The notes beneath the pieces were generated by a model that saw nothing but the letters and a program-made list of their open reading frames with translations, searched no databases and was not told the origin of the DNA. From Candidatus Methanomethylophilaceae archaeon (GTDB lineage: Archaea; Thermoplasmatota; Thermoplasmata; Methanomassiliicoccales; Methanomethylophilaceae), in NCBI GenBank assembly GCA_050950505.1, contig JBMNHS010000001.1, positions 160,001 through 224,000 of the forward strand: DNA of 64,000 nt, read 5' to 3'. Below, in pieces: positions 1-64,000 of the stretch. The position numbers and the translations under genes are program-made. Numbering within the stretch: position 1 is the first letter of the stretch; each line of letters starts with the position of its first letter.

Positions 1-969
1 AGAGAGGCGGAAATGGTCAAGAAACGACTTGAAGCCGCAGGAATACCTTTTGAAACAATTTTGGATCTTAAGCACTGTGAGCCAGAGCTTATGTGGGCCA
101 AACTGAACGATTCGGATCGTGATGTTTTGGGCCTGGCTTGTGTAATCCGTATTCCTGTTCACAAAGATGCCCTTCCGCCTGCCAGTTCGGGAGTCATTCC
201 CGCCACCCATAAAGGCATGGTAGACATTTCAAATGAAGTCAAAATGAGATATCTTGGAGCTGCGGACCCGGAACTTGTACGTAAGTGGAACAGCCTGGCC
301 GCGGATTGGTATATAGACAACAATTCTGACAACAGAGAAAAGCTATATCACCTTATAAAATCCGGGAGAAATTTCGAATCAGACCGTCTTTTAATCCGGG
401 ATGCAGGAAAATTTTTAGTAGACTGTGATGAAGAATTGATGAGTATCATAAAAACCATGGACCACCCTGAAAAGACACCGAAATCTTCATGGAGCATACG
501 AGGTAAATTGGCAATAAATTGCAGAGACGTCGAATATGCAGAAACATGTGCCGAAAGACTGAGGGAAATGGATTCAAGTGAAGGAGACATTCTCAGTGCC
601 GAAATAAAATACGTCAGAGGAGATTATGAAGGTGCGCTGGAAGATGCCGAAACTTTGTATGCTGAAACGAAAAGCGCAAGAATTGCCATGCTCAGAGGGC
701 GTTCACTGTACGCATTAGAAGAGTATGACCGGGCCGATAGAGTTTTGGTTGGAACTTTAGAAGAATTTTCAGCAATTGGCGATATCTCCCGTGTGGACGA
801 ACTTCTTGTGCTTCGTGCGGGTATAGCGCACAAACGGAACGATACGGAAATGGTCATCAGCCTGCTGAACAAGGCTCTGTATTCCGCCATTGGCAACGAA
901 AAGAAAGAAAAAATCATGAATCTCATCGAAACCGTGGAATCCGGCGAATCAGAACCTGTGTTTGACTGA
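1..969 (+). CDS. TPR-containing protein (5' end lies outside the window)
   Basis: Frame is open from position 1; C-terminal helical TPR-like repeats (AEIKYVRGDYEGALEDAE, RGRSLYALEEYDRA). Confidence 0.6.
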   Translation, partial: REAEMVKKRLEAAGIPFETILDLKHCEPELMWAKLNDSDRDVLGLACVIRIPVHKDALPPASSGVIPATHKGMVDISNEVKMRYLGAADPELVRKWNSLAADWYIDNNSDNREKLYHLIKSGRNFESDRLLIRDAGKFLVDCDEELMSIIKTMDHPEKTPKSSWSIRGKLAINCRDVEYAETCAERLREMDSSEGDILSAEIKYVRGDYEGALEDAETLYAETKSARIAMLRGRSLYALEEYDRADRVLVGTLEEFSAIGDISRVDELLVLRAGIAHKRNDTEMVISLLNKALYSAIGNEKKEKIMNLIETVESGESEPVFD

Positions 970-2487
970 TCAGAACAGTCTGCTCTCTTTGAGAGTGTCT
1001 ATATCGGAAATATACAGTTCACGGATATCCGTGATGTTCCATTTCAGCATAGCCAGTCTCTCGAATCCGAATCCCCATGCGAGCACGGGGTGTTTCACTC
1101 CGAAAGGTGCGACGACTTCGGGTCTGAATATTCCTGCGCCTCCCAGTTCCATCCACTTTCCGTTGAAGAACACTTCGAGTTCCAACGACGGTTCGGTGTA
1201 CGGGAAATATGCAGGCCGTATCCTGACCTGATCGAATCCCATTCTTGCGTAGAATTCCCGGATCAGAGAGATGAGAGTGTTAAAGTTCGCGTTTTCATCT
1301 ATGACGATGCCTTCTATCTGAGTGAATTCCGGAAGATGCGTGGCGTCGATGGATTCCTTCCTGAAAATTCTCGATATGGAGAATGCTTTGCAGGGTGCTT
1401 TCGGATTTTCGGCTATGTAGCGTATGCTGCTTACGGTGCTGTGCGTCCTCAGAATGGCGGATTCCGAAAATTCCCTGGACCATTTTCCTCCCCATCCGCA
1501 GGATCCCGTATCCCCGCCGTCTTCATGAAGACGTTTCACTTTTTCCACCAACCCGTCGTCCTCTTCCCGTATGGACGGGGGGTTTTCGAGATAGAACGTA
1601 TCCTGAAGATCCCTTGCGGGATGGTCCTGAGGCGTGAAAAGAACATCCATGTTCCAGAATGACGGTTGGATGTATTCCGAGGTCATTTCGGTGAATCCCA
1701 TATCCAGGAACATCTGTCTGACCTGATCGGTCAACCGGGTTATCGGCGACCTCTTCGCCGGATAAATCGATGGTGCGAAGGTTCTAACGTCATATCTGCG
1801 GAATTCGGCGTCTTTCCATTTTCCGCTCTGTATCAGTCGGTCCGTGACGTCGGTTATCTCGTCTTTGAGTTTCAGTCCCGATTTTGCGGTTTCCGAACCT
1901 TTTTCCGTCAAAGAAATCTCACGGGCGACTTCGGAGACTTCCCGTATCATGTCCCCTCTGCCTTTCAGTTCTTTGATTATGTCCTTGTCGGCCTCGGCAT
2001 CGGATACGGGACCTTTGACAAGTTTTTTGAAAAATGCTTCAACGGGCATTTCCGAACTGATGAGTTTCTTGCCTTCATCGGTAAGAGCCAGCACTGTGGA
2101 GTCTCCGTCCTTCTTTATATCGGCGAGTTTCTTTCTTTTCAGCCAGCCGATTGCGATTTTGTCTTCCCCCCCGGGCAAAACGTCGGCAAGTTCCGACATT
2201 TCCATGTTGCCGCCGGCGGCGTTTATCGCTTCCACGGCTTTTCTTTCCGGAAGGCCCTCGGTGATTGCCGGGTCTTCCCCCCGAACGTAAAATATCGCGG
2301 TTTCTTCAGAAATCTTTGCCAAGCCTTTGGATTCCAACCAGGATGCCGCGCCCATGACTTCCACTTCAACGGAGAAATCATATTTTTCCATCAACGTCAA
2401 CGGCGAGGCTTTTCCTCCCGCGGTATCAAGTGCCAACAGCAATTTGATTTCGTTGTAACTCAGTTCTTCGGCAACGGTTCGGTCCAT
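970..2487 (-). CDS. pheS: Phenylalanyl-tRNA synthetase alpha subunit (archaeal type)
   Basis: Motifs HPARDLQDTFY, FRKESIDATHLPEFTQIEG, YFPYTEPS, WGFGFERLAM; N-terminal winged-helix extension. Confidence 0.97.
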   Translation of the reverse strand: MDRTVAEELSYNEIKLLLALDTAGGKASPLTLMEKYDFSVEVEVMGAASWLESKGLAKISEETAIFYVRGEDPAITEGLPERKAVEAINAAGGNMEMSELADVLPGGEDKIAIGWLKRKKLADIKKDGDSTVLALTDEGKKLISSEMPVEAFFKKLVKGPVSDAEADKDIIKELKGRGDMIREVSEVAREISLTEKGSETAKSGLKLKDEITDVTDRLIQSGKWKDAEFRRYDVRTFAPSIYPAKRSPITRLTDQVRQMFLDMGFTEMTSEYIQPSFWNMDVLFTPQDHPARDLQDTFYLENPPSIREEDDGLVEKVKRLHEDGGDTGSCGWGGKWSREFSESAILRTHSTVSSIRYIAENPKAPCKAFSISRIFRKESIDATHLPEFTQIEGIVIDENANFNTLISLIREFYARMGFDQVRIRPAYFPYTEPSLELEVFFNGKWMELGGAGIFRPEVVAPFGVKHPVLAWGFGFERLAMLKWNITDIRELYISDIDTLKESRLF

Positions 2488-2490
2488 GTT

Positions 2491-3627
2491 TCATTCACCG
2501 TCCCGGTTCCAATCGAATCCGCCGTAAGTCATCCCTCCGACGGTTTCTCTGGCTTTCTCGCGTTTTGCCTGGTGTTCTTCCAGGAACACGTTGATTCTTG
2601 AAGTGAGTTCTTTCTTGCATTCGCCGCAGAGAATTCCTCCGGCTCTGCATTTCTCCGCCCGTTGGTTCAGTTTGGCGTCGTCAGCTTCGAACATATAGAA
2701 AAAGTACATGAAAACGGCACAGATCTCCGGATTTCCGCCTTTTTCTCTTTGTTCGTCCACGGTAACCCGGCCGCCGGTGAACGCCTGTCCGACTTTCTTC
2801 TTGACTTCCTTCGGATTGTCGGTAGTGTATATCGTTGCGTTACGGTCCGAGGAGGACATCTTGTCCCCGCCGCTGAGTCCCGGGAACATCTTGCAATAAA
2901 CCATTGCGGGTTTGGGATATCCCAGTCCCGGGGCCACATCCCTTGCGGCCCTGAAATGCGGATCCTGATCTATTCCGCAGGGTATCAGACAGGGAATTTC
3001 CTTTCCGGCTTCTTCCGTCGGAAGGAATGCGGGTGCCGCCTGTATCGAAGTGAAGAATATCGAACCGATGTTGGTTGAATTGTCGAATCCGAAAACGGCT
3101 TTGGCGGTGGAGAAAGTTATTTTCTTGGATACTTTCAAAGCGATGGGATACAGAGTCCTGATGTTCTCCGTATCCAGTATTATCCTGGTTTTTTCGGGAT
3201 TGAATCCCAAAGCCGCAAAATCCAATGCGTTTTCATATGCCAGACCGCGGGTCTGTTCCAAGGTCAGATCCTGAAACAGGAACTTCTCGTCATCGGTCAT
3301 CTGGAAAAGCATGTGAACGTCAAAAACATCCTGAAGCCATTTGGCAAACATCCAGGGCATCACGTGTCCCAGATGGGTGTTTCCCGAGGGGCCTCTTCCG
3401 GTATAAAGAACGAATTCTTCCCCTTTGTCGAATTTATCCAACAGTTGATTCAGATCTCTGTGCGAATAGAATATGCCGCGTCTGAGCATCGGGTGCACTT
3501 CCCCGTACTTTTCGAGACGTTTCAGCAATCCGTCGTCTATCGGAACGGTACCGAACTTCTTCTGAAGAAGGTCGTAATCTATTTCTCCCGTGACTTTCCA
3601 CGGAGTTACCGTAAAATTCTCTGCCAT
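2491..3627 (-). CDS. trpS: Tryptophanyl-tRNA synthetase
   Basis: YTGRGPSG..HLGH, DDEKFL, GIDQDPHFR, KMSSS. Confidence 0.97.
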   Translation of the reverse strand: MAENFTVTPWKVTGEIDYDLLQKKFGTVPIDDGLLKRLEKYGEVHPMLRRGIFYSHRDLNQLLDKFDKGEEFVLYTGRGPSGNTHLGHVMPWMFAKWLQDVFDVHMLFQMTDDEKFLFQDLTLEQTRGLAYENALDFAALGFNPEKTRIILDTENIRTLYPIALKVSKKITFSTAKAVFGFDNSTNIGSIFFTSIQAAPAFLPTEEAGKEIPCLIPCGIDQDPHFRAARDVAPGLGYPKPAMVYCKMFPGLSGGDKMSSSDRNATIYTTDNPKEVKKKVGQAFTGGRVTVDEQREKGGNPEICAVFMYFFYMFEADDAKLNQRAEKCRAGGILCGECKKELTSRINVFLEEHQAKREKARETVGGMTYGGFDWNRDGE

Positions 3628-3843
3628 TCAGAACGGTTCACGTACCACAACGGTTTTAATCTTTCTGATTTCGGCAGGGATATCGGCTTTCTGAAAGGGA
3701 GAGAATATTTTTTTCTTATACCTGAGAATGTTTTAACCGAGTCGGTTCGTCAAAAACAAAATGGGGATATTTACAAATCAGCGCCATACCGAATTCTACA
3801 TACGGCAGATTTAATATTGGATATTAGATTTAACGGAATTGAT

Positions 3844-5055
3844 ATGTACATAAAAGGACACATGAAAACACCGTGAAGAAATCATCAACGATGTTCGGAG
3901 CCGTGCTTGTGACCGGTTCCCGGCAGGTCGGTAAAACGACCATGCTCAGGGAAATCACGTCAGACACGAGATATGTTTCATTGGACGATTTGATTTATTT
4001 ATCCTCCGCAGTCAACGAGAGCATAACGTTTTTCAAGGATTTTCCTCCGCCGGTTTTCATTGACGAAGTGCAACGCGCACCTTCACTTTTTACCATGATG
4101 AAAAAATAATAGACGAGAAAAAGAAGAAGGGGCTGTTTTATCTGTCCGGATCGCAGCAGTTCCGAATGATGAAGAACGTCAGCGAATCGCTTGCGGGCAG
4201 AATGGGCATCCTCACTCTGTCAGGATTGTCATTGAGAGAAATGTCGGGAACATCCTTCGACAAACCGTTTATTCCGACAAAGACGTATTTCAGTGAACGG
4301 ACCGAGGCGTATGAACCGATAAATCAGGATTCTCTTTGGGAGATTATCCAAAGGGGATGTTTGCCGGAGCTTTTTTCGACGAAGGAGATGGATTGGAGGA
4401 TGTTTTACTCCTCTTATGTTAACTCGTACATTGAACGCGATGTCCGGGAATTGGTTAACGTCGACAATGAACTGAAGTTCATCAGATTTATGACCGTCAT
4501 TGCCGGAGCACAGGATCCGTTCTCAACCTGTCGTGTGGCTAACGATGTCGGCGTGAGCGTCCCTACTGTTGAACGTTGGATTTCCGTGCTCAGAGCATCC
4601 ACCATCATCCATCTGCTTCAGCCGTATCACAACAATATCACCAACCGTACCGTTAAAATGCCCAAGCTGTATTTTCCGGATACGGGATTGGCGGCATACC
4701 TCACAGGATGGAACACACCGGACGTCCTTCGCAATGGTGCCATGGCAGGCGCATTTTTCGAGACTTTCGTCATTTCCGGGATATTGAAAAGCAACTACAA
4801 TGCGGGCATCCCGGATCCTCATCTTTATTATTACAGAGACCGGGACGGGAATGAGATAGACTTGCTGACAGAAGAAAACGGTCTGCTGCATCCGATAGAA
4901 ATCAAAAAGAATTCCGATCCCGGCAAAAGAGACATCAAAGCATTCAAGATCATAGGTAAATTCGGAAACAGAGGGTCGGAGGAATCGTATGCACCTACGA
5001 CCGTTTGCTCTCACTCGGCGAAAATAACCGGATAATACCCATAGGAATGATTTGA
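3844..5055 (+). pseudogene. Frameshifted AAA ATPase / DUF4143 family gene
   Basis: Walker A GSRQVGKT, Walker B FIDEVQ, LAGR, PKLYFPDTG, YYYRDRDGNEID..PIEIK are spread over several frames; frameshifts near 3862, 4101-4106 (A6 run), 4506/4533 and 4978. Confidence 0.85.
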
Positions 5056-5161
5056 TTCGATTTTTCGGAATGAGGGATAAAGTACAATCCGTTGAATGAA
5101 TCGGCAGATATCCCACTCGGGCCCGTTATAAAATTCCAAGAATGTACGCTTTGTTTCCAAT

Positions 5162-5668
5162 ATGGCGACTCAGACTCTTTTCTGTCCGCCGGCGAAAAAC
5201 GAATCCCTTATTTACATCGTTGAGAATCGTATGCCCATGTGGAAAATTCTTGGAAAGGACGCGATGTACCTTGACATACCTTATGTCTTCGCCGAAAGAA
5301 TGGGAGAACTTGCGGGAGAAGAAGAAAATGCGGACAGGTTCAGATCCTGTCTCGAAGAGTCCGAAATCAAATTCATGATCAATCCGGAAACCGAAGAATG
5401 TTCTTTCATGATTTACATACCCGAGGAGCTTACGCCGGAAGAAATACAGAACCTCGCAGAAACCGCTTTGGCCGTGGCTCAGGCTTACGATGCGCCGTTC
5501 GTTACCGCCGAGAACGTGGAACAGAGATACAAAATCGTACTTACCAACAGCAAAGAACCGGAACTCATCGGCCTGAACAAAACAGAAGGATTCAGCTCCG
5601 GACAGGTATTCATGCCCATCTTCGATTCCCTGTCGAAGCCCGGAAGACTCAACCCCCAGTTTCAGTGA
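5162..5668 (+). CDS. Hypothetical protein
   Basis: 168-aa acidic ORF with TATA-like TTATAA about 30 nt upstream; no recognised motif. Confidence 0.6.
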   Translation: MATQTLFCPPAKNESLIYIVENRMPMWKILGKDAMYLDIPYVFAERMGELAGEEENADRFRSCLEESEIKFMINPETEECSFMIYIPEELTPEEIQNLAETALAVAQAYDAPFVTAENVEQRYKIVLTNSKEPELIGLNKTEGFSSGQVFMPIFDSLSKPGRLNPQFQ

Positions 5669-5677
5669 AGCCCGTCT

Positions 5678-6814
5678 TCAGGGAAGATCCAGTTCCCCGA
5701 AATCGCTGAGATCCCTCAGAGGGGTGCCGGGAAGTTTTTCATCGGCATTTCTTCCGCGGTTCTCATCATCGAGACGGACGAACACGGGAACCGGACGGAA
5801 TACTTTCCATTTGGCGGCTATGTCCCTCACCAACGTTCTTTCGTTTGTGGTGTAGTACAATATGCAGGTGTATCCCACGACGAAAATTATAGCCAGTGCG
5901 GAAACTCCTATGTAAGTCAGAACCTGCAAAGGATCCGATTTGTTGATTGCCAGAAATACGTAAATCAGAGTCGCGCCTATGGGCAGTGCCATTCTTTTCA
6001 TCGTTTCCATGGCGCCGCTGTGAATATGAAAGGCCCGGTAGTTCGTTTCTATGCGCACTTCCAGAGATTTGAATATGGTGAAGGGAAGAACCAACAGAGG
6101 AATCATCAGAATCAGAGAGAACATGAACACGGAAACCGACGTCAACGAACCGTACGTATCGGAATCCATAAAGTTGGGATTCATTGAGATGTAAATCCAG
6201 ATTGTCATGCCCAACATCAACGCCACGGTGATTGTCTGCATCATTTCCTTCCAGGGTATTGACGTCCTTTCAAGATTGTAATTCATTGTGATGTTTCTTG
6301 TATCAAGATCCTCCGGCACGTTGAAAATGAAAGAAATCACTTTGTCGAACACGTTGAATTTTTTCTTGACGTTCATGTATTCTATGGAGTGGACCACTTT
6401 GTAAAACATGAATCTCTGAAAACCTTCGGCCAAAGCGACCACCCCGGTGCCCCCGAAGAGAATGAAGAGCGTAAAGAACAGAATCGTCAGCGTCAAAGTT
6501 ATGTGTCCGGTGAAATGAAGAACCGCGAACAACAGTACAAGCAACAGTACCGCCAACGAAGATTTCCAACGCCTTTCGTGGATGTAAATCAATATTCCAT
6601 CCAGGAACAGCGGCAGAGTCATAACGGGAACGATGTCGTAAAGAGTGTAGTCGCCGGAAACCGCCATAAAATATGCGGCAACGGCACAGGGGATTATGGC
6701 CAGCAAAGTAACCAGCAAAACAGTCTTATCAAATTTCCTTACAAGACTAAGATCCGGAGACAGTTTTGTAGACCAGAAAAACCTGCCTTTTCCCCTTTCG
6801 ATTTTAGGTTTCAT
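5678..6814 (-). CDS. Multi-pass membrane protein, unknown function
   Basis: About 8 hydrophobic segments; ATG at 6814 overlaps the upstream TGA (ATGA coupling). Confidence 0.75.
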   Translation of the reverse strand: MKPKIERGKGRFFWSTKLSPDLSLVRKFDKTVLLVTLLAIIPCAVAAYFMAVSGDYTLYDIVPVMTLPLFLDGILIYIHERRWKSSLAVLLLVLLFAVLHFTGHITLTLTILFFTLFILFGGTGVVALAEGFQRFMFYKVVHSIEYMNVKKKFNVFDKVISFIFNVPEDLDTRNITMNYNLERTSIPWKEMMQTITVALMLGMTIWIYISMNPNFMDSDTYGSLTSVSVFMFSLILMIPLLVLPFTIFKSLEVRIETNYRAFHIHSGAMETMKRMALPIGATLIYVFLAINKSDPLQVLTYIGVSALAIIFVVGYTCILYYTTNERTLVRDIAAKWKVFRPVPVFVRLDDENRGRNADEKLPGTPLRDLSDFGELDLP

Positions 6815-7158
6815 TTCTTTTCCGTCCAAACTTCCACGTCCGCCGTGGCTTTGTCGCCTCTGAACACCCCGAGAACGAAGGACATCTCGGTCCAAGTCTC
6901 GGTGGAGATGGGACCCAACGTACCGTCGGTTATTCCGTCAAGATGTCTTATCGGATTTCCGGTCTGATTGAATACCGCCACATCCACCGGACGGTCGGAC
7001 CTGGCATGGAGATACAGGAGTCTTTTCGGTTTCACGTTTATGTGGATGTGGACCACATTCCTGAACAGACTGGGCTCCGTAGGATCGAATTCGCCCACAA
7101 GAATACCTTCCTGTTCGAATACGACTTGTTTTCTTTTGAAAAGTCCCACTCCGTTCAC
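6811..7158 (-). CDS. Hypothetical protein (start may be GTG 7149)
   Basis: 115-aa beta-rich ORF translationally coupled to the downstream membrane gene. Confidence 0.65.
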   Translation of the reverse strand: MNGVGLFKRKQVVFEQEGILVGEFDPTEPSLFRNVVHIHINVKPKRLLYLHARSDRPVDVAVFNQTGNPIRHLDGITDGTLGPISTETWTEMSFVLGVFRGDKATADVEVWTEKK

Positions 7159-7218
7159 TCCCGAAAATCAGTATGGAATAGTTGTTTATTAGTATTGGGA
7201 TTTTCAAAATGCGCGGAA

Positions 7219-8211
7219 TCATTCTTCATAATCGATTTCAAGATCCGTTGAAAACTTCCACATCCGGGGGTAATGGCCCGGATCCATGAGAACCCGCTCG
7301 GTGCGGACGGCGGTTCCTTTGTCGGTTTCCATTATTTTGGAAGACGACATGGCCGCCTTTCCCAATCCTATGAGTTCCCCCCGGGCCGTCATCATGGCCA
7401 CAAGGGCATTTTTCCGTATCCCGTCATCGAGCATGTGGACACCGGACACCATGAGATCCGCGCCGTGGCATACCGCGTCAACGGCGGTGGGTTTGACGAT
7501 GAACTTGGGAAGGGGTTCCACAAGATCTTCCATGGGCCTGATCATGCTCCGCAGCCATTTTTCTCTTCCTTTTTCCTGCCAGAACACATATGCGTCTTTC
7601 AGATCGTGAAGAGTGACGGCGTCTTTCTCGGTCATTTTTCCGGAACGGTTTCTTCTCAGTTCCGTCATGCTTCCCCCGCTGCCCAGGGCCTCGCCGATGT
7701 CCACGCATAGCGTCCGTATGTAAGTTCCCGCGTCGCAGGAGACTCTGAAAAGAATGTCCCTCCCGGATATTTCGAATATTTCCAATTCGTGGATTGTACG
7801 TATCCTCATCTGTCTTTTGATTGCGGAACGCACCGGGGGCATCTGGTATATTTTTCCGACAAAACGGTTCATGACCTCCCGTATCCTTTCCTCGGAACGG
7901 TCGGCGTGAAGTCTCATGGAACAGACATATTCCTTGTCGGAAGAAAGAACGATGTCCGTGAGTCTGACGGCCTTTCCGACGGTTATCGGCAACACGCCGC
8001 TGACGTAAGGATCCAACGTGCCTCCGTGACCCATCCGCTCCGCCTGTATCGCGTCCTTCGCCCAGGCGGTGACCTGATGGGAGGTTGGGCCTTGGGGTTT
8101 GTCCAAAGCTATGACTCCGGCCTGCAACAGTTCTCCCAGAGATCTGTCGGAAGGCCGCTTGCCCCATTTGTCCCGTATGGTGTCAGGATCCTTCACTAAC
8201 ATTTCTGTCAT
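7219..8211 (-). CDS. truB: H/ACA RNA-guided pseudouridine synthase Cbf5/TruB
   Basis: DKPQGPTSHQV, GHGGTLDP, CDAGTYIRTLC, C-terminal PUA domain. Confidence 0.96.
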   Translation of the reverse strand: MTEMLVKDPDTIRDKWGKRPSDRSLGELLQAGVIALDKPQGPTSHQVTAWAKDAIQAERMGHGGTLDPYVSGVLPITVGKAVRLTDIVLSSDKEYVCSMRLHADRSEERIREVMNRFVGKIYQMPPVRSAIKRQMRIRTIHELEIFEISGRDILFRVSCDAGTYIRTLCVDIGEALGSGGSMTELRRNRSGKMTEKDAVTLHDLKDAYVFWQEKGREKWLRSMIRPMEDLVEPLPKFIVKPTAVDAVCHGADLMVSGVHMLDDGIRKNALVAMMTARGELIGLGKAAMSSSKIMETDKGTAVRTERVLMDPGHYPRMWKFSTDLEIDYEE

Positions 8212-8731
8212 TGAGTGCTCCGAGTATTTTATCGATCACTTCGTCGGGGGTGAGGTCGTCGGTATTGATTATCAAATCGTAAACGCTCAGATCGCCGATG
8301 TCGATTCCGTAATACTGCATGTATCTTTTCGCTTCCGACTCCTCGCGTCGGGAAGTGTCTATGCAGGCACGTTCGTATTCCGCGTCTTCCCTGTCGCAGA
8401 TGCGTTTCATGCGGACTTCGGGACTTGCGTGAATGTAGACTCTGAAAGCGTCGATGTCTTTCTTTTTCGTGAGGTATGCGGAAAGTCTCGACTCGAGAAT
8501 TATATTTTTGTTTTCCCGGGCCACGTCAAGAATTGCGGAATCTATCTCCCGGTCAATCGACGGATCTTTTTCCGCCAAGGCGCCGAACTCGGAAACGGTC
8601 ATGCCCCTCTCGGCGGCCATCTCTCTGAAAACTTGTCCGAATATTATCTGACGATATCCCAATATCTCGGATAATCTGCGGCAAGCCGTGGATTTTCCCG
8701 AACCGGGCGGACCGCTGATAGTGATTCTCAT
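8183..8731 (-). CDS. cmk: Cytidylate kinase (archaeal)
   Basis: MRITISGPPGSGKST, ESRL, YDLIINT; canonical position upstream of truB. Confidence 0.92.
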   Translation of the reverse strand: MRITISGPPGSGKSTACRRLSEILGYRQIIFGQVFREMAAERGMTVSEFGALAEKDPSIDREIDSAILDVARENKNIILESRLSAYLTKKKDIDAFRVYIHASPEVRMKRICDREDAEYERACIDTSRREESEAKRYMQYYGIDIGDLSVYDLIINTDDLTPDEVIDKILGALNDRNVSEGS

Positions 8732-9426
8732 TCTACCGTAGTCGTGTATTCGCCTTCGGTTTCGGCGATGCGCTTCTTGAGCAGGAGGTATCTGACGAAC
8801 TTACCCATGAGCTGTCCGATGGGAATGCTTATCAGGGTGTAAATCAGAATCCAGGAGGGCAGCACCATGGTTGCCATCAGATCCACCCCGGCCGCCCAGG
8901 GGACGTTGATGAAAAGAAGCGATTCCGGAACACTATGGTTCAGGAAGTAAAACACCCATGCGTAAATCGGTATCACGATTATCATCGTCACGGGCATAAT
9001 TTTCATCTGATCCTGGCTGGATTCCATGGATTTGGACATCATGACGGGCTGTTGATCCGTGAGTTTCTTGATTTTATACAGATTGTTCTCCAATCTGGCT
9101 TCCCTCATCTCCCGGTTGAACTCTTTCTGAAGGTGCTGGCTCTTGGCCATCTTCAGAGGGTCGGAAAGAACGGTTCTGATGACGCTGCTGAGCGTCGTCA
9201 TTATCAGACCCGCAATCATCAGGGTCAGGACGGGGTACTGCCCGCCGAACCCTATGTATTTGAACACGAAATTCAGATACTGTCCAACCTGTTCCCTGTA
9301 CATCATAACGACGAACATCAGAACCAGGGAGAGCAGCATCCCGATCATTGTGTTCTTGGGCATCTGCGGCATGTTTTCCATCTGGTTGCCCATCTGTCCT
9401 TTTCCTCCCGGATTAGCCATTTTCAT
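8728..9426 (-). CDS. DUF106 (EMC3/TMCO1, Oxa1 superfamily) membrane protein
   Basis: TM, coiled coil, TM, TM layout; directly downstream of secY. Confidence 0.85.
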   Translation of the reverse strand: MKMANPGGKGQMGNQMENMPQMPKNTMIGMLLSLVLMFVVMMYREQVGQYLNFVFKYIGFGGQYPVLTLMIAGLIMTTLSSVIRTVLSDPLKMAKSQHLQKEFNREMREARLENNLYKIKKLTDQQPVMMSKSMESSQDQMKIMPVTMIIVIPIYAWVFYFLNHSVPESLLFINVPWAAGVDLMATMVLPSWILIYTLISIPIGQLMGKFVRYLLLKKRIAETEGEYTTTVE

Positions 9427-10958
9427 TCACTCCCGAAGAATCCTCTCATCAGGGGATTCATCTCCATCATCTGTTCGCGTCCCATGGACTCATAGAACTT
9501 AATCAGGATACCCACAGTCAGCAGGACACCGGTACCTCCGGCGTTTCCTGTGGTACCCAGCATGTCGGCGAAAGACGCCAACGCTCCGACCAAGGCACCC
9601 GAAAGGATGGTAATGGCCGGAATATATCTGTCCAGCACCCGCTTCAGAACCCTGGGATCCTTACGGAATCCGGGAATCTGCATACCGCTCTGCTGAATCT
9701 GTTTGGCAACGGCTTCCGATCCCAGATTGGTGGTTTCAACCCAGAACTTGGCGAAGAATATCGAACCCATGACCATTACCGTGAAGTAAATCGCCACTCT
9801 CGATATATTCTGTACCGCCCCGTACCCGTTGCCGTATGTTATCGGATCCAATATCGGCATCAGCCACGACGTCAGTCCCGTCGGTGCCGACAGGTACCAG
9901 GCCAGACCTCCGGCCGCCGTTGTGGATCCCGGTTCGAAATAACCTATCGCGGCATTATGTCCCAGGAAAGGTATTCCGCTGAAGAAATCGTTTGTGTACA
10001 GCAACAGTGTGATCATGCTGACGTTCGCCAGAACGGCGGACATCAGAATGACGGGTATGTTGCTTGCGTACAGCAATTTGATCGGGTATCTTCCCCTGGC
10101 ACCTCTGGCACTGCCGTGGGACAGGGGCAATTCTATGCGTGTGGATTCAAGATACGCCACGGAGAAGAATATCAGCAGTGTGCATAACAGCGCCACCACG
10201 GAGTTGGGTTCCCCGAGGAACATCCATTCGTAACCCCAGTTTGACATATCCGCCGAACTGCTGTTCGACAGAAGATAAATCGCGCGGGGAATCGTTCCCG
10301 CCGGCGGATTGCCGAGACCCACCGCCGCGCCGCCGTCAACGGGATTCCAGTTCAGGGTACCCGTGAATATCGCTTCCGCCACTCCGGCGGCGATAAACAA
10401 CGATATACCGCTGCCTATTCCCCATTTCGAAATCAGTTCGTCCATCAGGAATACGATGTAAGAACCGACGCAGAGCTGGGCTATGATGACCAGTTTGGCT
10501 CCTCCGCCCCCCACTTTGTCTATCAATCCCGATGAGGGAACCAGGTATCCGAATACCTGGGGTACGGCGGTTATCACGATCATGGCGATGACCAGCAGTT
10601 TGAGCACTGACTGGTAGCATGCCTTGTCGTCCTGTTTCGTAAGGTCGAGCTTTATTATTTTGGCGCCGACAAAGAGTTGCATTATGATGGAAGCGGTGAC
10701 TATCGGCCCGATACCCAACTGTAGAATGGTACCTGACGCACCGGCCATGATCGTCCTGTACTGGGCGAACATATCCATTGTGCTTCCCTGGTCCAAGCCG
10801 TAGATGTACACATTGGTCATCACGAAGTACAGCACCAGGACGACGATGACCCACATCATCTTCGTCCTGAAGTGTACATGCCCTTCCGGGCGCTGAACCG
10901 AAGGCAGCCTGTCTGATATAGGTCTCAGTTTGTGGAGCAGACTGGGTTTATCTTCCAT
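9423..10958 (-). CDS. secY: Preprotein translocase subunit SecY
   Basis: LGIGPIVTASII, KWGIGSGISLFI, YPIKLLYASNIP, IPGFR. Confidence 0.98.
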   Translation of the reverse strand: MEDKPSLLHKLRPISDRLPSVQRPEGHVHFRTKMMWVIVVLVLYFVMTNVYIYGLDQGSTMDMFAQYRTIMAGASGTILQLGIGPIVTASIIMQLFVGAKIIKLDLTKQDDKACYQSVLKLLVIAMIVITAVPQVFGYLVPSSGLIDKVGGGGAKLVIIAQLCVGSYIVFLMDELISKWGIGSGISLFIAAGVAEAIFTGTLNWNPVDGGAAVGLGNPPAGTIPRAIYLLSNSSSADMSNWGYEWMFLGEPNSVVALLCTLLIFFSVAYLESTRIELPLSHGSARGARGRYPIKLLYASNIPVILMSAVLANVSMITLLLYTNDFFSGIPFLGHNAAIGYFEPGSTTAAGGLAWYLSAPTGLTSWLMPILDPITYGNGYGAVQNISRVAIYFTVMVMGSIFFAKFWVETTNLGSEAVAKQIQQSGMQIPGFRKDPRVLKRVLDRYIPAITILSGALVGALASFADMLGTTGNAGGTGVLLTVGILIKFYESMGREQMMEMNPLMRGFFGSE

Positions 10959-10979
10959 CGGTCATCACTCATTCCGGTT

Positions 10980-11402
10980 TCATTCGGCTATGCTGCCGCC
11001 CGAAGCTTCGATCTTACCGCGGGCTTTTTCCGAGATCTGGGACACGGTGACCTTTACGGGCACGTCTATGTCTCCCCCTCCCAGAAGCTTGTCGATGCCT
11101 GCCTTGGTGAGGTCAACGGAATATCCGTTTCCTTCCTTCACGGCGAAGCCTTTGTCGACGAAGGCATCCAGGTTCTCCCGGAGTTCGGACACGTTTATGG
11201 TTATGTTGGCCTTGACTTGGCTCTGCGGTCTCTTGAAACCGTATCTGCCGAAGTGATCGGGGAAATACTTGAGCATTTTCATTTTTCCCGTCTTTCTCAG
11301 GCCGGCCATACCGCGACCGCCGGTTATACCCGAACCGCGGCCGGATTTGGTTCCGCGGCCGTGGGAGGTCGATCCTCTGAACTTCTTGGTTCTGCTTGGC
11401 AT
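10980..11402 (-). CDS. rpl15: 50S ribosomal protein uL15
   Basis: RGSTSHGRG, GGRGMAG, FGRYGF, KIEASGG. Confidence 0.96.
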   Translation of the reverse strand: MPSRTKKFRGSTSHGRGTKSGRGSGITGGRGMAGLRKTGKMKMLKYFPDHFGRYGFKRPQSQVKANITINVSELRENLDAFVDKGFAVKEGNGYSVDLTKAGIDKLLGGGDIDVPVKVTVSQISEKARGKIEASGGSIAE

Positions 11403-11411
11403 TTTTATCCC

Positions 11412-11876
11412 TCACAGCATCCTTCTGACGAGGATGTTGATATCTTCTCCTCTGTATCCGAGGGCACCGCCGGAAACGTAGGGGCGTTTGATTCCTTCGT
11501 ATCCTTTTATCGGCGGGTGAAGACGGAACAGGGGTTTGACGCCTTCGGCATCCCTCATCCTGTAGTCGTTCTCGATCATCGCTTTCGCCATTTCGTCGGC
11601 GTCGGCGAATTCGGTGTGTTCTTTGATGTACTCATCGGAGAGGTCGTCGCCTCCGGCAATTTTTCCGCGGCAGCGGATCATTTCGGCCAGAGTTTCGGCG
11701 TCCACTTCTCCCCAGGTGCAGTAATCCTTGATTAATTTCATCATTCCCTTGATGGAATCCGTTTCGGGAAGGATTACGCAGTGGTTGACTTTGTTGAGGC
11801 CGAGGAGATCCATGGTGTGCCTGATGTCACAGTTGACATCGGCCTGTCCGCGAACGCGTATTACTGCGTAAGCCAT
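11412..11876 (-). CDS. rpl30: 50S ribosomal protein uL30
   Basis: AVIRVRG, FRLHPP, GALGYRG. Confidence 0.95.
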   Translation of the reverse strand: MAYAVIRVRGQADVNCDIRHTMDLLGLNKVNHCVILPETDSIKGMMKLIKDYCTWGEVDAETLAEMIRCRGKIAGGDDLSDEYIKEHTEFADADEMAKAMIENDYRMRDAEGVKPLFRLHPPIKGYEGIKRPYVSGGALGYRGEDINILVRRML

Positions 11877-11877
11877 T

Positions 11878-12555
11878 TCACTCATCCTCCGTCATGACGG
11901 CATCCGGGTCCGAAAGACGGACCGGTCCGGAAACTATGTTGAGTTCCTTTGCCTGTTTGTCGGTGACCCTCATGGAAGCGGTCATCCTCAAAGCTTCGTA
12001 AGTGGCCATGGCGTAGTTGACTTTGGTTTTGGTCTTTCCTTTCGCGAAGCCCCACGCATCGTTGATGCCGGCCATCACAAGAAGACTTTTCGCAACATCG
12101 CCCACCGCGAGACCGATGCCTCTGGGTGCGGGTTTGATGAACACCGTCACCGAACCGGTGGATCCGGTTATGTTGAAGGGCAATGTGTGCGGGGTTCCGC
12201 AACCGCATTCCCAGGAACCGCATCCTCTCTTGATTTCGATGATGTTCAGTTTTGCGTTGTCGATGGCCTTCCTTATGGAAGGTCCCACCTCTTTCCCTTT
12301 GGCCCTGCCGATTCCGACAAACCCGTCGCCGTTGCCCACAATGCATGTGGCGGCGAATCTGACCCTTCTTCCGGAGTCGGTCATTCTCTGAACCATGTTC
12401 AGATCTATGACTTCATCTTTGAGGTCCGGGAGCAGAATGTCCACGATTTCGGGCTCACGGAGCGGCAGCCTCGTGTCGAGGGCTTCGCTCATGGTGGTGA
12501 TCTCGCCGTTGAGGACCATCTGTCCCAATCTTGTCTTCGGGATCCAATCAGCCAT
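11878..12555 (-). CDS. rps5: 30S ribosomal protein uS5
   Basis: [29 protein letters not shown]. Confidence 0.97.
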
Positions 12556-12557
12556 AA

Positions 12558-13058
12558 TTATTCAGCCTCCATTTTTTCTTTGAGGCTGCTTACCGCCGCC
12601 TCGATTTTTTCGTCTATGTGTTTACCGTTCAATCTGTCATCGGCGGGCCTTATGCCCTCGCCGTGAGGGATTTCAAGGCCGGCGTCGCACATACCCGCGA
12701 GCGCCGCAAACAGCACGCCCCCTTTCTTGGGGACCTGCATGCCTATGTCGAGCACGGCATACTCGATTCCTGCGGCCAAAGCTTTTTTGCCCGCAAGGTA
12801 ACCCGCAAGATATGCCGCGGGGATGGTGGAACAGGAATGTTCCCAACCCATCTTTTGAAGGTCCCGGGTTCCGGCGGTTGCCAGAATCCTGTCCCCTTCC
12901 ATGCCGAATTCGACAAACTGTATTGTTACGTTCTTGTTGGAGCGCCTGAGCACCGCCCTGGTTTCATGGCTCGCAAGGAGCCTGCGGCGGATGTAATAGT
13001 TCGTGCGCCCTTCCCTTCTTCTGCGGAAGGGTACTCTGTATCTGGGTCCTGTTGCCAT
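12558..13058 (-). CDS. rpl18: 50S ribosomal protein uL18
   Basis: [26 protein letters not shown]. Confidence 0.97.
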
Positions 13059-13522
13059 CAGTTCTCCTCCTCCTTCAAATGTCCGGCGTTTATCATATGC
13101 TGCCTGAGGTTCCTGCGGGATCTGTACTGACCTCCCTTGGCCCTTCTGTAATACAGCCTGTAAGTCGCCGGGGTGATTTCACCTTCGTCCCTGAGGGTCT
13201 TGAGTTCGTCACGGATCGGTCTGATGACGGAAATCCAGCGGGTCTTGTCGCGGACGCGGGCGTTCGCGGTACCGGACCTGCTTCCGGGTCCCTTTCTCTT
13301 ACCGGAGGCTTTCTGTGCGGCGTTATGCCTTATTCTGCCTCTGGAGGTTCCCTGCTTGGGTTTCGCTTTGATAAGACCGGAATTGACGGCCGTCCTGATG
13401 TCGGAGCGGGTGATGCATTCCGCAACCTCCTCGAGCCTGTCAGGGTCCATCCAAACACGGTTTTCACCGCATTTGAGGACGTCGGCGGCCATTCTTCTCT
13501 GGTTGGTGAGATCGGTCATCAT
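13058..13522 (-). CDS. rpl19e: 50S ribosomal protein eL19
   Basis: QRRMAADVLKCGENRVWMDP, GPGSRSG, YRRAKGG. Confidence 0.97.
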   Translation of the reverse strand: MMTDLTNQRRMAADVLKCGENRVWMDPDRLEEVAECITRSDIRTAVNSGLIKAKPKQGTSRGRIRHNAAQKASGKRKGPGSRSGTANARVRDKTRWISVIRPIRDELKTLRDEGEITPATYRLYYRRAKGGQYRSRRNLRQHMINAGHLKEEEN

Positions 13523-14190
13523 TCCACCATCCTGTTGAGGATTCTTATGCCGAGTTCGTCGGCCCGGTCCTCGATGGCTATTCTTTTTCTCGTTCCCACG
13601 GTGGCTCCGATGCGTATCGCCTCCGCCTTGGGATCGATGTTCTCGAGACCTTTCTCGTTGTGCACAAGCACCTCACGGAATCCGGAGGGGTGCAAATCCC
13701 TTACGGACGCGGGTCCGCGGAATCCGACGCTGACCGCGGGGGGGCGTCTTTTGAGACCCCTTCTCAGACTTGAGTGGGTTCCCCTGGGCTTTCTCCAACT
13801 GGTTCCGATTCTGGAGAACCTGAACCAGTCCTGTCTCTTGAAAGCGGGTCTGCGTCCGCTGATGATTGCTCTCTTGGCGAGGGCGTCGGCGGATTCGTCA
13901 TCGAGTTCGGGCTTGAGTTTCACCACGTATCCCGCGGAGTCCCCGGCCTCGGTGATGACGGGCTCCACGACCGTATCTTCCTCAACCTCTTCGGGGGCCC
14001 CTGCGGCAGCCTTCCATTTCTCGGCTGTTTTGGGTCCGATTCCCGAAACGTTCTTGATTATTTCTTTGAATTTGCCTTCGTCATTGAGTGCTTCCGCGAG
14101 CTCGGCCATGGTTGTGATTCCCATTTCTTTGAGTTCCGCGGTGTTGCGCTCTTTGAAACCGGGAAGGTCACTGAATTTCTTCACGGTCAT
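13519..14190 (-). CDS. rpl32e: 50S ribosomal protein eL32 with N-terminal HhH-like extension
   Basis: C-terminal FKRQDW..WRKPRG..LHPSG; N-terminal SGIGPKTAEK helix-hairpin-helix. Confidence 0.93.
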   Translation of the reverse strand: MTVKKFSDLPGFKERNTAELKEMGITTMAELAEALNDEGKFKEIIKNVSGIGPKTAEKWKAAAGAPEEVEEDTVVEPVITEAGDSAGYVVKLKPELDDESADALAKRAIISGRRPAFKRQDWFRFSRIGTSWRKPRGTHSSLRRGLKRRPPAVSVGFRGPASVRDLHPSGFREVLVHNEKGLENIDPKAEAIRIGATVGTRKRIAIEDRADELGIRILNRMVE

Positions 14191-14191
14191 C

Positions 14192-14740
14192 TCATTTCAC
14201 CTTGTGTGATTTGTGGACGATGTAAATACCGTCCTGGAATGTTCTCTCGTCGAATCCGAGCCTCTTGGTCGCCTTTTCGATGTTCGCCGCGGTCTGACCG
14301 CAGGCCTCGATGTCGATGCCTTCTACGGTCACGTCCGCGCCGTTGACTTTGACGGTGCATCCGCGAACGATGTTCGCGTAACGCTTCGCGTGGCCTCCGA
14401 GATAGTTGCTCACTTCGACTTTGTCACCGACAACGGCGACTTTCATCGGGAAGTGTGAGTAGACTGTCTTGAGTCCGTAAGTGTAACCTTCCGTCACGCC
14501 TATCACCATGTTTCTCACATGGGCGGCGAAGGTGCCGTTCATCGCTTTCTCCTTCATTTTGGGGTACTCGCAACTTATTACGACTTCTTCTCCTTTGACG
14601 GCAATCTTCACGCGAGGGTGTGCGAAGTTTCTGCTCAATTCCCCCTTGGGTCCTTTGACCGTAAGGACGTCGTCATTCTGAATGACGGTTACGCCCTCGG
14701 GGACGGCGATGGTGCTTTCGATTATCCCTGCCAATACCAT
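14192..14740 (-). CDS. rpl6: 50S ribosomal protein uL6
   Basis: VKGPKGEL, YSHFPM, GQTAANIE, FQDGIYI. Confidence 0.97.
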   Translation of the reverse strand: MVLAGIIESTIAVPEGVTVIQNDDVLTVKGPKGELSRNFAHPRVKIAVKGEEVVISCEYPKMKEKAMNGTFAAHVRNMVIGVTEGYTYGLKTVYSHFPMKVAVVGDKVEVSNYLGGHAKRYANIVRGCTVKVNGADVTVEGIDIEACGQTAANIEKATKRLGFDERTFQDGIYIVHKSHKVK

Positions 14741-14749
14741 TTTTATTCC

Positions 14750-15139
14750 TCAATATACATATGCCAGCAGTTTCCCGCCGATTCCGAGCTCCTTGGCCCG
14801 GTCCTGGGTGATCACGCCGGCAGTGGTGGTCAAAATAAGGAGACCGAAGTCCTGGGCGGGGAGATACCTCGCTTCGAACTTTTCGATGTCGCCGGTCTTG
14901 ACCGCGTACCTGGGCTTTATCACGCCACAGTTGTTTATCGCGCCTTTGAGCATCACGCGGAACTCTCCGGCCTTTCCGTTTTCAACGTACTCGAATTGGT
15001 TTATGTACCCGTGGTCCTGCATAACCTTCAGCACTCTGCCGATAAGTTTGGAGGACAGCGAAATGGTACATTCCTTCTTTCCGCTCAAAGCTGCATTTTT
15101 CATTACGCACATGGCGTCATTAAGTGGATCGCTTTGCAT
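14750..15139 (-). CDS. rps8: 30S ribosomal protein uS8
   Basis: DPLNDA, CGVIKPR, GGKLLAYVY. Confidence 0.97.
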   Translation of the reverse strand: MQSDPLNDAMCVMKNAALSGKKECTISLSSKLIGRVLKVMQDHGYINQFEYVENGKAGEFRVMLKGAINNCGVIKPRYAVKTGDIEKFEARYLPAQDFGLLILTTTAGVITQDRAKELGIGGKLLAYVY

Positions 15140-15149
15140 TTAGTTCACC

Positions 15150-15296
15150 TCACGAATATTTCTTGAACCCAAGTTCAGGTGCGAGGTCCCTGAAACACTG
15201 TCTGCAAAGACGTATTCCATACCTTCTGATTACTCCTCTCTTGCGTCCGCAGCGTGTGCATCCGACGGATCTTCCGAATTGTTTTTCAGGTTTCAT
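15150..15296 (-). CDS. rps14: 30S ribosomal protein uS14 (48 aa, not in the ORF track)
   Basis: Manual translation [48 protein letters not shown]; lies between uL5 and uS8. Confidence 0.95.
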
Positions 15297-15802
15297 TCTA
15301 TCACCTCGATTCCGTATGTATCAGACATGAACCGAATTGCTTCATCACGTTTCACGCGCTGTCTGGTGGGTATCTTCTTTGTGAGGAGTCTCCTGTATTC
15401 GATTCTGCTTCCGAATCTTCTGAGAACAACGTTCACGTCCATTCCGAAGATTCCGATTTCGGGATCGTATTTCATGCCTTCGAAGTCCGTGTAGTCGGGA
15501 ATTCCGAAGGACATGTTGCCTTCCTGGTCAAAAGAGTACTCCATGATGCGGCCTTCCCTGATGGTCAGAGCCTTTCTGAGGAACTCGTCGGCACTCTGTC
15601 CCCTGAGGGTGACTTTGCATCCGATGGGCATGCCTATGCGTATTCCCAAGTCCCTGTTGATTGTCTTGGATACCGTCTGTATCGGCTTCTGTCCGGTGAC
15701 CATCTCGACGACCTTTTCGGCCTTGACGAGTCTTTCTCCGGCTTCTCCGACACCTACGTTGACGACGATTTTATCGACTTTGAGAGTTTTGGTGCCGGTC
15801 AT
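15293..15802 (-). CDS. rpl5: 50S ribosomal protein uL5
   Basis: [30 protein letters not shown]. Confidence 0.97.
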
Positions 15803-16506
15803 TCTGTCGCCTCCGGTATGGTTATGGCCGCGGATGAACCGCCGATGATGAACACGTTCTTCTTGACGGTTTCGGTGCCGCTCTGGAATCTGACCATGTT
15901 GGCTCCGCTGCCCACGGTGGTGACGTATTCCAAAACGGTTGCCGTCTTGCCCGCGTGGTTACCCTCGATGATCAAGGCCGTTGCGCCCTCGGCGAGTGCG
16001 TAATGGTCCATGATTTTGTTCTCGGCGAAGTTGAGTTTGACCGTATCGCCGGTTTTGTAATCGTTCTTGTCCGAAAGGACATTCCTGCCGCCGGAGAGTT
16101 GAATCTGGAATTTGCCGCCTTTGACGATGGACTTTCCTTCGACCCTGCAAAGGGTCCATTCGGACTGGTCTGCGTCTATTTTCAATGCGGTGAGTTTTCC
16201 TTTGTCCGTCAGGAGAATGCGGTAGTGCATATCCATCTTGGGGATGGAAACCACGTCCATCAGTCCGATGGGCGTGTTGGGGTGTTTGACCGGCACTCCG
16301 CCGACCAGCACCTCACGGTTGCCTATGATTCTCTTGGCCTCCCTCGCGGTGTCACATACCCCGATTACGTCCCTGAGGACGACGGTCGCGGGCATAGCGC
16401 TCTCCACGGAGTGTGCTCCGGGAGAGGGTTTGGCGATCCATACGCTGGCCTTCTTCTTGATGGGCCAGGCTCTGGGTGCCGCCAATCTTTTCATGTGGTC
16501 GCTCAT
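15799..16506 (-). CDS. rps4e: 30S ribosomal protein eS4
   Basis: HMKRLAAPRAW, PSPGAHS, GLMDV, GNHAG. Confidence 0.96.
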   Translation of the reverse strand: MSDHMKRLAAPRAWPIKKKASVWIAKPSPGAHSVESAMPATVVLRDVIGVCDTAREAKRIIGNREVLVGGVPVKHPNTPIGLMDVVSIPKMDMHYRILLTDKGKLTALKIDADQSEWTLCRVEGKSIVKGGKFQIQLSGGRNVLSDKNDYKTGDTVKLNFAENKIMDHYALAEGATALIIEGNHAGKTATVLEYVTTVGSGANMVRFQSGTETVKKNVFIIGGSSAAITIPEATE

Positions 16507-16880
16507 TGTTTAGCCTCCTTCTTGCTGTTCAGGGCGTCCATTCTCCAAGGGTCTTCTTCGTTGAGTTTCACAACGACGAGGTTGGAGGCATGGATGGGGC
16601 GCTCCGTGGAGGACCCGTCCGCCTGTTCTATTGTTATTCCTTCAATGGATACCCGGCCGGTTTTGGTGTAAACTTCCAAAACCTTTCCTTCGAATCCGCA
16701 GATGTCTTCGTTGCCCCGGAGCACCACGACGGAGTCTCCCTTGCATACCCTCACGCTGCGGACCCCGTATTTTTCGCGGAGTTCCTCACTGAGGTGGGAA
16801 GACATCGTCTTGCTCTTCTTGTGGGCAGGGGCGTTTGCCTGCGACTTCCTCTGTACCCTTGCTTTGCTACTTTTTGCCAT
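16503..16880 (-). CDS. rpl24: 50S ribosomal protein uL24
   Basis: LSEELREKYGVRS, KGDSVVVLRG (KOW), IHASN. Confidence 0.96.
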   Translation of the reverse strand: MAKSSKARVQRKSQANAPAHKKSKTMSSHLSEELREKYGVRSVRVCKGDSVVVLRGNEDICGFEGKVLEVYTKTGRVSIEGITIEQADGSSTERPIHASNLVVVKLNEEDPWRMDALNSKKEAKQ

Positions 16881-16890
16881 AACTTTCACC

Positions 16891-17289
16891 TCATACGATC
16901 ATGTTGGCGGTAGCGGATACACGGGGCCATCTCTCAGCGGCCTCTCTGGCCACCGGTCCTTTGATATCGGTACCTCTGGTTTCTCCGGTTTCGGTCGTTA
17001 TGACCGCGGCGTTGTCCTCGAAGGATATCATCGTGCCGTCGGCACGTCTCATTGCGCGCTTCTGGCGTACGATCACCGCGTACACAATCTGTCTCCTCAT
17101 CTGGGGAGTGCCTTTTTTGACCGAAGCCATGACCATGTCCCCAACACCCGCCGCCGGAAGTCTTCTGGCGACGCCGTGGTATCGGGGCACGGAGATGATC
17201 TCAATCACTCTGGCACCGGAGTTGTCAATTACGTTCAGGCGGGAGCCCGTGATAAGTCCGTTGGTTTGTTTTCCTGCGATTCCTTTCAT
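16891..17289 (-). CDS. rpl14: 50S ribosomal protein uL14
   Basis: DNSGAR, SVKKG, FEDNAAV, GPVAREAAERW. Confidence 0.97.
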   Translation of the reverse strand: MKGIAGKQTNGLITGSRLNVIDNSGARVIEIISVPRYHGVARRLPAAGVGDMVMASVKKGTPQMRRQIVYAVIVRQKRAMRRADGTMISFEDNAAVITTETGETRGTDIKGPVAREAAERWPRVSATANMIV

Positions 17290-17294
17290 CAGGC

Positions 17295-17621
17295 TCACTC
17301 CTTCTTGGCTATGACCGCAAAGGATACGGTTTTGGAAATAGGGCGGCACTCCATTATGGTCACCTCATCGCCCGCTTTCACGTTCATGCAGGGCGCCAGG
17401 TGGGCGGAGTAACGTTTGGTCCTCTTTTCGTATCTTTCGTATTTGCCGTCATATTTTGTAAGTGTGCGTTCTACAACGGCGGTTTTGTCCATCCTGACGG
17501 ATGCGACGGTGCCGTTGATCGTCTGCCCCCTGACCGGTAATGTGCCGTGGAACGGGCACATAGGGTCAGTGCACTCGGCCTCAGGGGGCTTTACATCGAT
17601 TCCAATGTTTCTGGCTGTCAT
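17295..17621 (-). CDS. rps17: 30S ribosomal protein uS17
   Basis: CPFHGTLPVRG, KYERYEKR, ECRPISKT. Confidence 0.97.
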   Translation of the reverse strand: MTARNIGIDVKPPEAECTDPMCPFHGTLPVRGQTINGTVASVRMDKTAVVERTLTKYDGKYERYEKRTKRYSAHLAPCMNVKAGDEVTIMECRPISKTVSFAVIAKKE

Positions 17622-17626
17622 AATAT

Positions 17627-17881
17627 TCACCTTATTTTTTTGATTCTGTCCTCAGGCCTGAAGAGAATTTCCGACCCTTCAAGGTCGATATTCCCTTTAC
17701 CCATGACGAATCTGAACACATTGCCTGGCTTGGGTACCATTTTCTCAGTTCCGGCCGATTCTATGGTGAACGTGTTTTTGGTCTCATCGACCACTTTACC
17801 GGAAATTCCCGAGTATGGTGCAGACAGCACTTCCACGTCCAATCCAATGAGTTCAGTTCTCATGAGTTCCGCCTTCTTCAT
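17627..17881 (-). CDS. rnp1: Ribonuclease P protein component 1 (Rpp29/POP4)
   Basis: ELIGL, GKVVDETKNT, RPEDRIK; canonical position. Confidence 0.93.
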   Translation of the reverse strand: MKKAELMRTELIGLDVEVLSAPYSGISGKVVDETKNTFTIESAGTEKMVPKPGNVFRFVMGKGNIDLEGSEILFRPEDRIKKIR

Positions 17882-18181
17882 TCATCTGACTTCCGTTGTG
17901 AATCCCATCTCCTCGAGGGTGGCTTTCACTTTGCGTTTGTGATCTCCCTGAAGTTCGATGCGTCCGTCTTTGTAGGTTCCGCCGGCGGCGCATTTGTTCT
18001 TCAGCTGTTTTGCCAAGTCTGCGATGTTGATGTCGTTTTCATCAATGCCGTCTATGACGGTGACCATCTTCCCGTACCTACGGGTGTCGACAGATATTCT
18101 GACGCTCTGCTGACCACGTGCGATTTCCTCGCACATGCACAGTTCGTCCGGAAGTCCGCAAACAGGACAGATTCCGCCCAT
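17882..18181 (-). CDS. sui1: SUI1 family translation initiation factor (aIF1)
   Basis: CPVCGLPDELC, RRYGK, CAAGGT, IELQGDH. Confidence 0.94.
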   Translation of the reverse strand: MGGICPVCGLPDELCMCEEIARGQQSVRISVDTRRYGKMVTVIDGIDENDINIADLAKQLKNKCAAGGTYKDGRIELQGDHKRKVKATLEEMGFTTEVR

Positions 18182-18387
18182 CAGTTATCTTCCTCCTCCT
18201 TCTGGATGGTGAGAATCCGGGCGATGTTTGTTCTTATGGCGCGGATGGCGCCGGGGCTGGTGGGGGCTCCGCCGGTGGCGGCAACTCCCCTCTCGTGCAT
18301 GAGCTCGTCCCTGAGCTCTTTGAGCTTCTGGTTGCGCTCTTCCGCGGTCATGTCCCTGATTTCGGAAGCTCTGAGGGATGCCATCAC
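18181..18387 (-). CDS. rpl29: 50S ribosomal protein uL29
   Basis: LRASEIRDMT, IRTNIARILT. Confidence 0.95.
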   Translation of the reverse strand: MMASLRASEIRDMTAEERNQKLKELRDELMHERGVAATGGAPTSPGAIRAIRTNIARILTIQKEEEDN

Positions 18388-19148
18388 TGTGCCTCCCCGT
18401 CGGCGGTTTCGGCCGTTTCGGCGACTTCTTCCGCAGGTTCTTTGACTGCTTCTTCAACGGCGGGCTCTTCGGTGATGGTTTCGACCGTCTCTTCGGCTTC
18501 GAAGACTTCCTCTTTCGGAGCGAAGAGATCGGGGAATTTGCCCGACGCTTCGGTCTTGCCGAGAACGCCGATGTCCGTGGGCAGCTTGGAATCGCGGTCC
18601 ATTATCTCGACGGTGACGCCGATTACACCCATCTTGAGTTTCGCCACCGCGAAACCGCGGGTGATGAACTCCTCGCTGGGTTCGCCGCAGAACTTGATGT
18701 GGCCTTCCTTGAACTTCTCGGTCCTGTGTCTCTGACCGGTGAGTTTTCCGGCAAGGATGATGTGACAGCCGCGGGCGCCGGATTCCATGATCCTGCGCAC
18801 GGTGGAGTGTCCCGCCCTGCGGAAGTGCCATCCCCTTTCAAGGGAGAACGCCAGCTTTTCAGCCATAATCTGGGCGTTGAGGTTTGCGTTTTCGACCTCG
18901 ACGACCTCGATCTGGGGGTTTTCAAAGTTGAAATCGTTCTTTATGGCGTTGGTGAGGTTCTTGATGGTCTGTCCTCTCGGACCGATGACCAGTCCGGGCC
19001 TCTCCGTGATCAGCTCAACGTGGGTTCCGTTGGGCCTTCTCTGCACCTGCAGTCCTCCGAAACCTGCACGGCTTACCTCTTTCATGAGGTACTCCTTCAG
19101 AAGTACCCTGCGAATGTTCTCGGAGACGAACTTTCTTTCAGATGCCAT
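18384..19148 (-). CDS. rps3: 30S ribosomal protein uS3
   Basis: RAGFGG, RPGLVIGPRG (KH), LERGWHFRRAG; acidic tail. Confidence 0.97.
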   Translation of the reverse strand: MASERKFVSENIRRVLLKEYLMKEVSRAGFGGLQVQRRPNGTHVELITERPGLVIGPRGQTIKNLTNAIKNDFNFENPQIEVVEVENANLNAQIMAEKLAFSLERGWHFRRAGHSTVRRIMESGARGCHIILAGKLTGQRHRTEKFKEGHIKFCGEPSEEFITRGFAVAKLKMGVIGVTVEIMDRDSKLPTDIGVLGKTEASGKFPDLFAPKEEVFEAEETVETITEEPAVEEAVKEPAEEVAETAETADGEAQ

Positions 19149-19149
19149 T

Positions 19150-19599
19150 TCACTCCACCTCTTCTATTATTACTTCTATGTTGACGGTTTCCTGGTTCCA
19201 AGGGGTGGCTCTTCCCTGAGCCCTCGGCATGTGACCGGGAATGACCGCGCCTCTGGAAACCGAAATCGTGGAGATGACCATGCTTTCCACGTTCAATCCC
19301 TTGTATTCGGCGTTGGACATGGCGCTTTCCAAAACGGAAAGGACTGCCTTTGCCGCCTTTACGGGGTATCTTCCGGGGCCGACACCGGCTTTGTGGGATA
19401 CGCGTTTGTTGTATCTCTTCAAAGGAACGGGTCTCTTTTGCTCCATGACTTCTTCCAGCATTATTGCCGCAACTTCAACTTTCTTTCCGCGGATCATGCC
19501 GACGACTTCCCTTGCGAATTTGGGGGAAACGGGCATATCCCTGCCGACTGCTTTTGCGGAGATGTCGGGGTCTGAATCCATTGTATATCCTGAAAACAT
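19150..19599 (-). CDS. rpl22: 50S ribosomal protein uL22
   Basis: VSPKFARE, GRYPVKAA, PRAQGRA. Confidence 0.96.
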   Translation of the reverse strand: MFSGYTMDSDPDISAKAVGRDMPVSPKFAREVVGMIRGKKVEVAAIMLEEVMEQKRPVPLKRYNKRVSHKAGVGPGRYPVKAAKAVLSVLESAMSNAEYKGLNVESMVISTISVSRGAVIPGHMPRAQGRATPWNQETVNIEVIIEEVE

Positions 19600-19609
19600 A
19601 CCTTACACC

Positions 19610-20074
19610 TCACTTCAGCGGCATGAACTTCGAAGACCTGGTAGCTCCCACTCCGGGTCCCGAGTGCTGCGGCGTTCTTCTGTTGATTACGAATTCTCCG
19701 AGGAAGCAACCGATCATTTCGGGCTTGATCTCGAATTCCTTGAATTCCTTGCCGTCGTACACGGCAACGGATTTGCCGACGAACGCGGGTATTATGGGAA
19801 GGTCTCTGCGGTGAGTCCTTACCACTTCTTCGGATTCCATGAGGGCATCGAAGACTTTTTCCTGTTCGCTGTTCAGTCCGCGCATGTACGTGCGCCTTGC
19901 CCTGGCGGGCAAAAGCTCAAGAACTTCGTCGAACGGCAGTTCGATCAGTTCCTCCATCGTAAGACCGCGGTAGAGGAACTCTCTCTTCCTTCTCGCCTGA
20001 ATCGCGGACGCTTTCTTTCTGTCCCTGCGTCTGGATGCTTTGGCGGATCCTTGAATGATTTTCTTTCTGGCCAT
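19610..20074 (-). CDS. rps19: 30S ribosomal protein uS19
   Basis: FLYRG, RTHRRD, PEMIG, GATRSSKFMPLK. Confidence 0.97.
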   Translation of the reverse strand: MARKKIIQGSAKASRRRDRKKASAIQARRKREFLYRGLTMEELIELPFDEVLELLPARARRTYMRGLNSEQEKVFDALMESEEVVRTHRRDLPIIPAFVGKSVAVYDGKEFKEFEIKPEMIGCFLGEFVINRRTPQHSGPGVGATRSSKFMPLK

Positions 20075-20079
20075 ATCAA

Positions 20080-20784
20080 TCACCTCTTACCGGTCTTCTT
20101 TTTCTTCTTCTTAGCAATGAAACCGACCTTCTGACCGGGGGATGCCGTTCTGCTCTGGCAGTTGGGTCCTCCGACGTGGGGGTGGCTTCCACCGCCGTGG
20201 GGGTGATCCGCGGCGTTCATCGCTATACCGGCAACGTGCACGTTCGCCTTGGCTTTGGACCTGAGCTTGTGCACGTTGGCACCGGCTTTTCCGAGGGGTT
20301 TGTCCACCCTTCCGTTGCCGGCCACTATGCCGACAGCGGCTCTGCAGCCGGGGTTGAATTCTTTAAGCTCTCCGGAGGGCATTTCCAGGACGACGTATTC
20401 GCCTCTGCTCACGACGGACGCGGAATTTCCCGCGGCCTTCACGAATTTGCCTCCGTCTCCGGGCATTCCTTCGATGTTGTGTACCGGGGTACCCTCGGGA
20501 ATGCTTGACAGTTCCATTATGTTCCCGGACTTTATGCTGCCGGGACCCACCGTGACGGTTTGTCCGACTTTGATTCCCTCTGCGGCCAACTGATAGTTGG
20601 ATTTGCCGTCGAAATCTATGACGGCCAGGGGACTGGATCTGCCGGGTGCCTGAATCAGGTCTTTGACGACGCCGGCTCCCTCATTCATCGAGGGAAGCTT
20701 CACGTCGGCAACGTGCCTGTGGCTGGGAGAGCGGTACGAGGGCGTTCCGCGCCCTCTTCTCTGTGTTCTCAATCTCTTTCCCAT
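20080..20784 (-). CDS. rpl2: 50S ribosomal protein uL2
   Basis: MGKRLRTQRRGRG, PGDGGKF, AMNAADHPHGGG. Confidence 0.97.
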   Translation of the reverse strand: MGKRLRTQRRGRGTPSYRSPSHRHVADVKLPSMNEGAGVVKDLIQAPGRSSPLAVIDFDGKSNYQLAAEGIKVGQTVTVGPGSIKSGNIMELSSIPEGTPVHNIEGMPGDGGKFVKAAGNSASVVSRGEYVVLEMPSGELKEFNPGCRAAVGIVAGNGRVDKPLGKAGANVHKLRSKAKANVHVAGIAMNAADHPHGGGSHPHVGGPNCQSRTASPGQKVGFIAKKKKKKTGKR

Positions 20785-20793
20785 TTGATCACC

Positions 20794-21075
20794 TCAGAAG
20801 ACTCCGACCCTCATGCCCACATCTTCGGCGGAATAACCTTCCGCAAGCTTGATGATGGCGTGTTTGCCGTCCTTCTCTATTCTCGTCCATACTCTTTCGA
20901 CTTTGACTTCGAAGCGCTCTTCGAAGACGGATTTGATGATTCCTTTGTCCGCCTTCCTGTGAACGATGAACTCAATCCTGTTCCCGTCGGAGAAATTCTG
21001 AGCGGGAGTGCCGGAGGTGTGGTTCATGGACTTCTCTGTGACGAGAGGTCTGATCAGCACATCGCTGCGTTTCAC
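20794..21075 (-). CDS. rpl23: 50S ribosomal protein uL23
   Basis: PLVTEKS, FIVHRKADK, GKHAIIKL; GTG overlaps the rpl4 stop. Confidence 0.93.
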   Translation of the reverse strand: MKRSDVLIRPLVTEKSMNHTSGTPAQNFSDGNRIEFIVHRKADKGIIKSVFEERFEVKVERVWTRIEKDGKHAIIKLAEGYSAEDVGMRVGVF

Positions 21076-21842
21076 TGTGCCCACTCTCCTATCTTCGCCA
21101 TGGCGGACTGTGTGTAAACCGTGAGACGTCCCGCATCTCCGCCGGGGGCGAGGATGCTTGTGTTGAGGGTGCAGACGGATTCAATGTCCACTCCGGGCAG
21201 GTTCGCCGCTCCTTTGAACACGGGGATTTCCCGGTCGGAAACGACTATCAGAATCGATTTGGGGGTGCGGTACCTTCTGTTCCTCATCTTACCCTTTCCG
21301 GCGCGGATTTTCGTGCCTTCCTTGGCGCGGTCCACATCGTATCCGATTCCTATGCTGTCGAAGAACTGCAATACTTCCGCGGTGGTCGAGATGTCCTGGA
21401 ATGCGTCTTCCACCACAATGGGGAAGGACACTCCGTCATCGAACCTGTGACCCCGCTGTTTCACGAACTCCGCATCCGCCGTTGCGGCGAGAGCGGATTT
21501 TCGGGCGATTGCCAGTTCCTTTTTGTTTATCTTCTGTGCCCAGATCCTCTCGGGGCGGGGCGGGTGTGCTCTGCGTCCCGTGACGTTGTTGGGCGATTCG
21601 GCTCCTCTCCTGCCTCCCTTGAGTCTCTGGACCCGGGCGACGCCGCGTCCTTTGCCCCAGGTGCTGACGGAATGCCTCAGACCCGCTTCTTTGGAGGGTC
21701 CGTAAGGCTGTCTTCCGTTTGCGTTGGATGCGAGAACGGCCTTTTTGATTATATCGGGCCTGAAGTCCGTTTCGAAAGCGACGGGCACATCGATTTTGCC
21801 GGAAACGTCTCCGGTCACCTTGTAAACGTTTGTCTGTTTCAT
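21072..21842 (-). CDS. rpl4: 50S ribosomal protein uL4
   Basis: RPDII, WGKGRGVAR, GRRAHPP, RAGKGKMRNR, LAPGG. Confidence 0.97.
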   Translation of the reverse strand: MKQTNVYKVTGDVSGKIDVPVAFETDFRPDIIKKAVLASNANGRQPYGPSKEAGLRHSVSTWGKGRGVARVQRLKGGRRGAESPNNVTGRRAHPPRPERIWAQKINKKELAIARKSALAATADAEFVKQRGHRFDDGVSFPIVVEDAFQDISTTAEVLQFFDSIGIGYDVDRAKEGTKIRAGKGKMRNRRYRTPKSILIVVSDREIPVFKGAANLPGVDIESVCTLNTSILAPGGDAGRLTVYTQSAMAKIGEWAQ

Positions 21843-21846
21843 TCAA

Positions 21847-22842
21847 TCATGCCCCCTGCTTGGATTCGGTGGACACGTAGGTCACTTCAGGTACGCTGAG
21901 CTCTGCTCCCTTGGGGGTTCTTGCCGCGTCTCTGAGCCTGATTATTCTCTTAGTGGGGCCGGGAACCGATCCGCTTACCAAAACGTAGGTGTTCCTGACC
22001 TCTCCGTAGTTGAGGAAGCCGCCCTTGGGGTTGATTTCGGCGCCTTCCTGACCCACTTTGATTATCCTCTTGTTGAATTCGGTCCTCTGGTGGTATCCGA
22101 GCTGACCCGCCATGGGTATGGTACCCCTGACGTAACCGGGCCTCTTGGGACCGAGGTTTCCGTAAAGACGGCGGTGTTTGCTGTTTCTGTGGGAAAGGAG
22201 CTTGATTCCCCAGCGCTTGACCGCACCCTGGAATCCTTTTCCTTTTGTCACCGCCACCACATCGACAAAGGAACCTTCGGGGGCGAAATCGGATATTGTG
22301 ACTTCGGTTCCGAGAATTTCCTTTGCGTAAGCGAGGCGCTCTTCGATGGTGCCTCCGCCTATTCTCAGCTCCATGAGCTCGGGTACCTTCTTTGATACTC
22401 CGGTAAGCAACTTGGGCTGTGTGTAAGCAAGAACTCTGACATCCTCGACGTCAAGACCGTCATACCTGGCGAAGGTTTCAGGGGTGTGTTCCTTGGGAAC
22501 CCTCATCTTCTTGTCCAGAAGGGGGTCAAGGTCGTTTGCCCATACTTCGCCGGCGGTCTTGAGACCGAGGGTAGTGTTTTCATAAAGCCTTACGGCTGCG
22601 ATTTTCATGGGAGGAACTTCCAGAACCGTTACCGGAGTCTGAACTTCCATTCCCGACGTTGTGCTCTTTGCGCGTTTGTCCACTACAAAGGCGTGCGTCA
22701 TCCCGGCCTTGTATCCGGCAAATCCCTGTATCTTGGGGGTGCCGTCAACTTCGGGCCAGGTGTGCCTAGGCCTTTGCGACTTCGCTCTTTTCCTGGGGCC
22801 GTAACCCTGGGATCCTCGTTTAGGACGTCTCCTCTGTGGCAT
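21847..22842 (-). CDS. rpl3: 50S ribosomal protein uL3
   Basis: FAGYKAGMTH, TKGKGFQG, GQLGYHQRTEFNK, GSVPGP. Confidence 0.98.
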   Translation of the reverse strand: MPQRRRPKRGSQGYGPRKRAKSQRPRHTWPEVDGTPKIQGFAGYKAGMTHAFVVDKRAKSTTSGMEVQTPVTVLEVPPMKIAAVRLYENTTLGLKTAGEVWANDLDPLLDKKMRVPKEHTPETFARYDGLDVEDVRVLAYTQPKLLTGVSKKVPELMELRIGGGTIEERLAYAKEILGTEVTISDFAPEGSFVDVVAVTKGKGFQGAVKRWGIKLLSHRNSKHRRLYGNLGPKRPGYVRGTIPMAGQLGYHQRTEFNKRIIKVGQEGAEINPKGGFLNYGEVRNTYVLVSGSVPGPTKRIIRLRDAARTPKGAELSVPEVTYVSTESKQGA

Positions 22843-23035
22843 ATTTTCACTTCCTGCGAGGGTCTCTTCGCTAACCTCGCGGTGTTTTCGGTTGTCGGAC
22901 GGTTCGGATCTTCCGACCGTGACGTCCGTTCGGCCCGAGAATCATTGTATGCGGGACAAACTTGGGTTGCAATTGCATAGCCCGTTGCGTCTGGTCGGAC
23001 ATCATACTGTCCAATCTAACGAATGTATCCCCATG

Positions 23036-23052
23036 TTGTACTTAAAACCTCT
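23036..23052 (-). promoter_or_regulatory. Putative TATA box/BRE of the ribosomal protein superoperon
   Basis: Minus-strand AAGAGGTTTTAAGTA about 200 nt upstream of rpl3. Confidence 0.5.
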
Positions 23053-23147
23053 TATGCCCGTATAATAGGGGAAACCGAGAAAGAAAGAGTTTGGGAAAAG
23101 GATTTCGAAGGGTTCCGATCGCTTCCGCTTTTTTGTCCGAAAGACTT

Positions 23148-23480
23148 TCAGAAACCTTTCTTCGCCTTGTCCTGAGCCCGCTTCTTGCGGGCTTTGACAT
23201 CAAAACCGGTGACGGCTTCCACGAAAACGTTGAGTTTTCTCTTGGCGTCCAGAATGTCTTCGTCCTTCATTTCGCCGGCGGGAATGTCGGCATTCACGGT
23301 TTCCACCCTGATCGCCGATTTGGACATTATTTCCGCCTCGATGGATTCCAGCACGCCGTATTCCGAAGTGTGAATCCCGTCTTTCACTTTCACGTTTCCG
23401 AAGGTTTCCTTCATGATTTTTTCAAGTCCGCCTTCGTCGATTTTACTGAACCATCCTCGCTTTATGTCGTAATCTACCAT
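23148..23480 (-). CDS. DUF5611-like protein
   Basis: YDIKRG start and FVEAVTGFDVKARKKR C-terminus resemble this archaeal family. Confidence 0.75.
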   Translation of the reverse strand: MVDYDIKRGWFSKIDEGGLEKIMKETFGNVKVKDGIHTSEYGVLESIEAEIMSKSAIRVETVNADIPAGEMKDEDILDAKRKLNVFVEAVTGFDVKARKKRAQDKAKKGF

Positions 23481-23484
23481 ATCG

Positions 23485-24474
23485 TCACATCCCGATTGCC
23501 AGGTCGTTTATGATTCCCCGTTCTATGTCCGCCGAACTGCCCAGCATCCTTTCGGCTTTGAGGTAATCTTTCCATTTGTCTCTGCATACGCAGGTAACTT
23601 CCAAGTCTTTAATATTCTGTGTGAAAGAGAACTTTTCCACGGCTTTCAATGCCTCGTTGTCGCATTTTCCGCAGTTGTGCACCCCTCTCTGGGTACCGCC
23701 TCCGGAAGGGGAAGACATGATTCTCGCCTCCACGTTTCCCGACAACCGCTCCATTACTTCGATCAGGGACCAGATCCACGGAGGTCTGAACTCCCCCCGC
23801 TTCCACAGACGTTCGGCCACGGTTCTCCGCTGAACGTTCAACGGATTTATCGATATCTCATCGGAATAACCGTCGGCGAATTTTGCCGAGGATACCGAAT
23901 CTTCGATCGCCTGCCCTTCGGTCACGAACAGAGGTTTGAGAAGAAGATAGGTTCTCACCGTCAGCCCCGCGTCGCGTATCGTTTCGCCGGCTTTCCTGCT
24001 GTCGCCGGGGGTGAATCCTTTCCTGATTGACTGTCTGAGAATCAGAGGGTTTGAACTTTCGAGTCCCAACGCCACGGTGGAGTTCTTGGGAAGGGATCCC
24101 GCCACGTCACCGTCGATGTATTCGGGGCGGCTTTCGAACAGAAGACGTTCGCATCCGGAAAACTCGTCAAAAACCCTTTCCCTCACGGACATGGGTATTT
24201 CATCAACGTCAAGGAAGCTCCCCGAAGTGTATATCTTGACGAAAGGCTCGTTTCCGTAACGGTTCATGACCGCGTCAAGTTGTTTCATCAAATCGGCTTC
24301 GCCGATTTCCGGGGCAGAGGCCACATTGTAACCGCACATTGTGCATCCCCCCGTCTTGGACCAACTGCAACCGCCGGTCCGCAGTATGGCAACCATCGTA
24401 TCGACGGTTTTCCCGGAAGATAGATCTTTTTCCTTCCACATCGCCTCGGGCTCGAAGGGCCTCCTTTCTTTCAT
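23485..24474 (-). CDS. Archaeosine biosynthesis radical SAM protein RaSEA (TIGR01210-like)
   Basis: LRTGGCSWSKTGGCTMCGY (CX6CX2C), KIYTSGSF, ESRPEY, YLLLKP, RGVHNCGKC. Confidence 0.88.
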   Translation of the reverse strand: MKERRPFEPEAMWKEKDLSSGKTVDTMVAILRTGGCSWSKTGGCTMCGYNVASAPEIGEADLMKQLDAVMNRYGNEPFVKIYTSGSFLDVDEIPMSVRERVFDEFSGCERLLFESRPEYIDGDVAGSLPKNSTVALGLESSNPLILRQSIRKGFTPGDSRKAGETIRDAGLTVRTYLLLKPLFVTEGQAIEDSVSSAKFADGYSDEISINPLNVQRRTVAERLWKRGEFRPPWIWSLIEVMERLSGNVEARIMSSPSGGGTQRGVHNCGKCDNEALKAVEKFSFTQNIKDLEVTCVCRDKWKDYLKAERMLGSSADIERGIINDLAIGM

Positions 24475-24529
24475 GGTTCCACACTTATCCTTGACTGTAT
24501 TATATGCTTTCTGATTGGTTGAAATGAAA

Positions 24530-24781
24530 TTACCGTCCCAGTGCGGACTTGGCATAAGAACACAGCGAGGAATACTCCCTCCCTTCTTTTTCCGCATAAA
24601 TCCTGAAAGCTTCAGTAAGTTCCTTCGCCAGACCTTTTCCCCTCAGACTCGGTATCACGGACACCTGTAGCACCGTCAGACGCTCCCCGTCTTTTCTGTA
24701 AGTGAGACGTCCCCCTTCTTCGTTTTCGTAATACAATCTGAACGCCAGGGATTCGGCATCGTGTTCGATTCTCGCCGTCAT
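24530..24781 (-). CDS. Small GNAT-family acetyltransferase (YjdJ-like)
   Basis: VIPSLRGKGLAKEL acetyl-CoA motif; C-terminal LCSYA. Confidence 0.8.
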   Translation of the reverse strand: MTARIEHDAESLAFRLYYENEEGGRLTYRKDGERLTVLQVSVIPSLRGKGLAKELTEAFRIYAEKEGREYSSLCSYAKSALGR

Positions 24782-24897
24782 GACACCCGTATTCCCCGTT
24801 GAGGATTTTATTGTTCCCCGTTTGTTGAATCCCGGAGTGACCCGGATTCCGGGAAATGTTAATAATACCGATAATTATCCTCACACCGGTACGCCAC

Positions 24898-26247
24898 ATG
24901 GCTGAAAGAATATTGATTATAGGTTCCGGGGCGGCGGGAATGACCGCCGCGTCCTCGGCCAGAAAATTTGACGCGGGTCATGATATCACCGTGATAACGG
25001 AAGATGAGGATATCGCATACTCCCCCTGCGCGGTCCCTTGGGTATTGGAAGGGAAAAATGATTGGGACAACATCGTGATGCACGATGCCGATTACTACTC
25101 TAAGAACAGAAACATTAAAGTCATAATCCGAACCAAGGTTGACTCCGTTGATTCCGATTCGAAGACGGTGACCGCGGGCGGAAAAACTTACCCTTACGAC
25201 AAACTGGTCATCGCCACGGGAGGACGGGTTTTCGTCCCTCCGATAAAAGGCAAAGATCTTGACGGGGTGTTCACCGTCAGAACGGTTCGGGACGGAAAGA
25301 ACATCGAAGCCCGGATGAAGGACGTGAAGGACGTCGTGATTGCCGGTGCGGGAGTCATAGGATTGGAAATGGCCGTCGCCCTCAAAAACGCGGGAAAGAA
25401 CGTGACCGTGATAGAAATGATGGATCAGGTCATTCCGAGAATAGCCGATCCGGACATCGCAAAAGACGTTCAGAAATACATTGAAGACAAAGGCATACGC
25501 ATGGTTCTCAAAGCCCCGGTGGAAGAAGTCCTGGGGGAAAAAACCGTGGAAGGCGTGAAAGCCTCCGGAAAAACCTATCCCTGCGGCATGGTTATTTTTG
25601 CCACCGGCGTACGTGCGAATCTTGACATTCCGAACGAATTGAACCTGGACATCGGCCAACTCGGTGCGGTTGTCGTTTCCCCCACCCTTCAGCCCTACAG
25701 GAAAGGAAGGTTGGTCAACGACATTTATCTTGCCGGGGATTTGGTGCAGTGCCAGTCTGCCGCGGTTCCGGGGCCCACGATGAGCCAGTTGGGATCTTCC
25801 GCGGTGCGTCAGGGAAACATAGCCGGAAAAAACGCCGCCGGCGATTGCGGAATGCTCGGACCCACGGCGAGTCCCTGGGTCAGCGTCATCGATGAAATAC
25901 AGGTTGCGGGCACCGGAATATCCGGAGGGCTTGCGACATGGTACGGAATCGAAACAGTGGAGGGAAAAGCCGAAGGGCTTACCAGAGCCAGATATTCCCC
26001 GGGAGGGAAAAGACTGGTGGTCAAGATAATAGCAGAAAAATCATCTCACAGAATCATCGGCGCACAGATACTCTCGGGAGAGGACGCCAACGGAAGAATC
26101 AATTGGCTGACTTCGGCCATACTTTCCGGAATGACGGCGGAAGGATTCCTTTCCATGACCGAAAACGCATACTGTCCCCCGACCTCAATGGTCAAGGACG
26201 TGGTGGTATCTGCGGCCGAAAATCTCGTACACAACCTAAGTGGCTGA
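24898..26247 (+). CDS. FAD-dependent NADH oxidase / CoA-disulfide reductase family protein
   Basis: GSGAAG, YSPC redox Cys, ATG, GAGVIG, YLAGD, AYCPP. Confidence 0.9.
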   Translation: MAERILIIGSGAAGMTAASSARKFDAGHDITVITEDEDIAYSPCAVPWVLEGKNDWDNIVMHDADYYSKNRNIKVIIRTKVDSVDSDSKTVTAGGKTYPYDKLVIATGGRVFVPPIKGKDLDGVFTVRTVRDGKNIEARMKDVKDVVIAGAGVIGLEMAVALKNAGKNVTVIEMMDQVIPRIADPDIAKDVQKYIEDKGIRMVLKAPVEEVLGEKTVEGVKASGKTYPCGMVIFATGVRANLDIPNELNLDIGQLGAVVVSPTLQPYRKGRLVNDIYLAGDLVQCQSAAVPGPTMSQLGSSAVRQGNIAGKNAAGDCGMLGPTASPWVSVIDEIQVAGTGISGGLATWYGIETVEGKAEGLTRARYSPGGKRLVVKIIAEKSSHRIIGAQILSGEDANGRINWLTSAILSGMTAEGFLSMTENAYCPPTSMVKDVVVSAAENLVHNLSG

Positions 26248-27031
26248 TATGATGGATTATTCGGAATACAAAACGATATACAACGGCCTGCGAAACCTGA
26301 AAGACGTGAAAAGGTTCGAGGAAGAGGAAGGATACGACAAAAGAATGCTGCAGTCCCTTTACACCCAAAAAGTGACCAGAGACGTCAAGAAGAGATTCTA
26401 TGTCGTGAAAAAGAATGCCAGGCATATGCTGAAAGACTGGAAGAAAGGGAATACCCTGATGGAGCTTGCGGAAAAGAACAGGTTCCCTCCGATGCTGACG
26501 GCAATGATGATTTTCCAGGAAGACGGAGCGTCAAAAAAACAATTCTGGGAATTCGTGCGTGAACCCGAGAAGCTCGAAAGCCGGGAAACCGCCGACGAGT
26601 TGCGGGAAGTCACCGAGAACGATATGATTTACTCGCCTTACGGGAACCAGATTCAAAGAGAACGGGGAATCTGGGGCGAAGAGCTTCTTGAAAATTGGCT
26701 GAACGAACAAGGCGTGGAATACAGAAACGAAGAAGAGCTCCGCAAAGAGTTCGGCAAAACCCCCGACTGTCTGCTTAACGAGCCCATGATGCTCGACGGA
26801 AAAAAGATTTATTGGATCGAAAGCAAAGCGTCTTTCGGGGACAACATCGAATTCAGGTTCAATGCCAGAAAACAGCTCGTTCCCTATTCTGAAATCTTCG
26901 GTCCGGGAATCGTGGTTTATTGGGTGGGCTGTCTGAACGATCTGAAAACCCCCGAAGGGGTTTATGTGACGGACATTTCGATTCTCAAAGAGAAACTGAG
27001 GCCCGTCGCCGAAGAGGAAACCGACGGATGA
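26240..27031 (+). CDS. C15orf41/CDIN1-like (TPD domain) PD-(D/E)XK nuclease
   Basis: GKTPDCLL, WIESKASFG, FGPGIVVYW. Confidence 0.8.
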   Translation: MADMMDYSEYKTIYNGLRNLKDVKRFEEEEGYDKRMLQSLYTQKVTRDVKKRFYVVKKNARHMLKDWKKGNTLMELAEKNRFPPMLTAMMIFQEDGASKKQFWEFVREPEKLESRETADELREVTENDMIYSPYGNQIQRERGIWGEELLENWLNEQGVEYRNEEELRKEFGKTPDCLLNEPMMLDGKKIYWIESKASFGDNIEFRFNARKQLVPYSEIFGPGIVVYWVGCLNDLKTPEGVYVTDISILKEKLRPVAEEETDG

Positions 27032-27032
27032 A

Positions 27033-27926
27033 TCAATCCGTCTCTTCCTTTTCCTTTCTCAATTCGCCCATGGTCGCTTCTCTCTGAGCCGCGGCGTTGT
27101 GTTTGTGTATGGATTCCTCGGATTCGCTCCATACCAGGATTTCGGTATCGTCCGGAAGTTCGGGGAAGGTGTCCACCATTCTTTCGAGGACCCCCCTTAC
27201 CACGTCTTCGACGAATTTGGGATTGCGGTGTGAATTGATCACGACCCTCCCCTCATCCTCTCTTTTAAGAAGCTCGTAAGTCGGGGAAGAGAAGGAATCT
27301 TCGATGAGTTCGATAAGAACATCGGCTTCCACTTCATATCCTTCGTCGGTGGTCACCATGGCGGAACATATGTTCCTCTGGTTGTGGGACATCACCGGGT
27401 TTTCCGTGTTGCAGTCCGTAAGTTCGGTGACGGTCTGCTGGGCACAGGGGCATGCGGTCATTCCGATGGCTTCCGCGCCGATCGATTTCCTTATTCCTTT
27501 TTCGCGGTCGGCCATGGCCTTGGCGACAAGGGTGTAGACTTCGTAAGTGTCCCTTCCGTTGGGGGTTTTGCTGGGTTTGAAGTAATCCGTGGTTATGGAT
27601 ACTTCCGCGAACCTGGCGTATTCGTGTTCCACCAACAGTTTCTTGCCGATGTCCACCGCCGCGGCTTCCAGACTGGAGACGGGCTTTTCGATGCTGGCAA
27701 GGGCAACTTCCGTGACCACGGTGACATTGCGGGACATATGGGAACCTTTCTGCTCCGCGGGAAGGTCGACAAAAATGTCAATGTTGCAGTTGAGCGATCT
27801 GTTCAGCTTGTTCTTCGTTCCTTCTCTTTCGACGAGAATCGGTTTTTTTACATCAGTCACGCCTACCCGGGTCAGTTTGAATCCCGTTTCGGATCTTCCG
27901 TACTGGACGTCACATTTTAAACTCAT
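27033..27926 (-). CDS. mptA: GTP cyclohydrolase MptA (FolE2 family)
   Basis: LTRVGV, KGSHMSR, GMTACPCA, HNQR, NPKFVED, ESIHKH. Confidence 0.93.
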   Translation of the reverse strand: MSLKCDVQYGRSETGFKLTRVGVTDVKKPILVEREGTKNKLNRSLNCNIDIFVDLPAEQKGSHMSRNVTVVTEVALASIEKPVSSLEAAAVDIGKKLLVEHEYARFAEVSITTDYFKPSKTPNGRDTYEVYTLVAKAMADREKGIRKSIGAEAIGMTACPCAQQTVTELTDCNTENPVMSHNQRNICSAMVTTDEGYEVEADVLIELIEDSFSSPTYELLKREDEGRVVINSHRNPKFVEDVVRGVLERMVDTFPELPDDTEILVWSESEESIHKHNAAAQREATMGELRKEKEETD

Positions 27927-27997
27927 ATGAGATTCCGTAAACGTGAGCCGACTTAAAACATATACGTCTACCAACATACGGGTTATACGGGGATTCG

Positions 27998-28636
27998 ATG
28001 AAATATTGCGGAATTGACGAGGCGGGGCGGGGATCCGTCATGGGTCCGATGGTTGTGGGGATTCTGAGAACCGATGAAGACAGGGGATTGATTTCTTTGG
28101 GAGTCAAAGATTCGAAAAAACTGACTCCCGGAAAAAGAGAAGAAATTTACGAAGAACTTGCGGGAAGTTACGAAATCCGTGTCGTTGAGATGAGTGCGTC
28201 GGAGATAGATTCCCTGAGGGAAACAAAAACCCTGAACGAAATAGAATTGGACATGTTCGCGGAAGCCTGCAATCTGTTGCCGGGTTCCTGCACCTACGCG
28301 GATTGTCCCGACGTCAACGAAGGCAGATTCCAATCCTTGCTTGAACGCAGGGTCAAAGGGCGGGTGGTCGCAAAGCACGGAGCGGACAATCATTATCCGG
28401 CTGTGTCCGGAGCCTCCATCGTCGCCAAGGTCGTGAGAGACCGTCGCATCGATGAACTATCCGGGAAACTGGGAGAAAACATCGGCAGCGGATACCCGAG
28501 TGATGCCGTTACCATGGAATTTATAGAAAAATGGATAAAACATAACGGGAGTCCCCCCTTGGATACCAGATGTTCGTGGGAACCGGTGAGACGGATGTTA
28601 TCTGTTGCCGCCAACACGAAACTGGACGATTGGTGA
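27998..28636 (+). CDS. rnhB: Ribonuclease HII
   Basis: GIDEAGRG, GVKDSKKL, ASIVAKV, GSGYPSD. Confidence 0.97.
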   Translation: MKYCGIDEAGRGSVMGPMVVGILRTDEDRGLISLGVKDSKKLTPGKREEIYEELAGSYEIRVVEMSASEIDSLRETKTLNEIELDMFAEACNLLPGSCTYADCPDVNEGRFQSLLERRVKGRVVAKHGADNHYPAVSGASIVAKVVRDRRIDELSGKLGENIGSGYPSDAVTMEFIEKWIKHNGSPPLDTRCSWEPVRRMLSVAANTKLDDW

Positions 28637-28640
28637 TATT

Positions 28641-28973
28641 ATGGATTTACAGCAGTTGTTTGAGGAAAAGATAGTCAAGTTCAACAAAAGAATCGATGAA
28701 GACGAATCTCTGCGGAAAGAGCTGGCTCATCTGAACAAAACCTTCACTCTGGATTTGGACACCGAAGCGTACAGCATGACTTTGGAAGATTCCAAAGTAA
28801 AAGATTTCAAACCCGAAGCGTTGGAAGATGCGGACGTTGTGGTCACGTCCACCCCTGAAACCGTTGTTGCTCTGATTGAGGGCGATCTGAGGCCCATGAG
28901 GGCATACATCACAAAGAAAATCAAAATCAAAGGAAAGATACAGGACCTTATGTTCCTGAAGAAGTTCCTCTGA
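28641..28973 (+). CDS. SCP2 sterol-binding domain protein
   Basis: LIEGDLRPMRAYITKKIKIKG SCP2 signature. Confidence 0.82.
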   Translation: MDLQQLFEEKIVKFNKRIDEDESLRKELAHLNKTFTLDLDTEAYSMTLEDSKVKDFKPEALEDADVVVTSTPETVVALIEGDLRPMRAYITKKIKIKGKIQDLMFLKKFL

Positions 28974-29000
28974 GAGTCTTCTGAGGACCCGATTCGTTCA

Positions 29001-29014
29001 TAAGGGTTAAATAC
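29001..29014 (+). promoter_or_regulatory. BRE/TATA of the tRNA-iMet gene
   Basis: TAAGGG-TTAAATA about 25 nt upstream of the tRNA. Confidence 0.6.
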
Positions 29015-29037
29015 ACTGTATTGATAGAGCGAACCAT

Positions 29038-29115
29038 AGCGAGGTGGGGTAGCCAGGATATCCCGTCGGGCTCATAACCCGGAGACCGGTCGTTCAAATC
29101 GACCCCTCGCTACCA
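29038..29115 (+). tRNA. tRNA-Met (initiator, anticodon CAT), CCA encoded
   Basis: Cloverleaf AGCGAGG...CCTCGCT-A-CCA; A1-U72 pair; GGG/CCC anticodon stem around CTCATAA; TTCAAAT T-loop. Confidence 0.96.
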
Positions 29116-29355
29116 TCCTTTATCAATTATTATTCCGAATACGCCTGCGTATGTTTCACGGATTGTTCATCGGGATAATCGGAAAAAATATGAATTGAGC
29201 GGTTTGAAGAATATACTGGCACGATTCTGCGGTCTGCCGGCATTGGTTTCTTTACAAGTATCGCATTTTGGTTATTGATATCGGATAAGAAATCTTTCGA
29301 AAAGTTTCCGCATTCTTTAATCCGCATGAAATAAATTTCATATGATGTAATGATT

Positions 29356-29386
29356 ACCCGGAGAACCTTTTAGTTACCTCCGGGTA
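29356..29386. terminator. Intergenic hairpin, putative terminator
   Basis: TACCCGGAG...CTCCGGGTA inverted repeat between convergent units. Confidence 0.4.
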
Positions 29387-29412
29387 TTTGAAATAAAAAT
29401 TCGAAATTGTGT

Positions 29413-29952
29413 TTAAAGCAATTCTTTGGCCTCTTCCGGTTCGATTTCCAAAGCTTTCAGCATGTACTTGAGGGCTTTTTGCTTATAGGGAATCAAGGCC
29501 TTCTCGATTGCCGCAACGGCTTCCGGCGGGGCGTCTTCCGGAACATCCCCGTAAGTCGCGACGATGGTTCCGTAGTACTCGATCGCAAACTCGGAATACA
29601 GATGGGCGGCTCTCGATTCGTCCATCTCTGCCGCTTCGTTGTACAGCATTTCGGCCTGATCGAATTTGTTTACGGATATGCAGAACGCTCCGTATGCCTG
29701 ATAGTAATCCGCATTGTCGGGATCCAGCTCGCATGCCTTTTCGTAAGCTTCGATTATCTCCTCGGTCTTTATTTTCGCGCCGAACATTCCCGATGCGTAG
29801 TTGCCGCTTTCGGCACGTGCGTACCAGCATTCGGCGTCATCCGGGAATTCCTGAGTCAGTTTTTTGAACTGTGAATATGCCTTTTTGAAATCGCCTTCGT
29901 CGAACAATCTCATCGCATCGACGATTTTCTTGTGTGCAGCGTCGTTTGACAT
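29413..29952 (-). CDS. TPR protein
   Basis: TPR motifs (FPDDAECWYARA, ELDPDNADYYQAYG); start MSNDAAH. Confidence 0.85.
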   Translation of the reverse strand: MSNDAAHKKIVDAMRLFDEGDFKKAYSQFKKLTQEFPDDAECWYARAESGNYASGMFGAKIKTEEIIEAYEKACELDPDNADYYQAYGAFCISVNKFDQAEMLYNEAAEMDESRAAHLYSEFAIEYYGTIVATYGDVPEDAPPEAVAAIEKALIPYKQKALKYMLKALEIEPEEAKELL

Positions 29953-30045
29953 GTTATCGATGGATAATTGAACGACTTGCTTAAATGTTTGTCCATCGGC
30001 CGGACAAGGAATATATTGCCGGCGGATGATGACATCAAAATCATC

Positions 30046-30567
30046 ATGTACGAATTCGAACCACATCTCGAAAAGAACGGTTTCACCGTCAAGGAAATAC
30101 CGGTGCCCGCACCTTCGCCCAGAGCCGAGGAGTTCCTGGACCTGTGCAAAAGGAACATTTGCGGAGCTTATGACACGAATTGGGGGTGCCCGCCGGGAGT
30201 GGGCACCATTTCCGAAATAACCGAATCCCTGAAAATGTATTCCACAGCGTATCTCGTGAGCAAGAAATACGTACTGGACACCAAAGACCGGGATGCGATA
30301 CAGACGGCCACGGACGAAATCACCGATGCGGTCAGGGCGGCGGTGAACACCGTCAAGGACCGCACCGTCAAAGCCTTCGGCGACGGAGGGTGCAAATACT
30401 GCGGCGTCTGCACCTATCCCGACGATGAATGCCGGTATCCTTCCCAACGGATAGATTCCATAAGCAGCCACGGATTCGATATGGAAGAAATTCTGAAACA
30501 GGTGGGGGAGAAATTGGTTTTCGGGGATGACGCGATTACGCTTTACGCCCTGATTCTTGTGGAATGA
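30046..30567 (+). CDS. DUF2284 metal-binding protein
   Basis: CKRNIC..NWGCPP, GGCKYCGVC..CRYP, HGFD. Confidence 0.8.
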   Translation: MYEFEPHLEKNGFTVKEIPVPAPSPRAEEFLDLCKRNICGAYDTNWGCPPGVGTISEITESLKMYSTAYLVSKKYVLDTKDRDAIQTATDEITDAVRAAVNTVKDRTVKAFGDGGCKYCGVCTYPDDECRYPSQRIDSISSHGFDMEEILKQVGEKLVFGDDAITLYALILVE

Positions 30568-30620
30568 CTCCCGCGTCTGAAAAGATTATATCATATCCTT
30601 CCGTACGGGAAGTCTGAAAG

Positions 30621-30893
30621 ATGATGGAGAAAGATACCTTGGAAACGGTGGCACATAATGCGCACCTGAAACTCACTGAGGACGAGACGGATAAATTACA
30701 TAAGGAATTTACCGAGGTTTTGAATTATTTTTCATTGCTGGACGAAGTACCCGTGCGGAAGGTTACGAAGTTGGATCCGGTGGGTACAGCGGGTAACATA
30801 AGAAAAGATGTTCCCGGATCGAAAATCGATTCCGATGAGATTCTCAAAGGAATCGATACGTACGACGGATATGTCAGGGGGCCGAGATTATGA
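30621..30893 (+). CDS. gatC: Asp-tRNA(Asn) amidotransferase subunit C
   Basis: VAHNAHLKLT, IRKD, YVRGPRL; precedes gatA-gatB. Confidence 0.9.
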   Translation: MMEKDTLETVAHNAHLKLTEDETDKLHKEFTEVLNYFSLLDEVPVRKVTKLDPVGTAGNIRKDVPGSKIDSDEILKGIDTYDGYVRGPRL

Positions 30894-32167
30894 GTTCCCC
30901 CGATGTGTCAAAAATCAAAGAACTGAACGAAAAATACGAAATGTTCAGGGTTTTAAATTCAAATGTCATTAAAGGAGATTTTCTGTTTTCGGTCAGCGAT
31001 TCCTTTGTTACGAGCGAAGCGGACACTCTTTGCGGTTCGGAGATTCTTGAAGGATACAATCCTCCTTTCGATGCCGATTCGGTCATTGCGTTCAAGGAAG
31101 CCGGCGGTGTTCCGATCGGCAAAACGAACATGAGCGAATTCGGAACGGTTCCGTACACCAACGGCCCTTACGGGATACCGAAGAATCCTTACGATGCCGA
31201 TAGAACCTGCGGAGGTCCTTCCGCCGGTGCTGCTTGTGCCGCATCGTTGTTGGACACTGTTTCGTTAAGTCTGTCGACCTGCGGTTCTGTTCTGAATTCC
31301 GCGGCTTACTGCGGAGTGTACGGGATGGTTCCCACTTACGGGAAGGTTTCCAAAGCCGGAACGGTTGACGCGGGAAGCTCCGTGGACCGCGTGGGAGTTA
31401 TTTCGTCAAAGTCCGATGACATCGTAAAATATGCAAAAATTCTGATGGATTCCGGAGACGGAAAAAAATCACAGATCAAGACTGTCGGAATTCCCAAAGG
31501 CGTGACGGACAATGTTTCGGATGACGTTAAAAAGAACTTTGAAAGGAATCTGGAAATTTTGAAATCCCTGGGATTCGAACCGAAAACCATAGAATTGCCT
31601 TCAATGAAATACGCGGCAATCGCCTGCAGAATCCTTACCACAGCCGAAGCGTCCACAAGTATGTCCCGTTACTGCGGAATGCGGTACGGCAAACAGGACG
31701 GAGACTACACTCTTGAATCCGACGAGTTCTTCACGTCGGTGAGAACCGAACATTTCGGAACCCCGGCCAAGGAAACGATTCTTCTCGGTTCGTACATGAG
31801 AATGGACGGTACTCGGGAAAGATATTACAACAAGGCCAGAATGGTCCGCGAATTGATGATCGAAGAATATCGGTCCGCATTTAAAGAATGCGACGTTATT
31901 CTTACGCCGACCACAGAATCCGTGGCACCGCTGATTTCGGAAACATCGGAAATGACCATGGTTGAATCTTTCTCCGCCGACATATTCACCGCACCGCCGG
32001 ATTTGGCGGGAATGCCGGTTCTCTCGGTTCCCTGCGGATACGACAACGGCGGAATGCCCATGGGAATGATGCTTATCGCAAATCACAACGAAGAGAACAA
32101 ACTCTTCGATTTCTGTGAAACCTGGAACAAACAATTCGATATAGTGAAACCGGAGGCGGTTCTGTGA
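30890..32167 (+). CDS. gatA: Amidotransferase subunit A (amidase fold; catalytic triad appears degenerate)
   Basis: GSEILEGY, IGKTNM, NPYD, PTYGKVS, RYCGMRYG; lies between gatC and gatB. Confidence 0.88.
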   Translation: MSSPDVSKIKELNEKYEMFRVLNSNVIKGDFLFSVSDSFVTSEADTLCGSEILEGYNPPFDADSVIAFKEAGGVPIGKTNMSEFGTVPYTNGPYGIPKNPYDADRTCGGPSAGAACAASLLDTVSLSLSTCGSVLNSAAYCGVYGMVPTYGKVSKAGTVDAGSSVDRVGVISSKSDDIVKYAKILMDSGDGKKSQIKTVGIPKGVTDNVSDDVKKNFERNLEILKSLGFEPKTIELPSMKYAAIACRILTTAEASTSMSRYCGMRYGKQDGDYTLESDEFFTSVRTEHFGTPAKETILLGSYMRMDGTRERYYNKARMVRELMIEEYRSAFKECDVILTPTTESVAPLISETSEMTMVESFSADIFTAPPDLAGMPVLSVPCGYDNGGMPMGMMLIANHNEENKLFDFCETWNKQFDIVKPEAVL

Positions 32168-33501
32168 AAATAGGATTGGAAGTTCATGTTCAATTACCCA
32201 CGGAATCCAAACTGTTCTGTTCCTGCTCCACCGCCGAAACGGAAGAGCCCAACGCAAACGTATGTCCGGTCTGCATGGGATTTCCGGGATCGAAACCCGT
32301 AATCAACGAAAAAGCATTGGAATACGGAGTTCTGCTGGCGAAGATGCTGGGCTGCAGGATTGACGATACCACCTGGTTTGCCAGAAAGATTTACTTTTAT
32401 CCCGATAATTCAAAGAACTATCAGACCACGCAGCATGACCGTCCTTTGGGAAGAGAAGGGATGTATTACCTTAACGGCAAAAAACCCATAAGAATAACCA
32501 GAATCCATATCGAAGAAGACCCGGGCAAGACCAAAAGAGTGGGAGATTCTTCGTTGATAGATTACAACCGTTCCGGCATCCCGTTGGCTGAGATAGTGAC
32601 CGAACCGGACATAGCCACTCCGGCGGAAGCCAGAGAATTTCTGAAACAGCTAATTCAGGATATCCGTTATACGATTGATATGTCCGAGGACGAGGAACGC
32701 AGTATACGTTGCGACTGCAATATATCCGTCGGTAAAGAACGGTGCGAAGTGAAAAACGTCACCGGACTCAGAAACGTCGAAAAGGCGTTGACTTTCGAAG
32801 CCGTCCGTCAGACAAAGTTATTGAAAGCCGGCGGTAAGATTGTAAGAGAAACCCGTCATTTCGATGAGGAACGGGGAGTAACCGTTTCCGTCAGAAAGAA
32901 GGAAATGGAAGCCGATTACGGATACATCGACGAACCTGATTTGGGCGTGTTCAACGTAAAAGAACTGGTTGATTCACTTGATGTCAAAGAAAGTCCACAG
33001 AACATGATTCTGAGACTTGTTAAAGAGTACGGTATCGACGAGAAGACATCGAAACAGTACGTTTCCACCTCCGTGGATATGGCAAAACTGTTTGAAAAGC
33101 TGGTTTCGGTAACCGACGTCGAAACCGCCAGGAAATTCACATCCGGTCCTATAAGCGCGGGGTGGAGATCTTTCGAATCCGACGGTTCGAAGGACGCTGA
33201 CGAAATAGTTTCGATTGTCAAAGACTTCAAAGACAATAAAATAACGGATGTCGAAGGAAACATGAGAATCCGTTCCTACATGACCGGCGAGGACTTGGAC
33301 ACCGTATCCGCAGGCTCTTCGAATCTGGATGAATTGATTTCAGAGTTCCTTGATAAAAATCCGAACGTTATCGAAGATTACCGCAAGAACGACAAAGCCG
33401 CCAACCGCGTAATCGGTCAGGTGATGAAACAGACCGGCGGGGCTCACTCATCGTCGGATATAGTCGAAGCGACGAAACGTCTCATCGAAGAAAGACTCTG
33501 A
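32164..33501 (+). CDS. gatB: Asp-tRNA(Asn)/Glu-tRNA(Gln) amidotransferase subunit B
   Basis: IGLEVHVQL, YFYPD, IHIEED, DYNRSGIPLAEIVTEPD, EVKN, GQVMK. Confidence 0.96.
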   Translation: MKIGLEVHVQLPTESKLFCSCSTAETEEPNANVCPVCMGFPGSKPVINEKALEYGVLLAKMLGCRIDDTTWFARKIYFYPDNSKNYQTTQHDRPLGREGMYYLNGKKPIRITRIHIEEDPGKTKRVGDSSLIDYNRSGIPLAEIVTEPDIATPAEAREFLKQLIQDIRYTIDMSEDEERSIRCDCNISVGKERCEVKNVTGLRNVEKALTFEAVRQTKLLKAGGKIVRETRHFDEERGVTVSVRKKEMEADYGYIDEPDLGVFNVKELVDSLDVKESPQNMILRLVKEYGIDEKTSKQYVSTSVDMAKLFEKLVSVTDVETARKFTSGPISAGWRSFESDGSKDADEIVSIVKDFKDNKITDVEGNMRIRSYMTGEDLDTVSAGSSNLDELISEFLDKNPNVIEDYRKNDKAANRVIGQVMKQTGGAHSSSDIVEATKRLIEERL

Positions 33502-35310
33502 TTACTCTTCGTCAAAATCGAAATCGATTCCGTCAAGGGACAAAGACATAATCTGAAGTTCTTCCAGCTTCTCGTCGGGAACCTTGGTGGGCGAACCGTC
33601 AAGCAACGACGCGGATTTTCTGTTCTTCGGGAAAGCGATTACGTCACGTATCGTGTCTTTGCCCAGAAGAATGGTGATGAAACGATCCACTCCGATTGCT
33701 ATTCCTCCATGGGGCGGCGCACCGTATTCCAACGACTCCACGAAGAATCCGAATTCGTCTTCTATCTCTTCGTCGGTCTTGCCGAGAATCCTCAGAACTC
33801 CTCTTTGAATTTCGGGATCGTTTATCCTCAGTGAACCGGAACCCAATTCGTTTCCGTTCAAACACAGATCGAAGCAGGCTCCCATGCATCCGTCTTCGTT
33901 TATGTCGCCCAAAGGCTTCACGAATGGGTGGTGGAAAGCATCCTTCTTTCCCGAAATGGGGTCGGTTTCAAACATGGGACAGTCGACCAGCCAAAGGAAC
34001 TGGAAAGTTCCTTCCGGAATAAGTCCCAGATCTTCCGCTATCTTGATTCTTAGCGCGCCGCCGCCCTCGTAGGTTTGTTTCCAGGGCCCGGCTATAAGGA
34101 ACAGAATGTCCCCTTCGTCCGCGTTCAGCGCAGTCTTGATTCCTTCAAGAATTTCGGGAGTGAAATATTTTGTAATGTTGCTGGCGGGAACGCCGTTTTC
34201 GACTTTCATCCAAGTGAGTCCGCCCAATCCCGCTTTCTTGGCGTATTCGATGTAACGGTCTATGTCGTTCCGTCCGACACGTCCGCCGGAAAGTTCGGAC
34301 GTTACGTTCAATCCCGCAACGATTCCTCCGGCTTTCATGATTCTCTGGAAAATTTCGTAAGGAACGTCTTTCACGACTTCCGTCAGTTTGGTGAATTCCA
34401 AACCGTATCTCATGTCCGGTTTGTCGGTACCGAAGCGTTCCATGGCTTCGACGTAACCTATGCGCGGGAATGGAGTCTTCAGGTCGGTTCCGTAAAGACC
34501 CTTCCACAGATGAACAATCATGTTCTCGATTGTGTCCTGAATGTCTTTTTCTTCGACGAAGGACAACTCCATGTCCAATTGGGTGAACTCGGGCTGTCTG
34601 TCCTTCCTCGAATCTTCGTCTCTGAAACATCTTGCGAACTGATAGTAACGGTCAATGCCGCCCACCATCAGCATCTGTTTGAACAGCTGAGGGGATTGGG
34701 GCAGAGCGTAAAACGAACCGGGGTGAACTCTTGAGGGTACGATGTAATCCCTGGCGCCTTCCGGGGTGGATCTTGCGAGAATGGGGGTTTCCACTTCGAG
34801 GAATTTCGCCGAGTTCAGATATTCTCTGGCCAGAGTCATGAATCTGCTCCTTAAAGTCAGAGCCTCGATCATTTCGGTCCTTCTGAGGTCCAGATATCTG
34901 TACTTCATCCTCACGTCTTCGTTGGGGAGAACGTTTTCTTTCTGATCTCCGACCTCAAAGGGGGGAGTTTTGGACTTTCCGAGAACTTCTGCGTCGCGGA
35001 TGAGGACTTCCACTTCGCCGGTGGGATTTCTTGCGTCAGATGTTCCTTCGACCCTGTCCCTGACGATTCCGCTGATTGAAACCGCGGATTCCCTGGTGAA
35101 ACCTTTCATGGCGTCCGAAATGCGTTTGACCTCGGACTCGGAGGGAAGGTCTTCGGAATCGAACACCACTTGGGTGATTCCGTACCTGTCAGCCAAGTCG
35201 ATGAACGCGACTCCGCCGTGGTCCCTGGAAAACCTGACCCAGCCCTGAAGGCATACTTCTTTTCCAAGATCCGACTTCCTGAGTTCTCCGCAGGTGTGTG
35301 TCCTCTTCAT
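33502..35310 (-). CDS. aspS: Aspartyl-tRNA synthetase, bacterial type, probably non-discriminating
   Basis: MKRTHTCGEL, RDHGG, TPEGARDY, ALPQSPQ, FRDED, DRQPEFTQ, GAD insertion, YGAPPHGG. Confidence 0.96.
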   Translation of the reverse strand: MKRTHTCGELRKSDLGKEVCLQGWVRFSRDHGGVAFIDLADRYGITQVVFDSEDLPSESEVKRISDAMKGFTRESAVSISGIVRDRVEGTSDARNPTGEVEVLIRDAEVLGKSKTPPFEVGDQKENVLPNEDVRMKYRYLDLRRTEMIEALTLRSRFMTLAREYLNSAKFLEVETPILARSTPEGARDYIVPSRVHPGSFYALPQSPQLFKQMLMVGGIDRYYQFARCFRDEDSRKDRQPEFTQLDMELSFVEEKDIQDTIENMIVHLWKGLYGTDLKTPFPRIGYVEAMERFGTDKPDMRYGLEFTKLTEVVKDVPYEIFQRIMKAGGIVAGLNVTSELSGGRVGRNDIDRYIEYAKKAGLGGLTWMKVENGVPASNITKYFTPEILEGIKTALNADEGDILFLIAGPWKQTYEGGGALRIKIAEDLGLIPEGTFQFLWLVDCPMFETDPISGKKDAFHHPFVKPLGDINEDGCMGACFDLCLNGNELGSGSLRINDPEIQRGVLRILGKTDEEIEDEFGFFVESLEYGAPPHGGIAIGVDRFITILLGKDTIRDVIAFPKNRKSASLLDGSPTKVPDEKLEELQIMSLSLDGIDFDFDEE

Positions 35311-35377
35311 TTTGAATTGATCTCCAATTAAATATGAGTCAGGCTAAACATGGGAACATATAATAATTGTTGCAGTT

Positions 35378-35857
35378 TCAGCGGTTCTCTTCCTTCCCGG
35401 GAACGGGGGGAATGAAGTCAAACGGGTCCTTGGCGATTCCCAAAACGACGGCGGTGTTGGTTTTGTTCACTCCCGGCCGGGAGTTTATGAATTTCACGGT
35501 TTCCGAAAACTCGTCCCGGTCCGCACATGCAATCCACGCAATCGCGTCACTGTCCCCGGTCACGTCGAATATGCCCACAATCTGAGGGACGTTTCTCAGA
35601 TCTTCGAGAACGTCCGGCAGACTGTCGGCGTAGATGTGGACGATTCCCATGTAATCGAATCCGAGCTTCATGTAATCCACTTTCGCCCGGTATCCTTTGA
35701 TCACTTCTTTCGATTCGAGATTTTTCACTCTCTGGATTAAAGTAGTCGGGTGCACCCCCAGTTGTTTGGCCAGCTGCCGGTAGGAGCCTTGGCTGGATTT
35801 GCACATCATGTCGATTATGCGCCTGTCAAGCTCATCCATGTCTTTCAATTCCGGCAT
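35378..35857 (-). CDS. Lrp/AsnC family transcriptional regulator
   Basis: DELDRRII, HTH LAKQLGVHPTT, DVTGDSD RAM domain. Confidence 0.92.
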   Translation of the reverse strand: MPELKDMDELDRRIIDMMCKSSQGSYRQLAKQLGVHPTTLIQRVKNLESKEVIKGYRAKVDYMKLGFDYMGIVHIYADSLPDVLEDLRNVPQIVGIFDVTGDSDAIAWIACADRDEFSETVKFINSRPGVNKTNTAVVLGIAKDPFDFIPPVPGKEENR

Positions 35858-35924
35858 TTTGCACCCTCATCCGTAGAAATCCGTTCCGTATATTTATTAG
35901 ATAACGACTGTTTCATGGATATAC

Positions 35925-37109
35925 ATGACGGACGAATTGTTCAGACACGACGGGTACCAATCCGAATTCGAAGCCAAAGTCGTCTCCGTCGAAGGAGACC
36001 TTGTAGTATTGAACCGAACCGCGTTCTACCCCGGAGGAGGGGGACAGGTCTGCGATATCGGGGACATAAACGGAATCGGAGTGACCGAAGTGTTCAGAAA
36101 CGGGAAAGGCGGAATCGTCCACAAAGTCCCCGGACACGATTTCCGGGAGGGGGACGCGGTCTGGGGAAGCGTGGATTGGGAAAGGCGTTTCGATCTGATG
36201 AAGGGACACACCGGAGAACACATTCTCTTCGGTTCCCTGAAACGGGAGATTCCCGATCTTACAATAGGAAAAATATTCATTTCGCCGGAAAACAAGTACG
36301 TCGTGGTTGAAGGGAACGTGGATTGGGACACCGTGGAAAAAGCGGTGAAGACCGCCAACGGAATCATAAGGGAAAACCTGACGGTGTCCAGAGTCATCAT
36401 GGACCGTGACGATCCCGAACTCAAAAACAAAGTGAGAATAAAATTGGAAAACATTCCCGAAGACGAGGAAGTGACCGTAACCGCCATCGGGGATTTCGAT
36501 TACTCCGCCTGCAGCGGAGTGCACGTAATGGAAACCTCCGAATTGGGAATGCTGTTTGTGGACCGTGTCGTGTCCGCCGGAAAGGAGGGCACGTCGGTTC
36601 ATTTCAAAGTGGGCGACGATGCATCGGACGCTGCCTTGAAGCTTGCATACGTTACTTTGAAAACCTCGGACGCCGCCGACAGCAAACCGGAAGATCTTGA
36701 GAAAGCCGTGACGAACATGAAAAAGGACGTCCTGAACTTCGGAAAATCCCTGAAGGGGATGACCGAGGCCCTGCTTTTCGGATTGGAACCCGAAACCGTC
36801 AACGGCGTGAAAATATACGGAACGGTTCTTCCCGGCGCCGACCGCAAAGCCGTATCCGAAGCCGCCGAAAGAATAATGGAAGAAGGGAACGTATTCGTTT
36901 CGGTGTCCGCGGGAGAGAACGTTTCGGCGGTGTTGGCTTCCGGCAAGGATTCCGTCGACTGCAGAAAGATACTTTCCGAATCCCTGGAGAAATTCAACGG
37001 AAGGGGGGGAGGCAAACCCGACTTTGCGCAGGGAGGGATACCGAATCCCGAAGACGCGGAGGAACTGTTGAACGTCATGATGGAATACGTAAGGTCCGCC
37101 GTCGGATAA
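35925..37109 (+). CDS. Alanyl-tRNA editing protein (AlaX) with DHHA1 domain
   Basis: TAFYPGGGGQ, HTGEH, CSGVH zinc ligands, GGGKPDFAQGG. Confidence 0.9.
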   Translation: MTDELFRHDGYQSEFEAKVVSVEGDLVVLNRTAFYPGGGGQVCDIGDINGIGVTEVFRNGKGGIVHKVPGHDFREGDAVWGSVDWERRFDLMKGHTGEHILFGSLKREIPDLTIGKIFISPENKYVVVEGNVDWDTVEKAVKTANGIIRENLTVSRVIMDRDDPELKNKVRIKLENIPEDEEVTVTAIGDFDYSACSGVHVMETSELGMLFVDRVVSAGKEGTSVHFKVGDDASDAALKLAYVTLKTSDAADSKPEDLEKAVTNMKKDVLNFGKSLKGMTEALLFGLEPETVNGVKIYGTVLPGADRKAVSEAAERIMEEGNVFVSVSAGENVSAVLASGKDSVDCRKILSESLEKFNGRGGGKPDFAQGGIPNPEDAEELLNVMMEYVRSAVG

Positions 37110-37156
37110 GATTCGGCAATATTTAATTAAAGAAACCGATTATGGGTGTACGTGTT

Positions 37157-37513
37157 ATGCAGAGAATGAATCCGCGTCAGATGAAACAAGCCATGAAGAA
37201 GATGGGAATCACCCAATCCGAACTTCCCGATGTTTCAGAAGTAATTATCAGAACCAAAGACAATGAGATTGTGATGAACGGTCCTCAGGTGGTATGTGTG
37301 GAAATGGGCGGTACGAAATCGTACCAGATTTCCGGCACTGAAATCACGAGACCCCTGACCGGATCTTCCGAAGACGAAGGTCCGCAGTTGCCTGAAGAAG
37401 ACATCGAACTGGTGATGTCGCAGACCGGATGCACCAGGGAGAAGGCCATTGAGGCCTTGGAGGCCGTCGACGGACAGCCCGCGGAAGCAATAATAAAGAT
37501 AGTATCGGAGTGA
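37157..37513 (+). CDS. nac: Nascent polypeptide-associated complex protein
   Basis: MNPRQMKQAMKKMGI, SYQI, C-terminal UBA-like EEDIELVMSQTG. Confidence 0.93.
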   Translation: MQRMNPRQMKQAMKKMGITQSELPDVSEVIIRTKDNEIVMNGPQVVCVEMGGTKSYQISGTEITRPLTGSSEDEGPQLPEEDIELVMSQTGCTREKAIEALEAVDGQPAEAIIKIVSE

Positions 37514-37519
37514 TTTGAA

Positions 37520-37750
37520 ATGTGTTTGGCATTGCCCGGCAAAGTTGTGAAGATTGACGGCGAAAACGCCGATGTGGATTTCGGAGGCGTAATCAGACAA
37601 ACCAACGTGGCGATGGTCGAGGTGGAAGTCGGTCAGTGGGTCGTCATCCACGCCGGATTCGCCATAGAGGTCATGGACGAGGAAGAAGCCCGGGATACGA
37701 TTGCGCTCTGGAACGAAGTTCTCAGCCATGATGAGGTTTCTTACGAGTAA
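37520..37750 (+). CDS. hypC: Hydrogenase maturation chaperone HypC
   Basis: MCLALPGKV, VDFGG, IHAGFAI. Confidence 0.96.
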   Translation: MCLALPGKVVKIDGENADVDFGGVIRQTNVAMVEVEVGQWVVIHAGFAIEVMDEEEARDTIALWNEVLSHDEVSYE

Positions 37751-37967
37751 GACCGTAAGAAACAAAAAATATCTTCCGGGGCCTTAGCCCCGCGGAATTG
37801 GTTGGTTTGATTTCCGAATCCGCATGTTGCGATTTGTTGAATTTTTATGAAACGGTTTCGGCAAACACGTTTTCGATGAGACGGTTATGCGGTATATCAC
37901 ATCATAAGTCACATGATTGGCATCCAATACCGACAAAGGATATAATCCGACGGAATACTCGCCGTTC

Positions 37968-38555
37968 ATGGTACTGATACTTGACAATTTCAAAGGCGGT
38001 CCTCCGTGCAAATTCTCGGATTCCGATGTTTTGTTTCTTCTGGACTGCTTGGCGGACGGCAAACGTGTCAGCAGAATGGATATTTCCAAATATCTGGGAA
38101 TCGGCGAGGGCAGCGTGCGCAAATTGATTGAATTGTTGAGGGAGAACAACATGGTGGAGACCCACCAGACGGGCACCACAATCAAACCTTACGGCCTCAG
38201 GCTGTTGGAAACACTTGACATAAGATCCGTTTCCTTGAACGTCGGAGGCTATGTGGTCGGACGTTATCAGCAGGGAGTTGTCGTGAAAGACATGGCTGAA
38301 AAAGTATTCAACGGAATAGCCCAGAGGAACGCCGGAATAAGAGCGGGAGGCGAGGGCTGCACCACCTGGATTATGGACCGGGGCAGTCTGCTGATGATGC
38401 CCGCATGGGACGTGGACAAGAACGATCCCATATTATCGATGAAAATACGAAAATCCGTCAAACTGAATGACGGGGACGTACTGATTATCGGAGGCGGGGA
38501 CACAAAGCGTTTCGCCAGATTGGCGGCCGGAAGCGCCGCCCTGGAACTTGTCTGA
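37968..38555 (+). CDS. Winged-helix protein (DUF4443/DUF2111-like putative regulator)
   Basis: SRMDISKYLGIGEGSVRKL HTH; GIAQRNAGIRAG C-terminal domain. Confidence 0.7.
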   Translation: MVLILDNFKGGPPCKFSDSDVLFLLDCLADGKRVSRMDISKYLGIGEGSVRKLIELLRENNMVETHQTGTTIKPYGLRLLETLDIRSVSLNVGGYVVGRYQQGVVVKDMAEKVFNGIAQRNAGIRAGGEGCTTWIMDRGSLLMMPAWDVDKNDPILSMKIRKSVKLNDGDVLIIGGGDTKRFARLAAGSAALELV

Positions 38556-38617
38556 ACCGGATTGACGGATTCGCGGCACTTTGCCGAATCCTTGAAGTTT
38601 CCGACGCGTCCGGACCC

Positions 38618-39190
38618 TCATAGGCGGGGGGACACTTTCGTTTCGATTTCACTCTTTACGACGGATATCACTTTGAACAGGGGCAGTCCCAGATCCGAAG
38701 CTATGGCCACGCATCCTTTGCCCTTTTCATATCTTTCCACGATGCTTTTCTTGTTGAAAGATGGAGCGTCTTCGTCACGGATTGTGATATCGAGCGATTT
38801 GGGTTCTTCGGCCCACCTTGTGGAATTGCAGCTCGGACATCTTGCCGGACCTTCCTTTTTCCTTGAGATCCATTTGTGGCTGCATACGTTGCATTTACAC
38901 TTGAGGGAGGGTTTGTTCCATGCGTAAGATCCGCATTTCGGGCACTTTGACGGTGTTTCGATTCTGTTGTACCATGCGTAATTGCATCTGTTGCACATCA
39001 GTCTGGATTTTTCGTCTTCGTCTTCGTCTTCCTTGACATAAAATTTGTTGTTGCAGTGAGGACATACGCATTCTCCGTTTGTCACATGCACAACGTCCAT
39101 GTTCAACATCGGTGGCTGCAGCTTCGTCGATTTCAACGGGGATGACAGATTATCCCCCGAATCATGTATTGAGTCATTTGAGTTGGACAT
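38618..39190 (-). CDS. Zinc-ribbon repeat protein with C-terminal HTH
   Basis: Two CxxC-x3-W...CPxCxSxxW ribbons plus CPHC; YEKGKGCVAIASDLGLPLFKV HTH. Confidence 0.75.
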   Translation of the reverse strand: MSNSNDSIHDSGDNLSSPLKSTKLQPPMLNMDVVHVTNGECVCPHCNNKFYVKEDEDEDEKSRLMCNRCNYAWYNRIETPSKCPKCGSYAWNKPSLKCKCNVCSHKWISRKKEGPARCPSCNSTRWAEEPKSLDITIRDEDAPSFNKKSIVERYEKGKGCVAIASDLGLPLFKVISVVKSEIETKVSPRL

Positions 39191-39298
39191 ATAATCCAAT
39201 AAGCGTTTGATATACAAATAGCATTTTATGGAATTTTATGGACAATTAAACAGTTATATTGAGTTATCATTGTAAAATATGCGACGAGCCGTGAAACA

Positions 39299-40504
39299 TC
39301 AGTAGTACCGGAACGGATCCGATGTGTACACAGTATCGTCGACGACGATACCCGAGTCTTCGAAAGCGGACATGATTTTTTCAAATGATTTCATAACCTT
39401 TTCAGCGGGTTGCATTATTTTCAGGGCTATCGCTTCCGGACTCATTCCTTTATAGTGCAGAGCCAGTATCGTCGCATCGTTTTCGTCAAGGGACAGTCGT
39501 TTCATCAAATAATTGGTATGTTCTAGATAGTCGTCTTTTAAACCGTACATTTCCGCAGCCAATTCCTTCCAGAGGCTTTCCCTTTCGCCTTTGTTGACGG
39601 TGTCCACCACCTCCACGATGTCCATGTCGAGACGCCTCAGAACTTCAAAAATATAGTTTACGGACACGGGAATTCCGTTTTCCAACAGATATACGCAACC
39701 ACAATGATTTTCGGTCACGTACCTCAGTTCAAATCTCTGATTGCTCCACAGCACCATGGAGGTGGATGTTGTCTTATCATGGAATGTGACGGGTTTGCCA
39801 CAGTTGTCACAGACAACGGATTCTTCATCGGATGCGTACCACCTGTTGTCGCAATCGCTGCATATAAACAGTTGTTTTTTGGAAAATTGGGTGTTTGCGA
39901 ATTCATAGACCATCGACCCTTCGTCGCCTCTGTTTACTATTTTCGCGGGGACGTCCCATTTGACCGATTTGCATCTCGGACAGGACAACTCCGAATCGTG
40001 GATTTTACGTTTTCTCATATTCCAAGCGTGTCCGCATCTCTGGCACCTCACGGTTCTCGGAGGTTCGTTCCATAATGTCGACCGGCAATCCGGACACCTG
40101 CGGGGCATTGTTTTGCGTTTCCTCCAAACATGCCCGCATTGATGACACATAAGACGTTCCACTTTGGGTTTGTCCCATTCGGAAGACCTGCACAAGGGAC
40201 ATTTTTCCGGATATTCATCATATTTCCTTGTCCATTCATAATCGCACTGATTGCACCTGGAGGATCTGTCGGTCAATCCTTCCGTCTGCAACCGTCCGCA
40301 GGCGGGGCAAGGCGTGGAAAACTCTTCCATGGAGAATTCCTTGCCGCAGAATTTGCAGGGGCGGTCTTTTTTCTCCGGTACGTCCCATCTTGCCGTTCTG
40401 CATCTGGGACAGCGCTTGGGCCGTTTTGAAGTATGGGGAATCCACGAGTGTCCGCATCTGAAGCAGAATGCTGGGTACTCTTCGGAAGCATCCGAATTTG
40501 TCAT
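39299..40504 (-). CDS. Six-zinc-ribbon protein with C-terminal HTH
   Basis: Six paired CxxC modules; DATILALHYKGMSPEAIALKI sigma4/LuxR-like HTH. Confidence 0.78.
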   Translation of the reverse strand: MTNSDASEEYPAFCFRCGHSWIPHTSKRPKRCPRCRTARWDVPEKKDRPCKFCGKEFSMEEFSTPCPACGRLQTEGLTDRSSRCNQCDYEWTRKYDEYPEKCPLCRSSEWDKPKVERLMCHQCGHVWRKRKTMPRRCPDCRSTLWNEPPRTVRCQRCGHAWNMRKRKIHDSELSCPRCKSVKWDVPAKIVNRGDEGSMVYEFANTQFSKKQLFICSDCDNRWYASDEESVVCDNCGKPVTFHDKTTSTSMVLWSNQRFELRYVTENHCGCVYLLENGIPVSVNYIFEVLRRLDMDIVEVVDTVNKGERESLWKELAAEMYGLKDDYLEHTNYLMKRLSLDENDATILALHYKGMSPEAIALKIMQPAEKVMKSFEKIMSAFEDSGIVVDDTVYTSDPFRYY

Positions 40505-40511
40505 TGAATAA

Positions 40512-41285
40512 TCAGACCTCGCCCGTGGACCGTTTCGGAAGAACGTACAATTCACCGTCGATGTCCGTGCCCACCCTGGCTTCCACTTCGTACACCTCCC
40601 GCATGAGGTCCTCGGTGATTATTTCGCTCGGAACTCCGGAAGTGACAATCTTCCCCTGTTTCATTATGAAACAGTAATCGCAGTACCTCGATACCAGAGA
40701 TATGTCGTGTTCCGCGACCAACAGCGTCATGCCCGTTTTGGCCAGTGATCTCAAATGTTCCATCACGTTCAGTTTGAACTTAAGATCCAAATGGGATGTT
40801 GGTTCGTCCACCAGCAACAATTCGGGTTCCTGGACGTAGGCTTTCGCTATCAGAGCCCTTTGCCGTTCGCCGCTGGAAAGCATCGAAACCTGTTTTTTCC
40901 TATGCTCGTATATTCCGAATTTCTTCAATGCATTTCTTATGATTACTTCGTCCTCATCGGTTTCCCACCACAGTTTTTCAACATAGGGATACCGTCCCAG
41001 CATAACCATGTCCGTGACGGACATGTTCTGTATCTGTTCAATTTCCGCGGGAACGGTCGCTACCATTTTGGAAGTTTCGTGAGCATTGGTTTTCAGTATG
41101 TCCCGTCCGTTGACGGAGATTTTGCCGGCGGTTACATTGTGTATCTTCGACACACATTTCATAAGAGTGGATTTACCGCATCCGTTCGGACCTATGAGTC
41201 CGACCATCTGCCCCTCCCTTATCTCCAAATCAATATTGTCCAAAGCGCGGAAGGTTCCGAAATCCTTGCAGAGACCTTCCACCAA
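40512..41285 (-). CDS. ABC transporter ATP-binding protein (cobalamin/Fe-chelate, BtuD-like)
   Basis: GPNGCGKST, LSSGERQR, LLVDEPTSHLD, EHD. Confidence 0.92.
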   Translation of the reverse strand: MVEGLCKDFGTFRALDNIDLEIREGQMVGLIGPNGCGKSTLMKCVSKIHNVTAGKISVNGRDILKTNAHETSKMVATVPAEIEQIQNMSVTDMVMLGRYPYVEKLWWETDEDEVIIRNALKKFGIYEHRKKQVSMLSSGERQRALIAKAYVQEPELLLVDEPTSHLDLKFKLNVMEHLRSLAKTGMTLLVAEHDISLVSRYCDYCFIMKQGKIVTSGVPSEIITEDLMREVYEVEARVGTDIDGELYVLPKRSTGEV

Positions 41286-41295
41286 AAGACAGACG

Positions 41296-42396
41296 TCACC
41301 CTTTATACGACCGCCCCCTGGACATCAGCATGTATGCGAATATCGGCGTGCCGATTATGGCTGTAATCGCTCCAACGGGCAATTCCATGGGCATGAGCAC
41401 CGTTCTGGCAATTATGTCCGAAAACAGCATGAGCATTGCCCCCAGCACGATGCTCGCAGGCATTATCAGCCGGTGATCGCTTCCGAGTGCCATTCTGCAG
41501 GCATGGGGAATTATCAGACCGACAAATCCTATGACTCCGCAGAACGCGACACACAGGGCGGTGAGAACCGAGGCGATTATCATCATCAGTCTTTTGAACC
41601 GCTTGGTGTTAAGTCCCAATTGTTTCGCCTGTTCCTCGCCCAAGGAGAACAGATTGAATTCCCTCGCCCAAAGCATGGCCATCAAAGATATGCCCAGAGT
41701 GGGCACCAACACCAACAGGGCGTTCTCCCAGGTTATGTTTGCGAAGGAACCGAACATCCACCACATCGCATTGGAAATGTTGTCTTTTGCGAGAGACAGG
41801 AATATGGTCTGCACGGAAGAAAAGGCAAACCCCACGATTACCCCCGCCAGGATGTAATTGGTCGGAGTGCCTCCCGCACCTTCGGCGACAGTCATCGTAA
41901 GCGCGAATGCCAGAAGCCCCCCTATTATCGCGGCGACGGGAATTATGTACAGTTCGTTGTTGCCCAGAAACGGCAGCGTTGTACCCAAGGCGATAACTGA
42001 AATGGCCAAACAGCCCGCACCCGAAGAAACCCCTGTGATGTAAGGATCCACGAGAGGGTTTCTTATCAATGCCTGGTACATGCACCCCGCCACCGAAAGT
42101 CCGGCACCCACACCGATTGCCGCCAGGGCACGGGGCAGCCGGGCCCTGTAGATATACAGTTCTTCCGGGTTCAGATTTTCTCCGCCCTTCCTTATGGCGG
42201 AGAACATCGAAGATATCGCCTTATCCATGGAGATTATTCCTCCCGAGGATATTGAAATGGATATCAACAACGCGAATACCGACATCAGGATGCCGAAGGA
42301 CAGAATAAGAACGAATCTTTTCTTTTTTATTTTTATTTCACTTTCTTCCGCATCGTCTTTCGGCGGAAGATTCTTGGTTTTTTCCGAATCGTTCAT
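41296..42396 (-). CDS. ABC transporter permease (FecCD/BtuC family)
   Basis: RLPRAL, QALIRNPLVDPY.GVSSGA, GEEQAKQLG, IGFVGLIIPH, ELPVG. Confidence 0.93.
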   Translation of the reverse strand: MNDSEKTKNLPPKDDAEESEIKIKKKRFVLILSFGILMSVFALLISISISSGGIISMDKAISSMFSAIRKGGENLNPEELYIYRARLPRALAAIGVGAGLSVAGCMYQALIRNPLVDPYITGVSSGAGCLAISVIALGTTLPFLGNNELYIIPVAAIIGGLLAFALTMTVAEGAGGTPTNYILAGVIVGFAFSSVQTIFLSLAKDNISNAMWWMFGSFANITWENALLVLVPTLGISLMAMLWAREFNLFSLGEEQAKQLGLNTKRFKRLMMIIASVLTALCVAFCGVIGFVGLIIPHACRMALGSDHRLIMPASIVLGAMLMLFSDIIARTVLMPMELPVGAITAIIGTPIFAYMLMSRGRSYKG

Positions 42397-44066
42397 TTGC
42401 CGATCCTCCAGACCAAAACGGCTATCACAAGTATAGCCAGAACGGCAACCGTTGCCAATGCCGTGACTTTGAAATCTCCTCCGTCGGATTCCTCCGTCCG
42501 GATAGGTCCGGAGTCATAAAGACCGAAATCCGCCCAGCTGTCCCCGTATTCTTCGTAATATCCTATTTTGAATGAGGATTCGGTTTTGTCGAAGACCTTT
42601 TGTCCCAGATCCGGACGTTCGCCTTCGAACACCGCTTTTTTCAGAACGGCACAGCCGAAAAACGCATGATTTCCAACGGATTTCACCGATTCGGGAAGCG
42701 TTATTTCAACAAGGGATTCACAGGCCGTGAACGCACGTCTGCCTATGGACTCCAGAGAATTTCCGAAAGTTATGTTCTTCAGATTGCCGCATTCCGAAAA
42801 AGCGTATTCGCCGATGGAAATCAAGCCGTTCGGAAGATTGATTTTGACCAGCCGACTGCATTTGTCAAAACAGTGATTTCCCAACCGTTCCAAAGATTCC
42901 CCGAAGTTGACTTCCGTCAGACTCTCGCACTGATAAAAGGACCAATCCCCGATTGTTTTCACATTTTCGCCCAGAGTCACGGATTCCATGGATCTGCAGC
43001 TGTAGAATGTGCTGTGCTCCATCTCCGTGACGGAATCGGGAACCGTTGCTGTCTTGAGACTGCTGCAGTATCCGAAGACCCTCTCCGACAACAGTCCGAC
43101 GGTGTTGCTGATGTACAGGGTCTCTGCGCCGTTGCAGTCGTAGAACGCCCCGCCCTCGATGGTTTTCACGGAATCCGGTATGACTATGTCCTTGAATCCA
43201 TGGCACATTCTGAAGGATTCGAAACCGAGATATTCCAGTGTGTCCGGGAGTTCCACGTCTTCCATGACGTAACATTGTCTGAATGCTTCGTCATCGATGT
43301 GCATCACTCCCTTCGGTATATTTGCGGTTTTGAGTTTGTTGCAATCGTAAAAGGCACGGTCGGAAATCTTCACAATGTTCTTTCCGAGACTGAGAGAAGT
43401 GATTTCAACGGATTTGTCCCCGTATTTTTCTTCAAAAGCGCTCTGTCCTATCCGGGTAACGGGAATCCCTTCGATTTCATCCGGTATCTCAATCACGGTC
43501 CCGCTGATACGGTAATACACCGTAATTTCCCCTTCCAGGACAAGGTAATCGAAAGAACAGGTTTCACCGGTATAAATGCGGTAATCCATATTTTCCGTTG
43601 ATGCCGGCCATCCTTCCGATTGCATCGGAGACTTGTATACGGTGACATCCGTGTTCAGAAAAGTGTCATCCTCCGTTTCCGGGAAAGATCCCAAAAAATA
43701 CACCGAAAGGGTTCCGCAGCCTGAGAAGGCCTCATGTCCGATGTATCTGACATTCTTGGGAATTATGATTTTATCAATGGATGTGCAGTCTTTGAAAGAC
43801 TCGTCCCCCAGCTCCATCAGTTCATACCCTTCCACCGCGGAACGGAGATACACCGTACGGTCGTCACCCGGAGTGTATCTGAGAATTCTGCTGAAGCTGT
43901 CTTCCGTGTCCATGTAAGTTTCGTAACCGTATATCGCACCGTCGGGTGCAATCATTTCCAGACCGATTTCCGCGGCTTCGGCTTCATTCAAAGAAAATAA
44001 AGCTGATAATCCGCCCGATATCAAACAAACTGCCGTGATTAGTATTAGAGTGCGTTTTGAATCCAT
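42393..44066 (-). CDS. BspA-type leucine-rich repeat surface protein
   Basis: Signal peptide; many IGxxAFxxCxxL (LRR_5) repeats; C-terminal TM plus basic tail. Confidence 0.88.
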   Translation of the reverse strand: MDSKRTLILITAVCLISGGLSALFSLNEAEAAEIGLEMIAPDGAIYGYETYMDTEDSFSRILRYTPGDDRTVYLRSAVEGYELMELGDESFKDCTSIDKIIIPKNVRYIGHEAFSGCGTLSVYFLGSFPETEDDTFLNTDVTVYKSPMQSEGWPASTENMDYRIYTGETCSFDYLVLEGEITVYYRISGTVIEIPDEIEGIPVTRIGQSAFEEKYGDKSVEITSLSLGKNIVKISDRAFYDCNKLKTANIPKGVMHIDDEAFRQCYVMEDVELPDTLEYLGFESFRMCHGFKDIVIPDSVKTIEGGAFYDCNGAETLYISNTVGLLSERVFGYCSSLKTATVPDSVTEMEHSTFYSCRSMESVTLGENVKTIGDWSFYQCESLTEVNFGESLERLGNHCFDKCSRLVKINLPNGLISIGEYAFSECGNLKNITFGNSLESIGRRAFTACESLVEITLPESVKSVGNHAFFGCAVLKKAVFEGERPDLGQKVFDKTESSFKIGYYEEYGDSWADFGLYDSGPIRTEESDGGDFKVTALATVAVLAILVIAVLVWRIGK

Positions 44067-44067
44067 T

Positions 44068-45891
44068 TCAGACTCTCCTGTACAGTATTATGAAACTTGC
44101 CAATGAGGTTGTGAACAAAATCGTGAAAAGATACCAGGACCAGTGGTTGAAACCCGTGGACACCAGAACCGGCCCGGTTTCGTAATCGTCCTGACCTGCC
44201 CCCGGTATGTTGGAAAGACAGTAAACGGCTCCGTAATCGTTGCCCGCATAGATCTTTCCGTTTATCACCGTGGGCTGCACCATTGAGTATGACACACTGG
44301 ACGTCGGCGTCAGCAGCATTCTCCAATTTTCTTCACCGGTTTCCGCGTTCAGGGATGTGAGGCATCCCCCGGTGGGATACATCGTACCCGTGGAGTAATC
44401 CATGAAGTACACACATCCCCCCGCAAGGGTCAACGGAGATTTTATCCAGGACGGGCTGTTGTATTTCCAGACCGGGTTCCCTTCCCAATCAATAAGATAT
44501 ACCCCGGAGGCCCAATCGCCGTCGGGTACTTTGTTTACATAAACGTAAATTCCTTCCTCGGACACCGTGGGTTCGCAGGACCAGGCGGCGATTCTGTTGA
44601 GTTCGTCTCCGGTTTCCGCATCCAAATACAGTATGTGCCCCTGTCTGGGGGATAATGCGCCGTCTGTGCAAGATACAACCAGAATGTCGCGGGAACCGTT
44701 ATTTCCCAAAGCCATGTGGCCGGAGGAACCTGGAGTTCCTTCTTCAAGAATGTTGTTTCCCATCAGACGTATCGCTTCAAGTTCCCATATCTGTTCTCCC
44801 GTCAAGGCGTCCAGCGCATGGACGTAACCGCTGTAGCCTCCGATGAACAGCATGCTTTTGCCGTTGACGGAGCCGAGTATAGGGGCGTGATAATAGTAAC
44901 ACCCTCTGGCTTCGCCGGTCGGAACGTGTTCCCACAGTATGTCGCACCCTTCCCTTGATACGGATGCACATACTGTTTTTCCGTCATCGGTGCCGAAATA
45001 TATCGCGCCTCTGAAATAAACCGGGGTCGTCGCTCCCGTCACAAAGGTGCGTCCATCCCAATCCGGTGCCGACTCCCCGTCGGATACGGGGGGATCGTAA
45101 GGCAGGGTTTCCGTCCACAGCAGATCCCCGGTCACGCAGTCCAATCCGTATATGTCTCTGTTGGATGCCGTGAGAACAATCATGTCGCCCACGATTGCCG
45201 GGGTGGAAACCTCATAACCTATGCTGCCCGCATAAGAGAAACTCCAGATTTCCTTGCCGGTGTCCGTGTCTATGCAGTGAAGAGCAGGCCTGAAATCAGG
45301 ATCCCAGTGGCCGTCAGAGGTATGATACAGCCTGTTTTCTGAGACTAACAATCCTGAATCCACGTAACCGTTGTCCGAATACGTCCTGTACCATTCCACC
45401 GGGGATGCGGGTTCTTCCAAGGGAGGGGAATCCGACGTTCCCGCGGCATCGGCCGCACCTCTGTACATGGTCCACGAATCTTTGTGGGAAGGGGTTTCGG
45501 AAGGATGCAGCCCTTCGGGATAGAATCCCCACGCAAAGGAGCCTCCTCCGTAGGTGCCGTCAGAATCGCAGACCGTCCATCCGTTATCGGAATAACTGTA
45601 AAACGTCCAGCTCACGGTTCTGCCGGGCAGAGTGATGTTTTCGATTCCGTTTATCGTTGCTTCGGATCCGGTTTTCATGAATTCCATGTTTGCCGAGGCC
45701 GCGCAGCTTTCCGACACTTCCGCATATGAACCGGTCGAGTTTATTTCGGTCCATACCGTATGTCCGTCACCCATGTCGAACAGCATGAAATCTTCACTCT
45801 GTCCGGGTTCCGAGGAATAAGATACCGGCATCACGAACAATGCCGAAAGGAAAAACATCGCAGATATCAGGCAAAGGGCGGTTTTACGCAA
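44068..45891 (-). CDS. PQQ-like beta-propeller surface protein with N-terminal DUF4430-like domain
   Basis: Signal peptide; WTMYRG; repeated xDxxTGxxxW blades; C-terminal TM-YRRV; TTG start after GGAGGTGA. Confidence 0.8.
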   Translation of the reverse strand: MRKTALCLISAMFFLSALFVMPVSYSSEPGQSEDFMLFDMGDGHTVWTEINSTGSYAEVSESCAASANMEFMKTGSEATINGIENITLPGRTVSWTFYSYSDNGWTVCDSDGTYGGGSFAWGFYPEGLHPSETPSHKDSWTMYRGAADAAGTSDSPPLEEPASPVEWYRTYSDNGYVDSGLLVSENRLYHTSDGHWDPDFRPALHCIDTDTGKEIWSFSYAGSIGYEVSTPAIVGDMIVLTASNRDIYGLDCVTGDLLWTETLPYDPPVSDGESAPDWDGRTFVTGATTPVYFRGAIYFGTDDGKTVCASVSREGCDILWEHVPTGEARGCYYYHAPILGSVNGKSMLFIGGYSGYVHALDALTGEQIWELEAIRLMGNNILEEGTPGSSGHMALGNNGSRDILVVSCTDGALSPRQGHILYLDAETGDELNRIAAWSCEPTVSEEGIYVYVNKVPDGDWASGVYLIDWEGNPVWKYNSPSWIKSPLTLAGGCVYFMDYSTGTMYPTGGCLTSLNAETGEENWRMLLTPTSSVSYSMVQPTVINGKIYAGNDYGAVYCLSNIPGAGQDDYETGPVLVSTGFNHWSWYLFTILFTTSLASFIILYRRV

Positions 45892-47281
45892 ACACGTCAC
45901 CTCCCTGATGTTTGAGATACTTCTGATAATCATCGCCGAGATATTTCGGAACCGAGTCCAAGGGATCGTCCAGTGTGAACTGGGAACTGTGAATCATTTT
46001 TCCAAGAAGTTCCACTGCCTCGCCTATTCTGGGCCCGGGTCTTGAAAAGATGTCCGCGGTTTTGCCGGTCAGCATGTATACGTTACCGTCACGGAAAGCG
46101 GGAGTGTCTTTCCACATGGGATCGAGACTGTTCAGCATTTCCAGGTAATCCTCCATCGTCGCGTCGGCTCTTTCGTTAATTATTATCATACATTGGGGAC
46201 GTTTGTTGTTTATCCACTCCTTCGATACCATGAACCAGGAAGAATCCTGGGACGCGAAGATGTTGGAAGAGGTCACCGTTTCGATTATATCGTTCATGAA
46301 TGTGTCCCGTCCCGACGTCCACGGAGTGGGTATGGGCGATAATGCGACGAACACCGATTTCTCCGAAGTGTTGCCTATCTTGGCCCGGACGTTGGAAATC
46401 GTCATTTCTATTTTTTCGATCACAGAACCCGCGTTCTCTTCCAAACCCATCGATGCGGCCACAATCCAGATGTTCCGGTAAACCGACTCTATGGATTTTG
46501 AGTCGTAAAGCACAACGCAGTCTATGCCGGATTTCATGAGCCTGTCGGCCATGGACACATGTTGCCCCGCACCGGCGTCACAGAACACCAAATCGGGCTG
46601 TAACCGGACTATCCACTCGTAGTTCGGGTCTATGTATCCGCCTATCTCTATCAGAGAACCGTCTTTTTTCCGTTCGGTCACGGAATCCGGACAGTCGCTG
46701 TACCTGTCGACACCGACAAGATATTCGACACCGCCCACGGATGCGATGATTTCGGTCAGGGAAGGGGCCAAAGACACCACCTTCAACGGATTCCCCGTCT
46801 GTTTCGATATTCCGCCCGTAGCGTATCTGTAGTACGTGCCTCCCGAATGGTCCGTTCCCGGCATTACCTCCGAAGGGTCATCGGTTCTTGCCCAGCACGT
46901 CAGTCTGTAATCCGATGCCTTTATTTCTGAAGGATTTTCCTCCGTCGCCGACCATTTGGATTTGTCGGTGTCCATGGTGAAAAGGGTCCAAGGTCTGTCC
47001 GGAAGCGAGTGCTGTTCGTTTATCTGCAGGACCGTTTCGTTGTCGGAGTCGGTGCTGAAACTGTACCCGTTGATGTGACACGCTTCGCTGAGGACTTCGA
47101 TGCAGTTCCGGTCTCCGAGACTCAACGGAACCCATTTCACGTCATAGAACCCGAAGTCTATCATCACTCCTTCGCTGTCATCCTTTTCGGAAACCGTCAG
47201 GCCGATCATCGGAAAAGACGCGATGACCACCAACACTATCGTCACTGAAACTCCGAGCTTCAACGCGGTCGGCCTGAACAT
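45884..47281 (-). CDS. ABC substrate-binding protein (BtuF-like) with N-terminal DUF4430-like domain
   Basis: KVVSLAPSLTEI, LVGVDRYSD, PNYEWIV.LQPDLV, SRPGPRI. Confidence 0.88.
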   Translation of the reverse strand: MFRPTALKLGVSVTIVLVVIASFPMIGLTVSEKDDSEGVMIDFGFYDVKWVPLSLGDRNCIEVLSEACHINGYSFSTDSDNETVLQINEQHSLPDRPWTLFTMDTDKSKWSATEENPSEIKASDYRLTCWARTDDPSEVMPGTDHSGGTYYRYATGGISKQTGNPLKVVSLAPSLTEIIASVGGVEYLVGVDRYSDCPDSVTERKKDGSLIEIGGYIDPNYEWIVRLQPDLVFCDAGAGQHVSMADRLMKSGIDCVVLYDSKSIESVYRNIWIVAASMGLEENAGSVIEKIEMTISNVRAKIGNTSEKSVFVALSPIPTPWTSGRDTFMNDIIETVTSSNIFASQDSSWFMVSKEWINNKRPQCMIIINERADATMEDYLEMLNSLDPMWKDTPAFRDGNVYMLTGKTADIFSRPGPRIGEAVELLGKMIHSSQFTLDDPLDSVPKYLGDDYQKYLKHQGGDVFA

Positions 47282-47287
47282 GTTCCA

Positions 47288-48610
47288 TCACACTGTCGTC
47301 CAGGGATTTTTTGCGTCATCCGGTGTCAGATTGGGATCGCCTACCCAGTCCGAATTGTTGGGTGTGTTGCAATAAATCACCGCGAAATACGGATTGGATA
47401 CATAGGAATAGTATCCGCTCGTCCACTGATTAAATTCCCATTCTTCCTTTTTGAAGTTCCAGTTGAACTGTGCGGGATAATCCCAGGATTCATCGGCGGA
47501 ATGATAGATTCCGTTGCTGTACAATCCGAAGAAGTAGAATATCCAGCCTCTCAAATCGTTTCCTCCGACAATGGCTTCCGAAGCAATGTAGTCCCAGCCC
47601 ATCTCACTGAAGATTTTCTCAAGAGCCTCGTCAGCGGTGGATGCGGTGGTTTGAACCCAGATTCCTTCCACAAGTTCATCCCTGGTAAGACCGGGGGCAT
47701 CGTTTTCGAAATTGACCAGATCAACGAAGTCTTCCGATATTTGCAGGAATATGTAGAAGTCCCCTTTGGGCTTGTACATGACTCCGTCGTCCATGTATGC
47801 AGGTTCTTCGTATTCGCCGTCGGCAATGGGCACTATGGCAAAGTTCGCCCGGTCCCTCAAGAAGAATTTATCGTCCGTGAGCTGAACTTTCTCCCATTTG
47901 TCATCTCTTATCAGATCTCTGGTGTACTCCCCGGTTTCCGGATCTTTGATTATTTTGAATTCCGTATGTTGATAAAGCAGAATATAACCGTCCGTGCTTG
48001 TGAGTTCGGTGCCGTCAACCATGATTTTACTGTCGGATTCGCTTACCGTGTGTCCCGCACCCTTCATAGCTTCGACAAAGATTGTTTTAGGGGTGGTCGA
48101 AAACACCTTCAGAGGTTCATCGGAACCGCCGACCTTCACATTCACGTAGAATCCGGGGTTGGTGTACCCTTGCGGATTGGTGGTGAATCTTTTTGCCATG
48201 GATATTCCGAAAGCTGAATTGTCTTTCAGATCCAGGACTTCTCCGGATTCGTAAATGGAAGTTATGACTTTCCATTCAGTATCCCATTTCCAGATTACCC
48301 AGACTTTTCCTTCGTCCGCTTTCTTTCCGTCCACGGAGTGTATGGAACCGTCGTTGTCGAAGGTCAGCCCGTATCCCATGTCTTCCATCCCGTCAATCAG
48401 GATGTCTCGGATGTTGTATCCCTTGATGCGGGTTTCATCGACGTTCCCGTCGCCCGAATCGAAACAGACCGAAACGGAGCATTCTTCGCTTGTATTGTAT
48501 ATGTGCTGGTTTGTTGCCGATGTTCCGCTCAGTGACGAAAACACCGCAACACCGCTGATAAGCAATACCATCGCCGCCACTGCGGCAATCAAAGTATTTT
48601 TTGAAATCAT
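47288..48610 (-). CDS. Secreted or membrane-anchored protein with repeated DUF4430-like domains
   Basis: N-terminal hydrophobic segment; about three modules such as GSIHSVDG..VWVIWKW and GWIFYFFG..W. Confidence 0.65.
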   Translation of the reverse strand: MISKNTLIAAVAAMVLLISGVAVFSSLSGTSATNQHIYNTSEECSVSVCFDSGDGNVDETRIKGYNIRDILIDGMEDMGYGLTFDNDGSIHSVDGKKADEGKVWVIWKWDTEWKVITSIYESGEVLDLKDNSAFGISMAKRFTTNPQGYTNPGFYVNVKVGGSDEPLKVFSTTPKTIFVEAMKGAGHTVSESDSKIMVDGTELTSTDGYILLYQHTEFKIIKDPETGEYTRDLIRDDKWEKVQLTDDKFFLRDRANFAIVPIADGEYEEPAYMDDGVMYKPKGDFYIFLQISEDFVDLVNFENDAPGLTRDELVEGIWVQTTASTADEALEKIFSEMGWDYIASEAIVGGNDLRGWIFYFFGLYSNGIYHSADESWDYPAQFNWNFKKEEWEFNQWTSGYYSYVSNPYFAVIYCNTPNNSDWVGDPNLTPDDAKNPWTTV

Positions 48611-48612
48611 TT

Positions 48613-50169
48613 TTACATTCTCCTTTTCAGTATGATGAGGGCTGCCAGAATCAACGCGACGGCCGTCACGCCTATCGCCGCGTACATGATGGAAGACGAA
48701 CCGCTTCCGCCCTCTGAATCAAGGGAATTTTTGTAAACCGCACTCTCGATGCAGAACAGTGTGTTGCTGTCGTTCACGACGTAAAGGCTGCCGTTCGGTC
48801 CTATGGTAACATTCGATGTTGAAAATTCACTCGGAACGGAGGTGTACATGTGCACAAGTTCGCCTTCGGTGCGGGTCTGATTGTCTTCAAGGACCGCAAG
48901 CACTCCGGGGTAGGTGTATGTGAACGTGTAGAGGTAAACCGTCTGATCGTTCTCCTCGTTCGCATAAGCATCGCATAACGTTATGTGATAAAAGCTCAAT
49001 TCTCCGAGACCCATGTCTGTAGATCTGGCTTCATAAATCAATTCCAGACTGTTTGCGTCTATCACGAGTATGCCTCCGCAGTTGGCGTAAATTCTGTCGC
49101 CGTATACCACGGGGGTGATGCGTCTTTGCCAGTTGTCCGAATAATAATGAAGGGTGTCGTCAATGTCGAAAACCCCGTCTTCGTTTGTATCGGTTTTATC
49201 GAACTTACCGGTTTCGGAATCGAAACCTACGGAAAACAGATATCCCGAATAGGTGCTGGAATCTCCCTGTTGCACGAATAGTACGGAAGACCTCTTTTCA
49301 TCGTACACGACACTGCCTCTTATGACTCCCTCGTACAGGAACAGGGTGTCTTCGATCACGGGTTCGCCGGCATCGATGGATGCGGACTTGTTCACCGAGA
49401 ACACGAATCCTCTTTCGGAAGGTATCAGAATATAGTTCTCTATTATGGCCGCTCCCGCCCAGTAAAATCCGGGGGTGCCTCCGCCTTCTCCGTCATCATC
49501 CATTACCCATACGGGGCTCTTGGTTTCCAATTCATCGTCAGGGTCTTCGTCCTCCGCAGAATAACAGTAGAATTCGCCGGTGGATACGCTTCCGCCGCCC
49601 CATTGGAATTGTCCGCTGTAGACGTATCCGTCATCGTACAGAATGGGCATGCAGGGTTGATCGGATACCGAAAATTCGGGGGCGAACCACAATGATTTCA
49701 TTGTTTCTGCATCAAAGGCCTGCATAGATCCCTTGCCAAGGGGAACGAAGATCTTTCCGTCACCGTATGTCAACCATGCCGTATTGCCGTTGCCTGGGAA
49801 TTTTCCGTTCAAATCCGCTTTGGCCGCAAGTTTCCCGTCGGTCGTCAGTTTGAGCAGATGCTCGGGGGTGCATATGTAAACGTAGTCTCCGATTGCCAGA
49901 GGAAACGAACTTCTTATGTTCGTCACCTGGTAAAAGTCACCGTATTTGAAATCCCATATATTCGAAATTTCATCCGGGTTCCGGGGGGCAAGCGAAGAAC
50001 TTATGTTGCTGTTCCAATTGTCGCGTTTGGCAGTGGTCCAATCCAAATCGGAAATGTCCGAATCCGCATAAGCAATACCTGCCACGGGCAACAGCAGGCC
50101 CGCAACCAACACCAAAACGGCGGATGCGGCCAGTGTCGACCTCAAAAGCGATTTTCCGGATTCTGCCAT
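48613..50169 (-). CDS. Beta-propeller (PQQ-like) surface protein
   Basis: Signal peptide; propeller-like repeats (AFDAETMKSLW, GFYWAGA); C-terminal TM-KRRM. Confidence 0.72.
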   Translation of the reverse strand: MAESGKSLLRSTLAASAVLVLVAGLLLPVAGIAYADSDISDLDWTTAKRDNWNSNISSSLAPRNPDEISNIWDFKYGDFYQVTNIRSSFPLAIGDYVYICTPEHLLKLTTDGKLAAKADLNGKFPGNGNTAWLTYGDGKIFVPLGKGSMQAFDAETMKSLWFAPEFSVSDQPCMPILYDDGYVYSGQFQWGGGSVSTGEFYCYSAEDEDPDDELETKSPVWVMDDDGEGGGTPGFYWAGAAIIENYILIPSERGFVFSVNKSASIDAGEPVIEDTLFLYEGVIRGSVVYDEKRSSVLFVQQGDSSTYSGYLFSVGFDSETGKFDKTDTNEDGVFDIDDTLHYYSDNWQRRITPVVYGDRIYANCGGILVIDANSLELIYEARSTDMGLGELSFYHITLCDAYANEENDQTVYLYTFTYTYPGVLAVLEDNQTRTEGELVHMYTSVPSEFSTSNVTIGPNGSLYVVNDSNTLFCIESAVYKNSLDSEGGSGSSSIMYAAIGVTAVALILAALIILKRRM

Positions 50170-50170
50170 A

Positions 50171-51472
50171 TCAGACCCTCCTCTTGAAAATCAATGCGGC
50201 CGCTACCAGTACGATTACTCCCGCAATCGGCAGTACAAATTTCATTTCGAAATTGCCGCCGTTGTTTCCGTTACCGGGATCCGCGGATCCTCCCCCTTCT
50301 CCGGGACCTTCGGGGTCGACCACGGGGGGTGTCGGTATCACGGTTTCCGAATAGGTTGCGTACACCACCCGGTCTTCGGTCACGTTAATAAGATTATCTT
50401 CAGGGGACCAACCGGAGAAAGTGTACTTTATGTTTCCCGACTGGGCTTTTGTGGGGATTGTCGAGAAAGATGCGTTTTCACCGTCGACGACGTTCACGGT
50501 GCCGATGACGGTTGTTTCATCATCGTCCATGAACGTGACTTTATGCAGTGACGTGCTTCCTTCTTCAACAACAGTCACTTTGCACAGGGGTGACGTCGTG
50601 TTTGCGGTATCACTGAAATTTCTCAGTTCACCCCCCCAATCCACAATTATGTCGTTTATCAGAGCAGATATGTAGTATGTGCCGGGGGTATCAAAAGAAT
50701 AAGTGAAGTTACCGTTCGCGTCCGTGGTTATTTCGGATTCGGGCAGCTCCAAAAGGGAACCGGTCGGCACTTCCTCAAATATCAGTATCTCAGCGCCTTT
50801 GATTTTGGATACGGTCCCGGGGAAGGTGGGCGCCGCCATAAGTGACAGCGTCAGTTCTTCTTCCACTTCGGATTTGACGAAATCCTCCGAGAAATGAGCA
50901 AAAGCGCCTTCTTGATAGAAATTCCAATCCGTGAACATGGAAACTTCGACAATCATGTCGTTTTCCAACGGTATCTCATCGGAAGTCGCGCCGATACTTT
51001 CCGAATCAGGTTTCAGAGGGAATTTGTGATTCAGGAAATACATGAAATTCTCGTCATGACCCCAGAAGGTCTGGAAGTAGGATGAGCCTGCCGAACCTGT
51101 GAGGTTCATCGCATGGGTGTCATCATTGTTTACTATCTTCGTGCCCGGACAGTAGTATTCTTCCAAAGCCGTGATAAGAAGATGCAATACCGTGGGCACT
51201 TCCGCGATGTCTCCGTTTGCATCCGTATACTCATAATCACCCAACCAGTAATCTTCAAGAGGGAAATAGGAAACCGTTACCGGCACCAAAGCCATCACGG
51301 TATTTTCGGTATCGTTGCCTTTTACGAATTGTCCATCGCTCTGCAAAGTGAAATATGCCGTCACTGAATTGTCGTCTCCCAGTTCGGGATCGGCAAATGC
51401 CGCCGGGACCGATGTCAACAATATCACAATCAGTCCTGCGACCAATATTTTATTTTTGAATTTGTTCATCAT
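50171..51472 (-). CDS. Cell-surface protein (DUF4430-like plus Ig/InlB-like repeat)
   Basis: Signal peptide; PTVLHLLI..SYFQTFWGHD.NFMYFLN; YTFSGW repeat; Pro/Gly linker; TM-KRRV. Confidence 0.72.
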   Translation of the reverse strand: MMNKFKNKILVAGLIVILLTSVPAAFADPELGDDNSVTAYFTLQSDGQFVKGNDTENTVMALVPVTVSYFPLEDYWLGDYEYTDANGDIAEVPTVLHLLITALEEYYCPGTKIVNNDDTHAMNLTGSAGSSYFQTFWGHDENFMYFLNHKFPLKPDSESIGATSDEIPLENDMIVEVSMFTDWNFYQEGAFAHFSEDFVKSEVEEELTLSLMAAPTFPGTVSKIKGAEILIFEEVPTGSLLELPESEITTDANGNFTYSFDTPGTYYISALINDIIVDWGGELRNFSDTANTTSPLCKVTVVEEGSTSLHKVTFMDDDETTVIGTVNVVDGENASFSTIPTKAQSGNIKYTFSGWSPEDNLINVTEDRVVYATYSETVIPTPPVVDPEGPGEGGGSADPGNGNNGGNFEMKFVLPIAGVIVLVAAALIFKRRV

Positions 51473-51574
51473 TCGGATTCTCCTCCGATTTACGCACGTA
51501 CACATTTTTCGAACCGGTATTTCACCCCGGTTCGAAACGGTCCGTTCTGTTCGGAATGACTGAGTTTTATTGAT

Positions 51575-51603
51575 GTTATATATCAATGCCAGATTGGTTG
51601 GAT
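51575..51603 (-). promoter_or_regulatory. Promoter with ATCCAACCAAT box upstream of TATA (copy 1)
   Basis: Minus strand ATCCAACCAAT-ctg-GCAT-tga-TATATAA. Confidence 0.6.
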
Positions 51604-51771
51604 GTAATCTCTGTTTCGTAGGTAATTGCCCACATTATAAGGAAGAATACCGCATATGCAGCCAATCAGGTTTTCTGATGATACCGAATGCGTTCTCTTG
51701 ATTTTGAAATAAATAAAAAAGAGGTTAAGAGGTTTGTTTCGAGATTGGGGATCGTTTCCTTCAAAACGGAA

Positions 51772-54621
51772 TTATGCTCTCCTCCATATCAGGAACACTA
51801 CCGCAATCGCAAGCACAATGCCCGCGGCCAATATGATGACCGCATGCACCGAGCTGAAGACACCGTCGTCCTCCGCAGGAGGTTCCTCGGAAATTCCTTC
51901 CGCCAGCACGAATGTCGAACAGTGGGTCAGTCCGAAAGAAATCATGCCGCCGGACACCACCAGATTTTCGGCCTGCAACTCCAGCGCTCCGGTTTCTTCA
52001 TTGTAGAAGAACAGGTTCAGAACCGTTCCGTCTTCATATGTGTCGGACACACGGTAGGATATGACGGCGTTGTTGGGCAGTTCTCCGCTGGCGGCGAAGT
52101 TTAGCACCAACGGGTTCTCCATATCGAGTTTGCCGATTGCGGAGGTTATGGCTTCGCTGGATTCCGTTTTGGAAATTCCCAGTTTGAGGGTTCCGGCGTT
52201 TTCTTTGTATTCCCCGTCAAAGGACCAGGAATACTGAACCTCACCGTTGTCATCCAACACGTTTACGACCAGAGGTTTGTCAAGATCTTTGAACAGATTG
52301 TTGTTCAACACCGTATCCGTCGCTGAGCTCTTCACGTTCAGAACCGGGGTTTCCTCCTGTTCGATCAAATCCGCGAATTCGTCTTCCGACGGGAGATCCT
52401 CATAGATTATCGGAGTCCATACCGCGTAGAGAACCGTGTCGGATGTGACGACGTAAGGTTCGGCGACCAAGGCCCCTCCGGGGGTTAATGACCATCCTGC
52501 CAAAACGTGCGTCGCCTTCGATATGCCTTGTGTCGGCAATTCGAGTTCATCGCCGTCGGCCGCGAAGACGTCATCGATTGAACCTACGCCTCCGTTGGCA
52601 TCAAAGGTAACGCGGTTGCCCGTAACCGTCACTTCGCACCATGATATGGGGGCTCCGAAGACTTCGGCTATTATGCCGTATTCGTCCGCGACCGACTCAC
52701 GGTACGCACACACGTAGTATACTCCCGGTTCCGGGAAGGAGAACGTATAGACGTAGTCATCGCCGACCAGTGCCTCCGTGACAGCCAGTCCGGTCAATTC
52801 TGATATCTGAATGTTTTTGACCGGATTCACTGTGTAGTAGAAGGACAGACCTTCAAAGGTTATGGACGGCAGCCAATACGGTTTTTCGGGATTGGTGGGG
52901 ACAGTCAGCGAAATCTCTTCATCGAAACCCGCTTCGGTCTTCACTTTGTCGAAGGTCGTGAGCCCGTTTATGAAATAATTGAACAGATTCGCTTCCGCGT
53001 AACAGCCTTCTTCAATCGGTACTTCTGTGTGAAGGTCTTCTACCATCACCCCGTCAAGGAAGTATGTCATGTCGAAGAAATCAAAATCTTTGAACTCTAC
53101 ACCCCAAAACTTTGTGTTCCATCCGCTTGCGGAAAACACAAACAGGGAAGACACTTCGTCCGTTTCGAAAAAGTCCTCATGGGCTGCCACGAAAAGATGT
53201 GTGAGCGTTGCCCCTTCCGAGACGGTGCTGCACTGTTTCTTGCTGTATCCGTAAGGCTCCAGATCGAACCCGTTCTTGTTGAACGTGACCGTGTACGGAG
53301 ACGTGAAGATCAGGGAATCCTGCGATACGGAGAATTTAGCCGACATCATTTCAGCGGGGATTGCATCATATTCCGGACTCAAAGTTATGTTTTCGGTTAC
53401 GTTGGTAAATTCTCCCGACCATCCCAAGAATACATAGTCGTGAGTTCTGGATCTTTTACCGGGGGCGTCGGTCGGTGCCGATGCGTCCTCGCCGAGAGAC
53501 ACGGTTTCAGTGTAGTACACAGAGTCGTAGCCGTCAAGGAAAGTCACGGTGAAAGTGGGTATCACTTCTTCCGTGACCGCTTCGTATTCACAGTTTTCAG
53601 TCACCTCCGAGATGTCGGGAGTCCATCCGGTTATTATGTATTCATTGCCCGCATCGTCAACCCATCCCATGTCTCCCTTGTATTCGGGAATCAAACCTTC
53701 GCTGTAACACTCGTCGGTTTCAACCCCGTCAACCGACCATGTAATTTTGTACACGGACATTGACGCGGTTGCAGTCAACGATGGAATTCCGATGGGTTGA
53801 CAGATGGCCACTATATCGTAATCTCCGGGATTCAGATTCTTTTTCAGAACAGATACCGAAAAGGAACCGTCATTTTCCGAAATGCACATTCCCGATGCGA
53901 TTTTGGTGGTGCCGGACGTTATCTGAACTTCGACATTGGTGTTTCCGTAGTAGTTTCCGAAGGTCCCGGCAATGCCGAAGAGTTCATTGACGTACTCCGT
54001 TTTCGACAACGTGGCTTTGATGGTGACGATTACTGTGCATTCTGCTTCCAGATCGCCGATGGTGACTTTTATTTTGGCCTCGCCTTCGGATATTGCCGTG
54101 ATGTTGCCTTCATCGTCCACCGAAACCTTTGACGGATCCGAGGACGACCATATCATGGGATAGTGTACCGTCGCAGGAATGGTTTCAGCCTCTAATTTGA
54201 ATGAATTTCCTACAACAAGCACTTTTTCCGATACGTTCAGATTTATGGATTCGGTCTCAAAAACTTCCATCTGTTTCGATATAGTCACGGAAGGCTTTCC
54301 GACGGGGAGGCTGATTGCCACTATGTCGTATACACCCGCTTCCAATCCTTCTTTTTTGATGGAAACCGAGAAAAATCCGTTATTGTCCGTTATGCATATT
54401 CCCGAAACCACGGTGGTGGTTCCGGACATCACCCTCACTTCCGTATGGGAATCCGCATAGCCGATTTCAAAATGCCCCGACACATCGATTATGCCGTCGA
54501 AATAACTCGCATCGACGATTTCTGACGTGTCTCCGTCGGCGTTTGCAGGGGGTATCGCCATTACAAATACCGACGATAACATCGCTATGAGTATAATTGC
54601 GGCGATTTTCTTATTTTTCAA
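51772..54621 (-). CDS. Large cell-surface protein (Big_2, InlB-B-like repeats, DUF4430-like domain)
   Basis: Signal peptide; WSSSDPSKVSVD Big_2; VTFDANGG repeat; C-terminal TM-WRRA. Confidence 0.8.
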   Translation of the reverse strand: MKNKKIAAIILIAMLSSVFVMAIPPANADGDTSEIVDASYFDGIIDVSGHFEIGYADSHTEVRVMSGTTTVVSGICITDNNGFFSVSIKKEGLEAGVYDIVAISLPVGKPSVTISKQMEVFETESINLNVSEKVLVVGNSFKLEAETIPATVHYPMIWSSSDPSKVSVDDEGNITAISEGEAKIKVTIGDLEAECTVIVTIKATLSKTEYVNELFGIAGTFGNYYGNTNVEVQITSGTTKIASGMCISENDGSFSVSVLKKNLNPGDYDIVAICQPIGIPSLTATASMSVYKITWSVDGVETDECYSEGLIPEYKGDMGWVDDAGNEYIITGWTPDISEVTENCEYEAVTEEVIPTFTVTFLDGYDSVYYTETVSLGEDASAPTDAPGKRSRTHDYVFLGWSGEFTNVTENITLSPEYDAIPAEMMSAKFSVSQDSLIFTSPYTVTFNKNGFDLEPYGYSKKQCSTVSEGATLTHLFVAAHEDFFETDEVSSLFVFSASGWNTKFWGVEFKDFDFFDMTYFLDGVMVEDLHTEVPIEEGCYAEANLFNYFINGLTTFDKVKTEAGFDEEISLTVPTNPEKPYWLPSITFEGLSFYYTVNPVKNIQISELTGLAVTEALVGDDYVYTFSFPEPGVYYVCAYRESVADEYGIIAEVFGAPISWCEVTVTGNRVTFDANGGVGSIDDVFAADGDELELPTQGISKATHVLAGWSLTPGGALVAEPYVVTSDTVLYAVWTPIIYEDLPSEDEFADLIEQEETPVLNVKSSATDTVLNNNLFKDLDKPLVVNVLDDNGEVQYSWSFDGEYKENAGTLKLGISKTESSEAITSAIGKLDMENPLVLNFAASGELPNNAVISYRVSDTYEDGTVLNLFFYNEETGALELQAENLVVSGGMISFGLTHCSTFVLAEGISEEPPAEDDGVFSSVHAVIILAAGIVLAIAVVFLIWRRA

Positions 54622-54698
54622 TTTTTCACTTCCTTTGCTGATTTGTCATTTTCACTGAGATTGTTTCCTGTGTCACAATTTGACTTTATGAAAATTTT

Positions 54699-54732
54699 CC
54701 GGACAGGATTTCCTTTCGGGCGTCCTGTCCGG
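54699..54732. other. Strong intergenic hairpin (RNA stability or termination element)
   Basis: CCGGACAGGA...TCCTGTCCGG 10-bp perfect stem with inner GAAA loop on the minus strand. Confidence 0.55.
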
Positions 54733-54751
54733 GTTTATGTTTCTGAAACGC

Positions 54752-57700
54752 TCAGTCTGTCACACTCACCTCCTGCATTGTGCTTCCGTAGGTTATGGAC
54801 CCGCCGTCAAAGTCAGGCATGCCATCGTAAATGAGGGCGTACACCTTGACAGGAGTGTCCGTGTAAGAGAAGTCCAGTACGGACGAACCCACTCCGCGGT
54901 TGAGAACGATGTCGGAGTACACGTGCATGAACGTGTGATCGGAGTACTCCGTCCACACGCAGATTACGGGGTTGTCTATATTCTCGAAGTTCTTGCCTCC
55001 CATGCCTACCGTGACTTTAACAGTCAGCTGTTCGCCGTCAAGATTGAGTCCGAGCGATATACTGTATTCCTGTTCGTCGGTGCTTACTTCGTAAACGGGG
55101 AACAGTGTGACATCGGTCGTGATTCTTTCATACGGGATCATGGACACGGTTGCCAACGGATCGTCGGACCAGCCCTTGAACACATATCCGAGTATGCGCA
55201 TCCTTTCGTAGATGCGGGGATCCGGGTCGCTGACATTCTTCGAGCTTTCCTGCGTAACCTCGGCTACCGTATTACCAAAACTATCCTTATATGTTACAAT
55301 CAACGGCCTGTTGAACACTTTGTATTCCGGATTGGTGCCGTTGGCATATAGGTTGGAATCAAAGAATCTCTTTGTGAAACTCATAGTACCCATATTGGAC
55401 GCGGTTCTTTGCGTACCTGATTTGTTGATTCCGTCCGTACCTGTATTCTCAAGGAAGTAACAGGATTGGATTACACAGTCAGAACATATGTACGCAGACT
55501 TGGAAATATCGGAACAGGTCAGCAATCCGGTTGTGTAACATCCTTCTACTATTGCAGCGTTTGTTGCAATTCCGGATACGGCGGTTCCGGTGATGTTGCC
55601 CAAGTTGTAGGATGCGTAGACATAAGTCTTGCCGCCATACGCAGTACTGCTCAGACTGCCCATTATTCCCGCGGCATTGATGCCGTCAACGTCTCCCTTG
55701 TTGGCGCAGTACGACACTTCGGTGATGTACCCTCCGCCACAGATGCCGCCTGCGTTCTCGCCTTCCACTGTCCCTTCGAAGGTGCACCCGTGAATCTTGC
55801 TGTTCACGGACAATCCGACAATACCGCCTGCTCTCTTAGCAGAGAAGACGGTGGCGTAGGATGCGCAGTTCTTCACTTCGGAGTCGGTGATGCTTGAAAC
55901 TATGCCTCCGGCAAAGTTTTTGCTGAGCATGATTCCGTCCGTGGACAGGTTTGCTATGACGGTGCCGTTGTTGGCCACCGAAAATAATCCTGCATAATTG
56001 CTGGTGGATTCGTTGTAGATTCCCGAAACCATGTGGCCGTTTCCGTTGAAATAAACCCCGTTGCCCAAATCGATCGGCGTCCACGGTTTATAGTTCAGGT
56101 TGATATCCTGGCACAGCATAATGTTGGTACCCTTGACGGGTTTGTTCGCGGAGAACCATGCCAATTCGGAGGGCTTGTACACAAGATACGTACCGTTCCA
56201 TATTATGGGCTTTTCCCTCGTAACTCCGTCCCAGTACGGCCCGGAGGACTGTTCTCCCATGTCAACGGTTACCGTTTGTTCGTTGGTTTCGTTGGTAACG
56301 GAGAAGGAACCCGTCTTCATGGCATAACCGTCGGCAGTGACGACGTAATCGTAACTTCCGTAGGAGAGTTTGTACACTCCGTCCTCAGGCGCCATGACTT
56401 TGCCGTTTCCTGTCACAACAATGTCGGCGTTATCAACCGATACGTTGAACGACACATCGAAGGGTACTGCCTCCGTGATGCCCTCAATGACTATTTCCGG
56501 CAATACACCGAAATAAGCGTTGCGGGTCAGCGCGGTAAAGTTGGGCGGAAGTCCAACATGGGGATCTAAGTTTCTGTGGTTTCCGTATTCGTCACCGAAA
56601 CCTCCTTCGTTTATGATTCCCCTGGTCAACGTGAGCGTGTCCTTATCCCAATCCTCAGGAATCGTCACGGTAAAGGAATTCATACCCGCGAAACCGTAGT
56701 TTCCGAATCCTGAATAAAGTTTACCGATGGTGCCGATTTCGGATTCGTACAACAGCGTACAGCCCATATTGTAAATCGCGGCCAGCTTTATCGCGGGTTG
56801 GTAGAGGTTGCCTATGGTTACAGTTACGTTGTCACCGTATTTTATCGGAATACCGGGTCCTGCGGCGTTCTCTATCGTATAGGTCACGGGCTTTGCAGTC
56901 ATTACCTGATATTTTGTCTGACTTCCGTTGGTTATGGAAACTATGTTCCGTCCCTCGGTCAACGTTACGGTGAACGTGCCGTCTCCGTTATCCTTCGCGA
57001 CTCCATTTGTGAATCCGTCCACCATACGTTCTCCGATGATAGGGTTCAGAACCGAAACGGTACTGCCGCTCTCGGGTTCAAATGTGTATTTGAATCCGCC
57101 GGTGTCTTCAAGATAATAGAATACATCCAATTCGGAATCCACATAAATTCCCGACATTTTGTTATTGTTTCCGTTATAGGACTCGTTAACTTTCATTCCG
57201 GTTTCGAAATCAGGTCTGTCGTCACCGACGGTGACTACAAACACTCCGGTGTTTTCAGGCCACAGGGCACTGAAGAACAAAGCGGGAGTATTTCCCGAGG
57301 GGCCGAGAGTTATTCCGTCGTAGGTCACGAGCACGATTGCGGTTCCTTTCGAATCTGCACTGACTACGTAATGACCTATTGTCGAATCGAATACAATCGA
57401 AACGGTATCACTGGGTTTTCCGTCCATGCCGAGAACCGTGAAATATTTGTCCGGTTCAAAGAAATAGTTCGCAGTCACTCCGTGTTGCGCTTGGAACACT
57501 TTTGTAGCTATCAGAATGTGTTCATCGCCCACATCCATCATAAGGTGCCCCTCTGCGTTTATGTTCAAAAGTACATCCGCAACACCCATGCTGGACTGGG
57601 TGCCCGATAAATCTCGTACAATCGTATCTTTGCTTATATCGGATCCGTACCCCAAATCCTCCAGGGAGATTGCCAGATTCATATCCCCCTTGGCCATCGT

Positions 57701-59083
57701 GAAGTTGGTCGCATATGTTACATAATCGTCGCCACTCACTCTGTAATTGTACTGAGTGCCGCCGGCGAGACGGTATGTGTAGGTTGCGGTGAACCTTTTT
57801 TCATCCACGACGGGGGATCCGTTATGTTCGAATTCCAAATAGGGTATGTAGTGGTTGAATTTGTAACCGACAAACACATCGGCATCTTTCGGAACCGTAA
57901 TATTGAAGTCATAACCTATGTTAACAGCAACGTTTACGTTAAGATTTCCCGTATTGGTGTTGCTTCCCAGGGCGGGCAGATATCCCTCATTGGTTCTTAC
58001 CGAAGAGGGAACAAGCTTGTAGAATATCGTGCTACCGTAAGGGACGATGATTCTTGTGGCTTGATTACCGTCTATTTCGCCCGAGATTATCGGTGTATGG
58101 TCGCCGAAAGTAACTTCTACGGTGTAATCGACGCCGTTTTTCCAGTTGGCGTTATTGGATTTAACGGTACCGGCAACAACATTCAGTTCTCTGTTGCCTT
58201 CTCTGAGTTCAACTTCCAATTCCCCGAAAGACATTATGCGTGCGGCATCTTTGGGATCTGGACCTTCGACTTTGAGCGTCCATTTTCCATCAGGAACCGG
58301 GAATGTTTTGCTAAGTTTGGAAATAGTGGAAACGAGGAATACTTCATCGGAGTCGTCCGTCAGAGTGAATTTCGTTCCCGCCGTGGATTTGATCAAAATG
58401 AAATTGCCGTCATCGATGACGGATATGTCGCAAGATACGGATTTTTCTCCTACGGTTGCGGTTATCGCGGTTGTTCCTTTGCTTTTGGGAGTGACAAGTC
58501 CGCTTTCATTGATTTCGGCAACGGTTTTTTTGCTTGATTCATACACGACGGTGTCTCCAGCGGAGAATCCGAACTGAAGCTGCACCGGAACGTTGATGTC
58601 CACAGAAATCTTGTAGCCGTCCTCAACTTCGTAGGAAGGAGTGTCGACGGTCACTGTGCAAATTGCCGAAACATCATCATTCAACTTGACGGTGATTATT
58701 GCTTCACCCGCGGAATGTGCTTCCATATGCAACTGCTTGAGTGTGCCCCATTCGATAAAGGCTGTTACAACGCTCGGGTTGCTCGATACCGCAGTAGCGA
58801 CATCAGTGGTATTCGTTGGCGTCACGGTGAAATTGAAAAATGCTTTTTCACCTATATTCAGACTTTTCGAAGAAGTCAGATTTATACCCGTCGCCGGAAT
58901 TTCATCTATTAAGGCACTGTCTGCAAAGATTGTTCCGTCCTGCAGAAAATTGCCGTTTGCGGAGCCGTCGTCAAAATTATCCGACAGTCCCCACACGCCG
59001 GCACCCAATACTGCAAAGGGTCCGGCGATCATCATTAACGCAACCACGGTTGCGAGAAATTTTTCTTTTTTCATTGATGACAT
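54752..59083 (-). CDS. Very large secreted protein (2x Big_2, unknown core, GLUG/beta-helix region)
   Basis: Signal peptide; SSNPSVV and ESSKKTVA Big_2; WTPI..FNGNGH..AGGIVG GLUG repeats; 1443 aa. Confidence 0.8.
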   Translation of the reverse strand: MSSMKKEKFLATVVALMMIAGPFAVLGAGVWGLSDNFDDGSANGNFLQDGTIFADSALIDEIPATGINLTSSKSLNIGEKAFFNFTVTPTNTTDVATAVSSNPSVVTAFIEWGTLKQLHMEAHSAGEAIITVKLNDDVSAICTVTVDTPSYEVEDGYKISVDINVPVQLQFGFSAGDTVVYESSKKTVAEINESGLVTPKSKGTTAITATVGEKSVSCDISVIDDGNFILIKSTAGTKFTLTDDSDEVFLVSTISKLSKTFPVPDGKWTLKVEGPDPKDAARIMSFGELEVELREGNRELNVVAGTVKSNNANWKNGVDYTVEVTFGDHTPIISGEIDGNQATRIIVPYGSTIFYKLVPSSVRTNEGYLPALGSNTNTGNLNVNVAVNIGYDFNITVPKDADVFVGYKFNHYIPYLEFEHNGSPVVDEKRFTATYTYRLAGGTQYNYRVSGDDYVTYATNFTMAKGDMNLAISLEDLGYGSDISKDTIVRDLSGTQSSMGVADVLLNINAEGHLMMDVGDEHILIATKVFQAQHGVTANYFFEPDKYFTVLGMDGKPSDTVSIVFDSTIGHYVVSADSKGTAIVLVTYDGITLGPSGNTPALFFSALWPENTGVFVVTVGDDRPDFETGMKVNESYNGNNNKMSGIYVDSELDVFYYLEDTGGFKYTFEPESGSTVSVLNPIIGERMVDGFTNGVAKDNGDGTFTVTLTEGRNIVSITNGSQTKYQVMTAKPVTYTIENAAGPGIPIKYGDNVTVTIGNLYQPAIKLAAIYNMGCTLLYESEIGTIGKLYSGFGNYGFAGMNSFTVTIPEDWDKDTLTLTRGIINEGGFGDEYGNHRNLDPHVGLPPNFTALTRNAYFGVLPEIVIEGITEAVPFDVSFNVSVDNADIVVTGNGKVMAPEDGVYKLSYGSYDYVVTADGYAMKTGSFSVTNETNEQTVTVDMGEQSSGPYWDGVTREKPIIWNGTYLVYKPSELAWFSANKPVKGTNIMLCQDINLNYKPWTPIDLGNGVYFNGNGHMVSGIYNESTSNYAGLFSVANNGTVIANLSTDGIMLSKNFAGGIVSSITDSEVKNCASYATVFSAKRAGGIVGLSVNSKIHGCTFEGTVEGENAGGICGGGYITEVSYCANKGDVDGINAAGIMGSLSSTAYGGKTYVYASYNLGNITGTAVSGIATNAAIVEGCYTTGLLTCSDISKSAYICSDCVIQSCYFLENTGTDGINKSGTQRTASNMGTMSFTKRFFDSNLYANGTNPEYKVFNRPLIVTYKDSFGNTVAEVTQESSKNVSDPDPRIYERMRILGYVFKGWSDDPLATVSMIPYERITTDVTLFPVYEVSTDEQEYSISLGLNLDGEQLTVKVTVGMGGKNFENIDNPVICVWTEYSDHTFMHVYSDIVLNRGVGSSVLDFSYTDTPVKVYALIYDGMPDFDGGSITYGSTMQEVSVTD

Positions 59084-59186
59084 GTGTTCACCTTGATTTC
59101 CCGGACGGGAAAACCTGACCTTTTTTACAGGTCGGATTTCTCAATATTACTTCGTCCAAGAGATATCCTGTCGATTTTTATGAGAC

Positions 59187-59215
59187 AATTTAAAGAGATG
59201 CGGTATTGGTTGGAT
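59187..59215 (-). promoter_or_regulatory. Promoter with ATCCAACCAAT box upstream of TATA (copy 2)
   Basis: Minus strand ATCCAACCAAT-acc-GCAT-ctc-TTTAAAT. Confidence 0.6.
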
Positions 59216-59352
59216 ACTACTGCCAATTTATTACGCGGTTGTCAACAACAGCAAGCATTCCGGGTTTTTGAATTGGTCATGTCCCTCCCCGTCGGTAATC
59301 GGCGAACCACGCAAACCGCGGATATTTTGAAATCTGGGATGATAATGCCTGG

Positions 59353-59470
59353 AAGTCGTCAGAATAAATAGGGAATTATGCCCAAAAGTCCTAGGAAAAA
59401 GTAGGGGATATCATCAAAAAGTCGTCAGAAAAAGTAGGGGATTGTACCTAAAAGTCCTAAGAAAAAATAG
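59353..59470. repeat. Imperfect 33-bp tandem repeat, about 3.6 copies
   Basis: AAGTC starts at 59353, 59386, 59419 and 59452; core AAGTC(G/C)T..GAAAAAGTAGGG. Confidence 0.85.
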
Positions 59471-59647
59471 TAAAGTATGCGAACTGGCTGTGTTGTACAC
59501 ACATACAGAGAAGAAAAATTAAAACCGCAATCCGATTGACATAACCTGAATTCGGGTTTTCACCTCAACAAACAGTTCCGGAACTCCGAATGTATCGTTG
59601 ACTGTGTATCTATGTGAGGGAACGCGCCCCTCCCACTTAATCTGTTT

Positions 59648-60856
59648 TTATGAATCGTCCATCAACAGCCAATCAATCAAATTCATATGAACGATTCCGT
59701 CGCCCGGTTCAATCATAATCCGGTCTAGCGATAATATCGTCTTCGGATAACTGTCGGATATCATTTTAAGAGAACGGATTTCTCTTTCCGACACGTTCTC
59801 GGAAATCATTGATCTTGTCACCTGATAATATTCCACCCTGCGATTTTTGAACGCAATAAAATCCACTTCCGCATCCCGGAAACTGCCTACCATGACATCA
59901 TATCCTCTTCTGCGCAATTCCAGATAGACGATATTCTCAATCTGCTTTCCCAGGTCATCGCCTTTCCATCCCATCATGGCATTTCTCACACCCAGATCGG
60001 CGGCATAATATTTCTCATTGGAACTAAGTACACGTTTTCCGCGAACATCGTAACGTTCGGCCTTATAGATTATGTAGGCCTCTTCCAGGGAATTGACGTA
60101 ATTCCGAATCATGGGTGATGACACCCCGAGCTGTTTGGATATCGTATGTATATTTGTTATGCTGCCAACGTTAAAAAACAGAAACCGTACAAGACTCAAA
60201 AGAATCCCCATGTTTCGGATCCCGTTTCTCGTAAGGACGTCCTTTACCAATACCGTGTTGTATATCCCTTGCAGTTGTTCCCCGATGCGGTCTTCGTCGG
60301 CGCGGGGGTCGATTGAGGGTAAAGCTCCGTATCTAAGATATGAATCGAATCCGGATTCGGCAGAATTGAATCCCGGATGTAATTTCAAATACTCTTTGAA
60401 CGACAGAGGAAGCATCTTGATCTCCGCATACCGTCCGGAGATGTATGTGGCCAACTCGGAAGAAAGAAGGTATGCGTTGGAACCCGTTATGTAAACATCG
60501 GCATCGTAATCCACCATGAGGGAATTGAGCGTTCTTTCCCATTCCTTCACCCTCTGCACTTCATCCAGCAGAATATACGTGCGTTTGTCTCTCGGAATGC
60601 GTTCGCAGATGTAGGCGTTGAGATCTTTGCTGTCTCTTATGTCTTCGGCATCTCCTGATTCCAGGTTGAGATACAGTATATCATCTGAGTCAACGCCGGA
60701 TTCTTCCAGCATGTTTATGAACTGCATCATCAGCGTGGATTTTCCGCACCTCCGTATTCCTGTTATGACTTTTGCGACGTCGGTACGGTCTTTCCATCCG
60801 CTTAGTTTTTTGAGATATTCTGTCCTCTCCACGGTTCCGTCCGATTTTATCATCAC
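59648..60856 (-). CDS. AAA ATPase, DUF4143 family
   Basis: GIRRCGKST, LLDEVQ, ITGSN, SGRY, KYYAADLG, EVDF..YYQV. Confidence 0.9.
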   Translation of the reverse strand: MMIKSDGTVERTEYLKKLSGWKDRTDVAKVITGIRRCGKSTLMMQFINMLEESGVDSDDILYLNLESGDAEDIRDSKDLNAYICERIPRDKRTYILLDEVQRVKEWERTLNSLMVDYDADVYITGSNAYLLSSELATYISGRYAEIKMLPLSFKEYLKLHPGFNSAESGFDSYLRYGALPSIDPRADEDRIGEQLQGIYNTVLVKDVLTRNGIRNMGILLSLVRFLFFNVGSITNIHTISKQLGVSSPMIRNYVNSLEEAYIIYKAERYDVRGKRVLSSNEKYYAADLGVRNAMMGWKGDDLGKQIENIVYLELRRRGYDVMVGSFRDAEVDFIAFKNRRVEYYQVTRSMISENVSEREIRSLKMISDSYPKTILSLDRIMIEPGDGIVHMNLIDWLLMDDS

Positions 60857-60879
60857 GTATACACCGTATTGCCTCTATA

Positions 60880-60968
60880 AATTTTTAAGTATAGTTCAAA
60901 AATCTGTCAAATATTCAAAAATTTAAATCATACTTAAAAATTCTGCAAGAATTACAGAATTTTGAACC
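60880..60968. repeat. Cluster of direct and inverted TT(C/A)AAAA(A)TT boxes upstream of an ATPase gene
   Basis: Perfect 13-bp IR at 60880-92/60930-42; 14-bp IR with 1 mismatch at 60894-907/60954-67. Confidence 0.6.
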
Positions 60969-61113
60969 GTATCTATCCGATACAATGGGATCTGCGATGT
61001 GGTAAGTCACCGTTTTCAGTTCCTCATCATCCGGTTCTGTAATCGATTCATTATAGGTTTTGCAGAGATCTCCGGGATTGTTCACACGGACTTCAAGGCA
61101 TCAGACAAATTGT

Positions 61114-62379
61114 TCAATCCTTCAAAGCTGTAATTGGGATGACGTATACCCCGTCCTTCCGTCTGTACGCCGCTTTGGACATACCGCAAATTACGCACAT
61201 GAACTCGGGAGAACCTGCCCTGGAAAATGATGAGATGTATCCGCATACTTTCAGCAGATTCTCGGCCGCCTTGTCAATATAATTGAACCCTAATCTGATA
61301 TCGAAAGCCGCCCATTTTCCGTCCCTTAATTCGATTACGGCATCAATCTCGTAGTTTTTCTTGTCACGGTAATGGTACATTTTTCCTTCAAATGTTTCCG
61401 CGTAGATTGTCAGATCGCGCACGCACATGGATTCGAACATGCGTTCGTAAATCCTCAAATCACCGAGAAGAGATTCGGGAGACATATTCGACGCGGCGAT
61501 TGCCAGAGACGGATCGGTGAAATACCTTTTTTCCGTTTTGCCGACTCGTCCCTTGGACCGCAGACCCGGATTGAAAGGTTTCAGATTTTCGATAATATGT
61601 AATCTCGTCAATGCAGCGAGATACGAATCCAGCGTAGGAGCCGATACTCCGGCATCGTCCATGAGATCCTTTTTGGACGTTAACATGCTTTCGTTGCGCG
61701 CCAATGCTTTCAAAACCTTCCACAATTTGCTTTGATTCCTGTCGACATCGTCCGTCTTTCTTAGTTCGTTTCTCACCATGCTTTTCAGATAATCTTTCGG
61801 GATTCCGGACGCGCCCTCGATGGATATGTTCAGACTTCCCGGCCAACCTCCGCGAACGGTCAGTTGAATCAGATGTTTCAAACATACATCGCCTGTGAGA
61901 AGCCCTTCAAAATTTCCATCGAACAAATCTTTGAGAGATACCAGCCCGGACGAATCTTTGGATTCGAACAGGGACATGTGCCTCATTTTCACTGTTGTTA
62001 TACGCCCTACTCCGCTGTGGATTATGTTTTTATCATTCGGAGTCGCGGAGCTTGTCAGTATGAAAAGGCCTTTGCCGCCGATACGGTCGACGTTGTTGCG
62101 CACACCATCCCATAGCTCAGGAACCTCCTGCCACTCATCTATCAGTCGTGGAAATTCGCCTTTAAGAACCAGACCGGGGTTTGTCTGTGCCAGTAATTTG
62201 TTTTGATGCCTCTCGTCGGAATCTGCGATTAGAATCGAACTTTTTGAGTGTTGTTTTCCGGTCCGTGTTTTTCCGCATCCTTTTGGACCTTCGACATGTA
62301 CCGCACCCATATAACGCAATTTATCCGCGAGTATTTTATCCATTATGCGCGGCAGATAACGTGAAGAATCAAGTCCCAT
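61114..62379 (-). CDS. AAA ATPase, DUF4143 family (alternative start 62400)
   Basis: YLPRIMD, GPKGCGKT, LIDEWQ, HSGVGRI, RGGWP, KRYFTDPS, YEIDAVI. Confidence 0.9.
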   Translation of the reverse strand: MGLDSSRYLPRIMDKILADKLRYMGAVHVEGPKGCGKTRTGKQHSKSSILIADSDERHQNKLLAQTNPGLVLKGEFPRLIDEWQEVPELWDGVRNNVDRIGGKGLFILTSSATPNDKNIIHSGVGRITTVKMRHMSLFESKDSSGLVSLKDLFDGNFEGLLTGDVCLKHLIQLTVRGGWPGSLNISIEGASGIPKDYLKSMVRNELRKTDDVDRNQSKLWKVLKALARNESMLTSKKDLMDDAGVSAPTLDSYLAALTRLHIIENLKPFNPGLRSKGRVGKTEKRYFTDPSLAIAASNMSPESLLGDLRIYERMFESMCVRDLTIYAETFEGKMYHYRDKKNYEIDAVIELRDGKWAAFDIRLGFNYIDKAAENLLKVCGYISSFSRAGSPEFMCVICGMSKAAYRRKDGVYVIPITALKD

Positions 62380-62416
62380 GATTGTTCCTTGCTGGTACAT
62401 TATGGTTTATTATATA

Positions 62417-62567
62417 TTTTATATTTGGTACCTGTTTTGTTTTATATTTGGTACCTGTTTTGTTTTATATTTGGTACCTGTTTTGTTTTATATTTGGTAC
62501 CTACCTCATTATATGTTTTGCAGAGGTTTTATTATATGTTTTGCAGAGGTTTCATTATAGGTTTAGC
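62417..62567. repeat. Two adjacent 23-bp tandem repeat arrays
   Basis: TTTTATATTTGGTACCTGTTTTG about 3.7 copies (GGTACC at 62427, 62450, 62473, 62496), then ATTATATGTTTTGCAGAGGTTT(T/C) about 2.6 copies (62508, 62531, 62554). Confidence 0.93.
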
Positions 62568-62630
62568 TTAAACTTTGACACCTGCGAACCGGGCGTAAAC
62601 TGAATTCGTGAAACGGCCTTGGCATATGAG

Positions 62631-63137
62631 TCACCATTCGAAACCGTCCAAGGGATTGCCCTCTCTCATGCACTTCTCCAGATTATCGGCAAGTTCTTCG
62701 GGAAAATCCGCGGCCAATTTCACCATCAAACTTTTGGATTCCCGAAGTGCCGCGGCGACCGCGCGGACTACCGTGTTCGCGTCTTCGATACGATTCAGAA
62801 TCATCAGCTTTTTTACGTCATCCTTAAACTGTTCGATGGAATCCGTTACAAGGTCTGTAGCAATTTCTCCGTTGTCGCAATAAGGATCATCATAATCGTT
62901 TCCGCTGTTCAGTTCCAGGAAGAAATTTTCCTCGCTGATTTCCAATAGAAACAATGCGTCCTCCTTCACGCTGTCAAAATCAACATCTATCTCCGACATG
63001 GCGGATTCCAGCGCTTCGATTATTTTCTCCGCATCCGTAACCTTCCCCATAATCCTGATGGCATTTGCGAGGTTTTCCTCGTCCATAATGGATATCAGAT
63101 CCTCGATTCGTTTGTCGGGATTGGTCTCATTCGGCAT
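62631..63137 (-). CDS. Hypothetical acidic helical protein
   Basis: 168-aa ORF with TTTAAT TATA-like element about 25 nt upstream. Confidence 0.65.
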   Translation of the reverse strand: MPNETNPDKRIEDLISIMDEENLANAIRIMGKVTDAEKIIEALESAMSEIDVDFDSVKEDALFLLEISEENFFLELNSGNDYDDPYCDNGEIATDLVTDSIEQFKDDVKKLMILNRIEDANTVVRAVAAALRESKSLMVKLAADFPEELADNLEKCMREGNPLDGFEW

Positions 63138-63351
63138 GACATGAAATACAGATATCGGATTAAATAATCGTCTGCGAAGGTAACGTCTTCTATGTTTTTT
63201 CGGCAGCCCCCACGGTTCCGTTCAGCGTCTGGTTGACTATGATTCTACGACCGTACGATGTCGGAACCCTTCAATCGGAAGAACACACCGCCCATTGTAT
63301 TTTACCCGTCATGGTATAACCTATACAATACGAAAATTCGAGATTCGGAAC

Positions 63352-64000
63352 TTACAGAAACATCGTCATGTATATCGGAATGTACACAATCTTTCCGTCC
63401 ACTCTGAGATCTTTGGAATGAACCACATACGCAGTTTTTACTCTGGATGAAAACTTCTCCATGAAACGGTCAAGAGATACGTGCCTGCCGGAATTTCCGG
63501 ATTTAGTTTCGATCGGTATGATGTTTTTACCGTCCGCGATTATGAAATCCACTTCCTGCATGTTCGTGGAATTTTCAACGGAAAATTTACTGAACACAAG
63601 TTTGTGTCCTGTGGATACCAGCGTCTGCGCAACCGCGTTCTCGAAAAACATCCCTTTGTTTATATTCATCTTATTTTTCAGAATGCTCCTGTAAATCTCA
63701 TCACGGTCCCCCACGTTCGAATCGAAGGACTAAGTCACCAGCAATCCCGTGTCTGCCATGTATATCTTGAATGTGTGCTCATCAAGATTCAGGTTAAGAG
63801 CCGGACCGGGGTCGGTGTTACGGTAACACACGTTTACCATCTTGGATTCGCTCAGCTATACAATGCTGTCAAAATATTCCCTGGTTTTGGACCCTTTTCT
63901 CATCCGTGAAGGGCTAAAGATCTTCACCTGTTTTGACAGAAATGACGGAATCATGAACAGAATACGTTTGGTTTTGGAACCGTGACCTGTCCGGAACTTG
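63352..64000 (-). CDS. AAA ATPase DUF4143 family, 3' part, with two in-frame TAG codons (pyrrolysine readthrough or pseudogene)
   Basis: Continuous frame ..YFDSIV*LSESKMVN..FKIYMADTGLLVT*SFDS..GMFFENAVAQ..EVDF..PIETKSG; TAGs at 63856-58 and 63730-32. Confidence 0.8.

Follow-up and report, generated by a model that had tools for sequence, protein, structure and literature searches.

Does the cluster of ten genes at 40512..59083 of the DNA stretch analyzed here (64 kb; hereafter the window) encode a surface system that captures corrinoids and passes them to an ABC importer, as its initial annotation proposed? The question concerns an order, Methanomassiliicoccales, whose members inhabit guts with competition for cobamides and produce methane by way of corrinoid-dependent methyltransferases. 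The answer we favor, with a probability of roughly 0.6, is that the cluster encodes a BtuFCD-type importer whose substrate is a corrinoid, either a cobamide or one of its precursors (cobinamide, for instance), extended at the surface with beta-grasp domains of the transcobalamin-beta/SLBB type. This answer draws directly on gene content, on the conservation of four genes (g6, g7, g9, and g10), on gene and domain fusions, and on the predicted surface location and predicted fold. Together they suggest, without proving it, that B12-like cofactors are captured at the cell surface.

Organization of the Gene Cluster

All ten ORFs (g1 to g10) lie on the minus strand, and their positions and common orientation agree with the original description. 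That most of the genes overlap or lie a few nucleotides apart is true of the eight tightly packed genes g3 to g10, with intergenic gaps of -50 to +10 nt, but not of the first two, which are followed by gaps of 130 nt (g1/g2) and 185 nt (g2/g3). The latter gap would widen to ~300 nt if g3 begins at its residue 39, which is probably the case because the identical database record is 433 aa long. Similarly, the alignment of homologues places the probable true start of g7 ~14 codons after the listed ATG.

Pfam matches support the families first assigned to the importer genes. These encode a BtuD/FecE-like ABC ATPase (g10, 40512..41285; ABC_tran, 1.9e-33), a FecCD/BtuC-type permease (g9, 41296..42396; FecCD, 1.1e-86), and a membrane-anchored binding protein (g6, 45884..47281). 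The binding protein consists of an N-terminal transmembrane segment (residues 1-33), an N-terminal domain with a predicted transcobalamin-beta-like fold (residues ~31-165, window 46787-47191), and a BtuF-like Peripla_BP_2 domain (residues 168-405, window 46067-46780; Pfam 3.7e-29). Its neighbor g7 (44068..45933) combines a signal peptide, an N-terminal module (residues ~45-140, window 45514-45801), a PQQ/BamB-like beta-propeller (Pfam PQQ_2, 4.2e-24), and a C-terminal transmembrane anchor. Two propellers had been counted in the cluster; that of g7 is clear, but the signature in the second, the surface protein g4 (48613..50169; C-terminal transmembrane anchor), is weak (PQQ_2, 7e-4).

The remaining genes encode mostly adhesin-like or surface proteins. 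The BspA-type LRR surface protein named at the outset is g8 (42393..44066; Pfam LRR_5, 4.7e-94). The Pfam content of g1, g2, and g3 comprises Big_2, Flg_new, Big_3_5, and GLUG. Among these, g1 (54752..59083) is a 1443-aa adhesin-like protein with Big_2, GLUG, and Flg_new, g2 (51772..54621) is a surface protein of the Big_2/Flg_new type that may contain a module at residues ~420-565, and g3 (50171..51586) is a surface protein with a beta-grasp module of a second family (residues 60-245, window 50852-51409) and Ig-like domains; g2 and g3 both end in a transmembrane anchor. The product of g5 (47288..48610), secreted or anchored, matched no Pfam family and has an N-terminal module (residues ~45-121) and a C-terminal domain (residues ~280-420). 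An N-terminal hydrophobic segment was predicted in eight proteins of the cluster, g2 to g7 among them, and a C-terminal one was also predicted in g2, g3, g4, g7, and g8. Directly after the ATPase gene, on the same strand, an ORF at 39299..40555 encodes a cytoplasmic protein with repeated zinc ribbons (Pfam), a C-terminal alpha-helical region, and no predicted hydrophobic segment.

A Conserved Core of Four Genes

We compared the cluster with 16 related Methanomassiliicoccales loci. The propeller gene lies directly downstream of the binding-protein gene in 16/16, and the permease and ATPase genes directly follow this pair in 14. Of the two exceptions, one locus stops at a contig edge (L004), and the other (L008) lacks a permease/ATPase pair directly after g7, a more distant one being found upstream. 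The permease is 65-76% identical over 14 loci. In four loci (L012, in its second copy, L014, L015, and L016), module, propeller, and FecCD domain occur in a single ORF of 945-1059 aa, and the close tie between propeller and importer that had been suspected from the window is evident from both this fusion and the adjacency. Full-length relatives of g6 form 103 clusters of ~460 aa at 43-93% identity, all of which include the N-terminal domain; this confirms that the binding protein carries a fused extra domain and that the fusion is conserved. The core of the system is g6-g7-g9-g10.

Synteny upheld this core but not every other gene of the cluster. No positional counterpart of g1, g2, g3, or g8 was found beside the importer in the 16 loci, and because their position is not conserved, the proposed ten-gene apparatus is not established. 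A g3-like gene was absent from all 16 loci, and an LRR gene separates propeller and permease in 0/16, a placement unique to the window. Genes with LRR, Big_2, and Flg_new domains are instead scattered around many of the loci. We consider g1 and g8 more likely to be adhesin-like neighbors of the ordinary kind. For g2 and g3, membership in the importer system is uncertain. Relatives of g4 (865-911 aa, propeller plus Flg_new) occur upstream of a g5-like gene in L001, L005, and L007. A word-indexed homologue search returned only four close relatives of g5 itself. Most of the 16 loci encode a g5-like protein near g6. The zinc-ribbon ORF follows the ATPase gene at full length in 6/16 loci and as a shorter ORF in one; it is a possible regulator, and its belonging to the system is speculative.

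These patterns bear on a narrower explanation, in which only the four core genes form a system, g1 to g5 and g8 are unrelated adhesin-like surface proteins found here because genes of this kind group together in gut methanogen genomes, no relay exists, and the beta-grasp domains function in anchoring or in contacts between proteins instead of capturing ligand. The missing counterparts, the scattered adhesin-type genes, and the two wide gaps in the window all fit it. Set against these are the tight packing of g3 to g10, the recurrence beside g6 of g5-like proteins with the same module type as g6, and the fact that each of the 103 g6 relatives has that module fused to its binding domain. On balance we find this explanation unlikely, and further evidence on it comes from the modules themselves.

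Module Families and Predicted Fold

The initial annotation recognized five similar modules (in g2, g3, g5, g6, and g7) and likened them to DUF4430 and transcobalamin domains. Part of this similarity is reflected in sequence. A profile of the g6 N-terminal domain matches, in register, the N-termini of g7 homologues and of g5-like proteins, with first-pass E-values of 8.9e-6 to 0.01 in a small ORF set and much stronger ones after one iteration; alignments of the g6 and g7 domains have in common a [LIV]-x-D-x-G...W start and W...W motifs. The g3 module, in contrast, belongs to a separate family with no profile-profile relation to that of g6 (hhalign probability 0.13). The C-terminal domain of g5 represents a third family, similar in motif (hhalign, 9.8% to the g6 family and 0.7% to the g3 family), and g2 matches the g3-family HMM at E = 0.057. 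Pairwise BLAST among the modules gave no significant match. By these comparisons the five modules comprise at least two, and probably three, sequence-unrelated families.

The idea of a single family belonging to Pfam DUF4430 could not be maintained. The DUF4430 model (PF14478) had no match at E ≤ 10 in seven module segments, nor any in the whole proteins, and at this threshold the isolated segments drew only chance-level matches to unrelated families (DUF7723, 0.13; Adeno_E3_CR1, 0.017). Among relatives of the g3 module, 0/55 matched PF14478 at E ≤ 0.01, and PDB sequence searches with g5 and g3 returned nothing meaningful. Atlas searches led to PF14478 clusters for g3 and g2, with a DUF4430 cluster at rank 2 (0.84) for g2, which we treat as a lead only. 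The cluster thereby points to at least two unnamed domain families for which Pfam has no matching model at present. One is that of the g3 module, for which the word-indexed search gave 4 matches, and which has 431 representatives at 50% identity, many of them in proteins with dockerin, fn3, and Flg_new domains. We know of no transporter context for these proteins and count this, along with the three module families unrelated by profile, in favor of the explanation confined to the four core genes.

At the level of fold, the resemblance to transcobalamin reappears. The AlphaFold2 model of the g6 N-terminal domain (pLDDT 86.6, pTM 0.82) was compared with the PDB by Foldseek, and every one of the 13 matches listed down to rank 16 is a vertebrate B12 carrier (transcobalamin, intrinsic factor, or haptocorrin); its TM-score against the isolated transcobalamin beta domain (5no0/5np4) is 0.61-0.63, and the DUF4430 structure 3u7z appears at rank 18. 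For the model of the g3 module (pLDDT 90.8), ranks 1-5 are haptocorrin or transcobalamin (E 0.017-0.25), and 3u7z has a TM-score of 0.58. Neither model had a match at E ≤ 0.001, the best values being 3.8e-3 (g6) and 1.7e-2 (g3), and ubiquitin-like domains come next in both lists, beta-grasp being a common fold. DSSP places two strands after the helix in each predicted model (g6, H30-41, E45-47, E54-57; g3, H74-86, E101-106, E109-115), an order compatible with a two-strand hairpin insert when secondary-structure order alone is compared.

Both modules are accordingly predicted to adopt a transcobalamin-beta-like (SLBB/DUF4430-like) fold. The first reading of the modules stands in this structural sense, for g6 and g3, and falls short in that no Pfam match accompanies it and the E-values are weak; these two points and the unrelated g3 and g6 profiles also count against transcobalamin-like capture. 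Conversely, that two independent module families are both structurally closest, as predicted models, to B12 carriers argues against the β-grasp domains being incidental to a four-gene system.

Evidence on the Ligand

By family content, g6, g9, and g10 form a BtuF/BtuC/BtuD-like (type II ABC) importer, as first proposed; the three components are encoded together, adjacent in the window and in 14/16 loci. The NCBIfam scores are below all equivalog cut-offs, and those for BtuF, BtuC, and BtuD are far below. For g6 they are 83 bits (TIGR04281), 75.8 (BtuF, cut-off 234), and 57.6 (IsdE, cut-off 298.65); g9 scores 218.7 against BtuC (cut-off 334) and g10 209 against the corrinoid ABC ATPase (cut-off 537), and "F420-0 ABC" models score equal to or above the Btu models for g9 and g10. 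These scores leave room for a different ligand, namely an iron complex or a metal-tetrapyrrole other than a corrinoid (heme, a siderophore, or F430 or a precursor) that would be bound by the transcobalamin-like domains. We consider such a ligand distinctly improbable, and the evidence for it is as follows. The best solved relative of the g6 binding domain, 4m7o (2.7e-22 by PDB sequence search, ahead of E. coli BtuF at ~1e-14), was deposited as an "iron-binding protein," and the heme binders 2r7a, 5khl, and 3md9 were also matched. A CcmF/NrfE-like heme-lyase ORF lies upstream in the archaeal sister locus L031, and CfbCD-like and CobN-like genes occur near L005 and L016, respectively. A preprint proposes heme uptake by transcobalamin-like proteins of L. 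sakei (10.1101/864751), and the 2007 SLBB paper cautions that the SLBB proteins of B12-synthesizing archaea might scavenge a different metabolite (PMC1796856).

Residue comparisons also bear on the ligand. In favor of a corrinoid, BtuF Y50 aligns with an invariant tyrosine of g6 (Y194) and BtuF W66 with the nearly invariant Y216. The tyrosine of the ChuT "GYW" motif, which from work on ShuT and PhuT we take to be the heme ligand, corresponds to G215 in g6, in an alignment of ~20% identity that is correspondingly weak. With no tyrosine in this column and IsdE below its cut-off, g6 does not resemble a typical heme-binding protein; to our knowledge, Methanomassiliicoccales also lack cytochromes, which we count against heme. 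A siderophore is disfavored by scores of only 22-26 bits against the FhuD, FepB, and FecB models; the BtuF model outscores IsdE and, by a wide margin, these three, which we count toward a corrinoid. We also placed 85 binding domains in a tree together with BtuF, FhuD, FepB, and ChuT of E. coli. In it the fused family is a single clade (SH-aLRT 100), sister to five Thermoproteota proteins (96). All the reference proteins have very long branches, ChuT (heme) and FepB falling inside the set and BtuF outside, so the tree leaves the substrate undecided, and the nesting of ChuT is a point in favor of the alternative ligand.

Genomic context points to a corrinoid. Among 46 bacterial loci with the nearest relatives of the binding domain alone, 33 have the binding-protein gene preceded on its own strand by a cobalamin riboswitch (RF00174) (8/15, 6/7, 9/10, 5/7, and 5/7 by set), and 13 do not. 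In addition, the archaeal sister locus L021 runs on from the transporter into cobinamide-salvage genes (CobT, CbiS, a CobY-like gene, CobD, and CobS). On the strength of these two findings a corrinoid ligand, as originally supposed, is likely, and both weigh against heme, siderophores, and F430. The window itself contributes no such context: it has no riboswitch, and the rest of its 64 kb contains no cobamide gene. Around the 16 Methanomassiliicoccales loci, a scan of 59 of the 93 flanking ORFs that lack a counterpart in the window showed no consistent cobamide gene. Together with the riboswitch-free bacterial loci, the low scores, the iron and heme matches, the tree, L031, the L. sakei preprint, and the caution in the 2007 SLBB paper, this tempers the corrinoid reading. 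We also count against it that Methanomassiliicoccales largely encode anaerobic B12 synthesis (PMC10804542).

A Possible Capture Mechanism

Under the favored corrinoid reading, we infer that the beta-grasp domains bind the ligand and hand it over. In the membrane-anchored g6, a beta-grasp domain would be placed before the BtuF-like cleft, and g7 would carry a related domain on a beta-propeller that its C-terminal helix anchors beside the BtuC permease; in some lineages the g7-type protein is covalently part of the permease. The product of g5, and perhaps those of g4, g3, and g2, would add further capture domains on stalks. Outer domains would thus catch the ligand, which would pass to the BtuF cleft and be pumped in by g9 and g10. 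A far bolder version, which we regard as a long shot, makes the cluster an archaeal counterpart of transcobalamin and BtuG combined: three unrelated beta-grasp families on stalks, propeller, and binding protein would give very tight capture with selectivity for the lower ligand and, with the LRR and Ig adhesins, would permit cobamide piracy by contact from bacteria or host B12 carriers. The stripping of cobamides from other proteins or cells, which the initial annotation had considered possible, found no support.

If the favored reading is true, this would be the first archaeal multi-protein apparatus for B12 capture, invented independently of both Bacteroides BtuG/H/J and vertebrate transcobalamin. 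The proteins g6, g7, and g5 are expressible targets with which to study binding and to try to deprive gut or rumen methanogens of the cofactor.

Comparison With Known Systems

It had been stated that no characterized archaeal equivalent is known. This holds for experiments, but the idea has already appeared in print as a prediction, in two papers (PMC1796856, PMC10804542). In the literature searched we found neither the joining of such a domain to a BtuF-type binding protein nor a propeller-permease fusion.

The closest importer is E. coli BtuCD-F, and presumably, beside it, the archaeal BtuFCD of Halobacterium. BtuCD-F likewise combines a FecCD-type permease with an ABC ATPase and a binding protein of class III (Peripla_BP_2). 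The window system differs in its membrane-anchored binding protein with an extra N-terminal beta-grasp domain of ~135 aa, in a propeller attached to or fused with the permease, in HMM scores far below the BtuF and BtuC equivalog cut-offs, and in the lack of a riboswitch.

The modules are best compared with the transcobalamin-like clade of SLBB domains, for whose secreted members a role in scavenging B12 was predicted (Burroughs et al., 2007; PMC1796856). They differ from SLBB/DUF4430 in having no match to the Pfam DUF4430 HMM, and their partner is of BtuFCD type rather than the CbiO/CbiQ (ECF-type) transporter described in 2007. The likenesses are the predicted fold and its secondary-structure order (two strands, helix, hairpin, further strands; compare 3u7z), the secreted or surface location, fusions to Ig-like domains and a propeller, and several paralogues per operon adjoining a transporter, with predicted scavenging of B12 or a precursor (PMC1796856).

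A functional parallel is offered by the B. thetaiotaomicron relay from BtuJ to BtuH/BtuG, BtuB, and BtuFCD, which, to the extent of the text accessible to us, also has surface binders, one of them a transporter-bound propeller, in a gut competitor for cobamides (PMC13616437; PMC6143338; PMC10404256). In contrast, the window system has no outer membrane and no gene for a TonB-dependent BtuB in the cluster (Pfam), and it is known from sequence and prediction alone. The suggestion that its propeller is BtuG-like was not borne out: PDB sequence search with g7 matched only BamB/YfgL (19 sequences) and detected no relation to BtuG, the two being compared by sequence alone. The binding modules belong to a different fold class from BtuH; we had considered BtuH as a DUF4430 protein and dropped this, the BtuH paper mentioning neither DUF4430 nor transcobalamin in the text available to us.

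Within Methanomassiliicoccales, btuFCD is widespread and, in strain LGM-RCC1, adjoins adhesin-like proteins (PMC10804542). The accessible part of that account makes no mention of the extra BtuF domain, the module-propeller protein, the fusion to BtuC, or a transcobalamin-like fold. It nonetheless describes, in the same archaeal order, the same juxtaposition of importer and adhesins as in the window.

Conservation of the Transporter Genes

The fusion of an extra domain to the binding protein, proposed in the initial annotation, proved to be the mark of a conserved family. The binding-protein gene g6 (45884-47281), with its additional N-terminal domain, recruited 103 clusters of about 460 aa with full-length coverage and 43-93% identity, the named members of which belong to Methanomassiliicoccales. 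Scanning one genome per species placed the full-length fusion in 16 loci (L001-L016). A counterpart of the propeller protein g7 (44068-45933) is the gene immediately after the binding protein in all 16, and permease and ATPase genes follow directly in 14; L004 stops at a contig edge, and L008 instead has a more distant pair on the upstream side. A single ORF of 945-1059 aa comprises module, propeller and FecCD permease in L014, L015 and L016, and likewise in the second of the L012 copies. This arrangement fits the topology, as the C-terminal helix of the propeller runs on into the permease at the N-terminus of the latter, on the cytoplasmic side. Judged from these reading frames, the propeller-permease fusion argues strongly for a function of the propeller at the transporter. 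L012 (2139-15534) carries two copies of the system in divergent orientation: in one, propeller and permease are encoded separately, and in the other the fusion precedes a further permease gene.

A conserved four-gene core of g6, g7, g9 and g10 is a solid finding. Proteins resembling g5 are found just upstream of g6 in related loci, and propeller/Flg_new proteins resembling g4 occupy that place in three; g5, and perhaps g4, are frequent companions of the core. Synteny across Methanomassiliicoccales did not extend to the other genes: for g1, g2 and g3, no gene in a corresponding position was found in L001-L016, and the place of g8, between propeller and permease, is taken by an LRR gene in none of the 16 loci. 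These four may be ordinary adhesin-like neighbors. Three loci bear the source labels Faecalibacterium (L011), Methanomicrobiales (L013) and Methanobacteriota (L002), even though their fused systems are of Methanomassiliicoccales type and are placed by the tree within that clade; the names probably stem from errors in binning or labeling.

Gene Content and Surroundings

All ten genes of the initial annotation lie on the minus strand, from g1 (54752-59083) to g10 (40512-41285). The tight packing attributed to them holds from g3 to g10, with gaps of -50 to +10 nt, but not between g1 and g2 (130 nt) or g2 and g3 (185 nt). Pfam searches identified an ABC ATPase in g10, a FecCD permease in g9, Peripla_BP_2 over residues 168-405 of 465 in g6, a PQQ/BamB-type propeller in g7, a weak propeller match in g4 (7e-4), LRR of the BspA kind in g8, and Big_2, Flg_new, Big_3_5 and GLUG domains in g1, g2 and g3; no Pfam family matched g5. 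The eight proteins other than permease and ATPase all have a hydrophobic segment at the N-terminus, and g2, g3, g4, g7 and g8 have one at the C-terminus too; these terminal segments make a cell-surface location plausible.

Directly after g10 on the minus strand are a 418-aa protein of repeated zinc ribbons (39299-40555) and its shorter paralogue (38618-39217), followed on the plus strand by an HTH+DUF4443 gene (37917-38555). The same kinds of gene occur after the transporter in L001, L002, L005 and L007, and the set at 37917-40555 may be a regulator block or merely conserved gene order. Two AAA_14/DUF4143 ATPase genes (59648-62400) lie just upstream of g1, a DUF4143-only ORF is found at 4166-5035, and relatives adjoin the system in L014 and L015. 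The remainder of the window is housekeeping (ribosomal protein cluster, SecY, tRNA synthetases), with no cobamide genes in the rest of its 64 kb and no riboswitch in the window. The ribosomal protein/SecY cluster (8000-24000) is set apart from the rest of the window by higher G+C (0.52-0.57) and a strongly negative AT skew.

Sequence Families and Predicted Folds of the Modules

The single module initially assigned to five proteins resolved into at least two sequence families, probably three, with one of them shared by g6, g7 and g5-like proteins. For this family A, the profile of the g6 N-terminal domain matched, in register, g5-like proteins and the N-terminal regions of g7 homologues, at E-values that were modest on the first pass and strong after a single round of iteration; the alignments have in common an opening [LIV]-x-D-x-G...W and later tryptophans. 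Family B is the module of g3 (residues 60-245; 50852-51409), with 431 representatives at 50% identity (E<=0.001), often together with fn3, Flg_new, Big_2 or dockerin domains. It is unnamed, with no Pfam family over this region in any of 55 relatives scanned; it showed no profile-profile relation to family A, and g2 matched it at E=0.057 only. The C-terminal part of g5 (47288-48130; residues ~280-420), present also in eight other locus proteins, has a motif pattern like that of the other modules (helix, G-W-x-x-x-F-x-G, W-x-Y-W...W) and no significant profile relation to them, and is by sequence a possible third family.

The resemblance to DUF4430 and transcobalamin was upheld by predicted fold for the g6 N-terminal domain and the g3 module, but not by Pfam, where no module family matched DUF4430. 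For the former, an AlphaFold model from 54 sequences (pLDDT 86.6, pTM 0.82) retrieved only transcobalamin, intrinsic factor or haptocorrin among the PDB matches listed to rank 16, with the DUF4430 protein 3u7z at rank 18; its TM-score to the isolated transcobalamin beta domain was 0.61-0.63. For the g3 module model (pLDDT 90.8), ranks 1-5 were taken by haptocorrin and transcobalamin, and 3u7z matched at TM 0.58. In a language-model atlas, PF14478-bearing clusters ranked third or better for both g3 and g2, with scores that serve as leads only. Since these are predicted models, neither PDB search gave a match at E<=0.001, and ubiquitin-like domains come next in both lists, the models suggest a likeness at the level of fold. 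We weighed most heavily that two unrelated sequence families, as modeled, converge on one narrow group of B12 carriers.

Probable Ligand

By HMM, the binding domain of g6 is closer to BtuF and to heme binders than to siderophore binders, with all scores under curated cut-offs, and its closest solved relative is an "iron-binding protein" by deposited name. Genomic context was a more telling test. A cobalamin riboswitch precedes the binding-protein gene on the same strand, often within 150-450 nt, in 33 of the 46 bacterial loci that encode the closest relatives consisting of a binding protein alone. In the tree, the fused family forms one clade, the sister of which comprises five Thermoproteota proteins. 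One sister locus, from Desulfurococcaceae (L021, 9788-17292), encodes binding protein, permease and ATPase and, immediately after them on the same strand, CobT, CbiS, a CobY-like protein, CobD and CobS; with this archaeal cobinamide-salvage set it is a cobinamide-salvage operon. Another, L031 (3666-8365), gives a hint toward heme and against a corrinoid: two genes ahead of its binding-protein gene lies an ORF of 956 aa that resembles the CcmF/NrfE heme lyases, with a score below cut-off. The tree leaves the choice undecided, as E. coli ChuT and FepB are placed inside the set on long branches. In the alignment, Y50 and W66 of BtuF correspond to conserved Y194 and Y216, and the tyrosine column of the ChuT "GYW" is glycine in g6. 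Taken together, we consider a corrinoid the likeliest ligand, favored over other tetrapyrroles or iron complexes by roughly two to one.

A few kb from the system, L005 carries a NifH/Oxidored_nitro fusion (18193-20346), a type of protein that serves in making F430, and L016 a CobN/Mg-chelatase fragment (20415-21281).

Comparison With Known Systems

The initial observation was confirmed in part, and its reading as a corrinoid-scavenging system supported in part. The part that stands is the core, a solid finding, in which a BtuFCD-type importer is joined with transcobalamin-like domains; the outer genes g1, g2, g3 and g8 may not belong to the system. Corrinoid capture and hand-over by the surface domains is what we infer from it. 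Neither a beta-grasp-BtuF fusion nor a propeller-BtuC fusion was described in the literature searched. The SLBB superfamily was defined in 2007 by Burroughs and colleagues (PMC1796856), who described secreted members that resemble transcobalamin and are joined to Ig domains or to a propeller; many share an operon with another paralogue and with a transporter of the CbiO/CbiQ kind. B12 scavenging was predicted for them, with caution for B12-synthesizing archaea. A 2024 survey (PMC10804542) reports btuFCD as widespread in Methanomassiliicoccales, divides BtuC into five clades, finds the anaerobic B12 pathway to be largely complete, and notes adhesin-like proteins adjoining btuFCD in one strain as "a specialized capture mechanism." The closest working analogue is the Bacteroides relay in which BtuJ, BtuH and BtuG feed BtuB and BtuFCD (PMC13616437).
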